Source: Escherichia phage mEp554. From it: a DNA stretch of 53,846 bases. Under the pieces are notes generated by a model. It did no database searches and was not told the DNA's origin. It saw only the letters and a list, made by a program, of their open reading frames with translations. The translations under genes were made by a program, and so were the position numbers. Location: sequence record PP180005; one strand, written 5' to 3'. This document shows, piece by piece, positions 1-53,846 of the stretch. How positions within the stretch are numbered: the first letter of the stretch is position 1; each line of letters begins with the position of its first letter.

Positions 1-17
1 AGACAGTAACGATTAGT

Positions 18-142
18 GGTGTTCAATCCCGTTCAGACTCGTTCACGGCTGATAAAAAATATCATTTAAATTCACTAGGTTACATCTAAATCATCCTGTA
101 GTGTGTTTAAATCCGTTCAATGGTGTTAATATCCGTTCAGAT
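18..142 (+). repeat. Direct repeats GGTGTT(C)AAT(A)TCCGTTCAGA (18-38, 122-142) plus a third ATCCGTTCA copy (110-118); candidate integrase arm-type sites
   Basis: Three same-orientation copies of ATCC(C)GTTCA within 125 bp immediately upstream of int. Confidence 0.3.
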
Positions 143-147
143 AAAAC

Positions 148-169
148 TGTGTACCAAATCGTGACCAAA
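148..169. repeat. Candidate att core, left copy (TGTGTACCAAATCGTGACCAAA)
   Basis: 21/22 identical to 53753-53774; lies 16 nt upstream of the int start codon. Confidence 0.4.
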
Positions 170-185
170 AAAAAGAGGTATCAGA

Positions 186-1400
186 ATGCTGACGGATACG
201 AAATTACGCGCAATAGCAAACAAGCCATATGACGGCCCGAACGAGATAGCAGATCGCGACGGCTTATCTGCCAGGGTAAGCCCGAAAGGAAAAATAACTT
301 TCCAGTTCCGGTACAGGTTCAACGGTAAGCCAGTGAGGATGAAGATCGGCGATTACGGCAGTATGACATTGAAAGATGCACGCTACGCAGTGGCAGAATA
401 CAAAGAGCTATTAGCGAAGGGGAAGAACCCAACTGTTTCAGTAAAACAAGCGCTAAATATTGAGCGTGGCAAATTAACAATAAGCGCCATTGTGAATGAC
501 TATTTATCCCTGCCGAACGTTATTAAGCTGGTTGCATATAATGACGTCAGGAGCGCGCTTAAGCGCCATGTTGTCGATAAATTCGGTAATTATATTGCCG
601 ATGATGTCAGCACGAAGCAATGGATGGACATATTCGGCGAGATCACTGCGGCGGGACACGCTGTTACGGCTGGCCTGATACTTAAGCGAATGAAGATTGT
701 TGTGAACAGCGCTATCCGGCGCGGGCTAATGACCAGTACAGCGATAAACAATATCAGGGTTATTGATGTAGGCGAAAATTATGCGGTTGGCGAGCGTTAT
801 TTATCATGCGATGAAATAGGTCATTTCTGGCGAACGGTGGATGATTCACAGATCTACCGTCAGAACAAGATAGCATTAAAGCTATTATTGCTCACCGGGT
901 GCAGGGTGGGAGAATTGCAGAAAATGCGGAGGGAACACCTCGACCTGGATAACGGTGTGTGGACCGTTCCGGCAGCGGTGGCAAAAACAAGGAGCGAAAT
1001 CAGGCGGGGATTGTCTGATCTGTCAATAGAAATGCTCAGGGAGGTATTAACCTCCCATGAGTATGATTATGTGTTCCCGCCAGTGATTAACGGCGGCAAC
1101 AGGCCAGTAAACGCATCAGTGATAAAAGTGGCTGCAATCTTCGTGCGTAAAAGGATGGGAGGTAAATCATGGTCCTGTCACGACCTCCGAAGGACGTGCC
1201 GGACGCACCTTTCTGCTATAGGTGTTCCGGTACATATCGCGGAAAAGGTATTAGGCCATTCACTCAGGGGAATACTGGCAGTGTATGACAAATATGATTA
1301 TATTGATGAACAAAAGGAGGCGTTAAATAAATTTGCTGATTACGTCTTATCCCTGGCTGGCGTTAATCCGATCTTATCAAAGAACCGCATCACATCTTGA
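186..1400 (+). CDS. int: Tyrosine site-specific integrase (P4-like family)
   Basis: 404 aa; N-terminal MLTDTKLRA...GKPVRMKIGDYG arm-binding-like domain; C-terminal HDLRRT...HSLRGILAVYDKYDY with R..H..R..Y catalytic pattern. Confidence 0.9.
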   Translation: MLTDTKLRAIANKPYDGPNEIADRDGLSARVSPKGKITFQFRYRFNGKPVRMKIGDYGSMTLKDARYAVAEYKELLAKGKNPTVSVKQALNIERGKLTISAIVNDYLSLPNVIKLVAYNDVRSALKRHVVDKFGNYIADDVSTKQWMDIFGEITAAGHAVTAGLILKRMKIVVNSAIRRGLMTSTAINNIRVIDVGENYAVGERYLSCDEIGHFWRTVDDSQIYRQNKIALKLLLLTGCRVGELQKMRREHLDLDNGVWTVPAAVAKTRSEIRRGLSDLSIEMLREVLTSHEYDYVFPPVINGGNRPVNASVIKVAAIFVRKRMGGKSWSCHDLRRTCRTHLSAIGVPVHIAEKVLGHSLRGILAVYDKYDYIDEQKEALNKFADYVLSLAGVNPILSKNRITS

Positions 1401-1570
1401 TAGCGGTACATGACGCCCCTCCCGGTCCCCAACACATCAACCGGGTCCGGGAATGGAGTTCCGTTTTCCTCCCACTTTTTACGCCATGAATAGAACGTTC
1501 CCCTGCTAATCCCACCAAGCATACGGCAGATGGCAGGGCGACTAAGAAGAATTGTTGCCGTTTTATCCAT
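1340..1570 (-). CDS. AlpA-family excisionase / transcriptional regulator
   Basis: 76 aa; LSRPAICRMLGGISRGTFYSWRK HTH typical of AlpA/Xis; adjacent to int; 61-nt convergent overlap with int 3' end. Confidence 0.7.
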   Translation of the reverse strand: MDKTATILLSRPAICRMLGGISRGTFYSWRKKWEENGTPFPDPVDVLGTGRGVMYRYQDVMRFFDKIGLTPARDKT

Positions 1571-2232
1571 TATCTTTTCCCCGTGTATTCAACGTGTCCG
1601 ATACATCCATCAATAATAGCTTGCGCCATATTGCGATAATCACGCGTAAATTCACTGTCACGGCTAAAGTCGATCTCGCTTGCCGCGTCATTACCCATAA
1701 CCTTAGTGGCAAGTGCGAACGCTATTCCAGCGAGCGCCTTTTCTTTAGGATCTACATACAGCCTGAAAAAGTATGATGCAAATGATAATGGCTTCTCTTC
1801 GCAATCATCTTCCTTGCTTTCACATATACCCCATTTGTCACCAACATATTTAAATTTAACGACATCGAGAACCCTTCCGCTCGTAAGACCTACACAATCA
1901 AGCCACACACCAACCGGAGGTTTTTCGCCTGCCAACCATTCAGTTTTTTCTTGTTGAGCATCACAATCATGTCGCTCATCTTCGATTAATTCATCAATGA
2001 TTTCACTTTCTTTATTCATACCGTCATCATCCTTATTCGATAAATTAGCGTATTCATCAAATTTCCAGCTTGCAGCCATAACCGAATAAGTGCCGCCAGT
2101 GTCAGCGCGAACACCTAATAAATAGTATGATCCAAAATTATATTCTGTGCGGCATGTTGTTACCTCAAACGATGGGTAACACTCAGGGTTAGTTCGATGG
2201 CTAATCACGCCAATTGCTTTGAGTTTATTCAT
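1570..2232 (-). CDS. Hypothetical protein (acidic, 220 aa)
   Basis: Long ORF with GAGGA SD; no recognisable motif. Confidence 0.55.
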   Translation of the reverse strand: MNKLKAIGVISHRTNPECYPSFEVTTCRTEYNFGSYYLLGVRADTGGTYSVMAASWKFDEYANLSNKDDDGMNKESEIIDELIEDERHDCDAQQEKTEWLAGEKPPVGVWLDCVGLTSGRVLDVVKFKYVGDKWGICESKEDDCEEKPLSFASYFFRLYVDPKEKALAGIAFALATKVMGNDAASEIDFSRDSEFTRDYRNMAQAIIDGCIGHVEYTGKR

Positions 2233-2246
2233 TTGCTTATCCTCAA

Positions 2247-2423
2247 TTACGCCACAGTTACATTGTCAACTTTGATAAAATATTCAGGGTGGTTTTCTAT
2301 TTCGTGCTTAAAGTGCGCATGACACAATCGCCAATCACGCGCCTGATTGTGAAAATAGTAAACGTATTCGCCATCAATCTTGTATAAAATGCCCGTAGGT
2401 TTAGCCATGTAGTAACGAACCAT
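2247..2423 (-). CDS. Hypothetical protein
   Basis: Start set at MVRYYMAK ATG sharing TAATG with NinB stop. Confidence 0.45.
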   Translation of the reverse strand: MVRYYMAKPTGILYKIDGEYVYYFHNQARDWRLCHAHFKHEIENHPEYFIKVDNVTVA

Positions 2424-2854
2424 TATTGCCCCCAGCGTTTTATAAATTCCTCGTTTAACTTCGTATCGCCAGACCACTGAACACCGTGTTCAGCGCCGAA
2501 CGAGTAGATCAGTTCGATTAATTCGCTAAATTCTGCTTTACTCATCCGGCTGGTTGACGTACCAAGCACAACAAAACCTGATTTATCAAGGTTAGGGACA
2601 ACGCCATATTTCTTAAGCCCGGCAGTAAATACCGCTTTCCAGTCTTCAGGGGACAGCTTTTTGCCGTACCAATTAACCTGATCGCTAACGTCTGTCAGCA
2701 GCGCCCAAAGCAACGCGTTTTGACTCAGCGACCGGGTTTTCTCCTGGATGGTAATTACCAGCGGGCTTTTGCTATCTGGCTGGATCTCTCTTATCTGCCT
2801 GACAGCATTTTCTTTCACGGCGTCGTTTACTATCTCAAATCTAATTTGCCTCAT
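2423..2854 (-). CDS. ninB: NinB-family recombination protein
   Basis: 143 aa; VITIQEKTRSLSQNALLWALLTDVSDQVNWYGKKL...GFVVLGTSTSRMSKAEFSELIELI matches lambda NinB closely. Confidence 0.85.
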   Translation of the reverse strand: MRQIRFEIVNDAVKENAVRQIREIQPDSKSPLVITIQEKTRSLSQNALLWALLTDVSDQVNWYGKKLSPEDWKAVFTAGLKKYGVVPNLDKSGFVVLGTSTSRMSKAEFSELIELIYSFGAEHGVQWSGDTKLNEEFIKRWGQ

Positions 2855-3048
2855 GATACACCGTTACTATTTTTCCACTGCGCCCGCGCATACATGATCG
2901 CCCGCAAAGAAATTAGGCGCGAGCTTGTCATAAAAGCGCTTTTTAAGTACCTCATATCAACAACAACAGGCTTATCAGGATCGTCGCTGCGCATGTATTC
3001 CGCAATCGTGCTCAAGTCTTCAACTGTCAATTCCAATTCCCTGTTCAT
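2851..3048 (-). CDS. Hypothetical protein
   Basis: Start at MNRELELTV with AAGGTGG SD. Confidence 0.45.
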   Translation of the reverse strand: MNRELELTVEDLSTIAEYMRSDDPDKPVVVDMRYLKSAFMTSSRLISLRAIMYARAQWKNSNGVS

Positions 3049-3058
3049 GATCGCCACC

Positions 3059-3265
3059 TTACACAATCCGCATTGTGTTTCGTAATTCACCGCGCAACGC
3101 CTGTAAAGCGTAACGAATCGACACAAAAGCCCGGTTAAATTTTACGTGCCTGTATTTGCGCATTAGTGGCGGCGTATAAACCATCGCGCCGCAAGGATCG
3201 CATGGGAATTTAAAGTGAGATTCGTCAATAAACGTTTCAACTGAATAAAAAATTACCCGTCTCAT
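3059..3265 (-). CDS. Hypothetical protein
   Basis: ORF with ATGA start/stop overlap to upstream gene. Confidence 0.4.
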   Translation of the reverse strand: MRRVIFYSVETFIDESHFKFPCDPCGAMVYTPPLMRKYRHVKFNRAFVSIRYALQALRGELRNTMRIV

Positions 3266-3819
3266 AATTCCAACCCCGTTTCGCCGTTAAGTTTTTCGAT
3301 CTCAAATATTGGTTTATCCGGTAGCAGGCCGTTATTTTTCCGGTATTCGTTCAGGCGTCTGTCAAAGTCAAAAGCCAAATCATTAGCGTGACCGAAGCGC
3401 CCAGGTTTAAACAATGAGTAAAAATTTACCCCGTGTCGGTTAGGGTCAACGCAAAGCGTTTCATCAATAACCATTAAACGCAGAGTACGAGATAGATAAT
3501 TCCACGGAATACCCGTTTCCGCGCTAATGTCGCGCATACGCTTTTTAACGCTGTAGTCACCAAATAACGCAGCGACGCGCTCGCGACGTTCAGCATATAA
3601 CTGTTTAATACGATAACCAAGCAGTCGGCGGCGGCGTCCAAAACATGTATACACGCGCTCGACGATGCCGTTTTTTATTAAGTGTTTAATTGTCTCAGGC
3701 ATGATTCCATCCTTATCATACCCGACCAATAATCCTGTTTTCTGGCGTAACTGGTGCATTGTTGCGATGCCATCAAGTTCAAGGATATTGATAATTTTTG
3801 TTTCAATTTCAGCGCTCAT
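3262..3819 (-). CDS. Hypothetical protein (185 aa)
   Basis: ORF with GAGG SD; downstream of helicase in the same operon. Confidence 0.55.
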   Translation of the reverse strand: MSAEIETKIINILELDGIATMHQLRQKTGLLVGYDKDGIMPETIKHLIKNGIVERVYTCFGRRRRLLGYRIKQLYAERRERVAALFGDYSVKKRMRDISAETGIPWNYLSRTLRLMVIDETLCVDPNRHGVNFYSLFKPGRFGHANDLAFDFDRRLNEYRKNNGLLPDKPIFEIEKLNGETGLEL

Positions 3820-3895
3820 TTTTAGCCTCGTTTAAAACGCGATAACAGCCACCAGAAAGCGGTAAACTTTCCGGCAAGCTGTTTGCTAATATTGA

Positions 3896-5311
3896 TTAAA
3901 AAGATGCGTTATTCTGATTGTTTCGTTGGTTAAAACGGCTTGTGCGATGATTCATTGACTGAATGCACGCTGCGGCTGCGCGCGCCTGGTCGCATGGCAA
4001 GATATTACCGTTGTCATCAAACCGCTGGTAAACAGTTCCAGACTTACCATGACGGTTTTTTGACACAATAATTTCCATATATTCGCGGGCAACAGACTGT
4101 TCATCGTAATATCCATCTCGGTAAACCATGATTATCCTGTCGGCATCTTGCTCAAGGTTGCCCGAATCACGAAGATCAGAATTGTTAGGTCGCTTGTTCG
4201 GTCGTTCCTCAACACGGCGGGACAATTGCGCCAGCGCCAACACTGGTACACGCAATTCTTTAGCCATCATCTTTAACGACCACGACAATTGCCCTACGGC
4301 GAGATCATGACGTTCGGCCTTAGCCAGCTTCATTAACCCGATATAGTCAATCATTACCATACCCAGGTTCGGGTGATCCTGCTTCATCCGTTCCGTTGTT
4401 GCGCGTATTTCCTCAACCGTTAACTGCGACGCGTCAACGATCCACACATCAAGATTAGCAAGTGCGCTCATACCCTGGCCGACATGCGCCCACCCCTCAT
4501 CATCAAGTTTTACAGGATTGCGCAGGCAGTCGGTTGATAAATTACCAGCGCCCGCGATAGCGCGCTCAGTCATCTGATCGAGTGACATTTCAAGCGTGAA
4601 GAACAAAACGCCAACCCGCTGATCCTTGCTGCCAGGGTAAGGTCGCTCAGCGGCAGCGCGGGCAATTGTCAGCGCCAACGCAGATTTACCAGACCCAGGG
4701 CGTCCGGCGAGAAGTACCAAATCAGTAGCGTTAATGCCGCCCAACATTTCGTCGAGTGGTTCTATACCTGTTTTGATGTTGTCAGAGTTGACACCGCATT
4801 CCATGCGCTTGCTTAAAACGTCAGTATATTCCTGTACCGCATCGCGCAACAGAACAGGAATGATCTTGTCTTTCGTTACCTTTAATTTTGAATACCGGGA
4901 ATCAAAATCTTTCATCGTCTCTTTGACGACCTCAAGCGTCCCAGTCTCCAGTTTGTAGCGCATATCGTCGATTAGTTCCAACATCTGCCGCCGCTGGTGC
5001 TCTTCACGTAGTAACTGTGCGTATCCCTTCAGGTTGGCAGCAGACGGGCACGAACGCGCCGTTTGCATTAGCGGTACGAAATTTTCATTACCAATCTCAT
5101 CACCGACCAGCAACGCATCTATGAGATTTCTGTTTCTGGCTTGTGCCCGGATAACTTCAAACGCACGTTTATAGAGCGGGATCGTGAACACTTCAGGATC
5201 AAGTGTGGCGAGAACATCTTGCGCGTTAGGAGTTAGGCCACCTAACAGCAGCCCGCCGATAACTGACGCCTCACGTTCCTGCCGTAGTGAGTTTATTTGC
5301 TCAGTTACCAT
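3896..5311 (-). CDS. Replicative DNA helicase, DnaB family
   Basis: 471 aa; Walker A GRPGSGKSALALTIA; DnaB-like N-terminal domain; GGAGG SD. Confidence 0.9.
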   Translation of the reverse strand: MVTEQINSLRQEREASVIGGLLLGGLTPNAQDVLATLDPEVFTIPLYKRAFEVIRAQARNRNLIDALLVGDEIGNENFVPLMQTARSCPSAANLKGYAQLLREEHQRRQMLELIDDMRYKLETGTLEVVKETMKDFDSRYSKLKVTKDKIIPVLLRDAVQEYTDVLSKRMECGVNSDNIKTGIEPLDEMLGGINATDLVLLAGRPGSGKSALALTIARAAAERPYPGSKDQRVGVLFFTLEMSLDQMTERAIAGAGNLSTDCLRNPVKLDDEGWAHVGQGMSALANLDVWIVDASQLTVEEIRATTERMKQDHPNLGMVMIDYIGLMKLAKAERHDLAVGQLSWSLKMMAKELRVPVLALAQLSRRVEERPNKRPNNSDLRDSGNLEQDADRIIMVYRDGYYDEQSVAREYMEIIVSKNRHGKSGTVYQRFDDNGNILPCDQARAAAACIQSMNHRTSRFNQRNNQNNASF

Positions 5312-5329
5312 TATGTTATTTCCTCCGGT

Positions 5330-6448
5330 TTACAAAATGGAAAATTCAGGGTAATAAACAAAGCGCCCGATCTCACCATGATCCGGGCTGTAAATTATTA
5401 CCGCCGCCAGGCGACGCGACCGCCAGCCGCCATTAGTTGAATAGGCATCTTTACCAGCTAACGTGCCGTGATACTCAACAACGCCCAACGATGATTCAAT
5501 CATCCGTTGATGATGCCAGTGCCCGCAGTGGGCGTAAACCGCCGCAGACTTGCCGAAATCCTCGCGCCAGTCAGCTACGCAAGCAGCCAATAAGTTTTCC
5601 GGCTTTTTGATAGTGTGCCCGTGGTGGTAAGCAAGGAATGTTTTCCCGTACTGCGTGTGGTGGACGATAGTAGGTGACACATCAACCGTCACGCGCGGTT
5701 CATCTTCGTAAAAAGCCGCCAGCGCCGCACGTAGCCAAATCATACCAGACTGGTCATGATTCCCTGATAACACCTGGATTTCCACATCCTTATGATTTAG
5801 CAACATCTTTCCTACAGCCCGCCGGACAGACCGGATCGCCACATAAACAAGTTTTGCGTAGCGCGAATCGCAATCAAGAACGTGATTGCTTGATGGCGTC
5901 ACTGGTAACAATCCGTCAGTGTGAAGCAGGTCGCCCCCGAGAAGAAGAACCGCTTTTTCACTCATAGGGGCAGCGCCAACTGCGTAGTCAAAGAAGTCAT
6001 TTAACACGCGTTCAGCGATCCCAGTGTCGTAGCTCTCGCCGCATTCAGCTTTATGAGCAAGCGCCCCGATGTGCAGGTCAAACACCGGATAAAGTGCCAG
6101 GCTTTTTTGAAAATCAATTTCAGGCACTGGCACGGCCTCCGCGCGTGGTATTTCTTCCGTGAATGCGTCGCGGGCCGCTTCCATTAACTGTTCCATTTCG
6201 TCGCGGTCACGGGCTGTTTTAATCCAGCGCATGATCACATTGCCATCCTTATCGACTAGCAACGACTCGCCATTAACACCAAAACCAGGAGCGCGGCGCG
6301 TTGATAATAAACCGCGTTTTGCCAGTTTTGCTCCCAGGCGTTCGACATTGCGTTTAGACATGCCGTACTTTTCAGCGATCTGTTTGTACGTTAATCCGTT
6401 GTTATATTCAGCGATCAATTGCTCATCACTGATTTTTCTTTGCGACAT
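5330..6448 (-). CDS. HTH domain protein fused to calcineurin-like metallophosphoesterase
   Basis: Phosphoesterase motifs DLH, GDLLHTDG, GNHD, HHGH, GHWHH; N-terminal LTYKQIAEKYGMSKRNVERL HTH; start at SD-preceded MSQRK. Confidence 0.75.
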   Translation of the reverse strand: MSQRKISDEQLIAEYNNGLTYKQIAEKYGMSKRNVERLGAKLAKRGLLSTRRAPGFGVNGESLLVDKDGNVIMRWIKTARDRDEMEQLMEAARDAFTEEIPRAEAVPVPEIDFQKSLALYPVFDLHIGALAHKAECGESYDTGIAERVLNDFFDYAVGAAPMSEKAVLLLGGDLLHTDGLLPVTPSSNHVLDCDSRYAKLVYVAIRSVRRAVGKMLLNHKDVEIQVLSGNHDQSGMIWLRAALAAFYEDEPRVTVDVSPTIVHHTQYGKTFLAYHHGHTIKKPENLLAACVADWREDFGKSAAVYAHCGHWHHQRMIESSLGVVEYHGTLAGKDAYSTNGGWRSRRLAAVIIYSPDHGEIGRFVYYPEFSIL

Positions 6449-6481
6449 AATGTTAATCCCTCCAGTTAACAAAATGTATAC

Positions 6482-7225
6482 CTATTTGCACGCAAAAAGT
6501 TCAGACACCCAAAGTTGACCCTTAGCAGTAAATAGTGATTGTACATAACCAGCATCCGAACATTTTACCACTCCATAGCCTTTGTCTAAAAACCACTGTT
6601 TGAACATGCGCCCGCCGCGCCTAATTCGCGTATCGTACACGTCAACCTGTTCAAGTTTTTTGTTGAGTTGCGTAGCAGTCATACCCAAAGGCTTGGCAAC
6701 CTGTGTAGCGTTGCGATACTGTTTGTTTCTCACAATCGCATCACAGACAGCCGCTTTTGGCGCTAATTCCTTGTTTTCCAGCTCCAGCCGTTCAGCTTCT
6801 TTCTGTGCTAATAGTTTTTGTTCCACCTCATCAGCCCATGCGCGAGCCGCAGCAACCGGGTCAGTGAAATCCGGCAAAGCTGGTTTAAAACCGTAATGTC
6901 CATTTTCACGCAAAGCAGGGAGAACATCCTCGCACACCCAATCCTGGAAGCGCTCAGCCGATTCTATTTTTGATCGCATCACAAGGCGGTAAACATCTGA
7001 TTCATGGATTAGCGTTACGCCTTGCGGGATTGGAGCGAATCCCAAATGTTCCATTTCAGAACATTTTATTTTTATCAATGACTTACAGTGATCTTTGATA
7101 GCTTTTTGTGGCGTAGCGTAACCAAGCGCCCGCGCCACATCCATTGCAACAAAAGCAGGTTTACCATCATAAATTACAGCAGTGATTTTATTGTCATCAA
7201 AATTAAAGCACATCAACTCAGACAT
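6482..7225 (-). CDS. Antirepressor-like protein (Bro-N N-terminal, KilA-C-like C-terminal domain)
   Basis: N-terminal FNFDDNKITAVIYDGKPAFVAMDVARALGY (Bro-N-like); C-terminal QVAKPLGMTATQLNKKLEQ (KilA-C-like); GGAG SD. Confidence 0.65.
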   Translation of the reverse strand: MSELMCFNFDDNKITAVIYDGKPAFVAMDVARALGYATPQKAIKDHCKSLIKIKCSEMEHLGFAPIPQGVTLIHESDVYRLVMRSKIESAERFQDWVCEDVLPALRENGHYGFKPALPDFTDPVAAARAWADEVEQKLLAQKEAERLELENKELAPKAAVCDAIVRNKQYRNATQVAKPLGMTATQLNKKLEQVDVYDTRIRRGGRMFKQWFLDKGYGVVKCSDAGYVQSLFTAKGQLWVSELFACK

Positions 7226-7357
7226 TGTAATTTCTCCGTAAAACGCGCTACAACGCAAAAATCCCACCGCGTAACCCGATTGCACAGGTTGCAGTGTTTT
7301 ATTGCGTCAGAGGCGCTTTCAGATGGCTAATTTTTGATTTACAGACTGATATGAATG

Positions 7358-7459
7358 TTATGGATTGACTAGAAGGAACAAACCGCCGAACAAAGCGACG
7401 TTAACAGCGATTGCAGCAGCGATGGCAAAAGCCAGGGCGAAAACGTGTTTACCGTCCAT
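7358..7459 (-). CDS. Single-helix hydrophobic mini-protein (33 aa)
   Basis: MDGKHVFALAFAIAAAIAVNVALFGGLFLLVNP; GAGAGGA SD. Confidence 0.35.
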   Translation of the reverse strand: MDGKHVFALAFAIAAAIAVNVALFGGLFLLVNP

Positions 7460-7593
7460 TTTCAAAATCCTCTCTAAAACGCTCTATAACGAGCTAAATA
7501 GCTAAAGGTATGCAAGTGTAGCACCAAATGCTTTTTAGCTCGCTGGTGAGCTTGTTTGGTTGGTTATTTTTGATTTTTGCGGATCGTGGTTGG

Positions 7594-8580
7594 TCAAAGA
7601 GCGCCTGCGCGTGTATCACGTAGCGTTTTTGGTTTAAGCAGGAAATCAAGTGTCGCAGTGAAGCCATCGCCGAAGTAAAAATCTGAAGCATTGTTTTTGA
7701 ACGTTTCAAAGTAGGCGACAAAGCCGTTAATGCTTTTGTCTTTCAGGTAGTCAGTGAACGCGTAGATCTTGCGTTCAAGATCCCGATCCAGTTCGGCAGG
7801 TGGCAACAGGCCATCAAACGTGCTGTTAAATGCCTCCACTACGTCTGCAGCGTTTGCAGTGGCTGACAGGTTGCGCCATTTTTCAGCATCAGCCAGATAC
7901 CCATCAAATTTAGTTACCCGGCAAATGTTAATAGGCTTAGGTGTTCCGCCACGACTACGCCATTGCGTTAAAGCCCACTCAATCACTAATGTGATCTCAT
8001 CCTCTGTGTACGCTTTACGTGTTTTTGTTTCTGTCAGTAGTTCTATGAATGGCTTTGCATCACGACATTTGCATCCTGCCTTGTCGTTATAGAAGGCCAG
8101 GCAACGCAATGCCGCTTCGTTTACTCCATCCTGATTGACCTGTTTTTCTTCTGGGGGGATACAAGGGGGTATATCTTTAATGTTCTCTTTACTGGTTATA
8201 TATGACTGATTAGGGTGTCTCTCTGACACTACCCCCGGTGTCACTGTGACACTACCCCGGTGTCTCTCTGACACTACCCCCGGTGTCTCTCTGACACTAC
8301 CCAGCAATGATGGTAGGACTATCACATAGAAGTTACTCGTTTGCTCCTTTCCTCCGATTAAGTATCTTGGTTGTTTAATCAATAGACCTTTCTCACAAAG
8401 GGCGTCGACGGCCCTCATTGCCGTACTCTTACTGATCTCGCATTCCTTTGCTATGTGATGATAAGAAGGGTAACACTCGCCGTTATCATTAGCGTTATCA
8501 GCTAACTTCAACAGCACTAGTTTGTGCATTGGGTTGCCGACCTCAGTATGGAAGACTTCTACCATTAGCCGCATACTCAT
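7594..8580 (-). CDS. Replication initiation protein (N-terminal winged-helix domain; iterons inside gene)
   Basis: N-terminal HKLVLLKLADNANDNGECYPSYHHIAKECEIS; four 22-23 bp iterons within coding sequence; sits upstream of helicase; start uncertain (8529-8595). Confidence 0.7.
   Translation of the reverse strand: MSMRLMVEVFHTEVGNPMHKLVLLKLADNANDNGECYPSYHHIAKECEISKSTAMRAVDALCEKGLLIKQPRYLIGGKEQTSNFYVIVLPSLLGSVRETPGVVSERHRGSVTVTPGVVSERHPNQSYITSKENIKDIPPCIPPEEKQVNQDGVNEAALRCLAFYNDKAGCKCRDAKPFIELLTETKTRKAYTEDEITLVIEWALTQWRSRGGTPKPINICRVTKFDGYLADAEKWRNLSATANAADVVEAFNSTFDGLLPPAELDRDLERKIYAFTDYLKDKSINGFVAYFETFKNNASDFYFGDGFTATLDFLLKPKTLRDTRAGAL
8214..8303. repeat. Origin iterons: four tandem 22-23 bp repeats GGTGTCTCTCTGACACTACCCCC, each with internal GTGTC/GACAC inverted repeat; AT-rich stretch at 8171-8213
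   Basis: Directly visible tandem repeats in rep gene, encoding SVRETPGVVSERH repeats; lambda O/ori-like arrangement. Confidence 0.7.
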
Positions 8581-8601
8581 AAGCATTAACCTCATGACGG
8601 A

Positions 8602-8847
8602 CTAAAACATTAACTGATAAACACAGAAGAAACCTGGCAGCTGGCTGATTAGGCCGCTTCTTTTCAGTTGATGCAGTGCAGAGATAGTATCGCGTAACGA
8701 AATTTCGCACATTTCCGCGATCTCTTCCGGCGTTACTTCGCTTTTGCCGTTGCATCCGGCCTTTGTTGCCAGTGCAATTAAGATGAGTTTTTGCACATGA
8801 TCATTGTTATTCAGGCGAATATCAAAAGCCTTGCGAACGTAATACAT
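8602..8847 (-). CDS. Small winged-helix DNA-binding protein, paralog of the replication initiator N-terminal domain; first gene of leftward operon (Cro position)
   Basis: VQKLILIALATKAGCNGKSEVTPEEIAEMCEIS aligns with rep N-terminus; GGAG SD before MYYVRK. Confidence 0.5.
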   Translation of the reverse strand: MYYVRKAFDIRLNNNDHVQKLILIALATKAGCNGKSEVTPEEIAEMCEISLRDTISALHQLKRSGLISQLPGFFCVYQLMF

Positions 8848-9112
8848 GTTTCTTTCTCCTATGGTTAGAGTGAACGCGCTGGCGGGTATCAAATTAGCAT
8901 TAGATAGCAGTGACTGACCGCTGAACAGATCCCGCCGTTGCGTGATATTTGTTTTTCGCTTCGCAGCGACACCGGATTTTTAAAGAGCTTTTAAGGTATG
9001 TGCCTTTTGTGCTTTCCCTTATCTTTTTCCTTGCATCATTGCAAGTTCGGCTTTACCTTGTCTGTAAGTTTACAGAATGGCGTTAACAGATCAAGGATTG
9101 AAAATTACATTT

Positions 9113-9128
9113 TGTGACTTGCATCAAA
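9113..9128. promoter_or_regulatory. Palindrome TGTGACTTGCATCAAA in the divergent immunity intergenic region; candidate operator or CRP-like site
   Basis: Near-match to TGTGA-N6-TCACA; adjacent CATTTTGT motif; second TTGCATCATTGCAA palindrome at 9032-9045. Confidence 0.25.
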
Positions 9129-9153
9129 TTTTTTTAGGTTATAGGGTAGCGAC

Positions 9154-9801
9154 ATGAAAACAAAATGGTATGACTTAGCAAAACAACTCATGCGGGCGCA
9201 GGGTATGAGTCAGGATTCATTGGCAGATCTCATGGGGATCACAAAAGGCGGCTTGTCACACTGGCTTAACGGTCGCCGCGAGCCAAATCTTGAAGACATT
9301 GCGCGGATCATGCGGGCGCTTGGGCGTCGGCAGTTCACTGTCACACATGATGGAATGGTCATTGATGATTCTGTTTCTAACACGTTGCCGGGAGCGCCTC
9401 CTCGTGATTTAGGCAGTTACCCGGTTGTTGACTGGAAGGATGTAGCAAACAATATGGAAGACATAAGCAGATCAACATTGCCACACGTTACGACTAGCGT
9501 TATTTGTTCAGATGATAGTTACTGGCTGGTTGCTAAAGGCGAATCAATGAACGCGCCGCAAGGATTGAGTATACCAGCGGGGACGATGATACTTGTCGAT
9601 CCGCACGCGCCAGCTATTGACGGAAAACTGGTTATAGCCCAACTGGAGGAGGGGCAGATACCGACGTTTAAACAGTTGATTATTGATGGAGGCAGAAAAC
9701 TTTTGCGTTCACTGAATCCGTTGTATCCGCCGATCCCTATGAATCCAGAATCTAAAATCATAGGCGTGGTAGTGGATGCGAAGATCGTAAACCTGCCATA
9801 A
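9154..9801 (+). CDS. CI-like repressor, HTH_XRE plus LexA-like S24 peptidase domain
   Basis: N-terminal GMSQDSLADLMGITKGGLSHWLNGRR HTH; C-terminal GESMNAP (Ser) and TFKQL (Lys) S24 motifs; divergent from leftward operon. Confidence 0.85.
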   Translation: MKTKWYDLAKQLMRAQGMSQDSLADLMGITKGGLSHWLNGRREPNLEDIARIMRALGRRQFTVTHDGMVIDDSVSNTLPGAPPRDLGSYPVVDWKDVANNMEDISRSTLPHVTTSVICSDDSYWLVAKGESMNAPQGLSIPAGTMILVDPHAPAIDGKLVIAQLEEGQIPTFKQLIIDGGRKLLRSLNPLYPPIPMNPESKIIGVVVDAKIVNLP

Positions 9802-9808
9802 AACATTA

Positions 9809-9832
9809 GCCGCCTGGTGGCGGCTTTTCTTT
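9809..9832 (+). terminator. Rho-independent terminator after repressor gene
   Basis: GCCGCC-TGGT-GGCGGC hairpin followed by TTTTCTTT. Confidence 0.65.
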
Positions 9833-9925
9833 GCCATAAAAACACCAAAACGTAAACAGAAAACGTTATTTATTATTTAAATATCAATGACATATAAAAT
9901 ATTTTAAAAAAGTATACAAAATGGA

Positions 9926-9954
9926 TTGACTAGGTGTTTTACGGGGCGTATATT
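9926..9954 (+). promoter_or_regulatory. Sigma70-like promoter for rightward early operon
   Basis: TTGACT, 17-nt spacer, TATATT; TATACAAAATGG motif immediately upstream. Confidence 0.5.
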
Positions 9955-10088
9955 GCGAGTCAAAGGAGGAAGCAAGGCAGGGAAAGAAGGTTACTTGCTC
10001 TTTAACAATCTGGTCAGCCGCTGGAAGTGCGGCAATTAACGAAGATGATTTTTATTAAGTATCATCAAGGATATAAGGAGATCAGATC

Positions 10089-10379
10089 ATGACAGTTACA
10101 ATCATGTATGGCAAATGTGATAGCAAAATAAACGCCAGGGAACGCAGAAGAATAAAAAGAGAAAACGAAAGAAAATCATCACCTGCAATTAATAAAACGG
10201 ACAATGTGGATAAAGCCATTCGCTTTGCAAACGATGAAAGATGCAAACCCAATGGCATTAAAGAACGTCGCAAAGGAGCAGTAAAATGGTATACGGAAAA
10301 TGAAAGCGGCAACTACTACCACGCAACGCAACCACGCCAACTAGGGGAGAAACCACTGGATAAAGTCCGTTACCATTAA
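10089..10379 (+). CDS. Hypothetical basic protein
   Basis: AGGAG SD; lysine/arginine-rich. Confidence 0.55.
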   Translation: MTVTIMYGKCDSKINARERRRIKRENERKSSPAINKTDNVDKAIRFANDERCKPNGIKERRKGAVKWYTENESGNYYHATQPRQLGEKPLDKVRYH

Positions 10380-10409
10380 TACATATCGTAAACAATCGGA
10401 GGTGACGTT

Positions 10410-10532
10410 ATGGTTATTAAGGCGCTTCAATTCAAACTTGCGGTAGCGGAAATGCTTCACGATGCCGAAATGTGGAGCGCCGCAAATAAAGCCTTGTACA
10501 TAGTGTTAACAGCTAAGGAGATCAAAGAGTGA
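10410..10532 (+). CDS. Hypothetical small protein (40 aa)
   Basis: GGAGGTGA SD; stop overlaps erf start. Confidence 0.35.
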   Translation: MVIKALQFKLAVAEMLHDAEMWSAANKALYIVLTAKEIKE

Positions 10533-11170
10533 AAACAGAATTACACAAAAAGCTGTGGACGATTCAACAAACGCTGAACGCACCGAAAAATCAGCGCAAT
10601 AATTTCGGTGGGTACAATTACAGGTCGGCGGAGGATATTTTGGAGGCGGTTAAGCCACTTCTTCAAAATATAACGCTGACTGTTAGCGATGAAATCGTCC
10701 TGATCGGCAATCGCTATTATGTGAAAGCCACTGCAACACTAAGCGACGGAGAAGATGAAATTGCGGTAACTGCTTACGCCAGGGAAGAAGAAAGCAAGAA
10801 GGGAATGGACGCAAGCCAGTTAACTGGCGCGACATCAAGTTATGCGCGTAAATACGCGTTGAACGGCTTGTTCTGCATTGATGACGCAAAAGATCCTGAT
10901 ACTGATGCTTACGCGAAACAGACAAATCAACAGCCGCGACAGCAGAAAAACACGCCGAAACAACAACCACAGCAGCAGAAAGCGCCGCCAAATCCTGATG
11001 AAGTATTAGCACGTTTCTGTGATGCGGCAGCGAAAGCGCCGGACGCTAACAAGTTGCGCGAGATATTCGGGAAGTGCTGGAAGATACTTCCTAAAGATTC
11101 AGAGCAGCAACAGAAAGCTAAAGACGTTTATGATATTCGCTTAAAAGAGCTTAACGGGGAGATCGGTTAA
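10529..11170 (+). CDS. erf: Erf-family single-strand annealing protein
   Basis: GGYNYRSAEDILEAVKPLL motif typical of ERF family; GTG start with AGGAG SD. Confidence 0.8.
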   Translation: MKTELHKKLWTIQQTLNAPKNQRNNFGGYNYRSAEDILEAVKPLLQNITLTVSDEIVLIGNRYYVKATATLSDGEDEIAVTAYAREEESKKGMDASQLTGATSSYARKYALNGLFCIDDAKDPDTDAYAKQTNQQPRQQKNTPKQQPQQQKAPPNPDEVLARFCDAAAKAPDANKLREIFGKCWKILPKDSEQQQKAKDVYDIRLKELNGEIG

Positions 11171-11637
11171 TGAGCTTAAATTCAATCACGCTGGGCGGTA
11201 ATATCGGAAATGATATGGAAGTTCGCTACACGCAAAACGGTAAAGCTATTGGTAGCTTTCCGTTAGCTGTAACGAATGGCTACGGTGATAATAAGCGGAC
11301 AATGTGGATCACTTGCCTGGTATTTGGCGAGCGTGCGGAAAAATTAGCTCCACATATTCGTAAGGGTGGAAAAATAGTGGTAAGCGGTCGCCTGGATGTT
11401 CGGCAATATGACCGGAACGACGGCACGAAGGGGACGGCGGTAGAAGTGGCGGTCAATGAATTTGAGTTCATGGCTGTTAACCAGCAAGGCCAACAGCAAG
11501 GCCAGCAGCAGGGCCAGCGCCAGCCGCCGCAACAGAATCAAGGCGGCGGCAATCAACCTCCGATGGATTTTGACGATGATATCCCATTTAGTTGCGTGGG
11601 GTTACAATATGGAAAACATAGAATCTACGCGTTGTAA
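11170..11637 (+). CDS. ssb: Single-stranded DNA-binding protein with 15-aa extension after the acidic tip
   Basis: OB-fold SSB N-terminus; Gln/Gly-rich linker; DFDDDIPF tip at 11566-11589 followed by SCVGLQYGKHRIYAL before stop. Confidence 0.85.
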   Translation: MSLNSITLGGNIGNDMEVRYTQNGKAIGSFPLAVTNGYGDNKRTMWITCLVFGERAEKLAPHIRKGGKIVVSGRLDVRQYDRNDGTKGTAVEVAVNEFEFMAVNQQGQQQGQQQGQRQPPQQNQGGGNQPPMDFDDDIPFSCVGLQYGKHRIYAL

Positions 11638-12139
11638 ACGGTGTATAAAATGTGGGGCGTTATTGCCCCTTTCTTCTTTCTATAAACATAAATTAATGGC
11701 TGACGGTCACTCAAATAAATGTAAGGAGTGTACGAAGCAAGATGTAAAAGATAATCGCAAGAAAAATATAGAACGCTACAGGGAATACGACAGAGAGCGC
11801 AACCAATCAGGGGATAGGAAAGCGTTAAGACGTCGTTATCGTCAAAGCGATGAAGGTAAGGAGGCGCATAAAAGGGCTTGCGACAAGTGGGTTAAAAATA
11901 ACGAGAAGAAGCGCCACGCCGAAATAATGGTAGGTAACGCTATCCGCGATGGCAAATTAATTAAACAACCTTGCGAAGTATGCGGCAGAGAGGACCGCGT
12001 ACACGCGCACCATTGCGATTATGATAAGCCGCTCGATGTTATGTGGCTTTGCCCGATATGCCATCGAGCGTGGCACAACGAACACGGTGAAGGAGCTAAT
12101 GCACACGACGAGGTATTAAATGGTGAGCGAATATCTTAA
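11609..12139 (+). CDS. HNH endonuclease (candidate homing endonuclease)
   Basis: CEVCGREDRVHAHHCDYDKPLDVMWLCPICHRAWH HNH motif; N-terminal CKRCIKCG zinc-finger; starts inside SSB 3' end. Confidence 0.8.
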   Translation: MENIESTRCKRCIKCGALLPLSSFYKHKLMADGHSNKCKECTKQDVKDNRKKNIERYREYDRERNQSGDRKALRRRYRQSDEGKEAHKRACDKWVKNNEKKRHAEIMVGNAIRDGKLIKQPCEVCGREDRVHAHHCDYDKPLDVMWLCPICHRAWHNEHGEGANAHDEVLNGERIS

Positions 12140-12401
12140 AGCACCGCCACCGCCGCGAACAAAAGAGCAAGTTCTAAAAGAAGCCCGTGATCAAATCGAT
12201 CGCGGGCTTTTTTTATGCGGCACGGCGGCGGATCGAATGGCGAAAAGATTTAGTGACCTGTACGCAAAACAAATATGGTTCGACAACTGGCAGGCAAGTT
12301 TTTACCCACTGCAAAGAAAACCGGATATGCATTGGCCTGAATATGTCGATCCACGTATGCGCAAATATCGCGGGCGTATGGGCCAGGTTATTAACGATTA
12401 A
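12120..12401 (+). CDS. Hypothetical protein
   Basis: ORF in operon; no recognisable motif. Confidence 0.5.
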   Translation: MVSEYLKAPPPPRTKEQVLKEARDQIDRGLFLCGTAADRMAKRFSDLYAKQIWFDNWQASFYPLQRKPDMHWPEYVDPRMRKYRGRMGQVIND

Positions 12402-12415
12402 TGAGGTATTAAATC

Positions 12416-12640
12416 ATGATCGAAGAAAAAGAAATTGATAAAGAAACGCCTGATGGTCGTGATGAGCTTATTTATTTTGATGGCGGCATGTATGAGATCG
12501 ATACGTCGGCTGGCTGGCATGATAAATGGCCTCTGCCTACTCGCAAGGAATTGAGCGATCGTAAATCATTCGGCGAAGATGCAGAACGCCTTGCTAATAA
12601 CAAGTGGCTTAACAAGTTTATTGCGGAGGGCGACAAATGA
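12416..12640 (+). CDS. Hypothetical protein
   Basis: ORF in operon; no recognisable motif. Confidence 0.5.
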   Translation: MIEEKEIDKETPDGRDELIYFDGGMYEIDTSAGWHDKWPLPTRKELSDRKSFGEDAERLANNKWLNKFIAEGDK

Positions 12641-12750
12641 ATTTTGCAAAAATTGCCGCACTGATTGCGGCCCTGTCTATCGCCGTGGTGTATCTGAGCG
12701 TATCTCTTTGTATCACGGTAGCGATCATTAAACTTATTACTAACATGTGA
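12637..12750 (+). CDS. Single-helix hydrophobic mini-protein (37 aa)
   Basis: MNFAKIAALIAALSIAVVYLSVSLCITVAIIKLITNM; ATGA overlap with upstream stop. Confidence 0.4.
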   Translation: MNFAKIAALIAALSIAVVYLSVSLCITVAIIKLITNM

Positions 12751-12758
12751 GGCCAATC

Positions 12759-12878
12759 ATGAAAGTCGGTAAGGATATTGTGACAGTCGCGTTTTGCATT
12801 ATTTGTTTCCTGTTTGTGGTTGTGTTTTGTGGCGCATTTGCCGCGCTGGTTAGCCTTATTTTCAGGGGATTGTTGTGA
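12759..12878 (+). CDS. Single-helix hydrophobic mini-protein (39 aa)
   Basis: MKVGKDIVTVAFCIICFLFVVVFCGAFAALVSLIFRGLL; stop overlaps next start (TGATG). Confidence 0.4.
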   Translation: MKVGKDIVTVAFCIICFLFVVVFCGAFAALVSLIFRGLL

Positions 12879-13150
12879 TGAAAACATGGGATGCAAAGGC
12901 TGGTGATCTTGTCGTATTGCCTGAATATCGTGATGACCCTGGCCTGGTTGTACTGAATAAGATGTGTAACGATCTCGAACGTCCATTACTGGTTAAATAC
13001 CTGGACGGAACAATCATAGAGCCGCGTTTCTTTGATGATATTGAACTGAAGGCCCGCAATGTTCGCGTTAAGCCGTTCCGGGCTTATGTTGAAGACCACT
13101 GGCGGAAATTGTTCGCCGGACTGAATGGGATGTACGGCGTATGGCTATAA
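12878..13150 (+). CDS. Hypothetical protein
   Basis: ORF in operon. Confidence 0.5.
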   Translation: MKTWDAKAGDLVVLPEYRDDPGLVVLNKMCNDLERPLLVKYLDGTIIEPRFFDDIELKARNVRVKPFRAYVEDHWRKLFAGLNGMYGVWL

Positions 13151-13332
13151 AGGAAGTAAAGGTCAAAGACCTGAAAGGCGGTGAGCGATTAAAGGCGTGG
13201 TGGGGTCGTGAGTTTACAGCCGCTGCCTTCATGATCATGCATGGCGGGGAAGTCGTTATATACGATGAAGACCTGAAGGAAGTAGGCAGATGGCATCTTG
13301 AGCAATATATCGAGGTGTTAGATGAAAATTAA
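13141..13332 (+). CDS. Hypothetical protein
   Basis: ORF in operon. Confidence 0.45.
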   Translation: MAIKEVKVKDLKGGERLKAWWGREFTAAAFMIMHGGEVVIYDEDLKEVGRWHLEQYIEVLDEN

Positions 13333-13654
13333 ATTCCATAAAGGTTATGATTCGGTCACTAACAAGTTATCGCTATTTATTGAGTTCGAGCGCCGGATCG
13401 TGGTTGTTCCTTATGCGCGTCGCTTTAATGATGCGGCAGGGCGGCGGCAATTCGCATTAGATATGATGTTGCGTGGCTGCGGCCTTATGCGCCCGCTATC
13501 TGATTTAAACCGGATGATGCCTGGATCGTTCGGTCAGATTGATGAAATTGAAATAAGCCAGGACGAGCTAAAACGGGCGCGTGATTTGTTCCTTTCAAGT
13601 GAAGGGAACCCGTTTAATCCAGAGACTGAAATGAAATGGCATCATCCACTATAA
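13322..13654 (+). CDS. Hypothetical protein
   Basis: ORF in operon. Confidence 0.5.
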   Translation: MKIKFHKGYDSVTNKLSLFIEFERRIVVVPYARRFNDAAGRRQFALDMMLRGCGLMRPLSDLNRMMPGSFGQIDEIEISQDELKRARDLFLSSEGNPFNPETEMKWHHPL

Positions 13655-13667
13655 AAGGATAAATATC

Positions 13668-14288
13668 ATGAAAGACATCAAAACGGCTTATTCACTAGGC
13701 AGCGATGGCATGTTAATCACTCGCTACACTGAAGATGCAAGTTTTCATGAAGTGGAAACGAAGGACTATCACGAAGTGCTAAAGGATATGGAAGCTGGAG
13801 CGTATGACGCAGATTTGAACCTGGCGTTACAGGTTGCTGATATTGTGATGGAAGCGTCGATGCGCGACTATGTGTCTTTGGATAATGAAGAAAAAACGGC
13901 TGTAGCTCGTTATGTCTTCTGCCTCACTTTTGTGAAACGCATGGAAGAAGAATATGGTCGCGTGCCAGTGCCGGAAGAGCTTGATCCGCTGGCGTTCGGC
14001 AGTGCTGTTATCTTCCCGTTAGACGAAAACCATATGGGTAGCGCTGCACTGTATTCTGTGCGCGGCGTAATGAAGAAAATATTTGAGGCCAAAGCGCTAC
14101 ATAAGTGCATTGATGAAGGGCACAACGAAGAAGACGTAAGAGCGATCATGCCGCTGTTTTATGGCGAAATGGTTGGTATTAACATGCGTGCAAATGATTT
14201 AGGCGTGCAGGCGGCTATATCTATGCTTAATGAAGCACGAAAAATGTCACAGCCAATGCCTGAACCTGAAAAGCGCGTACTTCATTAA
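13668..14288 (+). CDS. Hypothetical protein (206 aa)
   Basis: ORF; no recognisable motif. Confidence 0.55.
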   Translation: MKDIKTAYSLGSDGMLITRYTEDASFHEVETKDYHEVLKDMEAGAYDADLNLALQVADIVMEASMRDYVSLDNEEKTAVARYVFCLTFVKRMEEEYGRVPVPEELDPLAFGSAVIFPLDENHMGSAALYSVRGVMKKIFEAKALHKCIDEGHNEEDVRAIMPLFYGEMVGINMRANDLGVQAAISMLNEARKMSQPMPEPEKRVLH

Positions 14289-14291
14289 TAT

Positions 14292-14307
14292 TGTGATTGC
14301 GATCACA
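14292..14307. promoter_or_regulatory. Perfect CRP-consensus palindrome TGTGATTGCGATCACA
   Basis: TGTGA-N6-TCACA; intergenic; followed by TACAAAATGTATA motif (minus orientation) and a TGTGATCGCGA half-site. Confidence 0.4.
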
Positions 14308-14387
14308 TAGCTATACATTTTGTACTGTGATCGCGAATCCGTTTTGTAAACTGAAAGCAAAAGGTTTACGGTACGGAGGGAAATAAG

Positions 14388-14606
14388 ATGGCCCGCGAAT
14401 TAATGCTTTATTGTGTTGAGGGTGGAGTAGGTCACGATGCCTACGTCGCTGGGAAAGGCTATCCAGCCGATGAAGTGCTTTCTAATATGCACTTCCGGGA
14501 AAATGAAAGCCGGGTGTCTGTGTGGAAACGGTGCGTTGATGGTATTGAGGTTGTAAGCATCGAACGGTATTTAGGCACGTTTGATTACGGTGTTATTGAG
14601 GCTTAA
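14388..14606 (+). CDS. Hypothetical protein
   Basis: GGAGGG SD. Confidence 0.5.
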   Translation: MARELMLYCVEGGVGHDAYVAGKGYPADEVLSNMHFRENESRVSVWKRCVDGIEVVSIERYLGTFDYGVIEA

Positions 14607-14608
14607 TT

Positions 14609-14701
14609 ATGGACGACACATTGTTTTATATGTGCTGTTGCTGGGGTTTTATTGCCTTATGCCTGTTTATCAGGTGGTTTATTGAATACCATATGAGGTG
14701 A
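14609..14701 (+). CDS. Hydrophobic mini-protein (30 aa)
   Basis: MDDTLFYMCCCWGFIALCLFIRWFIEYHMR; GAGG SD. Confidence 0.35.
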   Translation: MDDTLFYMCCCWGFIALCLFIRWFIEYHMR

Positions 14702-14704
14702 TAT

Positions 14705-14899
14705 ATGAAAAAGGTTGGCGGTTATACGTTGCCTGATAACGCTAAATTGGCGGGAATTGGTTTTAGCGGCTGTTATTACTACAACAATGTAGGCGATATT
14801 TATTGCGTGCGTTTTGTCGATGGTGTACAGCATTTTCGCAGACTACCAGACATTGAATTGAGTAAACTTATCCGTGAGGTGTCATTACATGCGGTTTAA
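14705..14899 (+). CDS. Hypothetical protein
   Basis: ORF in operon. Confidence 0.45.
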   Translation: MKKVGGYTLPDNAKLAGIGFSGCYYYNNVGDIYCVRFVDGVQHFRRLPDIELSKLIREVSLHAV

Positions 14900-15092
14900 A
14901 CATTACAGAGAATGGAAGATTCCAGAATCAGCAACAAAGGCAGCGCCCGGAATATTTTCGGGCGTTTATTTTTATATGGAAGGTAAATGGTATTTCGGCA
15001 GCAGGCCGGATCACTATTATCAAGAAGTATGCAAATCTCACACATGGGACATTAAGGAGCGCGTGCAAGGCGGTGTAATAGACGAGGTTTAA
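14889..15092 (+). CDS. Hypothetical protein
   Basis: Start at MRFKHY with GAGGTG SD. Confidence 0.45.
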   Translation: MRFKHYREWKIPESATKAAPGIFSGVYFYMEGKWYFGSRPDHYYQEVCKSHTWDIKERVQGGVIDEV

Positions 15093-15093
15093 A

Positions 15094-15330
15094 ATGATTA
15101 ATGGTTTTTTAAGCTGGTTAAGAGTGTGGTTTTTTGCCACGCTTTTCGTTTTTTTGGCGTTCAGCGGTGTCATTGTCATATTTACGCTGGCGATGATGTT
15201 CATTACATGGTCAGTACCTGAATTTAACGACTTTGGAGCTATTATTGCCATCGCCCGCGCTTTATTGGCTGGTAGCGCATTTATTGGTTTTTGCTGGACT
15301 GTAGCGCCTGATTGGGGTGATGAATGGTGA
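15094..15330 (+). CDS. Hypothetical membrane protein (two hydrophobic segments)
   Basis: FFATLFVFLAFSGVIVIFTLAMMFI and AIIAIARALLAGSAFIGFCW stretches. Confidence 0.5.
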   Translation: MINGFLSWLRVWFFATLFVFLAFSGVIVIFTLAMMFITWSVPEFNDFGAIIAIARALLAGSAFIGFCWTVAPDWGDEW

Positions 15331-15334
15331 TCCT

Positions 15335-15568
15335 ATGGCTTTGTTCAATATGTCAGAACTGCAATTTAATGCCGTAAAAGCTGCCGCCCGCGCAGCGCTT
15401 TCTGCTTGCAAAGCTGAGGTAGAGAAAAACGGCTACAGCGATAAAGCCACGCGGCTGATATTAGATAAGCATTATCGCAAGGTCGCCCCGCTGATCAGCA
15501 TTGAGCGCTTTGTGTGGTTGGTGGGGTATTTAAACAACCGTTGGGGAACGGAACAGGATTATTTCTAA
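15335..15568 (+). CDS. Hypothetical protein
   Basis: Start uncertain (15320 or 15335). Confidence 0.4.
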   Translation: MALFNMSELQFNAVKAAARAALSACKAEVEKNGYSDKATRLILDKHYRKVAPLISIERFVWLVGYLNNRWGTEQDYF

Positions 15569-15581
15569 GGGGGGGGGCGTA

Positions 15582-16121
15582 ATGAAAAATGATTACGGCG
15601 GCAGCCATACGCCGAAAGAAATAAAAGACCTATGGCAAACGCCAAAACCAGTTTTTAGAGGAATGGATCGAGAATTCGAATTCGTCGCTGATGTGGCGGC
15701 AAACAAGGCAAACGCGCTAGTTCCGCGATATATAACCGAAGAAATGGACACGTTGCATTATCCGTGGGGAGCGGTGGCAATGCCTGGTGAATATGTCTGG
15801 ATGAATCCGCCATACTCAAACCCTGGTCCATTCGTTGATAAAGCGGCGCTCGAACATCAACTGAATCACATTGGTTGCGTAATGCTGTTGCCCGCTGACA
15901 TTTCTGTTAGCTGGTTCATGAACGGCGCGGAGACGGCAAACGAATGCAGATTAATAACGCGCGGGCGGCTGGCGTTTATCAATGCTGCGACTGGTAAGCC
16001 AGTGAGCGGAAACAATAAAGGGAGCTTGTTTTTGATCTGGCATCCACGATGCAGACATGAATGTATTTTTACACACATAACACGTAAAGAGCTATACGCA
16101 AGAGGTGCAGATAATGACTAG
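15582..16121 (+). CDS. Phage Dam-family DNA N6-adenine methyltransferase
   Basis: DLWQTPKPVF...YVWMNPPYS (NPPY catalytic motif) and overall length/pattern of phage Dam family. Confidence 0.8.
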   Translation: MKNDYGGSHTPKEIKDLWQTPKPVFRGMDREFEFVADVAANKANALVPRYITEEMDTLHYPWGAVAMPGEYVWMNPPYSNPGPFVDKAALEHQLNHIGCVMLLPADISVSWFMNGAETANECRLITRGRLAFINAATGKPVSGNNKGSLFLIWHPRCRHECIFTHITRKELYARGADND

Positions 16122-16611
16122 TGCGGCAGATTTACTACGAATCGCAGCGGAAACAATTGAGCAAAGAGGTAAACAAAACGGATACGACAGAAAAGAGGAA
16201 AAATCGGCGCCAAAAATAGCCACTATATATAACGCTAAGAAGGGCGCAAATTTAACCCCGCTTGATGTATGGGATCTGTTGATTTGTCTCAAGGAGGCGC
16301 GTTTAGAGGCCATTTTGGCTAATGGTAGCGATCCTGCTGACACTTTGGTTGACCTAATCAGCTACAACGCACTAAAAGCTGAGCAAATATTGAATGATCG
16401 GGATGAAGAGTTAAAGAAAAATCAGTTCACTGCCGCCAATATTAGCGATGGAATAATAAAAGATGCAGCAATAACAAGCTGTAAGGGCTTACCCCCTTCA
16501 ATGCTTAATCCTCAATGCGGTTGCATTTCAACTCGGCTTGATTTGAGTTTTGACAGATCTGAAGCTATTCGCGATAAGAGGTATGACCCAAATGAAAAAG
16601 GTGACAATTGA
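16114..16611 (+). CDS. Hypothetical protein
   Basis: AGAGGTG SD; between two methyltransferase genes. Confidence 0.5.
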   Translation: MTSAADLLRIAAETIEQRGKQNGYDRKEEKSAPKIATIYNAKKGANLTPLDVWDLLICLKEARLEAILANGSDPADTLVDLISYNALKAEQILNDRDEELKKNQFTAANISDGIIKDAAITSCKGLPPSMLNPQCGCISTRLDLSFDRSEAIRDKRYDPNEKGDN

Positions 16612-17095
16612 CAGGTTATTGGCCTGCGTTTATGTCGCCGTTTTCGTGATCATCAACCTTATTGTTAACCATTGCGGCCCGTGGGTAATTCCGATCACTA
16701 CGGTAGCCGCTGTGTGTGTCAATATGATGATCCGTGACTTCCTGTTATATGACGGCGGCTTGAAATGGTCGGCTACAACATGCGCCGCCGCTGGCGCAAT
16801 CACGGTGCTAATAAATTACGATGCAGGAATGGTAGCAATAGCGTCATTCGTCGCGGTTGTTTCCGGTGCGCTTATATCTGGCGGTGTTTACCGGGTTTTG
16901 CCTGGTGATTTCGATTCGAAACGCTGGCCTGCAAATATAGCTTCAGCCATCGGGGATGCGTTAATTTTCCCGACGCTATCGTTTATGGCGTTTATGCCGG
17001 AAATATCAGCGATGCAATTCATCTCAAAAATGGCAGCGGTGACGGTGATCACTATCATCATGCGCCGCTATTTCACGTTTGAGGGCAAAAAATGA
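16583..17095 (+). CDS. Multi-pass membrane protein, possibly DUF165/YhhQ-like transporter family (uncertain)
   Basis: At least four hydrophobic segments; ASFVAVVSGALISGGVYRV and SKRW motifs recalled as YhhQ-like; start uncertain. Confidence 0.45.
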   Translation: MTQMKKVTIDRLLACVYVAVFVIINLIVNHCGPWVIPITTVAAVCVNMMIRDFLLYDGGLKWSATTCAAAGAITVLINYDAGMVAIASFVAVVSGALISGGVYRVLPGDFDSKRWPANIASAIGDALIFPTLSFMAFMPEISAMQFISKMAAVTVITIIMRRYFTFEGKK

Positions 17096-17874
17096 GCAAG
17101 GCTAAACACTGGTTATATAATTGGCTAAGAAACTGGGTTGTGTGGTCGCTGTACGACGGCAGCGGGTACGCCGTTAAAGACTGGGCGGAAGCGGGATATA
17201 AGTGCTATTGCTTCAACTATGACGGCGCAAATCACGGCGATTATGAAGGCGTTAAAATCATTCATCCGAATATTGAATACGTTAACGTATGGATTGACAG
17301 TCACTTCCTGGTGATGTTCTCGCCTGACTTGTCAGTTTACCCAGAGCCTGACATTATCCTGGGCTTCCCGCCGTGCGACGATCTCGCCGTGTCTGGCGCT
17401 CGCTGGTTCGCTGACAAACGAAAAAAAGATCCTGACTTCCAGGTGAAGGCGGCGAATAGCGCAAAACTGGTAGAAAAACTGGCGGATATGCACAACGTGC
17501 CGTGGATGGTGGAAAATCCGGTGGGGGCACTGTCAACGCTATGGCGTAAACCGGATTTTATCTTCAATCCTTGCGCTTACGGTGGCTACCTGCCGGAAGA
17601 TGACAAACATCCTGCTTTCCCGGATGTTTACCCGGCGCGCGACGCGTATACAAAGAAAACTTGTATTTGGTGCGGTAACGGATTTAAGCAGCCGCTTTTC
17701 AGACCTGTAGATCTTAACTCTGGTGATAACCCGGGGTGGGCGAAAACAGGAGGCAGGACGAAACGAACAAAGATGATCCGCTCACTAACGCCGCGCGGCT
17801 TTGCCCGTGCTGTATTCCTGGCTAACGACCGGGCCATCAATCGTACTACGCTTAACCGTGTTTTGCCGGACTGA
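17092..17874 (+). CDS. DNA cytosine-5 methyltransferase-like protein (compact, 260 aa)
   Basis: Motif I-like LYDGSGY, motif IV-like GFPPC, motif VI ENPVG, motif IX/X-like RSLTPRGFARAV. Confidence 0.65.
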   Translation: MSKAKHWLYNWLRNWVVWSLYDGSGYAVKDWAEAGYKCYCFNYDGANHGDYEGVKIIHPNIEYVNVWIDSHFLVMFSPDLSVYPEPDIILGFPPCDDLAVSGARWFADKRKKDPDFQVKAANSAKLVEKLADMHNVPWMVENPVGALSTLWRKPDFIFNPCAYGGYLPEDDKHPAFPDVYPARDAYTKKTCIWCGNGFKQPLFRPVDLNSGDNPGWAKTGGRTKRTKMIRSLTPRGFARAVFLANDRAINRTTLNRVLPD

Positions 17875-17896
17875 AATTTACAAAATGGCGTCATTG

Positions 17897-17912
17897 CGTG
17901 ATGCGGATCACA
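17897..17912. promoter_or_regulatory. CRP-like palindrome CGTGATGCGGATCACA
   Basis: GTGA-N6-TCACA; centred about 60 bp upstream of predicted TSS of promoter CTTGTT-N17-TATACT (17929-17957). Confidence 0.35.
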
Positions 17913-18033
17913 TAATGGCGCTTTTTGTCTTGTTTGCATGTATCCATTTTGTATACTTCAAGCAAACAAAATGCTCTTTAAAAATCCGGCAGCGCTGAAA
18001 TGCGTAGAAATCACCTGAAAAGGAGAGAGCATT

Positions 18034-18210
18034 ATGCCTTTTGATAATTACCAATGGCATGACGACTATGAACGAGAGAGCGTTATGCGTGCAATGTGCA
18101 ATGTATGCAGCACGAAGAGAGGAGGCTGTAACGAGTGCAACGAATGCTTAGAACATTGGCTAAGGGCCGGACACGCCGAAAGGCTGAACGAAACAGAGAA
18201 TCAAAAATAA
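18034..18210 (+). CDS. Hypothetical Cys-rich small protein (58 aa)
   Basis: AGGAGAG SD; CNVCSTKRGGCNECNEC. Confidence 0.4.
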   Translation: MPFDNYQWHDDYERESVMRAMCNVCSTKRGGCNECNECLEHWLRAGHAERLNETENQK

Positions 18211-18224
18211 TCGGGGTGGTTTTT

Positions 18225-18830
18225 ATGCAAAACCCTAAAAAACCCATAAGACGCCGTTGCAAATGCTGCGGCGTTTTTTTTGAGCCTAAATACCATAATC
18301 AAACGTGGTGCAGTGATGAGTGTCTGGAAGAGCTGAAATTTGATCAGCTATGCCGCGACCGTGAGAAGGCTATGAAGGCTATGGAGCGGAAGAAACGCCG
18401 TGATAGCCAGCGTGAAGAACGCAACCGGAAGCGTAAACAGTTAAATCCGCGTAGTTATTGGATCAAACAAGTTCAAAATGTATTTAACGCCTATATTCGA
18501 GAACGTGACGCGCGCTTGCCGTGTATATCTTGCGGGACTTACTACGGTGAGCAATGCGGGTGGGATGCAGGCCATTACAGGACGGTAGCCGCCGCCGGAC
18601 ACCTTCGCTTCAACGAGGATAATTGCCATAAGCAATGTAGGCACTGCAACCAGACACTAGACGGCAACATCGGAGGGTATCGCCCGGCACTGATTCGAAA
18701 AATTGGCCTCGCCAGGGTGGTAGCTCTGGAGAACAACAACGAAACTCACAAATGGACGATTGCAGAATGTAAGGAGCTAATAAACATCTATCAGGCTAAA
18801 TTGGACGCCTTAAGGAGAAAGGCAGCATGA
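18225..18830 (+). CDS. ninG: NinG-family protein
   Basis: RRRCKCCGVFFEP...YWIKQVQNVFNAYIRERDARLPCISCG...WDAGHYR...LRFNEDNCHKQC closely resembles lambda NinG. Confidence 0.85.
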   Translation: MQNPKKPIRRRCKCCGVFFEPKYHNQTWCSDECLEELKFDQLCRDREKAMKAMERKKRRDSQREERNRKRKQLNPRSYWIKQVQNVFNAYIRERDARLPCISCGTYYGEQCGWDAGHYRTVAAAGHLRFNEDNCHKQCRHCNQTLDGNIGGYRPALIRKIGLARVVALENNNETHKWTIAECKELINIYQAKLDALRRKAA

Positions 18831-19234
18831 ACGAATATACATTTAGCCTACCTTACCCGCCATCGAATAATCGCTATTACCGACATTCGCGCGGTTTTCA
18901 CTATATCAGCAAAGTGGGGAAGGAATACAGGGAACAAGTAAGAGACATCATTGAGCTATTAAATTTAAATATTAACCTGCCTTGCCGACTGGCAATTGCA
19001 ATTTACGCCGCGCCGCCGGATAACCGGATCAGAGATCTGGATAATATCCCTAAATGCCTTTTTGATAGCCTTACTTATGCCGGATTCTGGATGGATGACG
19101 GGCAAATTGACTCAATAAAAATTGTCCGCTGCCGGAAGATAAAAGGCGGACGCTTGTTTATTAAGATCCGCGAACGCGGCGACCTACTACCGGATATTGA
19201 CGAATACGCGACTAATATGTGGGGTGAGCAATGA
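18827..19234 (+). CDS. rusA: RusA-family Holliday junction resolvase
   Basis: LPYPPSNNRYYRHSRG...RDLDNIPKCLFDSLTYAGFWMDDGQI matches RusA motifs. Confidence 0.85.
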   Translation: MNEYTFSLPYPPSNNRYYRHSRGFHYISKVGKEYREQVRDIIELLNLNINLPCRLAIAIYAAPPDNRIRDLDNIPKCLFDSLTYAGFWMDDGQIDSIKIVRCRKIKGGRLFIKIRERGDLLPDIDEYATNMWGEQ

Positions 19235-19413
19235 AAAACGAAATTAAAGATCTGCAAATAGATATTCAGCGCGATGAGCATGATTTAGCTACAGTCCGAC
19301 AAATCCAGGCTTTCCACATGAGAGAACTGCTTGCGCTGAAAGAGCTTGAAAGAAAGTTGGTCCAATCAATATCTGATCGTAAACGTCTGGTTGCTCGTTA
19401 CGGGGGCAAATAA
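19231..19413 (+). CDS. Hypothetical protein
   Basis: ORF in operon. Confidence 0.45.
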   Translation: MKNEIKDLQIDIQRDEHDLATVRQIQAFHMRELLALKELERKLVQSISDRKRLVARYGGK

Positions 19414-20135
19414 TGAATCTGGAATCAATTCTTAAATTCCACTTCCCAAAATCACCGCGTTTGTCAGATGAAAGCCGGGGCACGTCCCCGGATGCGCTTA
19501 ATACTACTGATGCACTAACTGCCGCAGGTATGGCGCAATCGCGCGTAGAGCTTGGTTATAGCGCTTTTTTGGGGAAGATGGAACTATCACAAGCCGAAAA
19601 GCATAAGGCCGTAGTTTTGCTTATAGAGCGTTTAAGGGCTATGGCAAAAGACTATGAATACGTTATGGAACTGGACGAGGCCAAACGCAATGATCTCATT
19701 ATTCTTGTTGCCGTTTTCGCATTTCGGGATTATTGCCAGAGTGCCGCGACGGAAAAAACTTGTATGGAGTGCGGCGGATATAAATTTACGTTTGACGAAT
19801 ACGGGGAAAAACACCTTTGTAAAAAATGCAAGGGGCATGGGACAGTTCGCAATCATTGTAAACAATGCAAGGGCCGTGGCGAAGTACCGGATAAAGCAGC
19901 CAGCGAAGCGGCGGAAATGCCAGTGTTCAAAACGTGCCAGCGCTGCGGCGGGCGCGGGTACTCGCGTTTCCCTGTAGATCTTGTCCGGCAGGCGGTTAAT
20001 CAGCTTGTTTTTCCGGTAAGCCGATCAACATGGTGGAAGAAATACCGGGCTTTCTATGAAGACGCCATTGCCGAATTGTTCAAAGAAGAGGCGCGGGCTG
20101 ACAACGAAATTAAACGAGTGACGCGGGGTGAATGA
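19413..20135 (+). CDS. Q-like late antiterminator (phage 82 type) with four CxxCxGxG zinc-finger repeats
   Basis: N-terminal MNLESILKFHF...SRGTSPDAL recalled as Q82-family; CMECGGYK, CKKCKGHG, CKQCKGRG, CQRCGGRG. Confidence 0.6.
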   Translation: MNLESILKFHFPKSPRLSDESRGTSPDALNTTDALTAAGMAQSRVELGYSAFLGKMELSQAEKHKAVVLLIERLRAMAKDYEYVMELDEAKRNDLIILVAVFAFRDYCQSAATEKTCMECGGYKFTFDEYGEKHLCKKCKGHGTVRNHCKQCKGRGEVPDKAASEAAEMPVFKTCQRCGGRGYSRFPVDLVRQAVNQLVFPVSRSTWWKKYRAFYEDAIAELFKEEARADNEIKRVTRGE

Positions 20136-20335
20136 TGGATAAGCTGGAAATAAACGATCAGTTTGCTGTTATCTTATTCGAAGATAAAACAGGCGGCGCA
20201 TGGTGTAAGAAAGTCACTGGTGCGGAAGCGCGTTTGGTTTTGGGTATGGCAAGCGCGTTAAACGAAGGCGAATTACCAGCCATACCTATTAAGCCAGTCA
20301 AAATATACAAACGGGGTGACGATGATGAAGCCTAA
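20132..20335 (+). CDS. Hypothetical protein
   Basis: ATGA overlap with Q stop. Confidence 0.45.
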   Translation: MMDKLEINDQFAVILFEDKTGGAWCKKVTGAEARLVLGMASALNEGELPAIPIKPVKIYKRGDDDEA

Positions 20336-20594
20336 ATTAAAAGAACATCTATTTGCAAAGCTGGTTAATGACCTGACATTATCCGCGCGGTTGTGCCGTG
20401 ATACACAACAATTGAGGGCGTGGATAGCAAGGGATTTAAGAAAATACATTGAGCCAGGCGGACCAGGCGACAAAATGACTATGGACGAGGCCATCAAGCG
20501 CCGTTCGGCTGATTGGTCAGTTAGTAACACAGGATTAACCGGATACATTGAAGGCTATAACGACTGTTTACAGGATCATAGCAATGAAAAGTAA
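20322..20594 (+). CDS. Hypothetical protein
   Basis: GGGGTG SD. Confidence 0.45.
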   Translation: MMKPKLKEHLFAKLVNDLTLSARLCRDTQQLRAWIARDLRKYIEPGGPGDKMTMDEAIKRRSADWSVSNTGLTGYIEGYNDCLQDHSNEK

Positions 20595-20796
20595 CCGCAA
20601 GCGCCTTGTAAGGGCGTATGACAAAGCATTAAAGGCTTTTGATGATCTGCGACACAACAAACGCCAGCGCCGTAAATGGGCGCGTATGCTTGTAAGGGAA
20701 TGGCATAGCGAGGAATATTTCCTTAATGCCAGGCACATGACTCAGGATGTAGCTGACATGTTAGCTGACGAGAACGTTTATTACATGATGTGGTGA
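20584..20796 (+). CDS. Hypothetical protein
   Basis: AGGAT SD. Confidence 0.45.
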   Translation: MKSNRKRLVRAYDKALKAFDDLRHNKRQRRKWARMLVREWHSEEYFLNARHMTQDVADMLADENVYYMMW

Positions 20797-20800
20797 TAAT

Positions 20801-21166
20801 ATGCAAATAATCATTGATTATCTTTGCCATGCTGTGAATACGCTTTTTGGTTTTTATCAACAACCATTCCTAAAAGAATGGGATGAAATGCTTAACGACA
20901 TTATTGACAAAGGGTTAATAGTTGAAGTCGGCGAGCTAACGATAAAATTCAATTACGAAGGAAAGGAATATGAAATATGGGTAGGGAATAGATGGTACTC
21001 ATACGGTCATATTTATTCAATTGGCGGTATGTACATTAAACGTAGCCAGGAGTTCAGGCCGCGATTCCGCACAATGCGCCGCCTGCGTGACCTGCATATG
21101 AATATATTTGAAAATCAGGAAGCGTGTGAACTATTCAAGATCTACGGGGATAAATCATGGAATTAA
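20801..21166 (+). CDS. Hypothetical protein
   Basis: GGTGA SD. Confidence 0.5.
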   Translation: MQIIIDYLCHAVNTLFGFYQQPFLKEWDEMLNDIIDKGLIVEVGELTIKFNYEGKEYEIWVGNRWYSYGHIYSIGGMYIKRSQEFRPRFRTMRRLRDLHMNIFENQEACELFKIYGDKSWN

Positions 21167-21387
21167 AAATCTGGCAGGCTATCGACGTAGTTGATAATGA
21201 ATTGTCTATGTTCGCCACTAACGGGAAACGCGTTGTGATCGCTACATGGACACGTAACCATGATGATATTGCTTTTCGTCGCGCTGCGGCGGAATTGCTT
21301 TTCTCTGATGGCGGCTACACGATGAACATCGCACAGCTTGCCAGAATGAAAGATGAAAAGCTGGTGGACAGCTACACAACTGCATAA
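21157..21387 (+). CDS. Hypothetical protein
   Basis: GGGGA SD. Confidence 0.45.
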   Translation: MELKIWQAIDVVDNELSMFATNGKRVVIATWTRNHDDIAFRRAAAELLFSDGGYTMNIAQLARMKDEKLVDSYTTA

Positions 21388-21397
21388 CGGGGTGAAT

Positions 21398-21628
21398 ATG
21401 CGTATCTATGAGCACAAGCGGGATAAAACCCGCTTTTTTGTTCGTGCTGGCGTTGCGTACTGGTATCACGAATGCGGATACATTGAGGCACTTGCTTACG
21501 ATCTGGATTTTGAGCAGGAAAAAGAATGGTTCGATTTTAAAATTTACCGTAAGCGCAAACCAACGCGCGACGAGCGACACGCTATCCGTGACTTTTTAAT
21601 CAGTATTGAGCGCTGGGGGACAGATTAA
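21398..21628 (+). CDS. Hypothetical protein
   Basis: GGGGTGA SD. Confidence 0.45.
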   Translation: MRIYEHKRDKTRFFVRAGVAYWYHECGYIEALAYDLDFEQEKEWFDFKIYRKRKPTRDERHAIRDFLISIERWGTD

Positions 21629-21855
21629 TGAAAGTTAAATTTTTGCACGATCACGGTTATCCGTCATTGAAACAGGTTGTTGGTAAGGTGGTTAACGTCG
21701 TTCATAGCGATAATGTCACTTGCATGATTAACGGTGCTGACCTCATTGCCGCTGGCGCTGATGATCATTACATTAATCCGGCATGGTCGTATACGTTCAG
21801 CCTGAGTGACTTCGTTGGCGATAAGGGGCGCGGGCTGGAAGTAGTCGAGGGTTAA
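21628..21855 (+). CDS. Hypothetical protein
   Basis: GGGGA SD. Confidence 0.45.
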   Translation: MKVKFLHDHGYPSLKQVVGKVVNVVHSDNVTCMINGADLIAAGADDHYINPAWSYTFSLSDFVGDKGRGLEVVEG

Positions 21856-21859
21856 CATC

Positions 21860-22108
21860 ATGGACGTTTACGAAGATCTATACCTTCAGACAAATACCAA
21901 CACTTTTTATTTTCTGAATAACGGCGTCGTGTATCGCAGTGACGACGGGGTGATAATGAAAGAGTGGTTATTTAAGCGTGAAGATCTACTCGACGATCTG
22001 GTTTTTGCCGGGGTATTTCGTAAACGTCCGGCTAACCTGGAAGAAGAAATGTTGATAGAGGTATTTCAAAATGAAAATCAGGGTAAGTTATTTCCGGGCG
22101 AAAGATAA
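21860..22108 (+). CDS. Hypothetical protein
   Basis: GAGGG SD. Confidence 0.45.
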   Translation: MDVYEDLYLQTNTNTFYFLNNGVVYRSDDGVIMKEWLFKREDLLDDLVFAGVFRKRPANLEEEMLIEVFQNENQGKLFPGER

Positions 22109-22124
22109 GGCAACAGGAAGGCAG

Positions 22125-22322
22125 ATGGCGATCCTGGTTAACGAGGCGCGTTACATGTTTGTGCTTCAGCCGTGGTGTGTTGTAGACCTTAACGACAATT
22201 GCCGCCGTCACGCCGCGCGGAGTGCTGTAGGAATGAAAGGATGGCAGCCGCGCGACATGGGAAACTATTGTGACTGGAAATTGGTGGCAAAATATACGGT
22301 TGATTATAAAGGGGTTTTCTAA
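22125..22322 (+). CDS. Hypothetical protein
   Basis: Start at SD-preceded MAILVNEAR (alternative 22071). Confidence 0.4.
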   Translation: MAILVNEARYMFVLQPWCVVDLNDNCRRHAARSAVGMKGWQPRDMGNYCDWKLVAKYTVDYKGVF

Positions 22323-22534
22323 TGCAAGTTAAATGCACATGCTCAAGCAATGACAGCGTCTTCACTATTGGGCGTGCTTATGACGTTCATATCGTTTATG
22401 GCAATGCGGTTAGCGACGCTGGAGTTACGCTTGTATTGATTGACAATCATGATAATGTGTGGGGATTTATGCCAAATTACCGGGGCGGTGAGATAACTGG
22501 TGTTCATTTCTCGGCCAGCTTCGAGCGTTATTAA
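22322..22534 (+). CDS. Hypothetical protein
   Basis: AAGGGG SD. Confidence 0.45.
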   Translation: MQVKCTCSSNDSVFTIGRAYDVHIVYGNAVSDAGVTLVLIDNHDNVWGFMPNYRGGEITGVHFSASFERY

Positions 22535-22571
22535 TTGCGTCATAATGTTGATTTTAATGAATAAATAAAAA

Positions 22572-22587
22572 TGTGATCTTTATCACA
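22572..22587. promoter_or_regulatory. Perfect CRP-consensus palindrome TGTGATCTTTATCACA
   Basis: TGTGA-N6-TCACA; centre about 60 bp upstream of predicted TSS of the 22605-22633 promoter. Confidence 0.4.
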
Positions 22588-22604
22588 ATGTATACAAAAT
22601 GGCA

Positions 22605-22633
22605 TTGTTTCGGCAGTGCCGTTTTGTTATATA
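22605..22633 (+). promoter_or_regulatory. Sigma70-like internal promoter
   Basis: TTGTTT, 17-nt spacer, TATATA; TATACAAAATGG motif directly upstream. Confidence 0.4.
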
Positions 22634-22666
22634 TAAGTCACTGAAAGACGAATGGAAGGTAAGAAG

Positions 22667-22792
22667 ATGAACGCTAACGCTAAATATCCGGCATGGGTCT
22701 TTGAACTATACGCCCGCTACTTTGAATTGCTGGCACCAGGTGAAGAAGCATTAAGCATTGACGAATACGCTGAGTGTTTAGGGTTCAAATGA
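22667..22792 (+). CDS. Hypothetical small protein (41 aa)
   Basis: GGAAGG SD. Confidence 0.35.
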   Translation: MNANAKYPAWVFELYARYFELLAPGEEALSIDEYAECLGFK

Positions 22793-22850
22793 GACAAAGA
22801 AGAATAAAACACGGGGCCGGATGGCCCAATCAAACCAGAAGGTTGCAATC

Positions 22851-23150
22851 ATGAAAAGCGATAAGTTCATAGCGTGCTGTTTTGTTGAAGTGCCTAAAGG
22901 TGATGTTTTCTGCAATTATGAATTTAAAGACAGTTTAGGCCGATCTCATGTTGTTGTTGGTAAGCGGGGCGATTGGTTATATATAACAGACGACGACATG
23001 ATTTTTACCAGAAATCAACTATTTCACATCAACTCATTAAATAATTATGCGCCAGTTGCCGCTATATCCATGATGGATCTTAAATCTAATATGTGGCTTG
23101 AAAAGGACACTGTGCATAAAGCGCGTAGCTTACCTAGTGCGGAGTTTTAA
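22851..23150 (+). CDS. Hypothetical protein
   Basis: GAAGG SD before MKSDKF. Confidence 0.45.
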   Translation: MKSDKFIACCFVEVPKGDVFCNYEFKDSLGRSHVVVGKRGDWLYITDDDMIFTRNQLFHINSLNNYAPVAAISMMDLKSNMWLEKDTVHKARSLPSAEF

Positions 23151-23152
23151 TT

Positions 23153-23407
23153 ATGGTTGTGATCAGACTATGGCGCGGTAATAGCCGATTTGATGGTAAA
23201 TATATCCGCGTAATTGAAGATGTTAATCGTGGTCGGTTTTATGAATTGGTATACAGCGAAAAAAGGGAGAAAGAATATCTGAACGAATCGATCCCTATGT
23301 GGCGTAAAGTGGCTGGCCTTGCCTTAATTCTGCGCCGCGGGTTTTATACAGATCACAACACACTAACAGATGCGGAACTAGTGACAATTCTTTACAAAGG
23401 AGAATAA
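23153..23407 (+). CDS. Hypothetical protein
   Basis: ORF in operon. Confidence 0.45.
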   Translation: MVVIRLWRGNSRFDGKYIRVIEDVNRGRFYELVYSEKREKEYLNESIPMWRKVAGLALILRRGFYTDHNTLTDAELVTILYKGE

Positions 23408-23410
23408 CAA

Positions 23411-23734
23411 ATGTCTAAATTTATCAGCGTTAATGTTTTCCGTGGCAATTTTCCAGAAGATAAAGAAATTGGACAATTCGCAGGTGAACGTGGCGTATGT
23501 TTCCGTGTAGCTACTGAAGACGATGCGCACGTTAAATGCTTTCACGTATCTGAACCGCCTTTTAATGCAGACCATCTTGAAGACCTGAATAGAATTAAAA
23601 GCCTTATTTTTGCCTATCTGGCGTTCCCTGGCATAGCTGATGCTGATGTGGAATTGGTTGGGGCCGAACTGGTGGCAGAATACAAAATGACTGAAGGCGA
23701 AAACGGAGGGGTGGAAATTGAGCGCATCAAATAA
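23411..23734 (+). CDS. Hypothetical protein
   Basis: AAGGAG SD. Confidence 0.5.
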   Translation: MSKFISVNVFRGNFPEDKEIGQFAGERGVCFRVATEDDAHVKCFHVSEPPFNADHLEDLNRIKSLIFAYLAFPGIADADVELVGAELVAEYKMTEGENGGVEIERIK

Positions 23735-23972
23735 ACCTTACAAAATCCGTTGTAAAGGCGAATATCCTGGTTTTACGATTGGTTGCGAATACATGGGCCA
23801 CATTGGGTACGGCCCTTTCGGTGAATTAGGAATGAATACGCTGGACGACGACGGCGACAGCAGGACGCTTGATCTCGATTCTGATGATTTCGAATACATC
23901 CCGCCAGTGACTTGCCGCGTCGTTGATGAGTTCCTGGCTGAACATGAAGACGATGAGGATGATTATGATTGA
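23718..23972 (+). CDS. Hypothetical acidic protein
   Basis: TTG start with GGAGGGG SD; C-terminal EHEDDEDDYD. Confidence 0.4.
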   Translation: MSASNKPYKIRCKGEYPGFTIGCEYMGHIGYGPFGELGMNTLDDDGDSRTLDLDSDDFEYIPPVTCRVVDEFLAEHEDDEDDYD

Positions 23973-24159
23973 ATGCCTTATTGCTGTGACTGTTTTGCTT
24001 TATATCGCTGGCGCGATCTTGATGTCATGTTTTATTAAGGTTAGTGAGGCTGACCGTTGCGGATTTGAGATCCCTTTTTGGCCTGTATTGGTTTTTCTCG
24101 CTTTCTTTGATGCTACGGTAGTGCAGATCAAACAAGCTATTAAGGAGCGCAAAAAATGA
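23965..24159 (+). CDS. Small membrane protein (two hydrophobic segments)
   Basis: MIECLIAVTVLLYIAGAILMSCFI...FWPVLVFLAFF; GAGGA SD. Confidence 0.45.
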   Translation: MIECLIAVTVLLYIAGAILMSCFIKVSEADRCGFEIPFWPVLVFLAFFDATVVQIKQAIKERKK

Positions 24160-24338
24160 TTGAAGACGGCATCTATGGTGTAAACCAGATGGAAAACGTT
24201 TTTTACATGGTTGACGGCGATACCGTAACAATCAGCGTAGATGGTGGGGAATACGCAGAGCCATTCTTCAAAACAACAAGGGAAGACATTAAGCGAAGCG
24301 TTGATAAAGGCATACTATTTAAGGTTGGCGAGCTATGA
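24156..24338 (+). CDS. Hypothetical protein
   Basis: GGAG SD; N-terminal MIEDGIYG shared with next ORF. Confidence 0.45.
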   Translation: MIEDGIYGVNQMENVFYMVDGDTVTISVDGGEYAEPFFKTTREDIKRSVDKGILFKVGEL

Positions 24339-24511
24339 ACGAGATCGAAGACGGCATCTATTTGCACATGTTATTTAACATCGCCTATTTGGTTAAAGGT
24401 GATAAGGTGATGATTCAGAATCCAGAAAGTAAATGCTGGGAATCAAGCATGATGGATCGTTGGCACATGCAAATGCTACTTGATAATAACCTGATATACA
24501 GAAAGCAGTAA
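24335..24511 (+). CDS. Hypothetical protein, N-terminal paralog of preceding ORF
   Basis: MNEIEDGIYLH versus MIEDGIYGV. Confidence 0.4.
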   Translation: MNEIEDGIYLHMLFNIAYLVKGDKVMIQNPESKCWESSMMDRWHMQMLLDNNLIYRKQ

Positions 24512-24519
24512 AGCCGTAT

Positions 24520-24548
24520 TTGTGGCTCGAAAACAAACGGATTAAAAT
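24520..24548 (+). promoter_or_regulatory. Sigma70-like promoter immediately upstream of lysis cassette (candidate late promoter)
   Basis: TTGTGG, 17-nt spacer, TAAAAT. Confidence 0.4.
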
Positions 24549-24576
24549 ATTACCTAACAATGCGAAACTGTAACTA

Positions 24577-24598
24577 CCCGGCCCCGTGCCGGGTTTTT
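24577..24598 (+). terminator. Rho-independent terminator about 30 nt downstream of the candidate late promoter (tR'-like)
   Basis: CCCGGC-CCCGT-GCCGGG hairpin followed by TTTTT. Confidence 0.6.
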
Positions 24599-24618
24599 GC
24601 TTTGTTGGAGGTAAATCT

Positions 24619-24819
24619 ATGTTCGACAGAATACGGGAGGCGTGTGCGTATGTGACTGGTGCAGTAACCGCTTTTTTCGGTGCTATAACCATCAATGACG
24701 TCGCTGTTTTCGTTGGTATCTTATCAACCATAGGCACATTTGCCGTTAACTATTACTTTAAATCACAGGAGAACAAGCGAGCGCAAGAGGAACACGACGC
24801 GCGAATGGGGAATAAGTAA
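24619..24819 (+). CDS. Holin (pinholin-like, two TM segments)
   Basis: 67 aa; GGAGG SD; resembles phage 21 S-type pinholin architecture; precedes SAR endolysin. Confidence 0.7.
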   Translation: MFDRIREACAYVTGAVTAFFGAITINDVAVFVGILSTIGTFAVNYYFKSQENKRAQEEHDARMGNK

Positions 24820-25311
24820 ATGATTAGCCAATCGCTGAAAAACAAGATTGTTGCTGCGGCGGCTGGTGGTGCAATCGCTATTGCGGCGGTGATGATTAAG
24901 CCATTAGAGGGCGTGGAATACGATCCATATCGTGATGTTGTTGGCGTATGGACTGTTTGCTACGGTAACACCGGAAAAGACATCATGCTTGGGAAGACTT
25001 ACACGCAATCAGAATGCGATGCTTTGCTGAACAAAGATCTACACAAAACCGCAAAAGCGATTGACCCATATATCAAAGTCGAAATATCAGATTTTACCCG
25101 CGCTGCACTTTATTCCTTCGCCTATAACGTAGGCGCAACCAACTTCAAAACATCAACCTTATTAAAGCTACTCAATGACGGCAAGAAATCGGAAGCGTGC
25201 GCACAGCTTAAACGCTGGGTATACGCTGGCGGTAGGAAGTGGCAAGGCCTGGTAAACCGCCGCGATGTTGAATATGCCGTTTGCGAATGGGGGGAAACGT
25301 GGACAAGGTGA
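24820..25311 (+). CDS. SAR endolysin (GH24 lysozyme, phage 21 R-like)
   Basis: N-terminal weakly hydrophobic [21 protein letters not shown] segment; [34 protein letters not shown] lysozyme core. Confidence 0.85.
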
Positions 25312-25769
25312 AGGCGTTAATTATCGCCGCTGTTGTTTGCATTATTGCCAGCCTTACCGCCGTAACGTGCCATTACCAGAGTGAGGCGACAAGGTTACAG
25401 GAAGAGTTAACGACCACGCAAGGCGCACTGAAAACAGCAAGTAACACTATTCAGCAGATGAAGGAGCGAAACGCCGAACTGTCAAAACTTGATAAGAGGT
25501 ATCACGATGAGATTAAAGCTATCAGATCTGACATTGCCGATCTGCGCACTGGTATTGATAACGGCACTATCAGGCTGCGCGTCAACGCAATACCCGTGCG
25601 AGTGTCCGACCCCGCAGGAACCGCCAGCGCCATTAATGGAGCCTCCTGTAGACTCACTCCCGACGCTGAATCGGCTTATCTATCCCTCAGAGAACAACTA
25701 AAAGAGAAAGACGCGAAGATAACCGCGCTTCAGGGATACATCAAAACGCAGTGCTTACGCAAAGAATAA
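25287..25769 (+). CDS. Inner-membrane spanin Rz-like
   Basis: N-terminal [15 protein letters not shown] then coiled-coil; overlaps endolysin 3' end; start uncertain (25281-25308). Confidence 0.7.
25507..25701 (+). CDS. Outer-membrane lipoprotein spanin Rz1-like, embedded in Rz in +1 frame
   Basis: Lipobox LSGC after signal segment; proline-rich [14 protein letters not shown]. Confidence 0.65.
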   Translation: MRLKLSDLTLPICALVLITALSGCASTQYPCECPTPQEPPAPLMEPPVDSLPTLNRLIYPSENN

Positions 25770-26048
25770 CAGTGCGTTGACGTGTCGCCGTTTCTGCCAG
25801 CCAGCCATAACCGGGCCAATCCTTCCCGCGAGCGACGGCAGAATAGTCAAAAACACGTAATGCCGGATCAACAGTCCCATTAACAGGTCAGGCGCTACCT
25901 GGGTAGAAGAAAGCGCCATCCACCAATTTTATAAAATTCTGTAAACGGTACTCACACAGCGCCGTTTTCAGTGTTTTATAGCTGTTTTCACTCCCTGCGG
26001 TGTCCAGTTTTGCGGGGGTTATATTTTTCAGGATAGAGGAATATTCTG

Positions 26049-26606
26049 ATGGCTAAGGCTAAAGGCATTAAGTTGCCTCAATTCAAAGTCCCGCTCTTTG
26101 AGCATACAACTGTTTTCTTTTGCCCGACCCGCGAGATGTTCTATGAGTTTTGCGAAAAGGCAGGGATCCCAATCGAACCTGATTTCGAACTGGCAGGAGG
26201 ATTAACGCTTACTTGCACTGGTGAGAAAGGCGGTAACTTCTACGTGATCGCAGTATTCGACAATGAGTTAGGAACGCTGGTACATGAAGCGGCCCATACT
26301 ACATTTCACGTTTTAAGTGATGTAGGCGTCGTGGCGACCACTGATCCCAGCCATCCGGCAAACGAGACTTATGCTTACATGGTAGGCCGTATCTTTGATG
26401 CTTTCTTCCCCATCCTGGCAGAATCAAATGAAGCACAGGTGGCAGCAATGCAGGCAGAAGAAATAACCGAACGTCTTAGCGCACAAGAGGCAAGGGATAT
26501 TGCTAATGAGGCAAAAGACAAGCAAAAGCCAGCTAAGAAAGGCAAACGTAAGCCTAAAGCAAAAGAGGCGCTTGTGCCGCGTGTTATGAGCTTTAAACGG
26601 GGGTGA
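26049..26606 (+). CDS. Hypothetical protein with HExxH motif (possible zinc metallopeptidase) and lysine-rich C-terminus
   Basis: LVHEAAHTTFHV; C-terminal KDKQKPAKKGKRKPKAK. Confidence 0.55.
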   Translation: MAKAKGIKLPQFKVPLFEHTTVFFCPTREMFYEFCEKAGIPIEPDFELAGGLTLTCTGEKGGNFYVIAVFDNELGTLVHEAAHTTFHVLSDVGVVATTDPSHPANETYAYMVGRIFDAFFPILAESNEAQVAAMQAEEITERLSAQEARDIANEAKDKQKPAKKGKRKPKAKEALVPRVMSFKRG

Positions 26607-26608
26607 TT

Positions 26609-26704
26609 ATGGGTATCCTTCTGGTATGTGTATTTATTGCTTTAGTTGCGATGGAGGTATTGCTCCCCATTTGGGCGGCGACCTGGATGATGCAAGATGA
26701 TTGA
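26609..26704 (+). CDS. Mini-gene 1 of array: hydrophobic peptide (31 aa)
   Basis: MGILLVCVFIALVAMEVLLPIWAATWMMQDD; GGGGGTGA SD. Confidence 0.4.
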   Translation: MGILLVCVFIALVAMEVLLPIWAATWMMQDD

Positions 26705-26771
26705 CCCGCTCATTATCCTTTCTGCCTGCGTCGCTGTATGGCTGGCGATCATGATATTCATTGAAAGCTAA
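26697..26771 (+). CDS. Mini-gene 2 of array (24 aa)
   Basis: MIDPLIILSACVAVWLAIMIFIES; start overlaps mini-gene 1 stop. Confidence 0.35.
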   Translation: MIDPLIILSACVAVWLAIMIFIES

Positions 26772-26781
26772 AGGCGTTCAC

Positions 26782-26856
26782 ATGAATATTTACGATCTAA
26801 TCTGGTGGTTGTTGGTCGCCGTCATTATCTATTTCTGGTGGAAGAATGTTGTATAG
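26782..26856 (+). CDS. Mini-gene 3 of array (24 aa)
   Basis: MNIYDLIWWLLVAVIIYFWWKNVV; AAAGG SD. Confidence 0.4.
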   Translation: MNIYDLIWWLLVAVIIYFWWKNVV

Positions 26857-26864
26857 GTGACGGC

Positions 26865-26963
26865 ATGGATATATTCGAATTACTGGCGATTATGTTCGGA
26901 ATGATGTTAAGCATTGTCGCCATAATTATCATCATCGGCCTTGTTATGGGTAGCATCAAATGA
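26865..26963 (+). CDS. Mini-gene 4 of array (32 aa)
   Basis: MDIFELLAIMFGMMLSIVAIIIIIGLVMGSIK; AGGTGA SD. Confidence 0.45.
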   Translation: MDIFELLAIMFGMMLSIVAIIIIIGLVMGSIK

Positions 26964-27040
26964 ACGCATACGAAATGCTATTGCTGGTGGCTGTTATTAC
27001 AGTTATCGCCGTAGATTTTTATCGAGGGTTGAAAAGATGA
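26960..27040 (+). CDS. Mini-gene 5 of array (26 aa)
   Basis: MNAYEMLLLVAVITVIAVDFYRGLKR; ATGA overlap. Confidence 0.4.
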   Translation: MNAYEMLLLVAVITVIAVDFYRGLKR

Positions 27041-27108
27041 GAGAAGCAGACTTCTTTTGCATGATTATAGTGATCGTCATCGTTGCCGTGCTTTTAAGCG
27101 TTAACTGA
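27037..27108 (+). CDS. Mini-gene 6 of array (23 aa)
   Basis: MREADFFCMIIVIVIVAVLLSVN; GAGGG SD; ATGA overlap. Confidence 0.4.
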   Translation: MREADFFCMIIVIVIVAVLLSVN

Positions 27109-27125
27109 ATCGCAGGAGGTTAAAA

Positions 27126-27194
27126 ATGAAATTGCTTGATTTCTTTTTCCTGATTGTTGCGATTGTTCTTACCATGACCGCGCTGACTCAATAG
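27126..27194 (+). CDS. Mini-gene 7 of array (22 aa)
   Basis: MKLLDFFFLIVAIVLTMTALTQ; AGGAGG SD 7 nt upstream. Confidence 0.45.
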   Translation: MKLLDFFFLIVAIVLTMTALTQ

Positions 27195-27202
27195 GTGAAT
27201 AT

Positions 27203-27277
27203 ATGGAAACTATCGAAGCAGTATTATTCGTGTTCATCGCTGCGGTTGTTATTGTTGGGTTTATTATCAATGTCTGA
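27203..27277 (+). CDS. Mini-gene 8 of array (24 aa)
   Basis: METIEAVLFVFIAAVVIVGFIINV; AGGTGA SD. Confidence 0.45.
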   Translation: METIEAVLFVFIAAVVIVGFIINV

Positions 27278-27338
27278 CGTCGATTTCTTAATCATAGCTA
27301 TAAGTTCGCTGTTAGTCGTTATCGTTTTCTTCGCATAA
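27270..27338 (+). CDS. Mini-gene 9 of array (22 aa)
   Basis: MSDVDFLIIAISSLLVVIVFFA; start overlaps mini-gene 8 end. Confidence 0.35.
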   Translation: MSDVDFLIIAISSLLVVIVFFA

Positions 27339-27348
27339 AGGGTAAGCA

Positions 27349-27432
27349 ATGAAAGAGCTATTCGACTGGTTGGAAGTATTAACATACTGCGCAAGTTTTG
27401 TGGCTTGCGTATATATCATCAACAAATATTAA
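27349..27432 (+). CDS. Mini-gene 10 of array (27 aa)
   Basis: MKELFDWLEVLTYCASFVACVYIINKY; AAGGG SD. Confidence 0.4.
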   Translation: MKELFDWLEVLTYCASFVACVYIINKY

Positions 27433-27442
27433 GAGGTGAAAT

Positions 27443-27928
27443 ATGGCCCGCACGAAAAAGGCAAAGGCTGAAGACAAAAAGCCAGCAGCCAAAAAGACGG
27501 GCCGTCCACATGGCTATTCAGAAGAAAAGGCATTGGAGATCTGCGAGCTTGTGTCGGACGGCGAAAGTATTAACAAGATTTCGAAGATGCCTGGTATGCC
27601 TGCACGTTCAACAATCCTCAAGTGGTTCAGAGATGTGCCGGAGTTTTCGGACATGTATATGCGCGCGAAGGAGATCGGATTCGAGGTGTTAGCTGATGAG
27701 ATCATCGACCTTGCTGACGCGCCAGAGAACATCAAAAAGGAAGAACTGAACAGACACCATTTGATGATTGAAACTCGTAAATGGCTATTAGCAAAACTGC
27801 AACCGCGTAAGTATGGCGAGCGCGTCACACAGGAGATCGTCGGCAACAAGGAAGAGGCGCCCGTCCAGGTGGAAGTCACGAAAGAAGAGATCGCCCGCAT
27901 CGTCCAGGAAGTAGAAGACGAGGTGTGA
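27443..27928 (+). CDS. Terminase small subunit
   Basis: 161 aa; basic N-terminus, HTH-like segment; AGAGGTGA SD; overlaps terL start. Confidence 0.75.
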   Translation: MARTKKAKAEDKKPAAKKTGRPHGYSEEKALEICELVSDGESINKISKMPGMPARSTILKWFRDVPEFSDMYMRAKEIGFEVLADEIIDLADAPENIKKEELNRHHLMIETRKWLLAKLQPRKYGERVTQEIVGNKEEAPVQVEVTKEEIARIVQEVEDEV

Positions 27929-29409
27929 TTATGCTGACAATCAGAGAACGAGTCATTCAGTCCAAATGTGAAAACGATGGCCTGTTTTTCAATCGCTACT
28001 TCTATAAGCAAGCGAACGGAACGAAGATGTTAATCTCAGGCCATCATTTAGCCATCCGTGATGCACTGCAACGCGTTGTCAATGGTGAGATAACCCGACT
28101 CATCATCAACATTCCCCCAGGGTACGGTAAGACAATGATCGCTACCATCAATATGATGGCACGGTCCCTCGCAATAAATCCCCGCACAAGATTCCTTCAC
28201 GTTTCCTATTCCAATAACCTTGCGTTACTCAATTCATCGACTGTAAGAAACATGATCTGCACGCCTGAATATCAGGCAATGTGGCCCATGAAGATCCGCA
28301 ATGATGCCAACAGTAAATCTATGTGGTGGACAGAATACGGTGGCGGCGTGTACGCGACCTCATCGCTGGGCCAGGTAACTGGGTTCCGTGCCGGGTATAT
28401 GGAACCAGGATTTAACGGCGCGTTAATCATCGACGACCCATTGAAACCTGCTGACGCTTATTCTGACGTGGTGAGAAAGCAGGTAAACACCAACTATAAC
28501 GACACGCTTGCGTCACGTCTGGCAGTGCAAACGACGCCTGTTATCGTCATTATGCAGCGCATCCACTACGATGATTTGTCCGGCTACCTGTTACGCGGTG
28601 GGAGTGGGGAAAAGTGGTATCACCTGAACCTGCCAGTGAAGATTGACAACAGCGTTGACTATTGGGATTTGTACCCTGAAAACGAGTTCGCCATCCCTAT
28701 TGCTCACAACCTGCCTGATGGCTGGCTGTGGCCCAGGAAGCACAATGACGAACATGAAGCAGGACTGAAAGCACACAGGCGGTCATTTGAGGCCCAGTAC
28801 ATGCAGCGCCCGCGTAAATTCGACGAAGAGGGTGCATTGTGGACTGAAGCCATGATAACCGCAGCGCACCGGATGCAGATAACGCAGGACAAGATTCGCA
28901 CAGTGGTAGCCATCGACCCGGCGACAACATCATCGGAAGAATCGGACGAAACGGGGATCGTTGCATGTTCCGCTTACGGTGGCGGCAAGAATGCTCAGTA
29001 TTCTGTTGATGGTGACTACTCAGGACGCATGTCCCCTAATGCCTGGGCGCAAGCAGCAATGAGCGCATACGACATTCATGAGGCTGACGCGATGGTTATC
29101 GAAACCAACCAGGGCGGTGAAATGGCAGAGGCCACGCTACGCAATGCAGGATTCAAAGGCCGCATTGTTAAGGTACACGCAAGCAAGGGTAAATTCGCCC
29201 GCGCCGAACCAATATCTGCACTGTATGCACAAGGAAGGGTGGCCCACACTGGTGAACTGTACACGCTGGAAAATCAAATGATGGAATACGTGCCAGCTAC
29301 CGCCAAAAAATCCCCTGACCGTATGGACGCAATGGTATGGGGCATTACCGAACTGAGCCAGCCACAGGCGATGGGCCTCATGTTACCGAAGCGCCTGCGC
29401 GGATTTTAA
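27925..29409 (+). CDS. Terminase large subunit
   Basis: 494 aa; P-loop NIPPGYGKTM; nuclease-domain acidic motifs (IIDDPLKP, VVAIDPATT); position after terS. Confidence 0.9.
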   Translation: MIMLTIRERVIQSKCENDGLFFNRYFYKQANGTKMLISGHHLAIRDALQRVVNGEITRLIINIPPGYGKTMIATINMMARSLAINPRTRFLHVSYSNNLALLNSSTVRNMICTPEYQAMWPMKIRNDANSKSMWWTEYGGGVYATSSLGQVTGFRAGYMEPGFNGALIIDDPLKPADAYSDVVRKQVNTNYNDTLASRLAVQTTPVIVIMQRIHYDDLSGYLLRGGSGEKWYHLNLPVKIDNSVDYWDLYPENEFAIPIAHNLPDGWLWPRKHNDEHEAGLKAHRRSFEAQYMQRPRKFDEEGALWTEAMITAAHRMQITQDKIRTVVAIDPATTSSEESDETGIVACSAYGGGKNAQYSVDGDYSGRMSPNAWAQAAMSAYDIHEADAMVIETNQGGEMAEATLRNAGFKGRIVKVHASKGKFARAEPISALYAQGRVAHTGELYTLENQMMEYVPATAKKSPDRMDAMVWGITELSQPQAMGLMLPKRLRGF

Positions 29410-29487
29410 AATCTGCCTCACAACTACCCACAAGTTTTTCTATTTTTCGCGTAGCAACGCGTAAACATGTATTCAGGAGTAAACATT

Positions 29488-30858
29488 ATGCCATCCAATT
29501 TAGAATTGGCGGTTAATGCTGCCTTGTCTCAACGCCAGGCGGCCTACGCCCGCTATGCCGCAGCACACCCATTCACTATGGGTATAGATGCCAAACGGGA
29601 TGCAGCGTGGAGTGAATACGGATTCAAAGAAGAAATAACCTATGACGATCTATACAAGCTGTATCGTCGCGGTGGTATCGCTCATGGTGCTGTAGAGAAG
29701 ATTGTTACTACTTGCTGGCGCACTATGCCAACGATGATCGAGGGAACCGAAGACGAGAAAGCCGAAAAGGAAACACCCTGGGAAAGAGAAATCAAGAAAC
29801 AATTCGACAACAGATTTTGGCGCACCATTGCCGAATGTGACCGCCGCCGCCTCATCGGTCGTTATGCTGGCCTGTTGATTCATGTCAGAGATAACCAGCC
29901 GTGGGATAAGCCAGTAACAAAAGGCGTAGGCATTGCCAAATTTACCCCGGTATGGGCTGGTGCTCTGACGCCGAAGGACTTCGAAGAAAACCCGGACAAT
30001 GAAAACTATGGCCTGCCGACGTGGTGGGAGTACAAGGAACGCATTAACAGTAAGACCATAGCAAGAAGGATCCACCCTGACCGCATATTCATCTTCGGTG
30101 ACTATTCTGATGATGCAATAGCCTTCCTTGAGCCGTCATATAACGCCTTTGTCTCGCTTGAGAAGGTGGAAGGGGGTAGCGGTGAATCATTCCTGAAAAA
30201 CGCTGCCCGCCAGTTAGCTATCTCGTTCGACAAGGATATTGACTTCCGGTCACTGGCAGCCACATACGGATGCGACGTCACAGAGCTTCGAGAAAAATTC
30301 AACGAGGCAGCGGATGAAATGAATAAGGGTAACGACGTGATGATGGCATTACAAGGGGCCACAGTTAGCCCGCTGGTGACTGCCGTATCTGACCCGTCAG
30401 CAACCTATGATGTCAACCTGCAAACCGCCGCCGCTGGTATTGATATTCCGACTCGCATCCTGGTTGGGAACCAGCAAGGCGAACGCGCATCAACCGAAGA
30501 TCTCCGCTACTTCAACAGCCGCTGTATGACTCGCAGGGAGGAAATCGGCGGTGAACTTGAGGAACTATTCCGCAAGATGGCAGATCTTCGCCTTATCAGC
30601 ATACCAGTTGACGTATCAGTTATATGGGACGACCTGAACGCCATGACTAAAGCCGAACTACTGGAAGCGGCATACAAAATGGCGCAAATCAATCAGGCTT
30701 GTTTGGCTACTGGTGAAGAAATATTTAGCGGTGACGAGATTCGCGAGGCTGCCGGATACGATGGCCCCGCTAGTGTAGTAGAAACGGAAGAGGGTGACGA
30801 TGATGAAGGTGAAGAAGATAATCAGGCGAATACCTCCAGCCGCGATAATGCCATCTAA
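29488..30858 (+). CDS. Portal protein
   Basis: Size and position after terL; AGGAG SD before MPSNLELAV; acidic C-terminus. Confidence 0.7.
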   Translation: MPSNLELAVNAALSQRQAAYARYAAAHPFTMGIDAKRDAAWSEYGFKEEITYDDLYKLYRRGGIAHGAVEKIVTTCWRTMPTMIEGTEDEKAEKETPWEREIKKQFDNRFWRTIAECDRRRLIGRYAGLLIHVRDNQPWDKPVTKGVGIAKFTPVWAGALTPKDFEENPDNENYGLPTWWEYKERINSKTIARRIHPDRIFIFGDYSDDAIAFLEPSYNAFVSLEKVEGGSGESFLKNAARQLAISFDKDIDFRSLAATYGCDVTELREKFNEAADEMNKGNDVMMALQGATVSPLVTAVSDPSATYDVNLQTAAAGIDIPTRILVGNQQGERASTEDLRYFNSRCMTRREEIGGELEELFRKMADLRLISIPVDVSVIWDDLNAMTKAELLEAAYKMAQINQACLATGEEIFSGDEIREAAGYDGPASVVETEEGDDDEGEEDNQANTSSRDNAI

Positions 30859-31744
30859 CACCGAAGACCCGACCATGACAGGTAAGTTACGGTCGGGAGC
30901 TATCAAGCGTTTTAAAGCCTGCCTGAAGAAAGTTGCGGATCCGTATATTGCCATACTGGACCGTATGCAATATAGCCTTGCTGTTAATAAGAAATACACT
31001 TTTCAGATCTACATCGACGAATTACATGATTTGCTGGAAGACGCCAGCGACATGATTGATGAAATATTCGAGTTAACAGACCCGGAGAACTTCTGGTTCT
31101 GGCAGGAATACGTAAAGGTGGCATATCAGCGCGGCACTTCACAGGAATATGCCAACCTCGCTAACCAGTCGGTCACATATTCCAGGGCTTACCCTGAAGT
31201 GTCGGCGGTATTAACCAGTCAGACCTATCGCACGCGCCTTGCCCTGGTCCGTACCCGTGTATTTGAAGAGATGCGCGGGCTTACCGCACAGATCAAGAAG
31301 GATATGGCCCGCCGATTAACCGAAGGCATGGCCCGTGGCTTAAACCCACTCGAAATAGCGCGCACATTGCAGCAGGAAACGCAATTGCCGCTATACAGGT
31401 GCAAACGTATTGCCCGTACTGAAATATGCACAGCGTTGCGCACAGCGCGTATGGATGAGGCAGAGGCCGCATCTGATGAGCTTAACTTGCGCACTATGCA
31501 AATGCATATTTCGGCATTGTCACCGACTACCAGGCTATCACACGCACAGCGACACGGGAAAACATACACCATAGAAGAGCAGCGCGAATGGTGGAGCAGA
31601 TCACCTAATTCAATTAACTGCAAATGTAGCACAATTACCGTGCTGGTGGATGAATCTGGTAACATATTAAACAAAAGAATCCTTGAGCGAGCGCAAGAGA
31701 ATTACAAAGTTGCGCACGCTAAATATGGCGAAGATTGGGAGTAA
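30800..31744 (+). CDS. Head morphogenesis protein (Mu F / SPP1 gp7-like)
   Basis: Central RCKRIARTEICTALRTARMDEAEA-type motif; position after portal; start uncertain (30794-30875). Confidence 0.65.
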   Translation: MMKVKKIIRRIPPAAIMPSNTEDPTMTGKLRSGAIKRFKACLKKVADPYIAILDRMQYSLAVNKKYTFQIYIDELHDLLEDASDMIDEIFELTDPENFWFWQEYVKVAYQRGTSQEYANLANQSVTYSRAYPEVSAVLTSQTYRTRLALVRTRVFEEMRGLTAQIKKDMARRLTEGMARGLNPLEIARTLQQETQLPLYRCKRIARTEICTALRTARMDEAEAASDELNLRTMQMHISALSPTTRLSHAQRHGKTYTIEEQREWWSRSPNSINCKCSTITVLVDESGNILNKRILERAQENYKVAHAKYGEDWE

Positions 31745-31749
31745 AAACC

Positions 31750-33018
31750 GTGAATAAAGAACTGATTCAGGTTAATACCAAATTAACCGCTAATACCATC
31801 CGCCGGGAAACATATAACGGGCGCGAACACATTGTTGTCCCGTCGTATACGTTGCCCTTCAATATCGTTATGAATCGTGAATATTACCCGGAAGCTGAAA
31901 TCATTGCTAATTATCAATCTCTGGAAGGTACGCTCGCACCGCTGGGCCATCCTACGGTTAACGGTGAATTCGTTTCCGCATTTAGCCCGGAAGGTCTGAA
32001 TATTGGCTTTTGTGGAGCATGGAACAGAAATGTTGAATTACGCGGCAATCGTGTTTATGTGGAAAAATGGGTGGATGTTGAAACCGCCAGCCATTCAGAA
32101 CAGGGCCGCGAATTATTAAGCCGACTTGAAGCACTGGAAAAAGGCGAAAGCAAAGATCCGATCTGGTCATCTGTTGCCGTATATCGTCAGCGTATGCCAG
32201 CTACTGAAGAGATGAAAGCGCAGGGCGCTGACAGCGTTGTCAAAATCATGTCAATTGACCATGACGCCATCTTACTGCATGAACCGCCAGCCGCATCGCC
32301 AGAACAGGGCGTTGGCCTGATGGTTAACACTGACCAGGCGAAGCCGTTAATGGCGGTGGCAATGAAAGAAAACAGCTATCGCACGCTTGAAAGACAATTG
32401 GAAGAAGCGGCGCGTAAACTGTTCCCCGATGCAGATTATGTCTATGTCGTGGACTTCACTGATAAAGAAGTGACGATTGCTACTAATGCCGAAAGTGCTC
32501 AAGTTTGCACGTATGAAAAACAGGCTGATAAAATAATTCTCAATAATGGCGAGCTTGCAACCAATGAGGAAAGTAAATCCTGGTTCGCTCAGTTCGCTGA
32601 ACACCTATCCAATCTTTTCTCACTAAGTGAAAAAATTAAGGCCAATAAATCGGAGGACGATCCCATGCCTTTGACCAAAGAAGAACGCGCCGAACTGGTG
32701 AAAGAAATTAACGAAAGCATCACCGCAAATATGGCTAATGCAATCGCTGAAGCGCTTAAACCAGTACAGGCAAGCGTTGAAGAATTACAGACCAATCAGA
32801 AAGCGATTAAAGAAGAGATCGCAGCAAACGCAAATAAAGAAGTAGCAGAAAAACGCGCCGCAGTAGCAAAAGTGCACGGCGAAATTGTTGCTAACGCATT
32901 AAACGGTGAGGCGTTAGAAGCAATGTTTAAATCCCTGGGCAAAGCCGCGCCGATGGCAACCAACGCAGCAAGCGAAGGTAAAAAAGGCGAAGTTCCAGAC
33001 TTTAACACTTATTTCTAA
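31750..33018 (+). CDS. Putative capsid scaffolding / maturation protein
   Basis: Position before capsid; C-terminal alpha-helical low-complexity (KEEIAANANKEVAEKRAAVAK); GTG start with GGGAG SD. Confidence 0.5.
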   Translation: MNKELIQVNTKLTANTIRRETYNGREHIVVPSYTLPFNIVMNREYYPEAEIIANYQSLEGTLAPLGHPTVNGEFVSAFSPEGLNIGFCGAWNRNVELRGNRVYVEKWVDVETASHSEQGRELLSRLEALEKGESKDPIWSSVAVYRQRMPATEEMKAQGADSVVKIMSIDHDAILLHEPPAASPEQGVGLMVNTDQAKPLMAVAMKENSYRTLERQLEEAARKLFPDADYVYVVDFTDKEVTIATNAESAQVCTYEKQADKIILNNGELATNEESKSWFAQFAEHLSNLFSLSEKIKANKSEDDPMPLTKEERAELVKEINESITANMANAIAEALKPVQASVEELQTNQKAIKEEIAANANKEVAEKRAAVAKVHGEIVANALNGEALEAMFKSLGKAAPMATNAASEGKKGEVPDFNTYF

Positions 33019-33034
33019 TTAAAAGGGGATCACA

Positions 33035-33406
33035 ATGTTTCGTTTTCGTCGTGTAAATATTGATGGTAAATCCATCACTGAAACCCGCCTCGCTGGTGCT
33101 GAATTAAAACCTGGTGAACTGGTTAAACTGGAAGGCGGTAAATTTGTTAAAGCGACCACAGCAGAAGGCCGCTTGTATATCGTTAACCCTGCTTTCCATG
33201 AAGGCAAAACCATCGCCGATGCCATCGCAACGAATGAAACCGTTGTTGCTGACTACTTTGAAACAGGCCGCGAATTCGCAATGCGTGTTGCACTTGGCAC
33301 TTACACCAAAGATCAGGCCATCCAGGTAAACGAAGTTACTGTCGCGTACTGCCAGGAAGACGTGAAACTGGAAGCTGAAGACTTCATCCGCGTTCGCGTA
33401 GCTTAA
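33035..33406 (+). CDS. Putative head structural or decoration protein
   Basis: 123 aa between scaffold and capsid genes. Confidence 0.4.
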   Translation: MFRFRRVNIDGKSITETRLAGAELKPGELVKLEGGKFVKATTAEGRLYIVNPAFHEGKTIADAIATNETVVADYFETGREFAMRVALGTYTKDQAIQVNEVTVAYCQEDVKLEAEDFIRVRVA

Positions 33407-33423
33407 TTTAAAAGGGGAAAAAC

Positions 33424-34476
33424 ATGTACTTTACTAAAGAAAACCTCGCTACCAACGCCCGTATGCAGGGCCATTGGAACGAACTGTGGGCGCAACGTAA
33501 TATCTTCAACGCTCAACATGACGCCATGATTGCTGCAAATAAGGCAAACATGACCGCTGAAATGTTGGCCTGCAACGCTGTTGGTGGCTTCGCTCAAGAG
33601 TTCTGGAAAGAAATTGATAACCAGATCATCGAACTGAACACCGAGGAAATCGGTATCGAAATCGTCAACGACCTGATGGGTGTGCAAACCGTACTGCCTA
33701 TCGGTAAAACGCTGAAAATGTACAGCGTATCCGGTGACATCAACGATGAGGTCGTAATGTCTATGGATGGCCAGGCACCGCACGGCTTTGATCACACCGA
33801 ATACGGCAGCGATGGCGACCCGATCCCGATGTTCACCGCTGGCTACGGTGTCAACTGGCGTTTAGCTCATGGCTTAAACACTGTAGGTATTGACCTAGCC
33901 CTGGACAGCCAGCGCCTGAAACTGAAAAAATTCAACAAACGCCGCGTTAAATTCTACCTTGAAGGTAACGAAAACATCGTTGTTGATGGTCATAAAGCTA
34001 TGGGTATTAAAAAACACAAAAACACCCAGCAACTGACTCTGACCGCTGACCTGACAACTGCAAAATTTGACGCACTGATCGACTTCTTCACCATTGGTGA
34101 ATTTGGTGTTCTGGCCCGCAATAACTTCGTTGCTAAATATGATGTGATGTGGGTATCACCTGAAATCATGGCTAACCTGGCCCGCCCGCACATCGTTAAC
34201 GGTGCTGTCGTTGGCAGTGTACTTAATACGGTTATGCCGTTCGCCCCTGTTGGTGAAATCCGTCAGACCTTTGCACTGAAAGGCAACGAAATCATTGCTT
34301 ATCAGCGCCGCCGTGATGTCATCACCCCGCTGATCGGTATGACTACTGGCGTAGTGCCTGTTCCGCGCACCATGCCTACCGATAACTACAATTTCAAAAT
34401 CATGTCTGCCGAAGGTTTACAAATCACCTGCGACATGCTGGGGCGTTCCGGTGTCGTTTACGGTAAAAAATCTTAA
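33424..34476 (+). CDS. Major capsid protein
   Basis: 350 aa; position; followed by strong terminator. Confidence 0.7.
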   Translation: MYFTKENLATNARMQGHWNELWAQRNIFNAQHDAMIAANKANMTAEMLACNAVGGFAQEFWKEIDNQIIELNTEEIGIEIVNDLMGVQTVLPIGKTLKMYSVSGDINDEVVMSMDGQAPHGFDHTEYGSDGDPIPMFTAGYGVNWRLAHGLNTVGIDLALDSQRLKLKKFNKRRVKFYLEGNENIVVDGHKAMGIKKHKNTQQLTLTADLTTAKFDALIDFFTIGEFGVLARNNFVAKYDVMWVSPEIMANLARPHIVNGAVVGSVLNTVMPFAPVGEIRQTFALKGNEIIAYQRRRDVITPLIGMTTGVVPVPRTMPTDNYNFKIMSAEGLQITCDMLGRSGVVYGKKS

Positions 34477-34496
34477 TTATAACGTTTCCTGTAACT

Positions 34497-34524
34497 CCCC
34501 GGCATCACGCCGGGGATTTTTTTT
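34497..34524 (+). terminator. Rho-independent terminator after capsid gene
   Basis: CCCCGGC-ATCAC-GCCGGGG hairpin plus T8. Confidence 0.7.
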
Positions 34525-34542
34525 GTATGTGGAGAAAACAAA

Positions 34543-34929
34543 ATGGTCACTACAGAACAGGCGCGGGAATATCTTGAAAGCCAGGGTATTGACCTGCCAG
34601 ACGTTATCTTATCTTTGCTGGTGGAGCAGGCAAACAGCGTTAACGAATGCCTTGATGCCAACTATCCGGCCTCCACTGCAACATTGATTCAACTTTACCT
34701 GATTGGCCTGTTAGGACTCACCCAGGCTAATAAATACGTTTCCTCGCATACTGGTACGAACGGCGCAAGCCAGTCATATCGCTATGTTGATTTTAATAAA
34801 AAATGGAAGGCGGCCTATTCGTTGCTTTATTCCCTGGACAAACATCACTGTACAGCAGAACTAATTCCACCAGATCCAGAAAACACAGCACACGCCGGGT
34901 TATGGATAGGTAAAAGCGGGAGGATGTAA
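34543..34929 (+). CDS. Putative head-tail connector protein
   Basis: Position after capsid; start codon lies inside an ACAAAATGG motif. Confidence 0.45.
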   Translation: MVTTEQAREYLESQGIDLPDVILSLLVEQANSVNECLDANYPASTATLIQLYLIGLLGLTQANKYVSSHTGTNGASQSYRYVDFNKKWKAAYSLLYSLDKHHCTAELIPPDPENTAHAGLWIGKSGRM

Positions 34930-34931
34930 CA

Positions 34932-35117
34932 ATGTGGAATGACCTGACATTACCGGATCCGTTATTACCGAAACTGTTTACCCGTGTATGGGTGAAAACA
35001 GACACAGGGCGACAGGTGGCGGCCTACCTCAATGACGCTGGCGAATGGGTAATTCTCTGCCCGCGCGTGGCGAAAACCCATCCGAAAATTGTTAAATGGA
35101 GTTACGGCTATGAGTAA
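34932..35117 (+). CDS. Hypothetical small structural-module protein
   Basis: ORF in operon. Confidence 0.4.
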   Translation: MWNDLTLPDPLLPKLFTRVWVKTDTGRQVAAYLNDAGEWVILCPRVAKTHPKIVKWSYGYE

Positions 35118-35478
35118 GATTGCCAGATTCAGCTACAAGGCGTTAGCCACCATTTACCCCGTAACGCGTGACGACTGGACAAACTCCGACGTATACGGTA
35201 CGCCATACCTGGTAGATTGTGCATGGGAGCGTACTGACGGAACCGCAACAGACGCAAACGGGAATGAGGTTAGCAACACGATAACCGTATATACCGAACT
35301 GCTTTACAAGATGCAGCCAGTACAGCGCCCGGAAAAAGGATGGATGATTGCTACTGGCGACACCACTGCTATTGCTGACCCGCTGGCGGCTGGGGCCAAT
35401 TTTATAACCGGGATCGTTGAATGGGACATGAGTATGTTTAACGACACGCCGGATTATAAGATCGTCACAGGAGGTTAA
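35110..35478 (+). CDS. Putative head-tail adaptor
   Basis: Start at MSKIARFSY with GGAG SD; position. Confidence 0.45.
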   Translation: MSKIARFSYKALATIYPVTRDDWTNSDVYGTPYLVDCAWERTDGTATDANGNEVSNTITVYTELLYKMQPVQRPEKGWMIATGDTTAIADPLAAGANFITGIVEWDMSMFNDTPDYKIVTGG

Positions 35479-35480
35479 TT

Positions 35481-35954
35481 ATGCCACTGAAAGGCGTCAG
35501 ACGCGTCCGTATGAAAATGACGGAAGAAATCAGGAATATAGCAGACAAAAAGACTTATGAAGTGCTGTGGATTGTTGGAAACGTTGCGTCCGGCCTTGCA
35601 TCTGGAATGACGCCAGTTGATACGGGTTTTTTGATTAACAGCATGTACCAGACTGTCGAGAAAAACGGCAACGGCCTTTGCCTAAGGGTTGGATATACCG
35701 CCCGCTATGCTGAATGGGTGCATGACATGCCTGGGACATTAATGGGGCAGCCTCGCGAGCATTTTGGTAAAACCAACAACCTTTCTGATTTCGGCCCGAA
35801 ACAGGTAGTTGAGTTCGGCGGAGGTACTGGGAAAGGTTATTACTGGGATCCTAACGCTGAACCGGAATTTTTGCGCAAGGCGTTCGAGGAACCAGACAAT
35901 TTCAATGAAATCTGGAACACGATAAAACTTGGGTACTGGACGAAACAATCATGA
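35481..35954 (+). CDS. Putative neck / tail-completion protein (HK97 gp10-like, uncertain)
   Basis: Position and size only. Confidence 0.4.
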   Translation: MPLKGVRRVRMKMTEEIRNIADKKTYEVLWIVGNVASGLASGMTPVDTGFLINSMYQTVEKNGNGLCLRVGYTARYAEWVHDMPGTLMGQPREHFGKTNNLSDFGPKQVVEFGGGTGKGYYWDPNAEPEFLRKAFEEPDNFNEIWNTIKLGYWTKQS

Positions 35955-36337
35955 AACGCAGCGAAGTATATGACGAAATAAGGGATTGGATTAAGTCCCA
36001 CGGGTACGACGAAGGTTATATTTTGCAGGCCCGTTTCTGGAATGAGCGATCCAATTCTAATAAAGACAGATACATTGTCGTACAGCAAAACGGCGGCGCG
36101 GCGGGAGAAGAGGCAATAACCCGCGACTATTTCCGCATCCTGGTAATTTCAGCGCGTAATGACGCAAATATTAGTGAAGTGGAAGACCTCGCCGATGCAA
36201 TACGGCAAAGTATGATAACCGAATATAAAACTGATAAAATTACACACATGAAGCCAATTGGCGCTATTCCTGCAATGCAGACGAGAGAAGGGCGCTTTAT
36301 TTTCACCGTAGCTTTCCAAACCATCATATCTAGATAA
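35951..36337 (+). CDS. Putative tail terminator protein
   Basis: Position before major tail gene. Confidence 0.4.
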   Translation: MKRSEVYDEIRDWIKSHGYDEGYILQARFWNERSNSNKDRYIVVQQNGGAAGEEAITRDYFRILVISARNDANISEVEDLADAIRQSMITEYKTDKITHMKPIGAIPAMQTREGRFIFTVAFQTIISR

Positions 36338-36350
36338 GAGGTAACTAAAC

Positions 36351-36827
36351 ATGTCTCAGACTTGTGAAAAAGGTTCGTTCTTAGGCCGTGACGTTGCCGT
36401 ATTTTACGCTATCGCCTGCCCTAATGCGAAACCTAATGATGAAGCCTATAAAGCGTTAGGCATGATGCGTGGCAAATCTCTTTCCGTAGAATGGGAAACC
36501 GCAGACGCCACCGCTGATAAATCAGCAGACTACACCAAAGAATCATTGGTGACTTACAAATCTGTTGCATTCTCCGGCGACGGCGTATCCCGCACCGAAG
36601 AGATCCACAACCAGAAAGCACTTAAACGCCACGTTATTAACCCTGGCGAAACAACTGGTGCGCAGCCTTACGTTTGGTTGAAACTCGTTTCCCCGCTTGA
36701 TGTAACAGAGGGTCCGTTCCTTTGCACTTCCTTTAAGGAAGAAGATCCGCACGACGATGTGTCCACCTGGTCAATTGAGTGCGAAAGCGCTGGCAAGGTC
36801 ACAGTAGGTGACGTTCCGTCATTGTAA
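36351..36827 (+). CDS. Major tail tube protein (putative)
   Basis: 158 aa; position upstream of chaperone and tape measure; followed by terminator. Confidence 0.55.
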   Translation: MSQTCEKGSFLGRDVAVFYAIACPNAKPNDEAYKALGMMRGKSLSVEWETADATADKSADYTKESLVTYKSVAFSGDGVSRTEEIHNQKALKRHVINPGETTGAQPYVWLKLVSPLDVTEGPFLCTSFKEEDPHDDVSTWSIECESAGKVTVGDVPSL

Positions 36828-36844
36828 CAGTAAATATTGACATC

Positions 36845-36869
36845 GGGGCCGCTTGGCCCCTTTATTTTT
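36845..36869 (+). terminator. Rho-independent terminator after major tail gene
   Basis: GGGGCC-GCTT-GGCCCC hairpin plus TTTATTTTT. Confidence 0.65.
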
Positions 36870-36881
36870 AAGGTGACAACT

Positions 36882-37562
36882 ATGATTCACGTTCGAACAG
36901 GACAGTTTGCGGTTGTGGTTGATGGCAGACGTTACGAATTTAATCCCTGCTTTGCTGCAATGGCTAAGATCGGCAGTGACAGGGAACTGGTCGAATATTT
37001 CGCAACGGTTCACGGCGGCAGATACCCACGACGTTTGCCAATGGATACAGACCTCCGCAATCGCATTCTGGCGCGTTGTTATGGTGGACTGGTGCAAACG
37101 TCCATCCACATATTGAAATGTTGCTCAGAATGCGAAATAGGCCAGTTATTGGGCGAATGTAGCTTTACTCCTTCGGGTAAGTTGAGACTGAAACCTGGAT
37201 TGATGCCCACCAGCGACGTTATCACACTTGCGCAGCACTGCATGTTTCACGGTTTAATTGGTGACGGTCCAGAAGAAGACACGGGCGAAAACCAGGATGG
37301 CGAGTACAAGCCCACATTCGACATCCTTGAGTATGTTTATTCTGCCGTTGCTCACCTGGGATTGTCTGAGTCTGAAGCGTGGGGCATGACAATGACCGGA
37401 TACAGGGCCGCAGTACGCGCTAAAACGCCGCCAGACGAAAGAAACGAGAAACGTAAGCCAAACGTTCAGATAAATAAACGTGATTATGATGAGCAAATGG
37501 AGGCCGCTAAGAGGGTGCTGGAATTGATGAAAAAACGCGAGCAAGAAAAAGCCCGGAATTAA
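36882..37562 (+). CDS. Tail assembly chaperone (G/GT-like)
   Basis: Position between major tail and tape measure; start at MIHVRTGQ; no obvious slippery site seen. Confidence 0.5.
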   Translation: MIHVRTGQFAVVVDGRRYEFNPCFAAMAKIGSDRELVEYFATVHGGRYPRRLPMDTDLRNRILARCYGGLVQTSIHILKCCSECEIGQLLGECSFTPSGKLRLKPGLMPTSDVITLAQHCMFHGLIGDGPEEDTGENQDGEYKPTFDILEYVYSAVAHLGLSESEAWGMTMTGYRAAVRAKTPPDERNEKRKPNVQINKRDYDEQMEAAKRVLELMKKREQEKARN

Positions 37563-37578
37563 CCGGGCCTTTATCTTT
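37551..37578. terminator. Bidirectional rho-independent terminator
   Basis: GCCCGG-AATTAA-CCGGGC hairpin flanked by A5 upstream and CTTTATCTTT downstream; ends both the chaperone gene (+) and the convergent minus-strand moron. Confidence 0.65.
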
Positions 37579-37891
37579 ACTTGTATGCTGCGAATCGGCA
37601 TCTTGCTTCATCCAGGTCATGAACATCGTACACGTTATCGTAAATGTAAGTTGCTACCTGTGCTTTCTGTACGTCAGTTGCGTTCGGGAACTCCATGCTT
37701 ACGAAAGTCACTGCATCAACGTAGTGTTTGAACATCTTTTTGTTAACGCACAGTGCGTAAATCAATACGGCAGGCCAGCAAATCAGCGCGCCAAAGAATG
37801 CCATGAGCATATTCAGATGTTTTTTCTGAGCTACAACCATAGTTGCGACGAATCCGATGAAGCAAATTACCAGTTCCATGATGCACCCCAT
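37577..37891 (-). CDS. Membrane protein (two TM segments), opposite-strand moron
   Basis: MELVICFIGFVATMVVAQ...LMAFFGALICWPAVLIYALCV then soluble C-terminal domain. Confidence 0.55.
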   Translation of the reverse strand: MGCIMELVICFIGFVATMVVAQKKHLNMLMAFFGALICWPAVLIYALCVNKKMFKHYVDAVTFVSMEFPNATDVQKAQVATYIYDNVYDVHDLDEARCRFAAYK

Positions 37892-37998
37892 TAATTACGT
37901 TTATCTTCGGTTGTCATTGCCAGCACTAGCACAGCCATCACATTAAATGCTAACCATGCTGTAATATATACATCTATAACCGTTTTGATTGTGTCCAT
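37891..37998 (-). CDS. Single-helix hydrophobic mini-protein (35 aa), moron
   Basis: MDTIKTVIDVYITAWLAFNVMAVLVLAMTTEDKRN; stop overlaps next start. Confidence 0.4.
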   Translation of the reverse strand: MDTIKTVIDVYITAWLAFNVMAVLVLAMTTEDKRN

Positions 37999-38011
37999 TT
38001 ACCCGCCACGC

Positions 38012-38098
38012 TTATTTCTTGTTTTTAAGTGCTTTCAACATTTTTTCGATGAAATCGGCATAACGCTCATGCTCGTTTGGTCGGTAGTAGTTTTTCAT
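38012..38098 (-). CDS. Small basic protein (28 aa), first gene of minus-strand moron
   Basis: MKNYYRPNEHERYADFIEKMLKALKNKK; GAGGA SD. Confidence 0.3.
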   Translation of the reverse strand: MKNYYRPNEHERYADFIEKMLKALKNKK

Positions 38099-38176
38099 TT
38101 TCTTATCCTCTTTTGCTTCCTCCGGTTAATCCGGCCTTCTAAATCCCTTTACTCTATCCCTTTCCTTTAGCCTCTT

Positions 38177-38218
38177 TATACAAAATGTATTCGTTGAAGT
38201 GAAGCCATTTTGTATAAA
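38177..38218. promoter_or_regulatory. Divergent promoter pair built on back-to-back TATACAAAATG motifs
   Basis: Plus: TCGTTG-N16-TATAAA (38191-38218); minus: TTCACT-N17-TATAAA; each -10 lies inside the partner motif. Confidence 0.4.
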
Positions 38219-38255
38219 ATAGAGATCAGGATCACACTTTTTACGAGGTTAAATC

Positions 38256-40604
38256 ATGGCTACCAGTTTAGGTACAATTTATTACGAAGTTGATGCAAAA
38301 ACTGGTCAACTTCTAGTCGCTCAGAGACAGGCGGACCAGGCTTTTGACAGTATCGAGCGTGGCGCAAAACGCGCTGACCGCCAGGTGAACACGCTTAAGA
38401 CTTCAATCAAAGCACTATCCAGGGTCATTCATCTGTTACTTGCTGCGGAGGCTGTGCGCCAGTTTATTGACATGGCGGAGCAAGCAAAAATGCTTCGCGT
38501 AAAAATCAAATTGCTTACAGGTGAAGCGGAGGCAACGGAACGCGTTTTCAACAGACTGAAAGAAATATCAAAAGAAACAGGGCAAAGCCTCAAGGATACT
38601 GGCGACCTGTGGCAAGGGCTTGCTATATCGCTAAAAAACACATCCGCTACTGAAGGCCAGGTCCTCAACCTGGTTAGCACGCTGCAAAAACTCGGCAACC
38701 TGGGCGGCGTGTCTGCGGAACAACTATCAAACTCCATGCGCCAGTTCCGCCAGGCTATTGATGCTGGCGTGTTGCAGGCTGAAGAATTTAACTCAATCCG
38801 TGACAACACCCCAACAATCATACAGGAAATGGCACGCCAAATGGGGTTGTCTATGGGGCAGTTCCGCGCTGAAATGCTGGACGGCAAGATCACGGCTGAA
38901 AGGATGCTCAACGCGATCCAGGCCGCCACGCAGGAAACGAACGAGAAGTTCGCACAGTTGCCGCGCACATCCGGCATGGCCTTCAACGAGCTTAAAGTTG
39001 AGGTTATGGGACTTGTCGAACAGCTAGACGATCTTTTCGGCATATCAGATGGCGTTGTGTCGGCAATAGACTTAATCACTGGTGGCGTTGAGGGATTAGG
39101 TAAAGGCGCAAAATTCGCCGCAACATGTTTCAATACACTAAAAACGGCTGGCAGCGAATTTATCGACATGTTTGATGATGTTGCTGTTAAGGCTGGCGAG
39201 GTGGCGGAAGAGATTATCAGGATGGTAACGCCAATCAAGGCGCTAATGGATGGCTACAAATGGATGAAGGAAATCATTGACAAGCGCAAGGAAGAGCTAA
39301 ATAGCAACAACGAGAAGAAATTTGGCCCTACAGTTGGTAAGGTCATGACGTTTGCAAACGACATTAAAAACGCAACTGCCGCCTATGATGAGTTCATGGA
39401 GAAACAGGGTGAGGCTGACGATGGTAAGATCACGGGATTCGATCAGCCAGTTGGTAAACCGAAAAAAGGTAAAAAGGGCAAAAAAGACAAGAAATCTGAA
39501 GCTGATCGGCTTGGTGATGAAGGTATAAAAGTCTCTGACCAGTACAACAAAGACGCCGCCGCTATGCGTAAAGCACTGGAGAACGGCAAGGCCATTGACG
39601 CCGCATTTGCCCAGGGAAAAATAACCCTCCTTGAGTACAAGGCCGCGCAGAAAGGTATAGGCAAGGAACTGAAGGACGAATTGGCGCAAATCCCTGTTGA
39701 TGAGCTACGCGACAAATGGGACCACATAGTTAGCCCAATGGACCAGCTTAAGGGCGAAATTGACCCAATCAAACAGGCGCAAAATGAATGGGCCGTAAGA
39801 AAGCAAATGCTATTGGACCTGGGCGCTACAGAGGCGCAACAGAGACAGGCGCAATTGGAATACGAACAACAGATCCGGGATCTGAAGTGGGAGCAATGGC
39901 AGGCGCAAAGCGAAACAAACGGACTGATCGGCGCTTGCGTCAGCGGCCTGAAAGGTGGCATGGGCAATGCCCTTACAGGACTGTTAAACGGTACTCAATC
40001 ATTAAGCGAGGTTTTTGCCAACCTGGGAAGTAGCATACTTAACACCGTTGGCAACAAACTATCAGAAATTGCCGCTAACTGGATAGCAGATCAGTTAATG
40101 ATGGAAACACAAAGCAAGGCCACGCAAGCAAGTACCACGGCAGGCGCGGTAGCGGCACAAGGCCAGATTGCAGCGGCGGCGGCCCCGGCAGCGGCGGCTA
40201 CGGCTGCGTCAACTGGTGGTAGCTGGGCGGCGGCTGGTGCTGCGGCGCTTTCTGCGATCATGTCGCTGGCAACGTCAATCTTTGGTGGCGGGCGTTATAA
40301 TGGTGGTTCTGTTAATGGTGGTAGCCTGTATCGAGTAGGGGAACACGGAATACCTGAGCTATTCCAGACGAGCAACGGGCGTCAGTATATGATTCCTGGC
40401 GAAAATGGTAGGGTAATTCCTGGCCGCGATCTCTTCAATGGTGGCGGCATCAATATGCCTGTGCAAATCACAGTTCAGACCACAAACGGATTTAGCGACG
40501 AAGATAGCCGCAGACTTGAGCAGACGATGGAGCGCGTAGCAATGAAAATGATGGCAAGGGAATCGCAACGACCGGGAGGAATGTTGCAACCGCGCCGCAA
40601 ATAA
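38256..40604 (+). CDS. Tail tape measure protein
   Basis: 782 aa, alpha-helical, Ala/Gly-rich C-terminal segment; position. Confidence 0.85.
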   Translation: MATSLGTIYYEVDAKTGQLLVAQRQADQAFDSIERGAKRADRQVNTLKTSIKALSRVIHLLLAAEAVRQFIDMAEQAKMLRVKIKLLTGEAEATERVFNRLKEISKETGQSLKDTGDLWQGLAISLKNTSATEGQVLNLVSTLQKLGNLGGVSAEQLSNSMRQFRQAIDAGVLQAEEFNSIRDNTPTIIQEMARQMGLSMGQFRAEMLDGKITAERMLNAIQAATQETNEKFAQLPRTSGMAFNELKVEVMGLVEQLDDLFGISDGVVSAIDLITGGVEGLGKGAKFAATCFNTLKTAGSEFIDMFDDVAVKAGEVAEEIIRMVTPIKALMDGYKWMKEIIDKRKEELNSNNEKKFGPTVGKVMTFANDIKNATAAYDEFMEKQGEADDGKITGFDQPVGKPKKGKKGKKDKKSEADRLGDEGIKVSDQYNKDAAAMRKALENGKAIDAAFAQGKITLLEYKAAQKGIGKELKDELAQIPVDELRDKWDHIVSPMDQLKGEIDPIKQAQNEWAVRKQMLLDLGATEAQQRQAQLEYEQQIRDLKWEQWQAQSETNGLIGACVSGLKGGMGNALTGLLNGTQSLSEVFANLGSSILNTVGNKLSEIAANWIADQLMMETQSKATQASTTAGAVAAQGQIAAAAAPAAAATAASTGGSWAAAGAAALSAIMSLATSIFGGGRYNGGSVNGGSLYRVGEHGIPELFQTSNGRQYMIPGENGRVIPGRDLFNGGGINMPVQITVQTTNGFSDEDSRRLEQTMERVAMKMMARESQRPGGMLQPRRK

Positions 40605-40610
40605 ACAAAA

Positions 40611-40638
40611 CCCCGGTACAATGCCGGGGTTATCTTTT
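40611..40638 (+). terminator. Rho-independent terminator after tape measure gene
   Basis: CCCCGG-TACAATG-CCGGGG hairpin plus TTATCTTTT. Confidence 0.6.
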
Positions 40639-40913
40639 AGTTATTCTCAAATCTTGTATATCCTCTCTCAATTTTCCCTCCGTGTACACTTCTGGCAAAT
40701 ACCGCGTCAGTATACCTGAAAAATGGACATGTATATGTATCCCCTTTGCTATCCATATATTTTAGCACCCATGCCATACGTTTTACATTGCTTTTATTTG
40801 CCGGGTTTTTCATTTTATTTTCCTCCGCAAATCACAACCTGCCGTTTCTTGCTATGTAGCTGCGAGCAAACATCACCTGCCAGATGTTCCAGATCTCCCG
40901 CCACGTAAATTCA

Positions 40914-41063
40914 TCATCTTCCATATCTCACACCATCGCGCTTGTATGGTTCGCCATCAGCAAACGGGATTAACTCATCGTTTGCCACCATTCGATTGAA
41001 CCAGTCTTTCAGAGCAACCAGGGAGAACCGGATCCCGTAACTGTGCAATTCGCGCCACCTCAT
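40914..41063 (-). CDS. Hypothetical small protein (49 aa), third gene of minus-strand cassette
   Basis: ATGA overlap with upstream stop. Confidence 0.3.
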   Translation of the reverse strand: MRWRELHSYGIRFSLVALKDWFNRMVANDELIPFADGEPYKRDGVRYGR

Positions 41064-41314
41064 TTATGTGCCCCTTTCACTCCACAATGTCGGTTGTATT
41101 CAAGGTGGTCAATAATTAGCCAAACCTTCAAATCTTCACTGAACAGCCGCCAATCAGGGTTTATGTCCATCTTGTAACCGTAACCATCGCGTAACTTTTT
41201 GGGGTAAACCTCTTTTTTAAGAAAAGCATCAAGTAATTGTTTTCCTTTCTTGATGATCCGTTCTTGGGCGTTTTTCTGTGCTTTCAGGTTTTTGCCAATC
41301 ATTACCAATTTCAT
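41060..41314 (-). CDS. RelE/HigB-superfamily toxin-like protein (tentative)
   Basis: GYGYKMDINPDWRLFSEDLKVWLIIDH resembles the conserved core of RelE/ParE/HigB-fold toxins; lysine-rich N-terminus. Confidence 0.4.
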   Translation of the reverse strand: MKLVMIGKNLKAQKNAQERIIKKGKQLLDAFLKKEVYPKKLRDGYGYKMDINPDWRLFSEDLKVWLIIDHLEYNRHCGVKGAHK

Positions 41315-41334
41315 AACTCACCCCACGCAATCAA

Positions 41335-41490
41335 TCAGTTGACCACTTTCAGGAAGAAATCACGGTATTCATCTTCTTTTGCATTCATCATGAATTGACC
41401 GTATTTGAACGCATCATCAAAACCCTTCACAATCGCAACTTCCACCTGTTCGAATGCTTTGTTTAGCATTACCACTACATAGCGTTCCAT
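41335..41490 (-). CDS. Hypothetical small protein (51 aa), first gene of cassette (antitoxin candidate)
   Basis: AAGGGGG SD before MERYVVVML. Confidence 0.35.
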   Translation of the reverse strand: MERYVVVMLNKAFEQVEVAIVKGFDDAFKYGQFMMNAKEDEYRDFFLKVVN

Positions 41491-41659
41491 ATTGGCCCCC
41501 TTTGTTGGTACTGCTTTCTCTTCTTGCTTTCTGTATACATCTTGTTGCGTCCTGTGTGAAGCCATTTCGTAAACTGGGTATAATTCTTGTGACGAAGTTC
41601 TCATTTTTCGCGTAGAAGCGCGTAAAGATGTATGCAATATGTAACTTATAGGGGGAATC

Positions 41660-42013
41660 ATGCCGGAAGTTTTCAGATGGACGCCGCAAAGAAGCTACAG
41701 CGTGACCAGGGAACCAAATGTGTCGGTCGTTAAACTTGGTGATGGTTATGAACAGCGCCAGGCGAAAGGGATTAACACGTTGCTTGATAGCTACACCCTG
41801 GTTTTTAAAGGCAGTAGCGCAGGATGCGGTGATAGTGGGAACGTGGCGATCCAGGCAGAAGCATTCTTGAGGGCGCGCGGCGCTGTCGAGGCTTTTTACT
41901 GGTCGCCGTCTATGGATGGTGTGCAAAGGCTTTTTGTTTGCCGTAGCTGGAGTATGACAAAGGACGGGCCTGTATACACGCTAAACGCAACATTTGAGCA
42001 AGTTGTTGGCTAG
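41660..42013 (+). CDS. Minor tail protein M
   Basis: 117 aa; lambda gpM-like size, position and recalled sequence character. Confidence 0.7.
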   Translation: MPEVFRWTPQRSYSVTREPNVSVVKLGDGYEQRQAKGINTLLDSYTLVFKGSSAGCGDSGNVAIQAEAFLRARGAVEAFYWSPSMDGVQRLFVCRSWSMTKDGPVYTLNATFEQVVG

Positions 42014-42024
42014 TGGGGGTTAAT

Positions 42025-42210
42025 ATGTACGGGACTTGTGTAGTTGACAAAACTGACGCATTTACATTATTTGACGACTATGAGATCAACGACCTTACTG
42101 TAAAGGCTGACAATGGCGATACATGGTATCTTCATGATGTTGGTGACGGGTATGTGGGATGCAGATCCAGGGAAGGCAAGGAGGTTTTATTTTTGGTTGA
42201 TGGCGTGTAA
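42025..42210 (+). CDS. Hypothetical small protein
   Basis: GGGGG SD; inserted between M and L. Confidence 0.4.
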   Translation: MYGTCVVDKTDAFTLFDDYEINDLTVKADNGDTWYLHDVGDGYVGCRSREGKEVLFLVDGV

Positions 42211-42216
42211 TAACAA

Positions 42217-42240
42217 CCCCGCTTCGTGCGGGGTTTTCTT
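42217..42240. terminator. Bidirectional rho-independent terminator, copy 1 of duplicated module
   Basis: CCCCGC-TTCGT-GCGGGG hairpin with T-run; 37/38 nt shared with 50715-50751. Confidence 0.65.
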
Positions 42241-42241
42241 G

Positions 42242-42379
42242 TTAGTAGTGAATATACAGCAAACTCATTGGGTGAGCGTGCGCCATATTATTGGCTATCG
42301 CCGCCCAGTCCCAATCTGCAGCATGAGCGCCAAATACTATCAGTCCCATTATTATTAGCGCCAAAACTTCTATTTTCAT
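42242..42379 (-). CDS. Small secreted protein with signal peptide (45 aa)
   Basis: MKIEVLALIIMGLIVFGAHA then ADWDWAAIANNMAHAHPMSLLYIHY. Confidence 0.4.
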   Translation of the reverse strand: MKIEVLALIIMGLIVFGAHAADWDWAAIANNMAHAHPMSLLYIHY

Positions 42380-42389
42380 AATCTGTCAC

Positions 42390-42638
42390 CTATAAGTTAT
42401 CACGCAGATAATTAACGCCCTTATCAGTGACGAATGAATGATTAACCTGGTTTTCATCCGTCATAATGATGAATAACTTTTCTTGTAGGTACTTAGCTTT
42501 CGGGTACAACGTTAAACAAACCTGATACAAAATCCCGCGCTCAATCAGCAAATCAATAAATTCGTGTTCATGATAACCGATGATGCGGGCGGCCTGTTTC
42601 AACGTGTACACATAATCACCGTGATTGCGCCGCCCCAT
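42390..42638 (-). CDS. Small DNA-binding-like protein (KilA-C-like HTH, tentative)
   Basis: YTLKQAARIIGYHEHEFIDLLIERGIL resembles KilA-C segment of the antirepressor at 6482-7225. Confidence 0.45.
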   Translation of the reverse strand: MGRRNHGDYVYTLKQAARIIGYHEHEFIDLLIERGILYQVCLTLYPKAKYLQEKLFIIMTDENQVNHSFVTDKGVNYLRDNL

Positions 42639-42647
42639 GCTGCCGCC

Positions 42648-42998
42648 TTATTTATCGAATGCGCTCAGGTTATCGATGCAGAAGTCTTTCGCAGCTTTTT
42701 CGTATTCGCGTTTTGCTTGCGGATTGTCTGCCGGGAAACCTTTTGCGTGTATTTCACCAGGGCAAGCCTGATCCATAGAATCTGCAAAGTTAACATTGGC
42801 GTTGAAGTTAATATCTTTCGGGTTCATCTCTTCCACCTTATCCGGCACTTGTACAGGAATAACATAATAATCACGAGCATTAGACCAACAGCGGAGCAAT
42901 TCGCAACCTTCATTGCGCGCTGATTCGAATGTGTCAAATAGTCCCATGCTTTCCCATTCACATTTATCAGTCCACACGTCTAATCTGTATTTTTTCAT
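42648..42998 (-). CDS. Hypothetical protein
   Basis: ORF in minus-strand moron operon; start uncertain. Confidence 0.45.
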   Translation of the reverse strand: MKKYRLDVWTDKCEWESMGLFDTFESARNEGCELLRCWSNARDYYVIPVQVPDKVEEMNPKDINFNANVNFADSMDQACPGEIHAKGFPADNPQAKREYEKAAKDFCIDNLSAFDK

Positions 42999-43170
42999 TT
43001 TTTGCTACAACCTCCCATTTGACAGGTTCGATCCTGTACCCCAAAACGCGTTCGTCTTCAGCGAGTAAGAGCGCGTCGGTAAGTGCCTCGCCTTCATCTT
43101 TATACAGGGCCACAGTCATTTTCCTGCCATCCGCAAGGAACACCGTCAACCTCCACACCTTATCATCCAT
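42967..43170 (-). CDS. Hypothetical protein, first gene of moron operon
   Basis: GGAGGTG SD before MDDKVWRL. Confidence 0.45.
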   Translation of the reverse strand: MDDKVWRLTVFLADGRKMTVALYKDEGEALTDALLLAEDERVLGYRIEPVKWEVVAKNEKIQIRRVD

Positions 43171-43216
43171 TTCACACCTCCGCGCCATTTTGTTAATCAT
43201 GCTTCCTTTTGAGTAC

Positions 43217-43245
43217 AATATACATACTGTAAAAAACGCGATCAA
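43217..43245 (-). promoter_or_regulatory. Sigma70-like promoter for minus-strand moron operon
   Basis: Minus strand TTGATC-N17-TATATT. Confidence 0.4.
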
Positions 43246-43264
43246 CCGTTTTGGTATGATTTAG

Positions 43265-43280
43265 CGTGATGGCGATCACA
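43265..43280. promoter_or_regulatory. CRP-like palindrome CGTGATGGCGATCACA
   Basis: GTGA-N6-TCACA centred about 62 bp upstream of predicted minus-strand TSS; 19 nt upstream of L start. Confidence 0.35.
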
Positions 43281-43298
43281 AAATGACAAGGTGATAAA

Positions 43299-44003
43299 AT
43301 GCGCAACATACCTACAGAGATGATTATTGATTCCGTCGATGCCGGAGTCGGCGCTGTAATTGACTTGTTTGAATTAGACCTCACGCCCCTGGGTGGCGAG
43401 GTTATCCGCTTCCATTCCGGCGCTAATGGCTATTACGGCCCGGTTATCTGGAAGGGCTTGGCTTACAACAGCTACCCGATCGAGGCTACTGGCTTCGAAA
43501 TGAAAAACGAAGGTGTTTACTCACGCCCACAAATGGTAGTGGCAAACATTGGCGGCCTAATCACTGGGATGAATAACGATTTTAACGACCTGCGAGGAAT
43601 GAAGGTTACGCGCCGCCAGGTGGAAGTAAAATACCTGGACGCCGTCAACTTCCCCAATGGCAACCCGGATGCAGATCCATCTATTGAGGCTGTATCTTTT
43701 TACGTCGTTGAGGCGATGAGCGAAGAAACAGCCGACCAGGTGCAATATGAACTGTCAACGCCAATTGACGCTGACAAGGCGGTTATTCCAGGGCGCACAA
43801 TCCTCGCTGACGTTTGCCAATGGCAATACCGTGGCGACGGTTGCGGATACAGTGGCGGCCCTGTAGCTACTGAAAAAGACGAATCGACCAGCGATCCTAA
43901 GCTGGATAAGTGCAGCCACCGCCTGAGCGGTTGCCGTTTGCGTTTTCCGCGCCCGAACCCGTTACCAATTTCATGTTTCCCTGGATCAAGCAAGGTCGGT
44001 TAA
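43299..44003 (+). CDS. Minor tail protein L
   Basis: 234 aa; C-terminal CQWQYRGDGCGY...CSHRLSGCRLRF cysteine cluster as in lambda gpL. Confidence 0.8.
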   Translation: MRNIPTEMIIDSVDAGVGAVIDLFELDLTPLGGEVIRFHSGANGYYGPVIWKGLAYNSYPIEATGFEMKNEGVYSRPQMVVANIGGLITGMNNDFNDLRGMKVTRRQVEVKYLDAVNFPNGNPDADPSIEAVSFYVVEAMSEETADQVQYELSTPIDADKAVIPGRTILADVCQWQYRGDGCGYSGGPVATEKDESTSDPKLDKCSHRLSGCRLRFPRPNPLPISCFPGSSKVG

Positions 44004-44005
44004 TT

Positions 44006-44737
44006 ATGGCACTTGAAGATAAAATGATTCGCTATGCGGCAGCCCACCAGGAAGAGGAAGTGTGCGGGCTGGTGATAGATAACGATTATTTTTACCCGTG
44101 CGCTAACGTGTCTGAAACGCCTCACAACAGCTTTAAAATCTCGCCTGACGATTATATCAAAGCTGACGAATTAGGCGTTATAACCGCCGTTTTTCACTCC
44201 CATACTGACAATTCGTTGATATTGTCAGCGCTGGATCGACAACAGCAGGTTATTTCCGGCATGCCGTGGTATTTGTGTTCCGGCGGCAGGGTAAGAAAAT
44301 TCCGCCCGGTGGCGCACCTGTTAGGACGTAAATTTGAACACGGGAAAGCAGATTGTTACTCGCTTTTCCGTGACGCATATCATCTTTGCGGCGTGGATCT
44401 GCCGGACTTTGAGCGCCACGATGGGTGGTGGCTGCGTGGGGAAAACCTGTACATAAAGAACCTGCCATTGCACGGGTTTTTCATGGTTGACGCTCAAAGC
44501 ATTCAGCCCGGTGATGTGATTATCCGTCAGCCATTTAAAGGCGCTGACCCATGCCACGCGATGATTTACCTGGGCGATAACACTGTTTTGCATCATGACA
44601 ATGCCGGACTGTTAAGCCGCCGCGAGCAAATGCGGCCCGCGTATGTTCGACAGACCAATTCAATATGGAGATCTGACAAATGCTCAAATTTAGATTTACG
44701 GGCAATCTTCGAAGATATTACGGCAAGGTGTGTTTGA
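44006..44737 (+). CDS. Tail assembly protein K (JAMM/MPN plus NlpC/P60-like)
   Basis: HSHTD JAMM-like motif; cysteine/histidine pattern; position after L. Confidence 0.75.
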   Translation: MALEDKMIRYAAAHQEEEVCGLVIDNDYFYPCANVSETPHNSFKISPDDYIKADELGVITAVFHSHTDNSLILSALDRQQQVISGMPWYLCSGGRVRKFRPVAHLLGRKFEHGKADCYSLFRDAYHLCGVDLPDFERHDGWWLRGENLYIKNLPLHGFFMVDAQSIQPGDVIIRQPFKGADPCHAMIYLGDNTVLHHDNAGLLSRREQMRPAYVRQTNSIWRSDKCSNLDLRAIFEDITARCV

Positions 44738-45210
44738 ACGTTGATACACCAGCCCAGGGACTTGGCTTGCTGGTTGCGCAGAATCATGAGTTCAAAAAGG
44801 CGTTTTTAAGCACCCCGTTGCGTTTACGAATTGCCGGGAAAGATTATGACGAAAAGACCGCGCCCGCAGCGGTTAATAGTAAATATCCAGATGGTACTAC
44901 CGTCATTGTTGCGCCAGTGGTGGAAGGTGGTATTGCAGGGATTGGCGTTGTAGGCTGGATTTTGATCGGTGTTTCGGTTGTTAGCGTTGCGTTCTCGATC
45001 TTCATGTCTCGCAATATGAAGATAAAAACATCAGCAGAAAGCGCACAAGATAACACCATATCTAACAACACATACACCAGCGTTGAAAACAAGGTTGGCC
45101 AGGGTAGACCAGTGCCGATCCTGTTGGGTGAAATGAAAATAGGTTCAAACGTCGGATCGTTAGGCATAGACACAAGTAACAACAAAGACGCCTTAGACGT
45201 TGTAAGTTAA
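44680..45210 (+). CDS. Tail assembly protein I
   Basis: 176 aa; hydrophobic central segment; position between K and J; overlaps K by 58 nt. Confidence 0.65.
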   Translation: MLKFRFTGNLRRYYGKVCLNVDTPAQGLGLLVAQNHEFKKAFLSTPLRLRIAGKDYDEKTAPAAVNSKYPDGTTVIVAPVVEGGIAGIGVVGWILIGVSVVSVAFSIFMSRNMKIKTSAESAQDNTISNNTYTSVENKVGQGRPVPILLGEMKIGSNVGSLGIDTSNNKDALDVVS

Positions 45211-45224
45211 CAGGAGAAAAGGCC

Positions 45225-48200
45225 ATGAGTAGCGGCGGCGGCAAAGCCAAAACACCAACATTATTAAACGATAACCTGTATCATAAACAGTTTTATCGTG
45301 TTTTAGACATTCTCAGCGAGGGGCCGATATACGGACCTGTAAACCAGAAAGCGCCATTAAACAGCGTAATGCTTAATGACACGCCTATCACTGACGCCAA
45401 CGGTAATACATCAGTCCCCGGCGTTAGCGTGGCGTGGCGCAATGGTACTGCTGACCAGTCACCAATCAACGGCTTCAACGCCATTGAATCAACCGTTATT
45501 GTCAACGCAAAAGTAACTCACGATACGCCAATAATCAGGACCGTTTCAGATCCAAACGTTAACCGCGTAAGGCTGAATCTTGGCGTTGATTCTCTGGTTC
45601 AGTCAGATGATAAGGGCAATCAATACAATACATCAGTTACGTTGATGGTTGACGTTAAGCCTTCATCTTCAACAACGTGGTCACTGGTTAAGGATATTCA
45701 CATTGGCCCGGGTAAGCAAAGCGGCGAGTACCTCGAAGCGCACATCATCAAAGCACCGGATGAAAAACCGTTTGACATTCGCGTTCGTCGCGTAACGCCG
45801 GACAGCACTGGCGATCTACTTCACAATGATACCAGGTGGAGCAGTTACAGCGAGATAATCGACGATAATTTGTCTTATCCTCATACCGCTGTAGCAGGCG
45901 CGGTAATTGACCACGATCAGTATACTGACACGCCGACACGTACTTATCACATGCGCGGCCTTATTGTTGACGTGCCTGATAACTACGACCCGGAAACGCG
46001 CACGTACTCAGGTTTATGGCTTGGTGGCTTTAAAAAGGCGTACACCAACAACCCTGCGTGGCTTTTCCGGTATCTGGTTAAAAATGAACGCTTCGGGCTT
46101 GCCCGCCACGCTGGTTACATCGACGTTGATGACGGCGCACTGTATACGCTTTCTCAATACTGCGACCAGTTGGTAAACGACGGTTACGGCGGCCTTGAAC
46201 CACGCATGACGCTTAACGCTTACATCACGGAGCAAATGAGCGCCCGCGACTTGCTGGATAACATTGCAGGCATGTTCCGTGGTATCGCATTATGGGACGG
46301 GCAGCGCCTTACGGTGATGATTGATGCACCGCAGGATCCAATTGCCACCATCACAAATGCAAACGTTGTTGATGGTGCGTTTACTCGTTCAAGTATCGCC
46401 CGCGCAGAATCTTACAACGCCGTGATTGTGTCATGGACTGACCCGGAAAACGGTTGGGAACAATCAAAAGAATACGTGGCAGATGATGAACTGATCGCCC
46501 GCGATGGTTACAACGAAACCACGTTGGAGGCTTTCGGTTGCACGTCACGCGGGCAGGCGTACCGCGCTGGCAAATGGCTGATAGAAACAGCAAAACGCGA
46601 ACCCTCAAAATTCACGTTTAAAATGGCCCGTGACGCAATTCACTTCACACCAGGGGATATTATCGAGATACTCGACAATAACCGCGCAGGCGCTCGTTTA
46701 GGCGGTCGCATAGTGGCGAATAATGGGAAAGTTATAACTGTAGACAAAGTTGATTCTGACCTGGTGGCGGCTGGTGACACTATCAGCTTACTGGACAGCG
46801 ACGGCAAGTTTAAAAAACATCAGATCACTGGGGTTAACGGAAACAATATTACCCTTGCGTCAGCGCCCGCATGGATTCGTAACGGAACCGTGTTTGCTGT
46901 ATCGACTGAATCTGCAAAACCCGTTCTGTGTCGAATTACCAGCGTAGCGGAAACCGAAAACAACAGCGTGTACACCATCGAGGCTGCACAGCACGATCCG
47001 CATAAACAGGCTGTAGTTGATGAAGGCGCAATCTTCGAGGTAAACAACGACACGCTTAATCACTTCCGCGTGCCGAACATTGAAAATCTGAAGGTGTTAA
47101 ACGTTGGTTCTGAGACAGTACAATGCCGCGCAACATGGGAAACACAGACGACAACGCATCGCCTGACCTTTGAAATACGCGTATATAACACCGAAGGCCG
47201 CATTGTGGCAACTTATGAAACCACGAATTACCGCTATGATTTTTATGGCCTCGACGCTGGCAGCTACACTATTGGTATTCGCGGGCGTAATGACACTGGC
47301 ATGAAGGGTGCGGAAAGTATTGTGGACCTGGTTATTGGTGCGCCAGCGGCCCCGATTGGAGTCAATTGGGTTCCTGGTGTCTTCCAGGCAACGGTATATC
47401 CGATCAGCAAAACAACCCTGACCACTGACACGGCATATGATTTCTACTACTCAGGTGAAAATCAGATCACTGACCCGTCAAAAGTAACCACGCTGGCACA
47501 GTTTACCGGGCGCGGCTACCAATGGACTTTTGGAGGCATGAACACGGGACACACCTATTACGTTTATGTGCGCACGCGTAATGCCTTTGGTGTGTCAGAC
47601 TTCGTTGAGGTATCAGGTAAACCAACTGAAAACTTCGATGAAATCAGCGACTACGTGATGAAGGATGTCATGGAGTCAGAACAGTTCAAAGATATGATTG
47701 GCGACATTAAAGATCTTGGCGACCGCGCTGATCTTATCGAAAGCGCTACAAATGACCTGAAAAACGCTACTGACAACCTCAAAACTGCAACTGATAACCT
47801 GACAAACATCACTGACGATTTGAGGGTTGAAACTGACAACCTGACAAACATCACTGACGAATTGAGGACTGATACGGACGGCCTAATCACAGAAACAGGG
47901 GCCATAAAAGCTGACACAGACACACTGAAAAAAGAAACGGAAGATCTCTATAAAAAGGTTGAGGAAAACGCCGACGATATTGGACAGCATGAGGCAAGAA
48001 TAGATTCTCTTGAGGTATCTAGCGAAAAAGTTGGCAGTGAACTGGCGCAAGCAAAAGCAAGCCTGCAAAACGCGTCATTGGCGCTTATCAACAACTCCCT
48101 TGCTCAGACCAACACGCGGGTTACTCTCACTGCACAGTACAAGAAAGGCAGGACAGAGACGAAGGCTGAAATTGACCGCATCGACAACGTTATTGCTGAA

Positions 48201-50711
48201 GAGAAAAAGGCTACAGCGGAATCACTGGAAACCATCACAGCAGAAATGAACACGATGGATTCTAATCTTAAGGGTCAGATCTCCAACGTGGAACGCGCAG
48301 TGGCTGACGAATCAAGCGCCCGCGCTGAAGCAATCAACGGCGTTAACGCATCAATAAGCAATCTCGACAAGAAAACCGACGCCAGCGTCAATAGACTTGA
48401 TCAGGCCATCGCAGACGAAACGAACGCCCGCACACAGGCAGTCAGTGACGTTAACGCGAGTGTCTCATCGCTAGACAAGAAAACTGACGCCAGCGTGAAA
48501 CGCCTGGATCAAGCAATAGCAGACGAAACCAGCGCAAGAACTGAAGCCATCAGCGGTGTGAATGCGTCAATTTCCACGCTTGATAGCAAGGTAACAAGCA
48601 ATGTAACGCGCATAGATAAATCTATCGCCGACGAAACGAAGGCCCGCACTGACGCAATCAGCGGGGTCAAAGCAAGTATTGACACACTTGAAGGTAACAC
48701 CAATTCAGAAGTTAAACGCCTTGATCAGTCGATTGCCGACGAGGCCAGCGCCCGCGCCCAGGCTGTGAGCGATGTTAAAGCATCAATAAGCAACCTTGAA
48801 AGCAAAACTGACGCCAGCGTTTCACGTCTCGACAAGGCAATTGCAGACGAAACACAGGCAAGAAGCGCTGCAATAACAGATGTTAAGGCTGATTTGACAA
48901 CGCTTGAAAACAGCACAAACGCCAGCGTTAAACGTTTGGATCAGGCTATTGCAGACGAATCAAGCGCCCGCGCTGAAGCAATCTCAGGCATTAACGCGGA
49001 GATCGGCAGCATTGAAAATAGCGTTGACAAAAACAGCGATGATATAAATCAGACAAAAGCAAGCCTGCAAAACGCATCTATTGCTCTGATTAACAACTCA
49101 ATCGCTCAAACCAACACGCGTGTTACGCTTACGGCCCAATACAAGAAAGGACGCAAAGAAACCAACGCGCAAATTGACCGTATTGACAATGTTATCGCAG
49201 AAGAGAAAAAGGCTACAGCCGAATCAATTGGCGTGGTAAAAGCATCGATCACGGATCTTGATAAGAAAACCGATGCCAGCGTTTCGCGTCTCGATAAAGC
49301 AATTGCAGACGAAACCAACGCACGCAGCCAGGCGGTGAGCGACGTTAACGCAAGCATTTCAGCGCTCGACAAGAAAACCGATGCCAGCGTTAAGCGTCTG
49401 GATCAAGCTATTGCAAATGAAACCAGCGCACGCAGCGAGGCAATCAGCGGCGTGAATGCAAGCATTAACACCCTTGAAAGCAACACCGAATCCGAAGTTA
49501 GCAGACTGGACCAGGCAATTGCTGACGAGGCCAGCGCCAGAGCGCAAGCCATCAGTGGTGTGAATGCGTCAATTTCAACCCTTGATGGCAAGGTTACAAG
49601 CAACGTGACCCGCATCGACAAAGCCATTGCAGACGAAACGAAGGCACGCACAGACGCAATCAGTAGCCTCAATTCATCGCTTACCAGTACGATTAACTCG
49701 AAGGTGTCTGAGGTATCAACGGCGCTTTCTACACATGAAGCATCAAGCGCGGAAAAATTCGGCCAGATCTCAGCGTCTTTCGAATCTGTAAACTCAAGTA
49801 TTACAGAATGGTCGCAGGCTATGGCAACGGCTGACGAGGCATTGTCAACCAAAATTGATCAGTTAACAGTAACCGTTAACGGTAACAAAACGGCGATCGA
49901 GACGACATCGAACGCGCTAACCGATTTCAAGGGTAACGTTGATGCGTCGTATTCCATCAAGCTGGCAACCGATAACAACGGCATGAAGTACGCTACAGGT
50001 ATGTCGCTTGGCCTGACTGGTAACGGTACAAACTTTCAATCGCAGTGTATTTTCCTTGTTGACCGCTTCGTGTTAATGACAGCAGCAAACGGCACATATA
50101 CAACGCCTTTCTATATGTCTAATGGTGCAATGTATGTGAAAGAAGCGTTTATTAAAAACGCATCAATAGGAGAAGCCAAAATTGCAAACGCTGCAATCAC
50201 ATCAGCCAAAATCGCACAGCAAATACAGTCAACAGAATTTGTTAAAAACTCAAAAGGCTGGATGATTAACAAAGATGGGTGGGCTGAGTTCAATAGCGTT
50301 ACGGTGAGGGGTACTGTGTATGCTACGGACGGTAAGTTCGCCGGTTCACTTGAGGCGAAAACCTTTATCGGTGATGTTGCAAATATGTATACAGGAGGTG
50401 ACGTTAGCAGGTTAAATGATGGCGTACTGGAAAAAACAATTACATACAACGATACATCTAACGCAGCGTACAGACGACACATCTGCGTTATGGCAAACGT
50501 TAAAGGTTTTGGTGGCTGTACAATAACTATCGGAAGTTCAGAAAAATCCCTTTCTATGAGTGGAGACGAACGCCTTGTCATGCATTCAGCGGCAATAACT
50601 ACCAGTGGCGTTACAGTTAAAATTAAGGTATCCGCTCAAAATGGTAGGGGTGCATATATAAATTCGCCGACCGTCATTGTGTCGCGCGGTTCTGGTTCAT
50701 TCTCAGGATAA
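45225..50711 (+). CDS. Host specificity protein J-like tail tip / central fibre (1828 aa) with internal repeat expansion
   Basis: Lambda J-like N-terminal 800 aa; long coiled-coil repeat stalk; AGGAG SD. Confidence 0.9.
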   Translation: MSSGGGKAKTPTLLNDNLYHKQFYRVLDILSEGPIYGPVNQKAPLNSVMLNDTPITDANGNTSVPGVSVAWRNGTADQSPINGFNAIESTVIVNAKVTHDTPIIRTVSDPNVNRVRLNLGVDSLVQSDDKGNQYNTSVTLMVDVKPSSSTTWSLVKDIHIGPGKQSGEYLEAHIIKAPDEKPFDIRVRRVTPDSTGDLLHNDTRWSSYSEIIDDNLSYPHTAVAGAVIDHDQYTDTPTRTYHMRGLIVDVPDNYDPETRTYSGLWLGGFKKAYTNNPAWLFRYLVKNERFGLARHAGYIDVDDGALYTLSQYCDQLVNDGYGGLEPRMTLNAYITEQMSARDLLDNIAGMFRGIALWDGQRLTVMIDAPQDPIATITNANVVDGAFTRSSIARAESYNAVIVSWTDPENGWEQSKEYVADDELIARDGYNETTLEAFGCTSRGQAYRAGKWLIETAKREPSKFTFKMARDAIHFTPGDIIEILDNNRAGARLGGRIVANNGKVITVDKVDSDLVAAGDTISLLDSDGKFKKHQITGVNGNNITLASAPAWIRNGTVFAVSTESAKPVLCRITSVAETENNSVYTIEAAQHDPHKQAVVDEGAIFEVNNDTLNHFRVPNIENLKVLNVGSETVQCRATWETQTTTHRLTFEIRVYNTEGRIVATYETTNYRYDFYGLDAGSYTIGIRGRNDTGMKGAESIVDLVIGAPAAPIGVNWVPGVFQATVYPISKTTLTTDTAYDFYYSGENQITDPSKVTTLAQFTGRGYQWTFGGMNTGHTYYVYVRTRNAFGVSDFVEVSGKPTENFDEISDYVMKDVMESEQFKDMIGDIKDLGDRADLIESATNDLKNATDNLKTATDNLTNITDDLRVETDNLTNITDELRTDTDGLITETGAIKADTDTLKKETEDLYKKVEENADDIGQHEARIDSLEVSSEKVGSELAQAKASLQNASLALINNSLAQTNTRVTLTAQYKKGRTETKAEIDRIDNVIAEEKKATAESLETITAEMNTMDSNLKGQISNVERAVADESSARAEAINGVNASISNLDKKTDASVNRLDQAIADETNARTQAVSDVNASVSSLDKKTDASVKRLDQAIADETSARTEAISGVNASISTLDSKVTSNVTRIDKSIADETKARTDAISGVKASIDTLEGNTNSEVKRLDQSIADEASARAQAVSDVKASISNLESKTDASVSRLDKAIADETQARSAAITDVKADLTTLENSTNASVKRLDQAIADESSARAEAISGINAEIGSIENSVDKNSDDINQTKASLQNASIALINNSIAQTNTRVTLTAQYKKGRKETNAQIDRIDNVIAEEKKATAESIGVVKASITDLDKKTDASVSRLDKAIADETNARSQAVSDVNASISALDKKTDASVKRLDQAIANETSARSEAISGVNASINTLESNTESEVSRLDQAIADEASARAQAISGVNASISTLDGKVTSNVTRIDKAIADETKARTDAISSLNSSLTSTINSKVSEVSTALSTHEASSAEKFGQISASFESVNSSITEWSQAMATADEALSTKIDQLTVTVNGNKTAIETTSNALTDFKGNVDASYSIKLATDNNGMKYATGMSLGLTGNGTNFQSQCIFLVDRFVLMTAANGTYTTPFYMSNGAMYVKEAFIKNASIGEAKIANAAITSAKIAQQIQSTEFVKNSKGWMINKDGWAEFNSVTVRGTVYATDGKFAGSLEAKTFIGDVANMYTGGDVSRLNDGVLEKTITYNDTSNAAYRRHICVMANVKGFGGCTITIGSSEKSLSMSGDERLVMHSAAITTSGVTVKIKVSAQNGRGAYINSPTVIVSRGSGSFSG
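47750..49690 (+). repeat. Tandem repeats inside J: short TDNL-type repeats, then about twelve 96-bp units (DKKTDASVxRLDQAIADETxAR...) arranged as a duplicated block of about 1 kb
   Basis: Directly visible periodic DNA and protein repeats; linker QNAS(L/I)ALINNS(L/I)AQTNTRVTLTAQYKKGR occurs twice. Confidence 0.8.
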
Positions 50712-50719
50712 AAAAACAA

Positions 50720-50744
50720 CCCCGCTTCGCGCGGGGTTTTCTTT
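50720..50744. terminator. Bidirectional rho-independent terminator, copy 2 of duplicated module
   Basis: CCCCGC-TTCGC-GCGGGG hairpin plus T-run; follows J and the convergent lipoprotein gene. Confidence 0.65.
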
Positions 50745-50992
50745 TAGTAGTTGGCTACACAGTTCGACGGGCTACCGATGCGGCGCATATTGTGATCGAG
50801 TTCATGACACCATTGCCCAGTATACGGCAGTTTTTCAGTGTCATAGACAAGATGACCACTACCATCATAAACAATATCATGTGGAATTACTCCGCTATTT
50901 GGCAGGTTGTGCAATGCGGCCTCTTTGTCAACAGCACAGCCAGTAAGAGCAACAGCCGCAGCGAACAAAACCACTTTGAACACGTTTTTCAT
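50744..50992 (-). CDS. Small lipoprotein (82 aa), opposite-strand moron between J and side tail fibre
   Basis: MKNVFKVVLFAAAVALTGC lipoprotein signal with LTGC lipobox. Confidence 0.6.
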   Translation of the reverse strand: MKNVFKVVLFAAAVALTGCAVDKEAALHNLPNSGVIPHDIVYDGSGHLVYDTEKLPYTGQWCHELDHNMRRIGSPSNCVANY

Positions 50993-51169
50993 TTTTGAAT
51001 CCTCATTCTTGTTGGTTCATCCGGTTTATCCGGTGGCTTAAATATCCGACAAAACCACATTTCGTATATTGATATAAATCAACAAATACATTTTGTGTAA
51101 GCAGAAAATGCAACAAAGATCACAAAATGGTAGAATTATTCCGTTAATTAACATAATGGAGTCATTGCA

Positions 51170-53695
51170 ATGATTTATACGACTGGAACAATTGCCATCA
51201 ACGGCAATACTGTTACAGGCACGGGAACAAACTTTTCCGCGCCGCTTTCTCTCATTCGTGTAGGTTGCACGCTCATTGCCATCGGCAACCAGGTGCAGAT
51301 CTTTACAGTTACAGAAATTAAAAACGGTACTGAACTGTCAGTAACGCCAGCGGCTAACCCTGCGATCCCTGCCGGAACAAAATTTAGTATTCTGCTATCT
51401 GACTCGATCTCAGTTGATGGGCTTGCTCAGGATGTAGCCGAAACTCTGCGTTACTACCAGGGCAAGGAAACAGAGATTGCAACAGCCGTTGAATGGTGGA
51501 ACGAGTTCGGCGGTGATGGTCAGATGGAACAACTTCTTGCCGACATTCGCGCAGAAACAGCGCAATCAACCGCCAATGCTCAAAAAACAGAATCAGACAA
51601 AAACGCGGCAGCAGCATCAAAAACGGCAGCAGCAAACTCAGCCACAGCAGCAAAAGCGTCACAGGATGCAGCAAAAGCCAGCGAAACGTCAGCAAGCAAC
51701 AGCAAAACGGCGGCGGCTACCAGCGAAACCAATGCGGCAAAATCAGCAGCCGATGCGCTTAACTATCGCAACCAGGCGCAGGGCATTGTGGGGACTGATA
51801 TAGGTTTGGGTGCAAATCGCCGCGACTGGCCTGACTGTAACGATCCGACAGGATATATAGGTTTTTGCCGTGCCGAAGCGTCAACAGCAAAAAACTTTCC
51901 GTCGATTGCATCAGGAGAGCTTTACCTTGTTGGTTGGTTGGCGCGCGGTGACGGTGCAACTATTAACGGCTGTTTCGTTGGTACTGTTACCCGTTCACTG
52001 TATACCTACAGCTATAACAACGCAGACAAATCAGTTGCGTGGACGCGTCACGCAAGAAAAGACGAAGTAGATCGCTTTTCTCAAATAGGTAGCGACCAGA
52101 CCCGTATTTACGCTGGCAACGGTAAAACATATTTAGAAATTGGCAACGATCGTGCATGGGGTGTTTATAATGGCGAGACTGGTCAATGGAAACCGTTAGA
52201 TCTTGCGCAAGGCGGTACATCTGGACGTAATTCAGGACAGGCGCGTACAAACCTTGAGGTTATGCACGAGAAAAAATCAGCTCTCAATTCCACTAATATT
52301 AATACGCTCACTGGTGAGTATTCTGGTTTTTATTACCAGGCATCAAATGTAGGCGCTACGGCAGAGTTAGGTTATCCAGTAGCAGGCGCGGGAGCATTAC
52401 TTGTTATAAAAAACGGCGCAAATAGTGCATCAGGATGTACGCAGCTCTATTTCCCTTACAATGCTGTAAATGGCGCATTTTATATGCGCCAATATATCCT
52501 TCAATCTTCCTCTGCTGGCTGGGAGTGGACTTCATGGAAAAAATTTCAGTCACTTGATTTTGCTGATAGCCCACAATTTGCCAATCTCAATCTTGTAATT
52601 TCTTCGGATAATGAAACCACTAACGGAGGTATACTGCAAAGCATACTCAACGGTACAACAGGAGCGCAAAGAGCCAGAACGCGCATTTACACCGAGTTTA
52701 GGGGTGATGGTAAGGCGTGGGCAACAACTCATCTACAGAGTGGCAGCAGTAATAAATATGCAGGATTGAGCGAAGACGGAGATTTTGCTTTAAGTACAGG
52801 TGATTTTGTCGCCAGAAGTGCACGATTATCATCAAACGTAAGCAATCCATTAACTTTGACGAGCGCACACCCAACAATTAAATTTGATGAGACTGACAGA
52901 CCTGAAGGGTCGCCGGACTACGCTTTTATCTGTGATGGTGGGAACTGGCGTATTGAAAGAGATCATTGGGATACATCAAAAGCCAAAGATTGCATCTCAT
53001 ATAGTTACAGCACACAAGAAATCAAAGTACCAAATCTGTCGACTCAAAATATTGCCATTCATGGAGGCAAAAGTTCCGGCGCTGGTACACTCCGGATTGA
53101 AAGTCAAAAAAGTTCAGACGAAGGGATGTATATTCGGGCATGGGGTAACGGTACGGATCGCTTGTCTGTTCTGGAGGTATCACTAGACTCAGGATTCCTA
53201 TTCTATGCCCAAAAAGTCGCTGACGGAAGCAAGGTACTAAGGGTTAACGGTTCAGTAACATGCACAACAGTTAACCAGACTTCAGATCGCGACCTAAAAG
53301 ACAACATTCAGGTTATAGGTGACGCTACTGAAGCAATCCGTAAAATGAACGGGTACACTTATACCCTTAAGGAAAACGGCCTGCCTTACGCTGGCGTTAT
53401 CGCTCAGGAGGTCATGGAGGCGCTGCCGGAAGCTGTTGGATCGTTCACCCATTACGGTGAAGAATTGCAGGGACCGACCGTTGACGGACGCGAGCTACGC
53501 GAAGAAACGCGTTATCTCAATGTTGACTACGCCGCAGTGACTGGTTTACTTGTCCAGGTGGCACGCGAAACAGATAACCGCGTAACCGAACTGGAAGAGG
53601 AAAACGCCATCCTACGCGCTAACATTGCTGAAATGGATGAGCGTATCGCAAAACTTGAAGCGCTTGTCAGTAAGTTGACAGAAGGCGAAAAATAA
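51170..53695 (+). CDS. Side tail fibre protein with C-terminal intramolecular chaperone (S74-type) domain
   Basis: Ala/Ser/Thr-rich lambda Stf-like N-terminal repeats; C-terminal SDRDLKDNI...NGYTYTLKENGLPYAGVIAQEV...coiled coil. Confidence 0.85.
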   Translation: MIYTTGTIAINGNTVTGTGTNFSAPLSLIRVGCTLIAIGNQVQIFTVTEIKNGTELSVTPAANPAIPAGTKFSILLSDSISVDGLAQDVAETLRYYQGKETEIATAVEWWNEFGGDGQMEQLLADIRAETAQSTANAQKTESDKNAAAASKTAAANSATAAKASQDAAKASETSASNSKTAAATSETNAAKSAADALNYRNQAQGIVGTDIGLGANRRDWPDCNDPTGYIGFCRAEASTAKNFPSIASGELYLVGWLARGDGATINGCFVGTVTRSLYTYSYNNADKSVAWTRHARKDEVDRFSQIGSDQTRIYAGNGKTYLEIGNDRAWGVYNGETGQWKPLDLAQGGTSGRNSGQARTNLEVMHEKKSALNSTNINTLTGEYSGFYYQASNVGATAELGYPVAGAGALLVIKNGANSASGCTQLYFPYNAVNGAFYMRQYILQSSSAGWEWTSWKKFQSLDFADSPQFANLNLVISSDNETTNGGILQSILNGTTGAQRARTRIYTEFRGDGKAWATTHLQSGSSNKYAGLSEDGDFALSTGDFVARSARLSSNVSNPLTLTSAHPTIKFDETDRPEGSPDYAFICDGGNWRIERDHWDTSKAKDCISYSYSTQEIKVPNLSTQNIAIHGGKSSGAGTLRIESQKSSDEGMYIRAWGNGTDRLSVLEVSLDSGFLFYAQKVADGSKVLRVNGSVTCTTVNQTSDRDLKDNIQVIGDATEAIRKMNGYTYTLKENGLPYAGVIAQEVMEALPEAVGSFTHYGEELQGPTVDGRELREETRYLNVDYAAVTGLLVQVARETDNRVTELEEENAILRANIAEMDERIAKLEALVSKLTEGEK

Positions 53696-53724
53696 GAGGT
53701 GATGTGCGAAGAACATCGCCGCGC

Positions 53725-53753
53725 GAAACGAGGCTAACGCCTCGTTTCTTTTT
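53725..53753 (+). terminator. Rho-independent terminator after tail fibre gene
   Basis: GAAACGAGGC-TAAC-GCCTCGTTTC hairpin plus TTTTT. Confidence 0.7.
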
Positions 53754-53774
53754 GTGTACCAAATAGTGACCAAA
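53753..53774. repeat. Candidate att core, right copy (TGTGTACCAAATAGTGACCAAA)
   Basis: 21/22 identical to 148-169. Confidence 0.4.
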
Positions 53775-53846
53775 TATCCAAAACCAAAAACAAAAGCGCT
53801 GTAACATACTGTTTTATAAATGATTACTAACAGCGCTAACCATTCC

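Follow-up and report, generated by a model that had tools for sequence, protein, structure and literature searches.

In the prophage KplE1, attL carries five sites for TorI (GTTCG, GTCCG, GATCG) arranged in two blocks (Panis et al. 2010, PMC2951348). The first block (I1 and I2) lies beside the core and the second (I3–I5, with a spacing of about 10 bp) abuts the −35 element of PintS, the arm-type sites of IntS overlap the −10 element just before the ATG, and intS is repressed by both IntS and TorI (PMC2951348). According to work cited in that article, the int gene of P4 is negatively regulated by Int and Vis (cited in PMC2951348). More generally, recombination directionality factors (RDFs) typically bind direct repeats placed one helical turn apart, in a head-to-tail manner (PMC7498355), and they bend DNA and often repress promoters (PMC7498355; PMC11963761). 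The arrays bound by Apl of phage 186 and by Cox of phage P2 consist of 5–7 direct repeats at 10–11 bp and serve both excision and promoter repression (PMC7498355). With regard to the mEpimmI group of coliphages, a 2025 paper distinguished integrase types Ia/Ib (ydaM), II (abgT), III (mppA) and IV, proved the integration of mEp021 in ydaM by PCR and described one immunity repressor common to all mEpimmI phages; arm sites and attP anatomy were not treated there (PMC11893012).

Here, we analyzed the whole 53,846-nucleotide sequence of Escherichia phage mEp554 (PP180005; hereafter, the window), in which direct repeats at positions 18–142, upstream of int, had originally been predicted to be arm-type sites of the integrase. 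By analogy with the TorI sites of KplE1 and in view of the general rule for excisionases, these repeats are more likely to be excisionase sites. Our preferred reading, in which we place somewhat better than even confidence, is that the GTTCA repeats are RDF sites which would be bound by a 76-aa protein encoded next to int and which overlie the probable int promoter, while a different element, a 22-bp tandem pair present on both arms, would provide the integrase arm-type sites.

The attP core lies across the ends of the window

The window represents the circular genome of a temperate, mEp021-like coliphage of the mEpimmI group, opened in the middle of the attP core. When its end (..CCATTCC) and its start (AGACAG..) were joined, they formed TCCAGACAG, which is the junction sequence found at dgcM (ydaM) in lysogens, and the window is therefore a circular genome cut within the core. 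The features that define this region are the following:

53725–53752, plus strand: intrinsic terminator 3′ of the tail-fibre gene (51170–53695), with a stem-loop and a T run read from the sequence
53844–53846, plus strand: first three bases (TCC) of the attP core TCCAGACAG, from lysogen junctions, K-12 attB and intact attP
1–6, plus strand: last six bases (AGACAG) of the attP core, from the same three sources

TCCAGACAG was found in both attL and attR of E. coli MIN12. The attL junction read ..cgaTCCAGACAGtaacg (L001; L002 was also compared), the attR junction ..ccatTCCAGACAGgactg (L004), and the empty site in K-12 (attB) ..cgaTCCAGACAGgactg within dgcM. Alignment of K-12 with the left and right junctions revealed that the host sequence stops at ..gaTCCAGACAG and restarts at TCCAGACAGgactgg.., at dgcM codons 15–18. 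An intact attP carrying the core was present in an IMG/VR contig (L006) and in other metagenomic phage contigs, and the first 1.5 kb of the window matched 19 E. coli chromosomes, with dgcM (ydaM) adjoining every time. A tRNA or tmRNA target was rejected: the window holds no such gene, and the site is within dgcM.

The original prediction had mentioned a candidate core at 148–169 and had found its position odd relative to the repeats. This doubt was justified, given that the true core spans the window ends; both the host–phage junctions in lysogens and the intact attP contigs reject 148–169 as the core. With the core so placed, positions 7–185 constitute the P′ arm, and the repeats at 18–142 are phage DNA lying in this arm, between the core and int. 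A host origin of the repeats, which would have refuted the original prediction, was also checked, and they are phage and not host sequence since the empty K-12 site does not contain them.

The terminator was annotated as such in mEp010 and was invariant across four integrase types; judging by its sequence, it shields the attachment region from late transcription. Between the P-arm 22-bp pair described below and the core (53775–53843), the P arm displayed phased ACCAAA/CAAAA tracts (..accaaatatccaaaaccaaaaacaaaag..) as well as an 8-bp perfect inverted repeat, AGCGCTGT..ACAGCGCT, with the two halves 26 bp apart, and either the tracts or the inverted repeat could, from their sequence, represent an intrinsic bend or a host-factor site. 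On the host side, integration cuts dgcM after approximately codon 17 and parts it from its own promoter, and RefSeq annotates the remnant in one case as a frameshifted pseudogene and in another as a shortened CDS with ATC as its first codon (L001 and L002 junctions). A lysogen would probably lack dgcM function, with possible effects on curli and on the formation of biofilms.

The integrase and a small convergent protein

Two genes that overlap at their 3′ ends follow the P′ arm:

186–1400, plus strand: int, tyrosine integrase of 404 aa (PF13356, E 2.5e-21; PF00589, E 5e-21)
1340–1570, minus strand: small winged-helix protein of 76 aa, candidate RDF of the Vis/AlpA type (predicted fold, alignment with Vis, weak profiles)

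The integrase (Int) combined an N-terminal Arm-DNA-bind_3 domain (PF13356, 76 bits with a cut-off of 27) with PF00589 (75.7 bits with a cut-off of 27.1), that is, the arm-binding N-domain and the tyrosine recombinase catalytic domain which mark the P4/KplE1 type. It was 97% identical to the integrases of mEp021 and mEp515, and 24% identical to both IntS of KplE1 (E 9e-22) and Int of P4 (E 7e-18). An integrase scan of genome contigs returned only one distant relative, with 31% identity.

The small gene is convergent with int and is the last of a leftward string of minus-strand genes; a counterpart was present in every relative compared. The homologue search yielded only 15 close relatives and hence a shallow alignment, with which structure prediction returned a winged helix for the 76-aa protein at a mean pLDDT of 82. 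In Foldseek, this model matched the GIsul2 excisionase best among PDB folds (8c3t; probability 0.95, E 0.14), and MerR-type winged helices, including BldC and RdfS, came next; a PDB sequence search with the protein gave spurious matches only. In addition, the protein aligned with P4 Vis (31% identity over 59 aa, pairwise E 0.001), carried the FPxP loop of the AlpA/Vis/Gifsy-1 Xis group and gave weak profile matches, both below cut-off, to the excisionase family phrog_66 (E 0.008) and to Xis_Gifsy_1 (E 0.0045). Taken together, the predicted fold and these sequence similarities make it plausible that the 76-aa protein is an RDF. The fold-match E value, the profile scores below cut-off and the result of a BLASTP comparison, in which TorI had no similarity to the 76-aa protein, weigh against this reading.

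The 3′ overlap between int and the small gene amounts to 61 nt (1340–1400) and was kept in mEp010, Pm34, Oslo and the IMG/VR relatives. Convergent transcription over this segment could add a layer of antisense control.

A phased GTTCA array in the P′ arm

Both 21-mers on which the original prediction was founded were recovered, GGTGTTCAATCCCGTTCAGAC at 18–38 and GGTGTTAATATCCGTTCAGAT at 122–142, on the same strand and with 16 of 21 positions identical, and the leader upstream of int (start at 186) was indeed AT-rich (60–75% A+T). The third copy, ATCCGTTCA, exists as well, but at 111–119, one base away from the 110–118 given for it. A repeat search brought these elements into a 17-nt family at 19–35, 103–119 and 123–139, with GTGTTNNNNNCCGTTCA (GTGTT-N5-CCGTTCA) present exactly at all three positions; no other match to GTGTT-N5-CCGTTCA was detected in the 53.8-kb window on either strand with one mismatch allowed (0.23 expected per window).

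The smaller unit shared by these repeats is GTTCA, which occurred five times in the 179-bp leader (positions 21, 31, 41, 115 and 135), always on the plus strand, and the only remaining GTTNA sequences there were GTTTA at 105 and GTTAA at 125. As the leader contains no GTTNA beyond these seven, all seven units are in phase within two blocks, with an exact spacing of 10 bp inside each (21/31/41 and 105/115/125/135). Each block thus reaches the number (at least three) and the spacing (close to one helical turn) of direct repeats that characterize an RDF array. The arm is organized as follows:

18–46, plus strand: core-proximal block with GTTCA at 21–25, 31–35 and 41–45, including the 21-mer at 18–38; proposed first RDF block
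47–102, no strand assigned: A+T-rich spacer (65–75% A+T) separating the two blocks
103–139, plus strand: int-proximal block with GTTTA at 105–109, GTTCA at 115–119, GTTAA at 125–129 and GTTCA at 135–139; proposed second RDF block

The int-proximal block includes the third copy (111–119) and the 21-mer at 122–142, and overlies the candidate int promoter described below. In the P arm (53696–53843), neither GTTCA nor TGAAC was found, and the array is confined to 19–139. Sites for the core-binding domain of the integrase in the arms were dropped as a candidate, the core region being without GTTCA-like sequence. A search of both arms for the IHF consensus WATCAANNNNTTR with at most one mismatch gave no match and no IHF site is therefore claimed; a host bending protein might act at the spacer (47–102).

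Short motifs in an A+T-rich leader could in principle have arisen by chance or slippage and be functionless. We consider this very improbable, since the seven units are exactly phased at 10 bp on one strand (Poisson P ~3e-6 per span), the pattern is unique in the window, where all other 179-bp spans contained at most two GTTCA each, and the same two-block phased layout, built from other sequences, recurred in relatives down to 40% integrase identity.

A candidate int promoter within the array

In lysogens the adjoining host gene, dgcM, is divergent, and in the phage a terminator precedes attP; for these reasons, the int promoter must fall within 7–185. The best candidate in this segment was the following:

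106–132, plus strand: candidate int promoter, with −35 TTTAAA at 106–111, a 15-nt spacer, TG at 124–125 and −10 TAATAT at 127–132

This site had the best sigma-70-like score in positions 1–200 by weight matrix, yet that score was only within the top ~10% of the 200-nt windows of the genome, and a consensus promoter scan upstream of int found no match. A −10-like hexamer (TAATAT, TACTAT or TTATAT) was located 15–17 nt before the 22-bp pair in types Ia, Ib, II and III. The candidate promoter lies wholly within the int-proximal repeat block, as would be expected of repeats that overlie a promoter of int, although the best promoter-like site there is a moderate consensus match only.

The coincidence of the int-proximal block with the candidate −35 and −10 elements, together with the A+T-rich character of the leader, might suggest that the repeats are promoter architecture or sites for the immunity repressor, a host factor or some further regulator, with no direct role in recombination. 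This appears improbable to us. The distal block is situated 60–90 bp upstream of the candidate promoter and directly beside the core, the repeats vary by integrase type within one host species while the mEpimmI repressor is shared, and the motif is absent from the immunity region and from the rest of the window. Operators of the immunity repressor in particular were rejected, given a single shared repressor, type-specific repeats and a motif found nowhere else in the genome.

Tandem 22-bp pairs as likely integrase arm-type sites

The sequence TGTGTACCAAATCGTGACCAAA at 148–169 recurred with one change at 53753–53774 and had no further copy in the window. Each 22-bp copy consists of two 11-bp units in tandem that end in ACCAAA:

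148–169, plus strand: P′-arm pair TGTGTACCAAA+TCGTGACCAAA, 141 bp from the core and 16 nt 5′ of the int ATG; proposed arm-type sites
53753–53774, plus strand: P-arm pair TGTGTACCAAA+TAGTGACCAAA, 69 bp from the core; proposed arm-type sites

The P-arm pair lies directly 3′ of the tail-fibre terminator and was also present in attR of E. coli MIN12. The 22-bp pair was kept in types Ia, Ib, II and III and in Oslo-like and Pm34-like phages. We regard the pairs at 148–169 and 53753–53774 as the likely integrase arm-type sites because they are present on both arms at a constant spacing, are conserved together with the arm-binding N-domain and follow the layout of the arm repeats in P4 and KplE1. The autoregulation of int by Int, which had been proposed for the repeats at 18–142, is probably right for this other repeat, at 148–169.

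The GTTCA repeats differ from these pairs in precisely the properties expected of arm-type sites, namely copies on both arms and conservation wherever the arm-binding domain is conserved. What stands from the original assignment is that they are same-orientation, phage-borne repeats of the protein-binding type, located in the arm of a P4-type integrase (PF13356 and PF00589); what is not supported is the arm-type role, as they occur in the P′ arm only and are replaced in relatives with a nearly unchanged arm-binding domain. Lambda-type arm sites can be tandem at 10–11 bp.

It could nevertheless be argued that the GTTCA repeats are arm-type sites of the Int N-domain, perhaps in addition to the 22-bp pairs, and that Int bound there autoregulates int. 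Besides their common orientation in the P′ arm of an integrase with an arm-binding domain and their overlap with the best promoter-like site, the repeats resemble P′1–P′3 of lambda, which are also in tandem at about one turn. Moreover, the repeat units differ slightly between types Ia and Ib, as does the N-domain (86% identity), and Int and the small protein are inherited together. Against this, the P arm has no copies, unrelated sequences take the place of the repeats in types II and III even though the N-domain β-sheet is nearly unchanged, KplE1 and P4 have their arm sites as tandem pairs, one adjoining the int ATG and one on the opposite arm, which corresponds to the 22-bp element here, and the first GTTCA block is only about 15 bp from the core, nearer than known arm sites. 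We therefore judge an arm-type role of the GTTCA repeats to be rather unlikely; should they have such a role after all, the arrays would form an additional class of integrase arm site that varies with type, an unusual situation.

Attachment regions of related phages

We compared attP and attL regions of types Ia and Ib, type II (mEp010, MagusPhagus and IMG/VR contigs), type III (E. coli MFDS1019527, L048), Salmonella phage Oslo and Proteus phage Pm34, together with IMG/VR relatives that reached down to ~40% integrase identity (the best 80 of 274 viral relatives). This comparison with related attachment regions, which the original prediction had named as a check, separated the two kinds of repeat: the 22-bp pairs were constant, whereas the repeats corresponding to 18–142 were swapped according to integrase type. 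In particular, a TGTGTACC-type pair was found directly 5′ of int in every relative compared, and a second one, in the same orientation, 231–241 bp further upstream wherever attP was intact. In the alignment of attP from four types, the only invariant parts were the terminator and the 11-bp arm units. Between the pairs, each type had its own direct repeat with a phase of about 10 bp, in two blocks at conserved positions. The phased units were:

type Ib: GTTCA
type Ia: CCGTACA / CCGTTCA
type II: ATCGTGTCA
type III: GCGTAAAC
Oslo-like and Pm34-like: TGTTTCA

The proteins showed a corresponding pattern. The N-terminal arm-binding domain was the most conserved part of Int (67% identity between types Ib and II, where the middle domain had 34% and the catalytic domain 55%), with a β-sheet about 80% identical in types II/III. 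For the small protein, the identity of types Ib and II was 44%, and most of the putative recognition helix differed from one type to another, with the variants SRGTFYSWRKKW, SKSAFFKLVKKW, SRTTFRVWKMKW and SRTTFYRKRKQW. In Pm34 and in the relative L101, the 22-bp unit was altered to TGTGTACA, and the Int N-domain was altered too (TP.G, GRPRRMT). Site sequence and recognition helix agreed broadly over at least six types, imperfectly so in the relative L092, which had CGTTCA-like units with a different recognition helix.

Type II phages (mEp044, mEp010 and mEp013) were 91–97% identical to the window only from ~1538 onwards and unrelated before, from which it follows that int is exchanged as part of a cassette, along with the core, the GTTCA-type repeats and the small protein's DNA-binding part. 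The mosaic breakpoint at ~1538 falls within the 5′ end of the excisionase-like gene (1340–1570, minus strand). Because the cassette is passed on as a unit that includes the core and the repeats as well as both proteins, co-variation does not allow a clean distinction between Int and the small protein as the partner of the repeats.

Several further observations were made in this series. In the type II relative L046 (IMGVR_UViG_3300045988_076816), the terminator was followed by a single 22-bp pair right before the int ATG, and about 230 bp with the core and the phased repeats were missing at a point ~40 nt 5′ of int (locus position 1501); the sequence suggests that the two direct repeats recombined and the DNA between them was deleted, which would have removed attP. 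Oslo (L022, 1280–1320), Pm34 (L023, 1305–1335) and the relatives L049, L050, L084, L092 and L101 had tgtatgtgatcttgcgtataag in common, with small variations. To judge from its sequence and its place between the arm pairs, tgtatgtgatcttgcgtataag probably serves these phages as a shared core, directed at a single host gene that is conserved among genera. The Pm34-like locus (L023, 1488–1503) also had an inverted arm unit, TGTGTACA, over the int ATG, at the same place where an inverted repeat is annotated in P4; an inverted arm-unit copy at the int start is absent from this window.

A model of the locus and its implications

The RDF reading of the GTTCA repeats is supported by the phasing of units on one strand, their restriction to one arm, their type-specific change, the presence of an excisionase-like small protein and the precedents in other phages. 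In this model, the small protein would bind the two phased blocks cooperatively, head-to-tail, after induction and would bend the P′ arm, so that Int at the arm pairs could bridge to the core for excision. The same protein on the repeats would occlude the probable int promoter (−35 at 106–111, −10 at 127–132) and thereby lower int transcription, and Int on 148–169, corresponding to approximately +9 to +30 of the candidate promoter, would provide int autoregulation.

A bolder proposal, to which we assign only a small chance of being correct, is that the mEpimmI module is a natural 'scaffold plus cassette' system. The scaffold would consist of the arm domain of Int and the TGTGTACC pairs, about 240 bp apart, kept across phages of E. 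coli, Salmonella and Proteus; the cassette would comprise the core-binding domain, the core, the excisionase recognition helix and the phased sites, exchanged together. If true, this would offer a ready-made series for the study of an excisionase–DNA recognition code and of integrase re-targeting.

Apart from this, the analysis corrects the attachment-site anatomy for a recently described, gut-prevalent group of coliphages, for which the published work gave core motifs only. It places the core and both arms and assigns likely positions to the integrase arm sites, to the excisionase and to the sites of the latter, in addition to a candidate promoter of int. These elements are direct targets for work on how the phages control their integration into, and excision from, the biofilm regulator gene dgcM, and the occurrence of four integrase types in one phage family, with relatives in Salmonella and Proteus, is convenient for studying the co-evolution of excisionase and integrase specificity.

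Comparison with known systems

Like the window, attP of lambda is served by a heterobivalent integrase with arm sites on both arms (P1, P2 and P′1–P′3) over ~240 bp, and its Xis binds phased direct repeats (X1-X1.5-X2) and bends DNA, as proposed for the small protein here. Lambda is unlike the window in that the Int N-domain belongs to a different Pfam family and the Xis sites occupy the P arm; the excisionase-type repeats of the window lie in the P′ arm, beside int. Transcription from PL covers both int and xis in lambda, whereas int of the window needs a promoter of its own. The Apl and Cox systems of 186 and P2 share the phased direct-repeat array with this locus but rely on another integrase type and protein family, and their arrays are found at the lysis–lysogeny switch as well; a second GTTCA-type array was not present elsewhere in the window.

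The integrase of P4 is of the same family as that of the window, and its Vis resembles the 76-aa protein. In the RefSeq record of P4, each arm has a tandem pair of annotated 12-bp 'attP arm sequence repeats'; the distances to the core are 53 and 112 bp, compared with 69 and 141 bp in the window, and the P′ pair lies 15 nt before the int ATG (16 nt here). P4 differs from the window in the sequence of the arm repeat (TTGGGGGCAT), in the position of vis, which is not adjacent to int, and in extra inverted arm copies at and inside the int start. P4 integrates in tRNA-Leu, and Vis has been reported to act on int partly through RNA. On the int strand of P4 (L105, 3966–4077), we observed two copies of TCCGAG-N3-GTCC-N6-ATCC, one by the core and one by the P′ arm pair; from this two-block placement, similar to that of the GTTCA arrays, they could be Vis sites.

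KplE1 (CPS-53) differs in its target, tRNA-argW as opposed to the protein-coding dgcM, in its arm site, GGGTAAAAT (found as a tandem pair in attR) as opposed to TGTGTACCAAA, and in having five RDF units, compared with seven putative ones in the window. Moreover, torI is located at the far end of the prophage, whereas the candidate RDF gene here is convergent with int. In its overall arrangement, however, KplE1 parallels the window throughout: an integrase with an arm-binding N-domain, int as the first gene after attL with its promoter in the arm, RDF-type direct repeats in two blocks, one by the core and one by the promoter, arm sites that directly precede the int ATG, the opposite arm bearing a tandem pair, and int and RDF genes that share no common promoter. 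Even the repeat unit is alike, GTTCA here and GTTCG among the TorI sites. The window thus represents an uncharacterized recombination module of the P4/KplE1 kind, and since the mechanism itself is the established P4/KplE1 paradigm, it would come as no surprise to a specialist.

Follow-up and report, generated by a model that had tools for sequence, protein, structure and literature searches.

Candidate operators of a lambda-CI-like repressor at promoter regions throughout the genome of Escherichia phage mEp554

Escherichia phage mEp554 (PP180005) is a complete mEpimmI-type temperate coliphage of the mEp021 family, and its genome carries a recurring motif, ACAAAATGG, along most of its length. 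All 53,846 nucleotides of the record were analysed, and we refer to this stretch as the window. The motif is probably the core of 17-bp operators recognized by Rep, the phage's lambda-CI-like repressor, which appear from the sequence to have been copied at about ten promoter regions. The recurrence of the motif itself is real, whereas its dispersal is the unusual part; this kind of site is already known from lambda-type phages.

The string ACAAAATG was found 20 times in the window, compared to 4.6 ± 2.1 times in dinucleotide-preserving shuffles, none of which reached 20 (0 of 100; maximum 11). An initial annotation of this DNA had proposed a comparison with shuffled sequence, and the enrichment is borne out, although the two to three copies it gave as the chance expectation was too low. 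The longer ACAAAATGG is present in 11 copies against 0.71 expected, and TACAWWWTGK in 15 against 2.6. All 17 positions cited earlier carry exact ACAAAATG on the strand given; three copies, at 9160, 20470 and 23682, had been overlooked, all in coding or start-codon context, and with those at 30674 and 34538 they constitute coding or start-codon background. By a rough tiling of open reading frames, in which about 89% of the window is coding and about 11% non-coding, 12 of the 20 copies lie in non-coding DNA. Once obviously spurious reading frames are corrected, about 15-16 are located in intergenic or leader DNA, consistent with the previous estimate of at least 15.

The motif is specific to the phage's own family. 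Its density is 0.44-0.48 per kb in approximately 45 related phage contigs, and its median is 0 per kb in 36 lambda-like control contigs. Among 12-36 distinct relatives, motif columns are 97.2% identical versus 86.5% for flanking columns, and the degenerate partners at 14335-14351, 22615-22631, 9068-9084 and 41558-41574 are exact copies in many relatives. A literature search with the motif string matched only primers. A search for TACAAAATG-N16-18-CCRTTTTGT across 185,579 species genomes returned, among the matches listed, only scattered AT-rich chance matches in unrelated taxa.

Most likely, ACAAAATG(G/T) is the centre of a 17-mer with the consensus GT(A/T)TAC-AAAAT-G(G/T)ATWC, in which positions 6 (C) and 12 (G) never vary and the flanking T.TAC and G(G/T) also carry information. 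A matrix of this 17-mer, trained on the same sites that it then scores, finds 20 sites of at least 14 bits in the window versus 0.7 in shuffles, spread over 5.3-51.2 kb. Dyad symmetry outside the core C...G is weak: symmetric matches number 55 of 126 versus 32 ± 5 at random, but the way the core is defined accounts for 21 of these. TACAWWWTGTA palindromes make up five sites; the majority, of TGG form, are asymmetric. The pure palindrome ACAWWWTGT (6 versus 3.5) is not enriched beyond its A4 forms. The dominance of the TGG asymmetry is odd for a dimer site.

Rep is the only HTH_3 protein in the window, and its similarity to lambda CI (3bdn) extends over residues 15-208 (E=1e-18). Rep021 confers immunity (PMC11893012). 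The window search turned up neither another HTH_3 protein nor a Cro-like one; the gene divergent from rep encodes a replication-initiator-like winged helix and not a Cro. We considered gp14 (8602-8892) as a Cro analogue or Crp-like binder and rejected it; its Pfam Crp-HTH match is sub-threshold, and PHROGs groups it with replication-initiator N-termini. The immunity region contains the following features, start sites here and throughout being placed from hexamers.

9154..9801, plus strand: rep, CI-type immunity repressor and proposed binder of the motif (Pfam HTH_3 4e-13, Peptidase_S24 1.3e-18)
9068..9084, plus strand: Operator A, GTTTAC AGAAT GGCGTT, over the -10/spacer of the putative leftward P_L, centre about -17
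9103..9119, minus strand: Operator B, AGTCAC AAAAT GTAATT, centre about -41 of a putative leaderless P_RM and about -50 of P_L
9912..9928, plus strand: P_R upstream operator, GTATAC AAAAT GGATTG, over the TTG of the -35 TTGACT, centre about -41; 22.1 bits
9937..9953, plus strand: P_R proximal operator-like 17-mer, TTTTAC GGGGC GTATAT, over the -10 TATATT; the weakest call among these parts

The copies in this region lie over -10/-35 elements, whose hexamers are predictions except at P_R, the only strong match and the only promoter to pass a simple sigma-70 consensus scan. For P_L we read the hexamers as the reverse complements TTGATC (9089-9094) and TAAACT (9067-9072). The centre of Operator A is AAAAT in most relatives. 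In 30 of 33 distinct relatives the P_R upstream operator is unchanged, against a variable spacer. The proximal 17-mer, 25 bp away, keeps its hexamer positions (xxxxAC ... GTATAT) in relatives as its centre varies; this centre is G-rich, and its lack of an A-tract is an observation against the operator reading. A possible antisense promoter directed leftward, with the inverted P_R copy serving as -10, was set aside, having no conserved -35 and no target gene. An Rfam scan of the window matched no RNA family and therefore offers nothing in favour of an element acting as RNA or of an antisense sRNA at 9.8-9.9 kb.

Outside the immunity region, candidate sites and one associated element were placed as follows.

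5328..5344, plus strand: junction copy GTTTAC AAAAT GGAAAA separating two leftward genes and, on the mRNA strand, lying directly 5' of the helicase Shine-Dalgarno; exact 8-mer in 94% of relatives
6465..6481, plus strand: junction copy GTTAAC AAAAT GTATAC inside a leftward operon
10377..10393, plus strand: degenerate junction copy TAATAC ATATC GTAAAC after an N-like gene, TAATACAAAATGTAAAC in most relatives; on the minus strand, in the matrix scan, GTTTAC GATAT GTATTA at 13.1 bits
14311..14327, minus strand: upstream operator (about -42) of a putative promoter before gene 14388
14335..14351, minus strand: proximal operator GTTTAC AAAAC GGATTC, centred at about -17 and joined to the -10 TAAACT; 21.4 bits; partner 24 bp away
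17876..17892, plus strand: distal copy ATTTAC AAAAT GGCGTC, upstream of the nutR2 promoter
17906..17922, plus strand: weak copy GATCAC ATAAT GGCGCT, overlapping the right arm of a CRP-like palindrome; 13.3 bits
17940..17956, minus strand: GTATAC AAAAT GGATAC, the copy with the best dyad, joined to the -10 TATACT of the promoter directly 5' of nutR2; 22.2 bits; boxA TGCTCTTTAAAAA downstream at 17971-17983
17962..17978, plus strand: copy GCAAAC AAAAT GCTCTT at about +5 to +7, overlapping the nutR2 boxA; exact 8-mer in only 53% of relatives
22572..22587, no strand: CRP-consensus palindrome TGTGATCTTTATCACA, an associated element and not the motif, about 60 bp upstream of the putative start site
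22590..22606, plus strand: upstream operator (about -42) of a candidate late promoter; 22.4 bits
22615..22631, minus strand: proximal operator TATAAC AAAAC GGCACT, centred at about -17 and joined to the -10 TATATA; partner 25 bp away; CCATTTTGT in many relatives
38176..38192, plus strand: operator TTATAC AAAAT GTATTC where a minus-strand moron and the tape-measure gene diverge; 16 of 17 positions identical to O_L1 of phage Midgardsormr38
38201..38217, minus strand: partner operator TTATAC AAAAT GGCTTC, 25 bp from the previous one; exact 8-mer in 100% of 31 relatives
41558..41574, minus strand: operator GTTTAC GAAAT GGCTTC, directly followed by a perfect TATAAT ahead of tail gene 41660; 19.8 bits; centre AAAAT in many relatives
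41630..41646, plus strand: degenerate copy in a leader, GTATGC AATAT GTAACT, reading GTATACAAAATGTAA in some relatives
43181..43197, minus strand: copy in the leader of the first minus-strand gene of the 42.4-43.2 kb cluster, 5' of its Shine-Dalgarno
43218..43234, minus strand: weak copy TTTTAC AGTAT GTATAT at the -10 of a putative minus-strand promoter; 12.8 bits
43274..43290, plus strand: copy fused to the CRP-like palindrome CGTGATGGCGATCACA
51084..51100, minus strand: operator TTACAC AAAAT GTATTT between a lipoprotein gene (minus) and gene 51170 (plus); 19.4 bits
51118..51134, plus strand: copy GATCAC AAAAT GGTAGA, whose TGG gives the TG of an extended -10 (TGGTAGAAT) of gene 51170; exact 8-mer in 100% of 28 relatives

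The copies tend to occur in tandem, either 24-25 bp apart (14311/14335, 22590/22615, 38176/38201 and 9912/9937) or 34-35 bp apart (9068/9103, 17906/17940 and 51084/51118). The back-to-back pairs described previously are real (38180/38206, 51089/51122 and 17945/17966), including those that face each other between divergent genes. Both orientations are used, in leftward as well as rightward units, and predicted positions relative to start sites are about -81, -70, -58, -50, -42/-41, -25, -17 and +5 to +7; some copies lie at gene junctions, immediately 5' of Shine-Dalgarno sequences. At most window promoters one copy would lie over the -10/spacer, a repressing position. Such varied placement in promoters, leaders and junctions is what a repressor site would show, unlike an RNA-polymerase element. 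Copies are also present near genes that the lysogen is expected to express, such as the lipoprotein exclusion gene, an observation that speaks against the operator reading.

Homologous repressors (36-46% identity) were identified in three heteroimmune phage groups, with recognition helices similar to that of Rep (TKGGLSHWLNG vs SKGAVGHWMTG). In each group three 17-bp repeats of the form nnATAC-AnnnT-GTnnnn lie between cI and cro; the operators of these relatives are predicted or annotated sites.

Sister contigs, cI-cro repeats: GTATAC ATAAA GTAGAT, GTATAC ATTTT GTCTGT and GTATAC ATAAC GTATAA
Erwinia phage Midgardsormr38, cI-cro repeats: GTATAC ATTTC GTATCT, ATATAC AAAAT GTGTCT and GAATAC AGATT GTATGA
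Midgardsormr38, O_L: ATATAC AAAAT GTATTC, CAATAC GTTTT GTATAC and ATATAC GTTAT GGATTG
Stx1-converting phage AP005153, repeats: AAATAC AATAT GTACTT, AAATAC ACATT GTGCAT and CAGTAC AGAGC GTAATA, annotated 'putative operator' in its GenBank record

Window sites A and B align colinearly with O1 and O2 (GTATACATTTTGTCTGT) of the sister phage (alignment A1 for Operator A), at equal distance from the repressor start codon. The sister contigs have an extra pair, spaced by 23 bp, 2.3 kb downstream. Operator spacings in relatives are 23-28 and 32-33 bp versus 24-25 and 34-35 bp in the window, the predicted Midgardsormr38 P_L layout (-17/-43/-71) matches the window cassettes (centres about -17 and about -42), and in the heteroimmune relatives, too, one copy overlaps the -10/spacer.

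Together, these observations suggest a model in which Rep, with an N-terminal Cro/CI-type helix-turn-helix and a C-terminal self-cleaving S24 dimerization domain, would recognize the 17-mer. One tandem copy would cover the -10/spacer (about -17) and the other the upstream edge of the -35 (about -42), as in lambda, so that cooperatively bound Rep dimers would exclude RNA polymerase. The copy upstream of the -35 would thus be the second member of a tandem operator pair and not a stand-alone UP element. Unlike in lambda, operator sets would extend beyond the immunity region to promoters at 14.3 kb and in front of nutR2, to the 22.6 kb candidate late promoter and to those at 38.2, 41.6, 43.2 and 51.1 kb, which are divergent or belong to morons, and single junction copies within early operons could be roadblocks. 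In the lysogen, Rep alone would directly silence nearly every transcription unit, possibly stimulating its own promoter from about -41, and SOS-induced self-cleavage of Rep would free all of these units at once.

Several familiar patterns were considered as the source of the motif. A 434-like ACAA-N6/7-TTGT operator was rejected because its TTGT part is merely the -35 hexamer. Around P_L and P_R, ACTYGCA was considered as another possible operator half-site; it is not enriched (12 versus 17 expected globally). IHF, DnaA-box, LexA-box, TyrR, NarL and GadE patterns, compared by eye, each fit at most a couple of copies.

A different sequence-specific protein, such as an early phage activator, a Cro-like factor or a host nucleoid protein such as Fis, might instead tune weak promoters from about -42, which we consider unlikely. 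A centre at about -41/-42 is classical for class II activators, and lambda CI activates P_RM from there. Most motif-bearing promoters also have poor -35 hexamers and fail the consensus scan, the core loosely fits the Fis pattern G..YA.....TR..C, and the site is asymmetric, unlike that of a simple dimer. However, half of the strong copies lie over the -10/spacer or in leaders and junctions, which makes no sense for an activator, and the window search yielded Rep as the sole HTH_3 or Cro-like candidate. The motif is absent from other enteric lambda-like phages, and this family specificity argues against a general host factor. Its homology in sequence and position with the relatives' cI-cro operators favours the repressor.

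The initial annotation had interpreted the motif as a proximal UP element or activator site; a promoter-associated, protein-binding regulatory motif remains appropriate, but the specific assignment is not the best fit for copies predicted at about -81 to +7 in both orientations. The hexamers on which it drew are present (TTGACT at 9926, TTGTTT at 22605 and TCGTTG at 38191), and the motif adjoins the -35 hexamers at 9926 and 22605. In an explanation without a dedicated protein, the forward copy would be a proximal UP subsite bound by the alpha C-terminal domain (alpha-CTD) and the inverted copy a T-rich extended -10 (TTTTG-TATAMT), their likeness due to chance or promoter duplication; we regard this as improbable. 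The proximal UP subsite is AAAAAARNR at -46 to -38, with which the A-tract at about -43 to -40 coincides, and the inverted copy puts TG at or beside an extended -10, followed by TATACT, TATAAA or TAAACT. There is also a resemblance to lac-type promoters with a class I CRP site: at three promoters a CRP-consensus site at about -61 is separated from the -35 by the A-tract at about -42, and CRP at such sites would use an alpha-CTD site at about -43. CRP-consensus palindromes are enriched in the window (8 versus 1.7 expected), with equivalents of the 22.6 kb site at 14292-14307 and 17897-17912, and in relatives their arms are conserved and their centres variable. Yet most copies are not explained by the UP-element reading: of about 25, about 5 lie within about -38 to -59, the others being at about -81, -70, -25, -17 and +5 or at gene junctions. 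Unlike in UP elements and lac-type promoters, the motif has conserved non-A/T flanks (TAC ... TGG/TGT), identical at both positions; the TATAC part is conserved in upstream copies with no need for a -10, as is the CCATTTTG part in proximal copies where sigma-70 needs nothing. The same 17-mers are the triple repeats between cI and cro in relatives, and a bound repressor would compete with the alpha C-terminal domain rather than serve it.

It is very improbable that the copies are conserved linkers at module boundaries, kept for promoting recombination between mosaic genomes and devoid of a regulatory role: although homology of relatives upstream of the 22.6 kb promoter starts exactly at the promoter cassette, and a junction cassette TACAAAATGTAAAC-GGAGG precedes non-homologous genes in relatives, 8-17 bp is too short for homologous recombination, the fixed geometry to the -10/-35 and the tandem spacing would be left unexplained, and functional regulatory cassettes would be expected at mosaic joints just as much. 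Ahead of the relatives' cargo genes, the search for new operator-pair cassettes found essentially only variants of those at 22.6 and 38.2 kb.

If Rep binds as proposed, the closest parallels of the sites are the lambda-type O_L/O_R operators of CI/Cro, 17-bp tandem sites over -10 and -35, and in particular those predicted for the clade of repressors that start MK(T/M)KWY(D/E)LA (AP005153 and Midgardsormr38). These share the HTH_3 and S24 repressor fold and domain pair and the 17-bp hexamer-5-hexamer site (..TAC-A...T-G(T/G)..). The sets are tandem, at 23-35 bp, one site covering the -10 and another the -35 edge. Copies also lie between the repressor gene and the early promoter that diverges from it, and the repressor's own promoter, of leaderless type, has a site at about -41. 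In mEp554, by contrast, the sets recur at about ten regulatory regions over 46 kb; Midgardsormr38 sites are confined to O_L and O_R (3 versus 1.3 expected genome-wide, compared to 15 versus 2.4 in mEp554). mEp554 also differs in having no Cro homologue opposite rep, in a rep gene directed towards P_R and in the loss of the third operator beside P_RM, and operators on a late promoter fall outside the lambda paradigm, which counts against the operator reading.

Dispersed operators are known from repressors that are not homologous to the lambda-CI-like Rep. C1 of phage P1 has 22 operators with an asymmetric consensus (PMC8546580), and mEp554 resembles it in having one immunity repressor and many dispersed candidate 17-bp operators that would control many separate transcription units. 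However, C1 has no relation to lambda CI, nor does its consensus (ATTGCTCTAATAAATTT) to the mEp554 17-mer, and mEp554 differs in its SOS-cleavable CI-type repressor and in sites that are mostly tandem pairs. In cluster A mycobacteriophages, gp71 of L5 has more than 20 stoperators in promoters and in short intergenic gaps within operons (PMC9283540), and the junction copies at 5328, 6465 and 10377 resemble them in placement. L5 sites are 13-mers bound by a monomer, with an orientation that strictly follows transcription, whereas the orientation in mEp554 is mixed. As in these dispersed systems, about 20 or more scattered sites, some in short operon gaps, were found in mEp554.

The mEpimmI phages, described in 2025, are a prevalent, family-level group of human-gut coliphages in which the repressor gives immunity and the operators were left undefined (PMC11893012). 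The 48 known members form one immunity group; lambdoid phages in the same collection form 19. This analysis provides a testable candidate operator, GT(A/T)TAC-AAAAT-G(G/T)ATWC, with about 25 candidate sites mapped, and a first, predicted promoter map (P_L, P_RM, P_R, the nutR2 promoter, a candidate late promoter and moron promoters). Should Rep bind only the copies in the immunity region, these would constitute an ordinary operator plus unexplained look-alikes. More tentatively, an SOS-cleavable CI-type repressor may have turned into a genome-wide regulator, with operator pairs on essentially every promoter (early left and right, nutR2, late P_R'-like and tail-region accessory), several joined by host CRP sites and one by an FNR site. 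If Rep does bind the dispersed sites, a CI-type switch would be wired like that of P1 or L5, with late and accessory genes directly repressed, and the adjoining CRP- and FNR-consensus sites suggest that prophage expression may be coupled to gut carbon and oxygen status. A change of specificity would then need about ten loci to co-evolve, which suggests a mechanistic reason for the single immunity type of the mEpimmI family.

The window holds the whole genome of a temperate coliphage that belongs to the mEpimmI group (mEp021 family). Its tail region is 91-93% identical to those of mEp044, mEp010 and mEp021, its gene order, starting with the integrase gene (186-1400), matches that of the annotated mEp021 genome, and related prophages (86-91% identity) are present in about 35 complete E. 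coli genomes. The 2025 description of mEpimmI reported that Rep021 confers immunity, that three nut sites are targets of the lambda-N-like protein Gp17 and that a single immunity type is common to all 48 mEpimmI genomes, and left operators and promoters undefined (PMC11893012).

The initial annotation described a recurrent motif concentrated in intergenic DNA, and all of its coordinates hold the core ACAAAATG on the strand given. This motif is real and conserved. The window contains 20 copies, versus 4.6 ± 2.1 in dinucleotide-preserving shuffles; ACAAAATGG occurs 11 times (0.7 expected) and TACAWWWTGK 15 times (2.4-2.6 expected). About 15 of the 20 core copies fall in non-coding DNA, which makes up roughly 11% of the window, and the other five (9160, 20470, 23682, 30674, 34538) lie in coding or start-codon context, a number close to chance expectation. 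About 45 related viral contigs carry the motif at 0.44-0.48 copies per kb; for 36 lambda-like contigs recovered by means of the same tail protein, the median is 0. When 12-36 distinct orthologous sequences were aligned for each region, identity to the window was 97.2% in motif columns and 86.5% in the columns around them. Many relatives have exact copies at several positions where the window sequence is degenerate (9068-9084, 10377-10393, 22615-22631, 41558-41574, 41630-41646). At P_R, the rightward promoter, the AAAAAAGTATACAAAATGGATTGACT block is essentially invariant in relatives and the -35/-10 spacer varies freely.

Alignment of 21 copies yielded the 17-mer GT(A/T)TAC-AAAAT-G(G/T)(A/C)(A/T)T(C/T). 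At thresholds of 14 and 12 bits, a matrix scan returned 20 and 30 sites, compared with 0.7 and 2.8 in shuffled sequence, but because the matrix was trained on the very sites that it then scored, these counts describe the site set and do not validate it. The sites cluster in about ten regions, including 9.07-9.12, 9.91-9.95, 14.31-14.35, 17.88-17.98, 22.59-22.63, 38.18-38.22, 41.56-41.65, 43.18-43.29 and 51.08-51.16 kb, and at gene junctions at 5.33, 6.47 and 10.38 kb. Tandem sets within regions are spaced 24-25 bp or 34-35 bp, start to start. The typical proximal copy overlaps the -10/spacer, centred near -17 of the inferred promoter (for example, CCATTTTG-TATACT at 17945), and a second typically abuts the -35, centred near -42. 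This pairing is seen at the 14.3, 22.6 and 38.2 kb promoters, at the last in both directions, and at P_R only if TTTTAC-GGGGC-GTATAT (9937-9953) is counted.

Elements accompanying the motif copies
8602-8892, minus strand: first gene of the leftward early operon, encoding a 96-aa winged-helix protein where cro would be expected
8971-8988 (reverse complement), 9996-10009, 17971-17983: boxA-like elements (GCTCTTTAA...) followed by short hairpins, matching the published nutL, nutR1 and nutR2 positions
5304-5344, 6440-6481, 10377-10415: junction cassettes, (stop)-TACAAAATGTAAAC-n2-3-GGAGG-n7-ATG, also in relatives L012, L038, L039 and L043
14292-14307, 17897-17912, 22572-22587: CRP-like palindromes
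9113-9128, 38221-38236, 43265-43280, 51109-51124: CRP-like half-sites
51070-51083: perfect FNR-type box TTGATATAAATCAA, between a lipoprotein gene (50744-50992, minus) and the gene at 51170 (plus)

The immunity repressor Rep (9154-9801) combines a Cro/CI-type helix-turn-helix with an S24 domain, and it matches full-length lambda CI; the search of the window yielded neither a second HTH_3 protein nor a Cro paralogue of Rep. The 8602-8892 product, encoded divergently from rep, was rejected as Cro, and is instead similar to the DNA-binding domain at the N-terminus of phage replication initiators (PHROG 4617, 1.9e-9). The rep gene appears to be leaderless, like lambda cI transcribed from P_RM: at 9140-9156 a -10-like TATAGG ends 8 nt before the ATG, with no Shine-Dalgarno sequence, and sister contigs L047-L049 have the same arrangement (TATAAT, 7 nt, ATG). 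A motif copy also lies in rep codons 2-6 (9156-9172; AAA ACA AAA TGG, KTKW), near +12 of the inferred P_RM; KTKW is kept as protein sequence in heteroimmune relatives (MKTKWYDL), and this copy is probably coincidental to coding, not an operator.

The most telling evidence comes from heteroimmune relatives, which carry comparable repeats. In sister contigs, whose repressor is 36% identical to Rep with a similar recognition helix, the cro-cI gap contains GTATAC-ATAAA-GTAGAT, GTATAC-ATTTT-GTCTGT and GTATAC-ATAAC-GTATAA (spacings 33 and 27 bp), and a second promoter region, 2.3 kb downstream, holds an extra pair with 23-bp spacing. Erwinia phage Midgardsormr38 (homologous repressor, 46% identity) has GTATAC-ATTTC-GTATCT, ATATAC-AAAAT-GTGTCT and GAATAC-AGATT-GTATGA in the cro-cI gap and ATATAC-AAAAT-GTATTC, CAATAC-GTTTT-GTATAC and ATATAC-GTTAT-GGATTG at O_L, the first O_L site matching window site 38176-38192 at 16 of 17 positions. 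The Stx1-converting phage AP005153 (homologous repressor, 38%) has AAATAC-AATAT-GTACTT, AAATAC-ACATT-GTGCAT and CAGTAC-AGAGC-GTAATA, annotated in that record as putative operators. In a MAFFT alignment of regions 5' of the repressor start, sites A (9068-9084, plus) and B (9103-9119, minus) are colinear with sister O1 and O2, and operators at the inferred Midgardsormr38 P_L, read from sequence as centred near -17, -43 and -71, share the geometry of the window's promoter cassettes. Because these repeats, the colinearity and the P_L geometry agree, the motif is most likely the mEpimmI version of this CI clade's operator. Weak points of this reading are the G-rich centre of the proximal P_R 17-mer (9937-9953), the weak dyad symmetry beyond the core and motif copies near genes expected to be on in lysogens.

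Among the promoters considered, P_R alone passes a simple sigma-70 consensus scan, so we infer the other start sites. Predicted transcription starts fall near 9061 (minus), 9152, 9961, 14360, 17964, 22640, 38170 (minus), 38225, 41595 and 51143. Three operator-bearing promoters lie immediately 5' of boxA/boxB elements, fitting the published nutL, nutR1 and nutR2; each boxA-like element is 10-90 nt 3' of its promoter, and all three N-modified transcription units would thus be directly Rep-controlled. Between P_L and nutL, the inferred P_L leader contains a perfect 16-bp palindrome, CTTGCATCATTGCAAG (9030-9045). The 22.6 kb promoter is a candidate late promoter because the layout downstream of it, a 41-codon ORF and a hairpin right before the lysis genes, resembles lambda P_R'-t_R'. 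Its -35/-10 spacer holds an 11-bp palindrome, CGGCAGTGCCG (22611-22621), invariant in most relatives and possibly a binding element for the Q-like antiterminator (19413-20135).

Inside early operons, Shine-Dalgarno sequences follow the junction copies at 5328, 6465 and 10377 within a few bases. The TACAAAATGTAAAC-GGAGG cassette, its A-tract sometimes flipped to a T-tract, also precedes non-homologous genes in relatives, as well as genes missing from the window. Such copies could be roadblocks or passengers of module exchange.

TGTGA-N6-TCACA palindromes (E. coli CRP consensus, at most one mismatch) number 8 in the window, versus 1.7 expected, and the 22-mer AAATGTGATCTTTATCACAATG matches 18 of 22 CRP consensus positions by hand count. 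Each CRP-like site occupies the class I position, about 60 bp 5' of an inferred start site; the sites are GATC-rich and in relatives keep their arms around a variable centre. Either host CRP or a phage protein could bind there. At the candidate late promoter, sequence 5' of the CRP-like site (22530-22572; relatives L130-L175) is unrelated between genomes, and homology starts exactly at that site, placing a mosaic joint at the promoter-cassette edge. The FNR-type box suggests oxygen-responsive expression of an accessory gene; the adjacent lipoprotein gene is superinfection-exclusion-like.

We consider it probable that cooperative binding of Rep dimers to tandem 17-mers would block the -10 and -35 of almost all phage promoters, and that RecA-stimulated self-cleavage of Rep would release every unit from repression simultaneously. 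Lambda CI, bound at O_R2, activates P_RM from a position near -41; at the inferred leaderless rep promoter a copy is similarly placed, centred near -41, and so may allow positive autoregulation of rep. The promoter association, regulatory character and adjoining -35 hexamers proposed initially are borne out, and the suggested UP element or activator site is less supported than a repressor operator. Binding by another DNA-binding factor or an activator is unlikely. Somewhat less likely still is an UP element with an extended -10, acting without a dedicated protein, which is contradicted by the variable positions of the copies and their conserved G/C flanks. That the copies are recombination linkers is very improbable.

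The feature is best described as putative CI-type operators dispersed genome-wide. Midgardsormr38 sites, in contrast, are confined to O_L and O_R (TACAWWWTGK, 3 versus 1.3 expected genome-wide; 15 versus 2.4 in the window). Functionally, the nearest parallels are P1 C1, with 22 dispersed asymmetric 17-bp operators (PMC8546580), and mycobacteriophage L5, whose operators and stoperators number more than 20 (PMC9283540), although the repressors of both are unrelated to lambda CI, and site orientation is mixed in the window, unlike in L5. These results supply a putative operator, previously missing, for mEpimmI, a newly described and prevalent gut phage family, together with a first predicted promoter map, and the dispersed-operator reading offers a testable explanation of its single immunity group.

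Follow-up and report, generated by a model that had tools for sequence, protein, structure and literature searches.

In Escherichia phage mEp554, a replication module of the P22 type carries, between its initiator and helicase genes, a gene for a protein that joins an N-terminal helix-turn-helix (HTH) domain to a metallophosphoesterase (MPE) domain with a conserved active site. We favour the reading that this protein is a DNA nuclease, at a probability of about 0.55, and hold any specific biological role with clearly lower confidence. The protein is an ordinary member of PHROG 704, a catalogued but biochemically uncharacterised phage family, and its sole local peculiarity is the insertion of its gene, in a temperate phage, between both genes of the replication module.

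Gene, neighbourhood and architecture

The MPE gene occupies positions 5330-6448 on the minus strand of the window, by which we mean the whole 53,846-nucleotide stretch of mEp554 DNA (record PP180005) that was analysed. The reading frame is complete, running from an ATG at 6448 to a TAA stop at 5330-5332, and matches PHROG 704 over its full length. A GGAGGG ribosome-binding site (Shine-Dalgarno; 6458-6463, minus strand) lies 9 nt 5' of the ATG. An alternative start, TTG 6472, is positioned upstream of this site, and the placement of the site thus favours ATG 6448; homologues also begin at the ATG position.

The earlier note had placed the gene between an antirepressor and a DnaB-like helicase, and Pfam searches bore this out. 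On the 5' side, a Bro-N/KilAC antirepressor-like accessory gene (6482-7285, minus strand; Bro-N 2e-21, ANT 2e-10) ends 33 nt before the MPE start, and on the 3' side a DnaB-type replicative helicase gene (3896-5311, minus strand; DnaB_C 1e-75, DnaB N-terminal domain 5e-12) starts 18 nt past the MPE stop. Beyond the antirepressor-like gene lies an O-like/gp18-like replication initiator (7594-8595, minus strand), identified by Pfam HTH_36 (2e-14) and by the replication-initiation families phrog_428, phrog_8540 and phrog_345. The early region, which also comprises a 96-residue HTH protein (8602-8892), a MarR/Ren-like protein (3262-3819) and NinB (2423-2854), all on the minus strand, runs away from a cI-like repressor encoded on the plus strand (9154-9801). 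An integrase (186-1400, plus strand), Erf (10529-11170) and SSB (11170-11637) were also located, and the ORF scan added NinG/Rap. A consensus scan of positions 3200-9300 gave no promoter or terminator signal above the shuffled expectation. Together with the gaps of 33 and 18 nt, this is consistent with co-transcription of the MPE gene with its neighbours, as weak evidence drawn from sequence.

By megablast, positions 3000-9000 match the mEp021-group (mEpimmI) temperate coliphages; the mEp044 match is 93% identical and covers 98% of the query, and those of mEp515, mEp010, mEp021 and mEp013 are 90-92% identical. The mEp044 protein is 96.8% identical to that of mEp554, and near-identical proteins (97% and 96%) occur in E. 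coli assemblies. The surroundings of the gene vary within the group. The antirepressor slot is occupied by different genes in mEp021, mEp044 and MagusPhagus, and an HNH homing endonuclease gene is found at the MPE-gene junction in mEp021, mEp010 and mEp515; the gene table of mEp021 shows it separating the helicase gene from the MPE gene.

The helicase itself defines the type of module. Outside the mEp021-group phages, its best relatives by tblastn are P22-type gp12 proteins, with 57% identity over 96% of the query. P22 gp12 is a DnaB analogue whose partner is gp18 alone. In P22-type records, the helicase match runs straight on into the neighbouring initiator gene 18, no gene intervening (ST104 '12 | 18', BTP1 'p | o'). 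Because the gp12 relatives abut the initiator, we take the mEp554 module to be of the two-gene, initiator-plus-helicase type, with accessory genes inserted. It had been remarked that no lambda P-like or DnaC-like loader gene is evident, and indeed none was present among the scanned mEp554 ORFs; the accompanying expectation that a helicase loader should stand at the position of the MPE gene does not hold for a gp12-like helicase, whose gene in P22-type phages abuts that of the initiator without a loader.

The ORF, its motifs and a structural model together confirmed the initial description of a 372-residue protein with an N-terminal HTH and a full set of MPE motifs. In an AlphaFold2 model, which reached a mean pLDDT of 92.3 with a 55-sequence alignment and 74.6 with close homologues only, the chain begins with a three-helix HTH (residues 8-44), which is followed by a flexible linker, a hairpin with a helix (56-97) and, as the fourth part, an MPE sandwich (114-372). 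The HTH region (residues 1-45; 6314-6448, minus strand) has helices at 8-16, 21-28 and 32-44 and is of the sigma-70 region 4 or LuxR-GerE kind. The module that follows (residues 56-97; 6158-6283, minus strand) consists of a β-hairpin and a long helix, by the secondary structure of the higher-confidence model, and joins the HTH to the catalytic domain (residues 114-372; 5333-6109, minus strand). Within this module, conservation of G69 and W75 reaches at least 90% in the 55-sequence alignment.

That alignment, whose members share 29-71% identity with the mEp554 protein, was used to map conservation onto the catalytic domain, in which all five ordered MPE motifs (DxH, GDxx(D/H), GNH(D/E), H and GHxH) and the β-sandwich of the MPE fold were found. 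Motif I is D124-L-H126 (6071-6079; this and the following are all on the minus strand), with D124 invariant and H126 at least 90% conserved. Motif II, G172-D-L-L-H-T-D-G179 (5912-5935), is of the GDxxH type, with D173 invariant and G172, H176 and D178 at least 90% conserved. Motif III is G229-N-H-D232 (5753-5764), in which N230 and H231 are invariant and D232 is at least 90% conserved; motif IV is H275-H-G-H278 (5615-5626), with H276 and G277 invariant; and motif V is G309-H-W-H-H313 (5510-5524), with G309 and H312 invariant and H310 at least 90% conserved. G128 and R252 are also invariant. Overlapping the end of motif II is a conserved loop typical of the PHROG 704 family (residues 176-197, HTDGLLPVTPSSNHVLDCDSRY; 5858-5923), with T184 invariant and L191, D192, D194 and R196 at least 90% conserved. 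A PDB profile search found no sequence-level counterpart of this loop in solved MPEs, and we presume that it is a substrate-binding loop. None of the metal-ligand and catalytic residues in these motifs falls below 90% conservation among relatives that share 29-71% identity with the protein, which therefore appears to be an active enzyme.

General domain models see little of this. The mEp554 protein matched neither Pfam Metallophos (PF00149) nor Metallophos_2 (PF12850), even at E<=10, and weak matches were obtained for 12 (best E 5.8e-5) and 9 (best E 4.1e-4), respectively, of the 55 relatives. The Pfam models do not reach so divergent a family, which limits annotation from sequence but is not evidence against the fold. 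No significant MPE match to the protein came from the PDB, whether searched by sequence (phmmer) or by profile, and an NCBIfam search returned nothing meaningful. The MPE assignment accordingly draws on the motifs, the weak Metallophos and Metallophos_2 matches among relatives and the predicted fold. The HTH, sub-threshold in the mEp554 protein itself (Pfam E about 2e-3), is supported by the three N-terminal helices of the model and by matches in relatives to Sigma70_r4_2 (13 of 55) and GerE (5 of 55), with a best E value of 4.5e-6; over all HTH matches in relatives, E values go down to 1e-6. The PDB profile search added a weak match of this region to GerE 1fse.

PHROG 704 and its genomic contexts

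The match to PHROG 704, named 'DNA repair exonuclease', has an E value of 5.2e-139 (464.7 bits) and aligns residues 4-368 with positions 2-387 of the 390-position profile. The name is an annotation only. Family members carry inconsistent labels, including hypothetical protein, Rrf2 regulator, DNA polymerase II small subunit, DNA repair exonuclease, phosphoesterase and even murein ligase; 'putative phosphoesterase' or 'metallophosphoesterase' is used in T1-like phages, Webervirus, Dhillonvirus HK578 (gp59), Jerseyvirus and PP99 (orf28). A literature search for experimental data on the family returned genome-annotation mentions only, and the paper on the mEp phages does not discuss the gene.

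PHROG 704 is abundant. In a family profile search of 1.84 billion representative proteins, a cutoff of E<=1e-3 admitted 5349 clusters (50% identity) and one of E<=1e-30 still admitted 1327, which places the gene far beyond chance; most are 370-420 residues long and matched over almost the whole profile. By tblastn, homologues occur in 2031 of 50,697 phage records (about 4%), with at least 80% of the query covered in 1951; judged by phage name, the commonest hosts are Escherichia, Klebsiella, Salmonella and Vibrio. In Drexlerviridae, the family has been reported as persistent, in 508 of 522 genomes (PMC13164509). Bacterial copies are few: an intact chromosomal copy is present in 35 of 5426 complete E. 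coli genomes, nearly always as 'hypothetical protein', and a search of a species-representative genome collection with the close alignment found only two loci, one in a Nitratidesulfovibrio assembly and the other in a Bacillota MAG. The scarcity of bacterial loci and the phage-record counts suggest that PHROG 704 is mainly phage-borne.

The mEp554 protein shares with the rest of the family its HTH-plus-MPE layout and its length (about 370-420 residues), and it is 55-66% identical to Drexlerviridae proteins. It differs in setting: in this temperate phage the gene sits inside the replication operon beside a DnaB helicase, whereas most PHROG 704 members adjoin lysis, nucleotide-metabolism or tail genes. 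The gene adjoins holin and endolysin genes in the T1-like phage JLBYU26, lies at the genome end past the lysis genes in HK578, follows the lysis genes in Vibrio, Yersinia and Rhizobium phages, and has tail genes on both sides in Jerseyvirus. Other recurrent neighbours act on DNA or nucleotides. PP99 carries polymerase and 5'-3' exonuclease genes upstream, followed by endonuclease VII, the MPE gene, a phosphatase and a dNMP kinase, with a ligase three genes downstream; in Yersinia phage vB_YenM_25, the MPE gene is followed by a polynucleotide kinase (PNK; 3'-phosphatase/5'-kinase) and then a dNMP kinase; and in an N4-like Ruegeria phage, it adjoins thymidylate synthase, with dCMP deaminase nearby. 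In Salmonella phage ST44, whose protein is 71% identical, the order is DUF3987 helicase, a 150-residue ORF, the MPE gene, primase, helicase, DUF3799 exonuclease, ERF and SSB. In Drexlerviridae that lack an intervening SH3 gene, PNK and dNMP kinase are most often next after the exonuclease gene (PMC13164509). Among the contexts examined, coupling of the MPE gene to a replicative helicase is confined to the mEp group. The recurrence beside genes of DNA and nucleotide metabolism indirectly supports a nuclease; the contexts are nevertheless heterogeneous, and the lysis-adjacent and tail-adjacent ones count against a DNA nuclease.

Nuclease-like features and studied counterparts

The earlier note had left the choice between a nuclease and a phosphatase. 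Structure comparison favours the former: the nearest folds of the MPE model are nucleases and not lambda-PP/Pnkp-type phosphatases. The only MPE chains to surface in the PDB profile search were also nucleases, namely the P. putida 'Nuclease MPE' and T. maritima SbcD/Mre11, all at E about 1. Family-profile scores were 0.0032 for SbcD, 0.0022 for T5 A1 and 0.086 for lambda PP.

Mre11 and SbcD have an MPE nuclease domain similar to that of the mEp554 protein, and 185-189 residues of the AlphaFold2 model could be aligned to Mre11/SbcD chains of 319-362 residues; at the sequence level the similarity is not significant (E about 1). The C-terminal capping domain of Mre11/SbcD is missing from the mEp554 protein, whose MPE core ends at residue 372, and an N-terminal HTH is present instead. 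No Rad50/SbcC gene was found in the mEp554 window, where every ORF longer than 450 residues encodes a helicase, terminase, portal or tail protein. A Rad50-dependent Mre11 complex was rejected for want of this partner gene, and with neither partner nor capping domain, end processing of the Mre11 kind is not simply transferable to the mEp554 protein. PolD DP1, a 3'-5' proofreading exonuclease, and the eukaryotic polymerase B subunits (12% identity over aligned residues) have an OB fold and a partner polymerase, both of which are missing here. The linker module has two strands only and is thus not an OB fold, and no polymerase gene was detected among the scanned mEp554 ORFs.

Two stand-alone phage enzymes are the nearest functional analogues that have been studied. 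T5 A1 is both required and sufficient for the breakdown of host DNA in vivo, and the authors of that work liken its structure to that of double-strand-break-repair nucleases and of proofreading exonucleases (bioRxiv 10.64898/2026.04.02.716235). Several A1 homologues have N-terminal HTH Pfam domains, which parallels the mEp554 layout. A1 (phrog_1745), a pre-early protein of 556 residues, belongs to another PHROG and has a middle region of roughly 240 residues that is missing from the mEp554 protein. The mEp554 protein did not match phrog_1745, nor did A1 match phrog_704. A full-length hhalign comparison aligned the HTH regions only (probability 25%), and a comparison of the MPE domains gave a sub-threshold probability of 48% (E 1.9e-4); when the settings were relaxed, motifs III-V aligned, as did the C-terminal segment. 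Reciprocal hmmsearch reached best per-sequence E values of 2e-7 to 3e-6, uncorrected for 120-270 targets and comparable to those of an SbcD control. Because the control scores about equally, we regard T5 A1 as the closest studied functional analogue and not as a demonstrated sister family. The second enzyme, Gp48 of mycobacteriophage A10ZJ24, is a phosphodiesterase and DNase in vitro and causes host-genome damage and degradation in vivo (PMC12287305). Like the mEp554 protein, Gp48, which is expressed early, is a stand-alone phage MPE; the motif positions given for Gp48 (D10, D41, H175) point to a shorter protein that begins at motif I and seemingly has no N-terminal HTH. The phage of Gp48 belongs to mycobacteriophage cluster A, which includes temperate phages.

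On these grounds, the mEp554 protein would be an active phosphodiesterase with a two-metal centre, belonging to the nuclease branch (Mre11/SbcD/PolD-DP1-like) of the calcineurin-like MPE superfamily. Its catalytic domain would be tethered to an N-terminal HTH DNA-binding domain and would work without a Rad50/SbcC partner and without a capping domain. Its gene is an accessory PHROG 704 gene within the P22-type module of initiator and DnaB-like helicase, probably co-transcribed with that module from a repressor-controlled early operon. The most likely activity would be metal-dependent DNA cleavage, by which host or phage DNA might be degraded or processed, possibly feeding recombination-dependent replication and nucleotide supply during lytic growth. 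The analysis establishes the gene, its layout, the conservation of its active site, its fold, its family and its genomic settings; DNA as the substrate and the biological role are inferred.

Alternative activities and the role of the gene

The strongest competitor to DNA cleavage, in our view unlikely, is hydrolysis of small nucleotides without any cutting of DNA. The enzyme would then be a phosphodiesterase of cyclic or linear oligonucleotide immune signals, of Ap4A-like dinucleotides or of nucleotide-pool intermediates, serving nucleotide metabolism or counter-defence. As to defence itself, we rejected the idea that this is a defence gene, as it has no PADLOC match (E<=0.01) and is a core gene of lytic phages.

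Less probable still is an end-healing phosphoesterase, which would remove 2',3'-cyclic phosphates or 3'-phosphates from broken RNA or DNA in concert with a polynucleotide kinase and a ligase, the MPE domain of bacterial Pnkp being the analogue. Several of the gene orders described above speak for it: the PNK-type 3'-phosphatase/5'-kinase gene directly after the MPE gene in vB_YenM_25, the phosphatase and dNMP kinase next in PP99 with DNA ligase three genes downstream, and the PNK that is commonly next in Drexlerviridae (PMC13164509). These neighbouring PNKs already provide a 3'-phosphatase, however, neither PNK nor ligase was present among the scanned mEp554 ORFs, and the fold neighbours are nucleases, not phosphatases of the lambda-PP/Pnkp type.

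A protein phosphatase of Ser/Thr or dual specificity, which like lambda NinI would act on host or phage phosphoproteins, is in our view very improbable. Lambda NinI, a PPP Ser/Thr phosphatase, belongs to the same superfamily and has the five-motif active site in common with the mEp554 protein, and lambdoid phages carry such an enzyme, as here, in the early region. Its motif II reads GDxxDRG where that of mEp554 reads GDxxH, and NinI was the most distant comparator by both structure and profile. A lambda-type protein phosphatase was rejected; neither the GDxxDRG motif nor similarity to the PPP fold was found, and HMM and structure comparisons gave no clear assignment to any standard Ser/Thr phosphatase family. 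Of the two activities first proposed, a nuclease-like enzyme is favoured.

A helicase loader or replisome scaffold, that is, an MPE-fold protein bridging the initiator and the phage DnaB in the manner of archaeal and eukaryotic polymerase B subunits, is the most improbable of all: besides the arrangement of P22-type gp12 genes, the family occurs in about 2000 phages, mostly apart from any DnaB gene; the HNH gene of mEp021 interrupts the junction of MPE gene and helicase; the protein has no OB fold, and no polymerase gene is among the scanned ORFs of the phage; and matches to the loader families of Pfam, NCBIfam and PHROG (lambda P, DnaC/DnaI, DciA, SPP1 G39P) were not found. Polymerase B subunits have typically lost the catalytic MPE residues, and the strict conservation of every catalytic residue in the mEp554 protein and its relatives points to an enzyme, not a scaffold.

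Returning to DNA cleavage, the gene content of mEp554 bears on what such an activity might serve. Erf, SSB, NinB and NinG/Rap are present, and the ORF scan turned up no exonuclease of the lambda Exo/RecE type, which makes DNA end processing for recombination-dependent replication plausible. In T1-like relatives, the MPE gene occurs together with a RecE-like DUF3799 exonuclease, and the MPE protein is therefore not simply the missing exonuclease partner of Erf. Unrestrained bulk degradation of host DNA by a protein expressed with the early replication genes, ahead of the lysis-lysogeny decision, would fit the establishment of lysogeny poorly, and for this reason the role in mEp554 may be narrower or different.

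We speculate, with little confidence, that PHROG 704 and T5 A1 could be two branches of an old clade of Rad50-independent, HTH-tethered, Mre11-like DNases used for DNA takeover and recycling. In the mEp021 group, the enzyme would have been wired into the replication operon, where it might supply an origin-proximal or end-processing cut for Erf/SSB/NinB recombination-dependent replication, acting as an accessory factor and not as a bulk shredder of host DNA.

For the mEp554 locus, the outcome corrects the starting premise: no loader is missing, and the MPE gene is an accessory insertion in a P22-type initiator-plus-helicase module. For the family, the scale is what matters: about 4% of deposited phage genomes carry a PHROG 704 homologue, and clustering at 50% identity leaves more than 5000 clusters, but we found no experimental work on the family. 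Assignment of its members as HTH-tethered, stand-alone Mre11-like enzymes would tie PHROG 704 to the stand-alone phage MPE DNases that attack host genomes, T5 A1 and Gp48, and would give thousands of genes a testable function.

A P22-type replication module and its inserted genes

The replication module of mEp554 (window 3896-8595, minus strand) follows the P22 gene 18 / gene 12 plan, comprising an O-like/gp18-like initiator (7594-8595) and a DnaB-type helicase (3896-5311) that is 57% identical to gp12 of the P22 type. In P22-like phages gene 12 abuts the initiator gene, whereas in the window two accessory genes are inserted between initiator and helicase. The slot between the initiator and the metallophosphoesterase (MPE) gene (5330-6448, minus strand) holds a different cargo in each mEp021-group phage: the window has the Bro-N/KilAC antirepressor Ant there (6482-7285, minus strand), mEp021 has a 495-aa zinc-ribbon protein, and both mEp044 and MagusPhagus have small ORFs. 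At the other end of the MPE gene, mEp021 carries an HNH homing endonuclease gene inserted between the MPE and helicase genes (L001 5349-5852). In mEp010 and mEp515 the matching regions likewise bear a homing/HNH endonuclease annotation, and the gene is absent from the window, mEp044 and mEp013.

Small genes on either side of the module

Just upstream of the initiator lies a gene for a 96-aa protein (8602-8892, minus strand), which matches phrog_4617, 'replication initiation protein', with an E-value of 1.9e-9. The protein resembles a free-standing copy of the N-terminal HTH_36 domain of the initiator; it might act as a Cro-like regulator or be a fragment of the initiator. The gene immediately after that of the helicase encodes a 185-aa protein (3262-3819, minus strand) whose only matches are weak ones, to a MarR-family regulator PHROG (2e-10) and a Ren-like exclusion protein (4e-4); both the mEp021-group phages and an E. 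coli prophage (L017) keep it in this place.

Recombination, methylation and antitermination genes

An Erf-type SSAP and an SSB (10529-11637, plus strand), NinB (2423-2854, minus strand) and NinG/Rap (18135-18830, plus strand) are all present. No lambda Exo/RecE-type exonuclease was found among the ORFs scanned in the window, where ORFs of less than about 110 aa are without assignment, and a 220-aa ORF at 1570-2232 had no Pfam, PHROG or PADLOC match. As listed, an endonuclease ORF (11456-12139, plus strand; phrog_2340, with weaker endonuclease VII and HNH matches) overlaps the SSB gene at its 3' end. Because the PHROG match of this ORF begins only at residue 57, translation probably starts further downstream than the listed ATG. 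Further along the plus strand, at 15582-16121, 17092-17874 and 19413-20135, are two DNA methyltransferase genes and a Q-like antiterminator (phrog_127, E 3e-79). The literature describes this phage group as Nus-dependent yet non-lambdoid.

Possible origin and other settings of the MPE gene

Across the helicase and MPE genes (bin 4001-6000) the GC content is 0.50, compared with 0.44-0.46 for the 2-kb bins on either side, and the MPE protein shares 55-66% identity with core proteins of virulent T1-like phages. Taken jointly, the two observations suggest that the MPE gene has been exchanged between temperate and virulent phage lineages. In Salmonella phage ST44 (L015 3955-10145), a homologue with 71% identity is part of a T1-like cluster of replication and recombination genes, in the order DUF3987 helicase, 150-aa ORF, MPE gene, Zn-ribbon primase, SNF2-type helicase, DUF3799 exonuclease, ERF and SSB. 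The MPE family is therefore found among replication genes outside the mEp021 group as well.

Follow-up and report, generated by a model that had tools for sequence, protein, structure and literature searches.

The segment from position 8171 to 8303 in the genome of Escherichia phage mEp554 is very probably the vegetative replication origin of this phage, and it lies within the part of the replication initiator gene that encodes the linker between two protein domains. The window analysed here is the whole stretch of 53,846 nucleotides in sequence record PP180005, the complete genome of the phage, and all positions given below refer to it. mEp554 is a member of mEpimmI, a set of Nus-dependent "non-lambdoid" temperate coliphages of the human gut (PMC11893012), and neither "iteron" nor "origin of replication" appears in the paper on this group (PMC11893012). 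The analysis thus locates a probable origin, together with its specificity determinant, for a prevalent group of gut coliphages. The arrangement was already predicted by the lambda/P22 paradigm, so that no concept is changed and no new principle is added; what is new here is a probable origin for a phage group in which none had been described.

In the first-pass annotation, four tandem repeats of 22-23 bp with a GTGTC/GACAC inverted repeat had been noticed beside an AT-rich stretch, and both features were borne out. The four iterons occupy positions 8214..8303 on the minus strand, inside the initiator gene, and correspond to codons 93-122 of a 328-aa protein. The unit reads GGTGTCTCTCTGACACTACC(CCC) on the plus strand, with starts at 8214, 8237, 8259 and 8282 and start-to-start distances of 23, 22 and 23, while the gene-sense reading is GGTAGTGTC-N5-GACACC, and each iteron carries the 5+5 dyad GTGTC/GACAC. 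A single array at 8214-8302 was reported by Tandem Repeats Finder, with a period of 23 (3.9 copies, 91% matches, score 157) and also with a period of 45 (2.0 copies, 95%, score 164). When the 53.8 kb were searched with the 20-mer GGTGTCTCTCTGACACTACC at no more than two mismatches, 4 sites were found, all of them in the array, and 0 were expected from shuffles. The dyad GTGWC-N5-GWCAC is present exactly 4 times in the genome, always within the array, against an expectation of 0.14. The real unit of expansion is not the single iteron but a 45-bp double iteron (23+22 = 15 codons). The number of iterons among relatives is 2, 4 or 6 (six at the locus L011), with protein lengths of ~313, 328-332 and 345 aa, respectively; the 45-bp pair by which they differ is the sole unit that keeps the reading frame. 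DnaA boxes were not enriched, and promoter and terminator scans gave matches no more frequent than those in shuffled sequences. The GC skew switches sign near 7.5-9.5 kb, but this turn is uninformative on the origin, since it coincides with the junction of two divergent early gene blocks.

As the initiator gene is transcribed, the iterons are immediately followed by the AT-rich tract (8171..8213, minus strand), a putative DNA-unwinding element that encodes residues ~123-137 (PNQSYITSKENIKDI). Its AT content is 74%, compared with 53% genome-wide. When 43-bp windows were ranked by nearest-neighbour dG, the one at 8170 came in the 99.9th percentile for duplex instability, and the tract is the least stable stretch of the whole initiator gene by the same measure. 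The tract is kept in all three classes of iteron found among the relatives (mEp021, mEp010, mEp013, mEp044 and the loci L007-L011).

The iteron architecture was compared with that of ori-lambda, as had been proposed in the first-pass annotation, and the two agree in number, symmetry, spacing, order and position; the same agreement was seen with ori-P22, and in all three origins the iterons follow one another at intervals of about two helical turns. The rule for lambdoid phages is that iterons plus an AT-rich tract are located in the middle of O (PMC7466680). In lambda, four dyad iterons with spacing of 20, 24 and 23 are found 348-432 nt into O and the AT-rich tract follows; in P22, the origin is within gene 18, where four dyad iterons with spacing of 20, 24 and 23 are found ~352-438 nt into the gene, and here too the AT-rich tract comes next. 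The corresponding iterons of mEp554 are 278-367 nt into the initiator gene and are followed by the 43-bp AT tract. As in lambda, both elements lie in the middle part of the initiator gene, which encodes the linker, and the iteron number varies among relatives. Stx phages have six iterons where lambda has four, and two iterons plus the AT tract are enough for unwinding in lambda (PMC7466680); the alleles with 2, 4 and 6 iterons in the relatives of mEp554 parallel this lambda/Stx variation. The iteron sequence, on the other hand, is unrelated, being GTGTC-N5-GACAC in mEp554 and TTACC..GGTAA in P22.

Given that the array is located within a coding sequence, it might instead be a flexible repetitive peptide linker, shaped at the protein level or by neutral slippage and without any function as DNA. 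This explanation would fit the in-frame GS/PG-rich translation of the array, the very low pLDDT of the region in the structural model and the variation in length by 15-aa units. However, the period of 22/23 bp is not a multiple of 3, and adjacent copies are therefore read in different frames, with the gene-sense consensus GGTAGTGnCA-N4-GnnACC translated as GSVRET/GSVTVT or as VVSERH according to the frame. The earlier description of the repeats as translated into a PGVVSERH linker holds in part: PGVVSERH does occur, twice, but alternate iterons are read in the other frame as GSVRET and GSVTVT, and the repeat is a feature of the DNA. Across ten related loci, the variable sites at the three codon positions number 10/8/6 in the iteron array, where the N-domain has 12/1/60 and the C-terminal 300 nt have 15/14/51; substitutions in the array thus have no third-position bias. 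The peptides vary non-conservatively while the dyad is kept, with VRET, VTVT, DTES or GTKQ at one position and SERH, AESN or TQSH at another. In addition, every copy shows the class variant that is paired with the recognition helix of the initiator, as described below. These points make the peptide-linker explanation very improbable. Judging from this pattern of substitution, the repeats are under selection at the DNA level and are translated incidentally, with no conserved peptide repeat. By contrast, the remaining tandem repeats of the genome belong to the tail-fibre gene (45225-50711), and each of their periods (21, 42 and 108) is divisible by 3.

The initiator gene spans 7594..8595 on the minus strand. 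Its ORF starts at 8595, and the likely start of translation is 8580 (MSMRL), which has GAGG 9 nt upstream and fits a database protein of 328 aa; the product is 100% identical to "DNA replication protein O [Escherichia phage mEp554]", and its homologues number 1435. The protein is composed of an N-terminal HTH_36 winged-helix domain (aa ~14-65, with the recognition helix around I49-S50-K51-S52-T53), an ori-bearing linker (aa ~90-145) and an all-helical C-terminal region (aa ~146-328), and the iterons (codons 93-122) and AT tract (codons 123-137) sit between the HTH_36 domain and the helical region. The match to HTH_36 (PF13730) has an E value of 2e-14 to 2e-15 and 53-57 bits against a cut-off of 25, and several PHROG families of the "replication initiation O-like" type were also matched. 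No match to PF04492 (Phage_rep_O) was obtained even at E up to 1, and neither Rep_3 nor any related Rep family was matched in Pfam. RepL was matched only below the threshold (E 0.0096, 15.9 bits against a cut-off of 20.3), and matches to DnaD_N were weak. The assignment of this ORF as a replication initiator, made in the first-pass annotation, is supported by the HTH_36 domain, by the O-like PHROG families and by a C-terminal domain shared with Phage_rep_O proteins and P22 gp18.

The same annotation had spoken of a lambda O/ori arrangement. The layout is indeed that of lambda, but homology to lambda O did not hold up, since PF04492 was not matched and no similarity to O was detected in either domain: BLASTP of the mEp554 initiator against lambda O gave E 0.097 over 13 aa, and the C-domain profile reached a probability of 0.2% when aligned to lambda O by hhalign. 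Both lambda O and P22 gp18 have a Phage_rep_O N-domain (PF04492, ~1e-36 to 1e-38) where mEp554 has HTH_36. In lambda O the N-domain binds the iterons, and by analogy the same logic is presumed for mEp554. The closest known system is gene 18 and gene 12 of P22.

The likeness to P22 lies in the C-terminus of the initiator and in a helicase gene downstream on the same strand. The C-terminal domain of P22 gp18 has a homologue in the last ~85 residues of the initiator (7594..7851, minus strand), with 37% identity over 90 aa (E 3e-14) and an hhalign probability of 99.5% against gp18 residues 176-271 (E 1.5e-22, 95 columns). The gene at 3896..5311 (minus strand) encodes a DnaB-family replicative helicase (phrog_19, 8.8e-110), in which DnaB_C (1e-75) and the DnaB N-domain (5e-12) are recognized, with matches to E. 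coli DnaB structures at 3e-58; this product is 58% identical to P22 gp12 over 444 aa. The gp18-like tail may be the contact surface for the phage helicase. Unlike in P22, the helicase gene is not adjacent to the initiator gene, and two genes part them, one Ant-like (6482-7285), the other conserved and exonuclease-like (5330-6472). A MarR-like protein is also encoded downstream of the initiator. Another difference from P22 is an extra helical subdomain of ~95 aa before the gp18-like tail. Compared with lambda, mEp554 has a phage helicase of the DnaB type, and neither a scan of its larger early ORFs nor the annotation of one related genome revealed a loader of the lambda P or DnaC kind. Taken together, the gp18-like tail, the gp12-like helicase and the unrelated N-domain indicate a replicon of the P22 initiator-helicase type in which the module for origin recognition has been swapped. 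mEp554 thus has a mosaic replicon, whose helicase and initiator tail are P22-like, with an N-domain and iterons that have no relation to their P22 counterparts.

No Pfam family was assigned to the C-terminal region (aa ~146-328), and the region is rare: a set of 1.84 billion representatives yielded 58 clusters at 50% identity. In the 48 relatives of this region, the N-domain joined to it is Phage_rep_O in 22, HTH_36 in 10, DnaD_N in 4 and Lin1244_N in 2, and Phg_2220_C is matched by 5 of the 48. Its carriage with alternative N-domains suggests that it is a shared "effector" half of origin-binding initiators. The linkers of many of its distant relatives also have repeated peptides.

The middle subdomain (residues 146-240, ~95 aa, no Pfam family) is located between the linker and the gp18-like tail. 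The full-length AlphaFold model, built from 23 close homologues, was poor (pLDDT 49), so that the disordered state of the linker in it is weakly based. A model of the C-domain from a more diverse alignment reached a pLDDT of 92, with the middle subdomain as a confident helical bundle. Neither the initiator nor the C-domain profile had a sequence match among solved structures, and a Foldseek search of the C-domain model against PDB returned nothing. Against BFVD, the middle subdomain gave weak matches to proteins of the replisome-organizer type (DnaD-domain, G39P and Phg_2220_C types), bearing the names Phg_2220_C, "replication initiation and membrane attachment" and "replisome organizer", with a Foldseek probability of ~1 over 80-100 aa but E values of at least 0.02. 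An N-terminal wHTH is common to the mEp554 initiator and the DnaD-like/Phg_2220_C replisome organizers, such as the SPP1 G38P/G39P class, whereas the similarities to this class are below normal significance and Pfam assigns neither DnaB_2 nor Phg_2220_C to the mEp554 initiator.

The origin region was further examined in relatives of mEp554, of which 40 loci came from a viral collection, while tblastn of a genome collection gave nothing. Across this region, mEp010, mEp013, mEp021, mEp044, mEp515 and MagusPhagus share 90-93% nucleotide identity with mEp554. Of 46 loci, 36, among them those of mEp515 and MagusPhagus, have the unrelated Lin1244_N (PF14297, 7e-11) in place of the HTH_36 N-domain. 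These loci have four 11-bp GGGTCATGA repeats at the equivalent position of the linker, followed by an AT/purine-rich tract of their own, and the C-domain is >90% identical across the swap. The exchanged block begins with the small upstream ORF and ends where the C-domain begins. As read from these alignments, the N-domain and the repeats are exchanged together as a whole module. Given such exchange, the repeats might be mainly a recombination joint or hotspot for swapping N-domains, a by-product of mosaicism with no functional origin. The module boundaries are indeed nearby, from the small ORF start to the C-domain start, and the linker after the AT tract is itself mosaic. Yet the repeats are internal to the swapped block, away from its edges, and are completely different in the two module types, whereas a site at which both types recombine should be present in both. 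We therefore consider this explanation scarcely credible and retain the reading of the repeats as part of a replication origin.

To better describe how the initiator and its iterons are related, 120 protein clusters with an HTH_36 N-domain were analysed, with the iteron class read from the linker peptide. Three classes were recognized. The iteron GTGTC-N5-GACAC goes with the helix I[S/G]KST in 39 of 39 clusters (mEp554, L007 and L011), the iteron GTGGC-N5-GCAAC with INKST in 27 of 27 (mEp021 and L010), and the iteron GTGWC-N5-GWCAC, marked by an xQSH peptide, with ISKRT in 54 of 54 (mEp010, mEp013, mEp044, L008 and L009). The recognition-helix variant and the iteron class thus agree in 120 of 120 clusters without exception, every copy within an array shows the variant of its class, and a hybrid helix, in P0107, comes with a hybrid array. 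At position 4 of the half-site, S or G at residue 50 is found with T, N at residue 50 with G, and R at residue 52 with A or T. In the class of mEp021, the change of T to G at position 4 is present in both arms, as a symmetric dimer would require. Linkage contributes to this covariation, since there are few classes (three and the hybrid P0107) and the sites are only ~130 bp apart. Linkage is not the whole story, however, because the flanking segments reassort: the segment ~10 aa upstream of the helix, either YQHIAKQ or YHHIAKE, and the linker that follows the AT tract, either KDIPP or NNTLR, are each combined with all classes. The proposal in the first-pass annotation that the repeats define the specificity determinant of the replicon is supported both by this covariation and by the joint swap of N-domain and repeats. 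We propose that residues 50 and 52 of the recognition helix and position 4 of the iteron half-site would set replicon specificity. Origin recognition in the immunity group mEpimmI is thus polymorphic, with three helix and iteron pairs and the wholly different Lin1244_N module, each joined to one conserved C-domain that would recruit the helicase. This polymorphism could tentatively be seen as the outcome of diversifying selection on replicon specificity. Relatives with the same repressor may reside in one cell or infect it together, and a possible driver is escape from interference between them that targets the ori or the initiator. If this is true, the natural allelic series may lead to a direct residue-to-base recognition code for HTH_36 initiators.

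Just upstream of the initiator gene, a small HTH_36 protein of 82 aa is encoded at 8602..8850 on the minus strand, a paralogue of the initiator N-domain. It was considered as a reader of the iterons or as Cro, and was rejected as the class-specific reader, since its HTH is invariant across the iteron classes and its gene is missing in L007 and L010. The gene is accessory, and its product is probably not the iteron reader. The presence of this second HTH_36 protein so close to the array, together with the MarR-like protein downstream, speaks for another explanation, in which the repeats are regulatory sites only, bound by the initiator or another HTH protein for autoregulation, as a transcriptional roadblock or for copy control, and replication starts elsewhere. 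Iteron-like sites can act in control, as in the handcuffing of plasmids. Against this explanation are the adjoining AT-rich tract and the position-for-position agreement with ori-lambda and ori-P22, as well as the same invariance and absence of the small HTH protein, which do not fit a class-specific reader. Moreover, no second iteron-like array was found elsewhere in the genome by Tandem Repeats Finder or by the 20-mer search. A purely regulatory role for the repeats is thus unlikely, and we favour the origin at 8171-8303.

From the architecture, DNA-level selection, covariation, module swapping and homologies found by sequence analysis, we infer how binding, unwinding, helicase recruitment and the actual start of replication may be organized at this origin. 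Dimers of the N-terminal HTH_36 domain would bind the four dyad iterons, with GTGTC as the half-site, and the iteron-bound initiators would build an O-some-like nucleoprotein complex. This complex would destabilise the adjoining 43-bp AT-rich tract, and the gp18-like C-terminal tail, possibly with the middle subdomain, would load the phage DnaB-like helicase, the gp12 homologue encoded at 3896-5311. Transcription from the early promoter, divergent from cI, would cross the origin as in lambda and may aid initiation. The repressor gene is at 9154-9801 on the plus strand, divergent from the initiator gene block, and nutL has been placed in the region upstream of the repressor gene (PMC11893012).

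The proposed origin also resembles those of iteron plasmids (RepA, pi and TrfA; Rep_3), which combine direct repeats, a winged-helix initiator and an AT-rich unwinding element, as mEp554 does. Plasmid iterons are usually intergenic and asymmetric. Unlike these systems, mEp554 has no Rep_3/WH1-WH2 match, and its iterons are dyad-symmetric and within the coding sequence of the initiator.

The helix and iteron variants, together with the alleles of 2, 4 and 6 iterons, make up a natural series bearing on how HTH_36 domains read DNA and on how many iterons are needed. The practical value of the putative origin lies in annotation, in the building of ori-plasmids and in reading replication-based interference between related prophages. 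In some records, both the helicase and the initiator are labelled "hypothetical".

A putative alternative origin module, in which a Lin1244_N N-terminal domain is combined with different repeats, was found in 36 of 46 related loci, the relatives having been sampled from viral contigs. The repeats of this module are four 11-bp copies of GGGTCATGA spaced by one helical turn (2319-2359 in locus L003 and 2315-2355 in locus L006), each containing a TCATGA palindrome, and after them comes a (GAA)n-like tract that is AT/purine-rich and varies in length. As a contrast set for the mEp554 iterons at 8214-8302, the tandem repeats at 47755-47858 and 49257-49522 were used, both on the plus strand inside the central tail-fibre gene (45225-50711, plus strand, 1828 aa). 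Their periods are 21/42 bp and 108 bp; since each is divisible by 3, these are protein-level repeats, coiled-coil-like in character.

Directly after the AT tract of mEp554, two C5-6 runs (minus strand, 8141-8170; gene sense ATACCCCCTTGTATCCCCCC) code for DIPPCIPP; the corresponding position in P22 reads ATACCCCCTTACCCCCTAAAGGGGG. Other mEpimmI members carry the inverted repeat AATACAC-TTC-GTGTATT instead of the C-runs. At this position, distant relatives encode the recurrent motif (N)TP(L/I)(P/S)P(K/Q)G, and the counterpart in the related locus L050 lies at 1455-1480. The C-run segment may act either as an origin DNA element or as a protein motif.

A helical subdomain of the initiator (aa about 146-240; minus strand, 7894-8160) was modelled with pLDDT above 90. 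It belongs to no Pfam family and has no significant fold match in the PDB, and a weak likeness to the replisome-organizer proteins DnaD-domain, G39P and Phg_2220_C was detected. P22 gp18 has no equivalent subdomain.

The gene directly upstream of the initiator (minus strand, 8602-8850) encodes a small HTH_36 protein of 82 aa, which is a paralogue of the initiator N-terminal domain (31% identity, 1e-8). This protein varies with module type, the mEp515 version being 35% identical; its HTH does not change across the three iteron classes, and the gene is absent from loci L007 and L010. Its behaviour is not that of a conserved Cro.

Between the initiator and helicase genes, a 380-aa protein (minus strand, 5330-6472) matches PHROG 704 "DNA repair exonuclease" at 6e-139. 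It showed no significant Pfam family, only sub-threshold, weak HTH-like matches at the N-terminus (E 0.002-0.007). Given that it is conserved in relatives (mEp021_11 and mEp010_12), this exonuclease-like protein may belong to the replication module. The Bro-N/KilAC anti-repressor-like gene between it and the initiator (minus strand, 6482-7285) occupies a variable cargo slot, which holds a 495-aa zinc-ribbon protein in mEp021 and different genes or none in other relatives. The helicase gene itself (minus strand, 3896-5311) encodes a full DnaB-family replicative helicase with 58% identity to P22 gp12; its counterpart in the MagusPhagus record (CDS0009) is named "hypothetical protein".

Follow-up and report, generated by a model that had tools for sequence, protein, structure and literature searches.

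The window, that is, the whole 53,846-nucleotide stretch of Escherichia phage mEp554 that was analysed (sequence record PP180005), comes from the mEpimmI phages, a group of temperate, non-lambdoid coliphages that depend on Nus. These phages are reported to be as common as lambdoid phages in human gut isolates, and their switch and replication control have barely been studied (PMC11893012). Between a replication initiator gene and a divergently transcribed cI-type repressor gene lies a small gene (start codon ATG at 8847, stop codon TAG), the region of which is 91–94% identical to phages mEp010, mEp013, mEp021 and mEp044 (Table 1). Its product is 100% identical to mEp021_14 (AXN54133.1; tblastn), which carries only the annotation 'putative helix-turn-helix domain-containing protein, similar to MarR'. 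Database copies of the gene are labelled HTH or MarR-like, and one record says 'replication initiation protein'. The mEpimmI group genome paper makes no mention of gp14 and gp13 (PMC11893012).

Table 1. Genes and sequence features of the locus, in window coordinates.
Feature	Position	Strand	Remarks
DnaB-type helicase gene	3896-5311		
Conserved 380-aa protein gene	5330-6472	-	between variable slot and helicase gene
BRO-N + KilAC antirepressor-like protein gene	6482-7285	-	gene after initiator
O-like replication initiator gene, 333 aa	7594..8595	-	HTH_36 N-domain, iteron-bearing linker, C-terminal domain common to all group members
Iteron array, putative origin	8214..8302	.	3.9 copies of 23-bp GGTGTCTCTCTGACACTACCCCC inside initiator gene; Tandem Repeats Finder
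Small gene, allele A	8602..8847	-	81-aa stand-alone winged-helix (HTH_36-type) protein; ORF, sequence, annotation
Variable segment of small gene	8605..8748	-	codons 34-81 (helix 2, recognition helix 3, wing); deeply diverged alleles in relatives
Shine-Dalgarno AGGAG of small gene	8860-8856	-	8 nt before ATG; sequence
Control region, 306 bp	8848..9153	.	between small gene and cI; conserved in all architectures; divergent promoters, candidate operator palindromes
nutL-like site on leftward transcript	8956..8988	-	boxA GCTCTTTAA + boxB hairpin TCGC-TGCGAA-GCGA; upstream of small gene
Candidate operator palindrome	around 9030-9045		CTTGCATCATTGCAAG
Candidate operator palindrome	9062-9075		CTGTAAGTTTACAG
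Candidate leftward promoter	9094-9089, 9072-9067	-	TTGATC, 16-nt spacer, TAAACT
cI-type repressor gene, 215 aa, Rep021 ortholog	9154..9801	+	Pfam HTH_3 + Peptidase_S24; divergent from small gene
Rightward promoter	9926-9954		TTGACT-17-TATATT

Gene order around the small gene

When the map is mirrored it follows the order known from lambda: initiator, small gene, promoter and operators, cI with a terminator, a second promoter, a nut site and an N-like gene. The sequence-only reading had placed the small gene in the position of Cro, and on the map this is where it stands, as the first gene of the operon that diverges from cI, 306 bp away. The position of the nutL boxA on the minus strand implies that the leftward transcript begins to the right of 8990 and that the small gene is its first gene. 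A candidate promoter for this transcript (TTGATC/TAAACT) is inferred from its sequence; it received no score in a consensus scan. The two candidate operator palindromes were likewise read from the sequence. The nutL boxA (8971-8988, minus strand) forms an 18-nt inverted match, 89% complementary, with the nutR1 boxA region at 9997-10014. Three nut sites have been described, with nutL placed upstream of the repressor gene gp15, and Rep021 gives immunity to every mEpimmI phage tested (PMC11893012). Here the nut site precedes the small gene, whereas lambda nutR follows cro. A direct repeat of 16 nt, ACAAAATGG(TA/AT)TGACT, has one copy shortly after the start of cI (9160-9175) and the other at 9916-9931, overlapping the -35 of the rightward promoter; it may be a repressor site.

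The initiator gene begins almost directly behind the small gene. Its product matches Pfam HTH_36 (E=2.1e-14, 53.5 bits) and PHROGs 428, 8540 and 4617, and is annotated as a replication protein in mEp021. Its true start is likely the methionine of MSMRLMVEV at 8580, and the hhalign register with the small protein begins at residue 5 of the initiator. The C-terminal domain common to the initiators of the group runs from DGVNEAALRCLAFYNDKAGC onward and is encoded in this gene, after the small gene. The origin repeats sit in the interdomain linker within the initiator gene, as in lambda O. The counterpart of the iteron in mEp021 is GGTTGCTCTCTGCCACTACCCCC (L001 array, 4919-5006), which has 19 of 23 positions in common with that of the window; the two differ at about 4 of 23, and the recognition helices of the two initiators differ in parallel.

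From the stop codon of the small gene to the initiator ORF there are 6 nt in the window, which puts the start of the initiator 6-21 nt beyond the small gene, and across all loci the gap ranges from -4 to 21 nt. Because the genes are near-contiguous in all loci, we take them to be co-expressed. Stop-codon read-through, fusing the small protein to the initiator, would be in frame in the window, but the gap of -4, 2 or 8 nt in other alleles led us to reject it.

The antirepressor-like gene that follows the initiator occupies a second variable slot of the early-left region, filled in relatives by Rha-family, Ant, zinc-ribbon or other genes. The contents of this slot show a weak association with the small-gene allele that looks like linkage. 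The 380-aa protein encoded beyond it has weak N-terminal HTH matches and is annotated as 'DNA repair exonuclease' in phage MagusPhagus. Between the genes for this protein and the helicase, mEp021 (L001 772-1275) and mEp515 (L002 526-1080) carry an HNH homing-endonuclease gene that is absent from the window (5311 to 5330). In E. coli strain 190 (L010 1536-2470) a probable frameshift divides the initiator gene into two ORFs, and the small gene upstream is intact.

Homology and predicted fold of the small protein

The small protein aligns without gaps to the product of the 333-aa initiator gene, with 19 of 57 residues identical (33%; E=2e-7 in a single BLASTP comparison). When a profile of the small-protein family was compared with one of O-like initiator N-terminal domains (hhalign), the probability was 99.5% (E=1.3e-22) over 83 aligned columns, which span the small protein from end to end and, in the initiator, residues 5-94 with the wing. 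The protein also matches PHROG 4617, 'replication initiation protein', at profile positions 3-68 of 223 (E=1.9e-9). Pfam HTH_36 scores allele A at 19.1 bits, under the 25-bit cut-off, and allele B, one of the variants described below, at 32.5 bits, over it. The Pfam matches of allele A at E<=0.1 are HTH_Crp_2, HTH_36, Rrf2, DnaD_N and Phage_rep_O; at this threshold there is no match to Cro or HTH_3. A full-library profile search returned 1235 representatives, most of them 180-470 aa long and matched at residues 3-72, i.e. initiators. The closest sequences outside the group, 35-41% identical, are O-protein N-termini of Stx, ST64B/SfV-like and other phages.

An AlphaFold2 model based on a 15-sequence alignment is confident (pLDDT 89.2) and has the topology of a winged helix-turn-helix (H2-9, H17-29, E35-37, H40-47, H51-64, E67-69, E76-79). 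The viral-model folds closest to it are O-like replication proteins (TMq 0.83-0.87 in BFVD; 0.83 for Min27 protein O), while among solved structures only generic winged-helix regulators were recovered, with TMq of ~0.6 by structure and E>=0.02 by sequence. An AlphaFold model of the initiator N-domain built from its sequence alone (pLDDT 42.6) was unusable for direct comparison. The hydrophobic C-terminal tail of the small protein, LPGFFCVYQLMF, resembles junk but forms the second strand of the wing, with NFYVIVLP in the initiator and VYVVMLPEE in other alleles as its aligned counterparts. The chain stops behind the wing, at residue 81, and has neither a linker nor a C-terminal domain. By its model it is a complete winged helix-turn-helix, with an N-terminal helix, H1, H2, recognition helix H3 and a beta-hairpin wing. 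The sequence-only reading had claimed that the core of the small protein aligns with the initiator N-terminus; the BLASTP alignment bears this out, the profile comparison extends the homology over the whole length of the protein, and the structure prediction with its O-like fold matches agrees. We conclude that the small protein derives from the origin-binding domain at the N-terminus of O-like phage initiators.

The small protein thus has whole-domain homology and the same predicted fold as the N-domain of these initiators (HTH_36 PF13730 / Phage_rep_O PF04492; PHROGs 4617, 8540 and 391), and its gene likewise stands at the head of the replication module. It differs in being a separate, 81-aa protein that is optional and allelic within one group, and, lacking linker, iterons and C-terminal domain, it cannot itself be an initiator; it has no C-terminal domain that recruits a helicase or loader, and no cognate repeats that covary with it were found. 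With the MarR regulators after which many database copies are labelled it has the winged helix-turn-helix in common, and allele B and the initiator give weak MarR_2 matches (21-23 bits). These lie below the 27-bit cut-off (21.3 for allele B), however, allele A has no MarR match, and the small protein is without the flanking dimerisation helices of the ~140-aa MarR proteins, its model having no extra C-terminal helices.

The 5' leader of the small gene is conserved and open in frame (8848-8892 in the window; 4607-4720 in L002), as a result of which gene callers give versions of 96-122 aa, and such extended calls lie behind several database clusters of 98-111 aa. The homology to initiators and the ribosome-binding site favour the short form.

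Alleles and empty slots in related loci

We compared ~60 related loci, drawn from E. coli prophages and 41 IMG/VR loci, contigs included. Across these loci cI (amino acids) and the 306-bp control region are ~92-99% identical. For the small gene, in contrast, at least five old alleles (A, B1, B2, B3 and D) can be distinguished, which are 35-65% identical to each other. Thirty-five complete E. coli genomes have the same cI and control region, and the match continues through the small gene in only four of them; in the other 31 prophages, similarity ends at window position 8853 (megablast query 294), at the ribosome-binding site of the small gene. The Shine-Dalgarno sequence (8856-8860) is thus both a mosaic boundary and a deletion junction, since some loci have an empty slot in which the initiator start directly follows the same CTCCT, the junction lying between two short CTCCT repeats. 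Distant relatives, in which the anchor protein is ~60% identical, had no small-gene homolog within 10 kb of the anchor.

Four architectures were found. The first, as in the window, combines allele A (81 aa) with an HTH_36 initiator. In the second, B1, B2 or B3 (84-85 aa) or D (78 aa) precedes an initiator with an unrelated N-domain, Lin1244_N (PF14297, E=7e-11), joined to the same type of C-terminal domain as in the window. The third has an empty slot and an HTH_36 initiator (L008, L016, L067 and L069), and the fourth an empty slot and a Lin1244_N initiator (L077). The last case rules out the idea that Lin1244_N initiators need the small protein. These initiators are the majority state among relatives (~48 loci) and have four 11-bp repeats, TTCATGACCCT, instead of the iterons of the window (L002 3917-3962). 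Because most relatives pair the small gene with this unrelated N-domain, its description in the sequence-only reading as a paralog of the neighbouring initiator is right for the window and does not apply in general. In all 57 loci with a small gene, allele A occurs solely with HTH_36 initiators and B or D solely with Lin1244_N, a pairing that may represent linkage or a functional tie that our preferred explanation, set out below, leaves unexplained. Allele D (P0025) was found on a Logan contig and had no match in IMG/VR.

The divergence between alleles is concentrated in the variable segment. At the DNA level the B sub-alleles agree to ~95% over the control region, the opening ~30 codons and the full length of the initiator gene that follows, and to ~50% over the 150 bp for helix 2, recognition helix and wing, which are the most variable within ~6 kb. 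The recognition helices read LRDTISALHQL in A, LHTTVDALNSL in B1, VHTVHDAFAAL in B2, VNTVMVAIDGL in B3 and VDTASYVIDVL in D, and their exposed positions vary in charge and size, charge reversals included. Net charge, counted from the sequences, is about +1 in A, -2 in B1 and -4 in D.

It could be argued that the small gene is a functionless relic: recombination would have brought in a new N-domain and origin, displaced an older initiator gene and left its 5' end behind. Its homology does begin at residue 1 of O-like initiators and stop where their first domain stops, empty slots occur, and several database look-alikes are frameshifted initiator fragments. Yet the gene is evidently maintained by selection: the window and mEp021 copies differ by eight synonymous and no non-synonymous changes, the medians of dN/dS are 0.09 (allele A) and 0.22 (class B), against 0.06 in cI, and the ORF is intact in 57 related loci comprising 33 distinct DNA alleles. 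With its own strong ribosome-binding site and a complete fold that is modelled with confidence, we regard a relic as very improbable. Over codons 34-81, synonymous sites are saturated between classes (pS 0.75), and dN/dS within classes is 0.18-0.23. The alleles are therefore old, each under purifying selection and moved by recombination, and the same two observations contradict recent positive selection as their source.

The small gene is a cassette, optional in this group, that sits between immunity module and initiator gene. Identical cI proteins are found with different slot contents: none, none and B1 beside WP_075842566; A, A and B1 beside WP_096549070; B3 and A beside WP_000853269; and B1 and B2 beside WP_021523509. 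The empty slot (five loci) apparently arose in at least three separate events. All empty-slot cases are prophages, those of E. coli PAR and Ecol_244 among them, or metagenome contigs, and seven of seven plaque-forming isolates have the small gene, so that it may still be needed in lytic growth.

These patterns bear on the proposal that the small protein is the Cro analog of the group, which would bind operators in the control region, lower cI (PRM-like) and early transcription and commit the phage to lytic growth. It resembles lambda Cro in its small size, in having an HTH-type DNA-binding fold and, once the map is mirrored, in its position as the first gene divergent from cI; no other candidate Cro ORF adjoins cI, and the empty-slot cases could be locked-in prophages, given that all plaque-forming isolates have the gene. 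A Cro would, however, have to read the same operators as cI, and such variation of the slot beside identical cI proteins is then unexpected. The recognition helix is the most divergent part of the five alleles while cI and the control region are conserved, there is no covariation with cI and operators, the mosaic boundary puts the gene outside the immunity module, the Pfam families Cro and HTH_3 do not match, and some members lack the gene altogether. We consider a Cro function improbable. The role in immunity that the sequence-only reading had suggested is at odds with the point at which similarity stops in 31 of 35 genomes and with the different alleles, or none, beside identical cI; it also fits poorly with a recognition helix and wing that are the most variable parts opposite a conserved operator region. 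If the first product of the early-left promoter is not a conventional Cro, the question arises of how mEpimmI phages leave repression.

Possible targets and roles

The other role proposed in the sequence-only reading was competition for iterons: an anti-initiator that competes with the neighbouring initiator for the array in the initiator gene and limits or times origin firing. In concept this recalls the short pi polypeptides of R6K. These are short forms of a plasmid Rep initiator that act as negative regulators, an origin-binding module minus the activating part, made beside the full initiator. The small gene differs from them in being separate and diverged, not an internal start, and its reading surface is unlike that of the initiator. 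The homology to an iteron-binding domain, the missing effector domain, the co-transcription from an almost contiguous gene and the exclusive pairing of allele A with HTH_36 initiators would all suit an anti-initiator, and from the 19 of 23 positions common to the type-A iteron variants, allele A could bind their core. However, the recognition helix LRDTISALHQL differs from KSTAMRAVDAL of the initiator, and the wing is shorter. The small-protein alleles also assort independently of the iteron and initiator alleles. The window and mEp021 have identical small proteins and different iterons (GGTGTCTCTCTGACACTACCCCC and GGTTGCTCTCTGCCACTACCCCC) and initiator recognition helices, further combinations occur in other loci, and in type-B loci four very different small alleles accompany Lin1244_N initiators that are nearly identical and share their 11-bp repeats. 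In ~48 loci the initiator has this unrelated N-domain and four copies of TTCATGACCCT. We think it unlikely that the protein is an anti-initiator, and the iteron-competitor proposal is borne out only in part.

Searches for what the alleles might track were made at several scales. Direct or inverted repeats of 7-9 nt inside each allele showed no pattern common to the alleles. Allele B2' (small gene of L015, nt 105-176) contains a 12-nt direct repeat, GGTACATGATGC, in two copies 57 nt apart that occur only there. Among covarying DNA near the gene (-3000 to +3200), the small gene alone stands out, together with a weak signal from the antirepressor slot. A genome-wide scan used three extra anchor genes to recover ~75-84% of the genome from ~40 related contigs; in a comparison of 13 B1 and 21 B2 contigs, the small gene alone separated both classes completely, and no covarying partner protein was seen in this part of the genome. 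Neither a recent donor of the variable segments nor an obvious specific mimic was found among sequenced phages.

That the small gene encodes an accessory, allelic, stand-alone origin-binding domain of initiator type, co-expressed with the initiator, is well supported. Our preferred explanation, which we put forward tentatively, goes further and takes it to be an accessory DNA-binding protein with allele-specific targets for which helicase loading is impossible. It would be made with the initiator early in lytic growth, from the N-antiterminated early-left (replication) operon, and would bind DNA via H3 and the wing, in the manner of an initiator N-domain. Having no helicase-recruiting part, it could only occupy or mark its site and would be unable to fire it. 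Its function would then be that of an accessory modulator of replication or early events and not of a Cro partner of cI. The DNA-reading surface is not the same from allele to allele, which makes a separate target for each of them probable. Since the searches brought up no allele-specific DNA in the rest of the phage, this target should lie in the variable segment of the gene or outside the phage, for example in host DNA or other resident replicons. The near-neutral to acidic net charge is untypical of a small DNA binder and counts against this explanation.

The N-terminal winged helix of DnaD (PF21984), found in replication organisers, is an oligomerisation scaffold and is not known as a DNA binder, and weak Pfam matches of the small protein to this domain (E=0.02 for allele A, 0.0015 for B) make a protein-protein role conceivable. 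It would act as an adaptor that binds the initiator, the DnaB-type helicase or a host protein instead of DNA. DnaD-like PHROG matches, which are also weak, the acidic-to-neutral charge counted from the sequences and the conservation of the N-terminal helix and H1 as against the variable remainder are in keeping with such an adaptor. But the DnaD matches are below the cut-off, the extra oligomerisation elements of DnaD are not in the model, and the variation falls exactly on the canonical DNA-reading surface. The nearest homologs are origin-binding domains, and the genome-wide scan yielded no covarying partner, all of which makes the adaptor an improbable candidate.

A free-standing initiator DNA-binding domain maintained as old, exchangeable alleles is unusual and resembles the evolution of immunity or receptor specificity. 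The literature available appears to hold no description of the initiator-domain paralogy, the cassette nature, the allele series or the independence from immunity. The small gene offers a candidate, easy to test, for a new level of replication control or for interference between phages. With regard to the latter, it is conceivable, if a long shot, that the allele series consists of orphan origin-binding domains for replicon competition, each recognising the origin repeats of other elements or another site. Elements resident in the same E. coli cell might be the targets, such as plasmids or those lambdoid prophages whose O proteins are of the HTH_36 type, and the small protein, without a helicase-recruiting domain, would block or divert rival replication early in infection. 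If true, replicon competition would account for the balanced old alleles, the optional cassette, the lack of matching phage DNA and the placement as first early gene.
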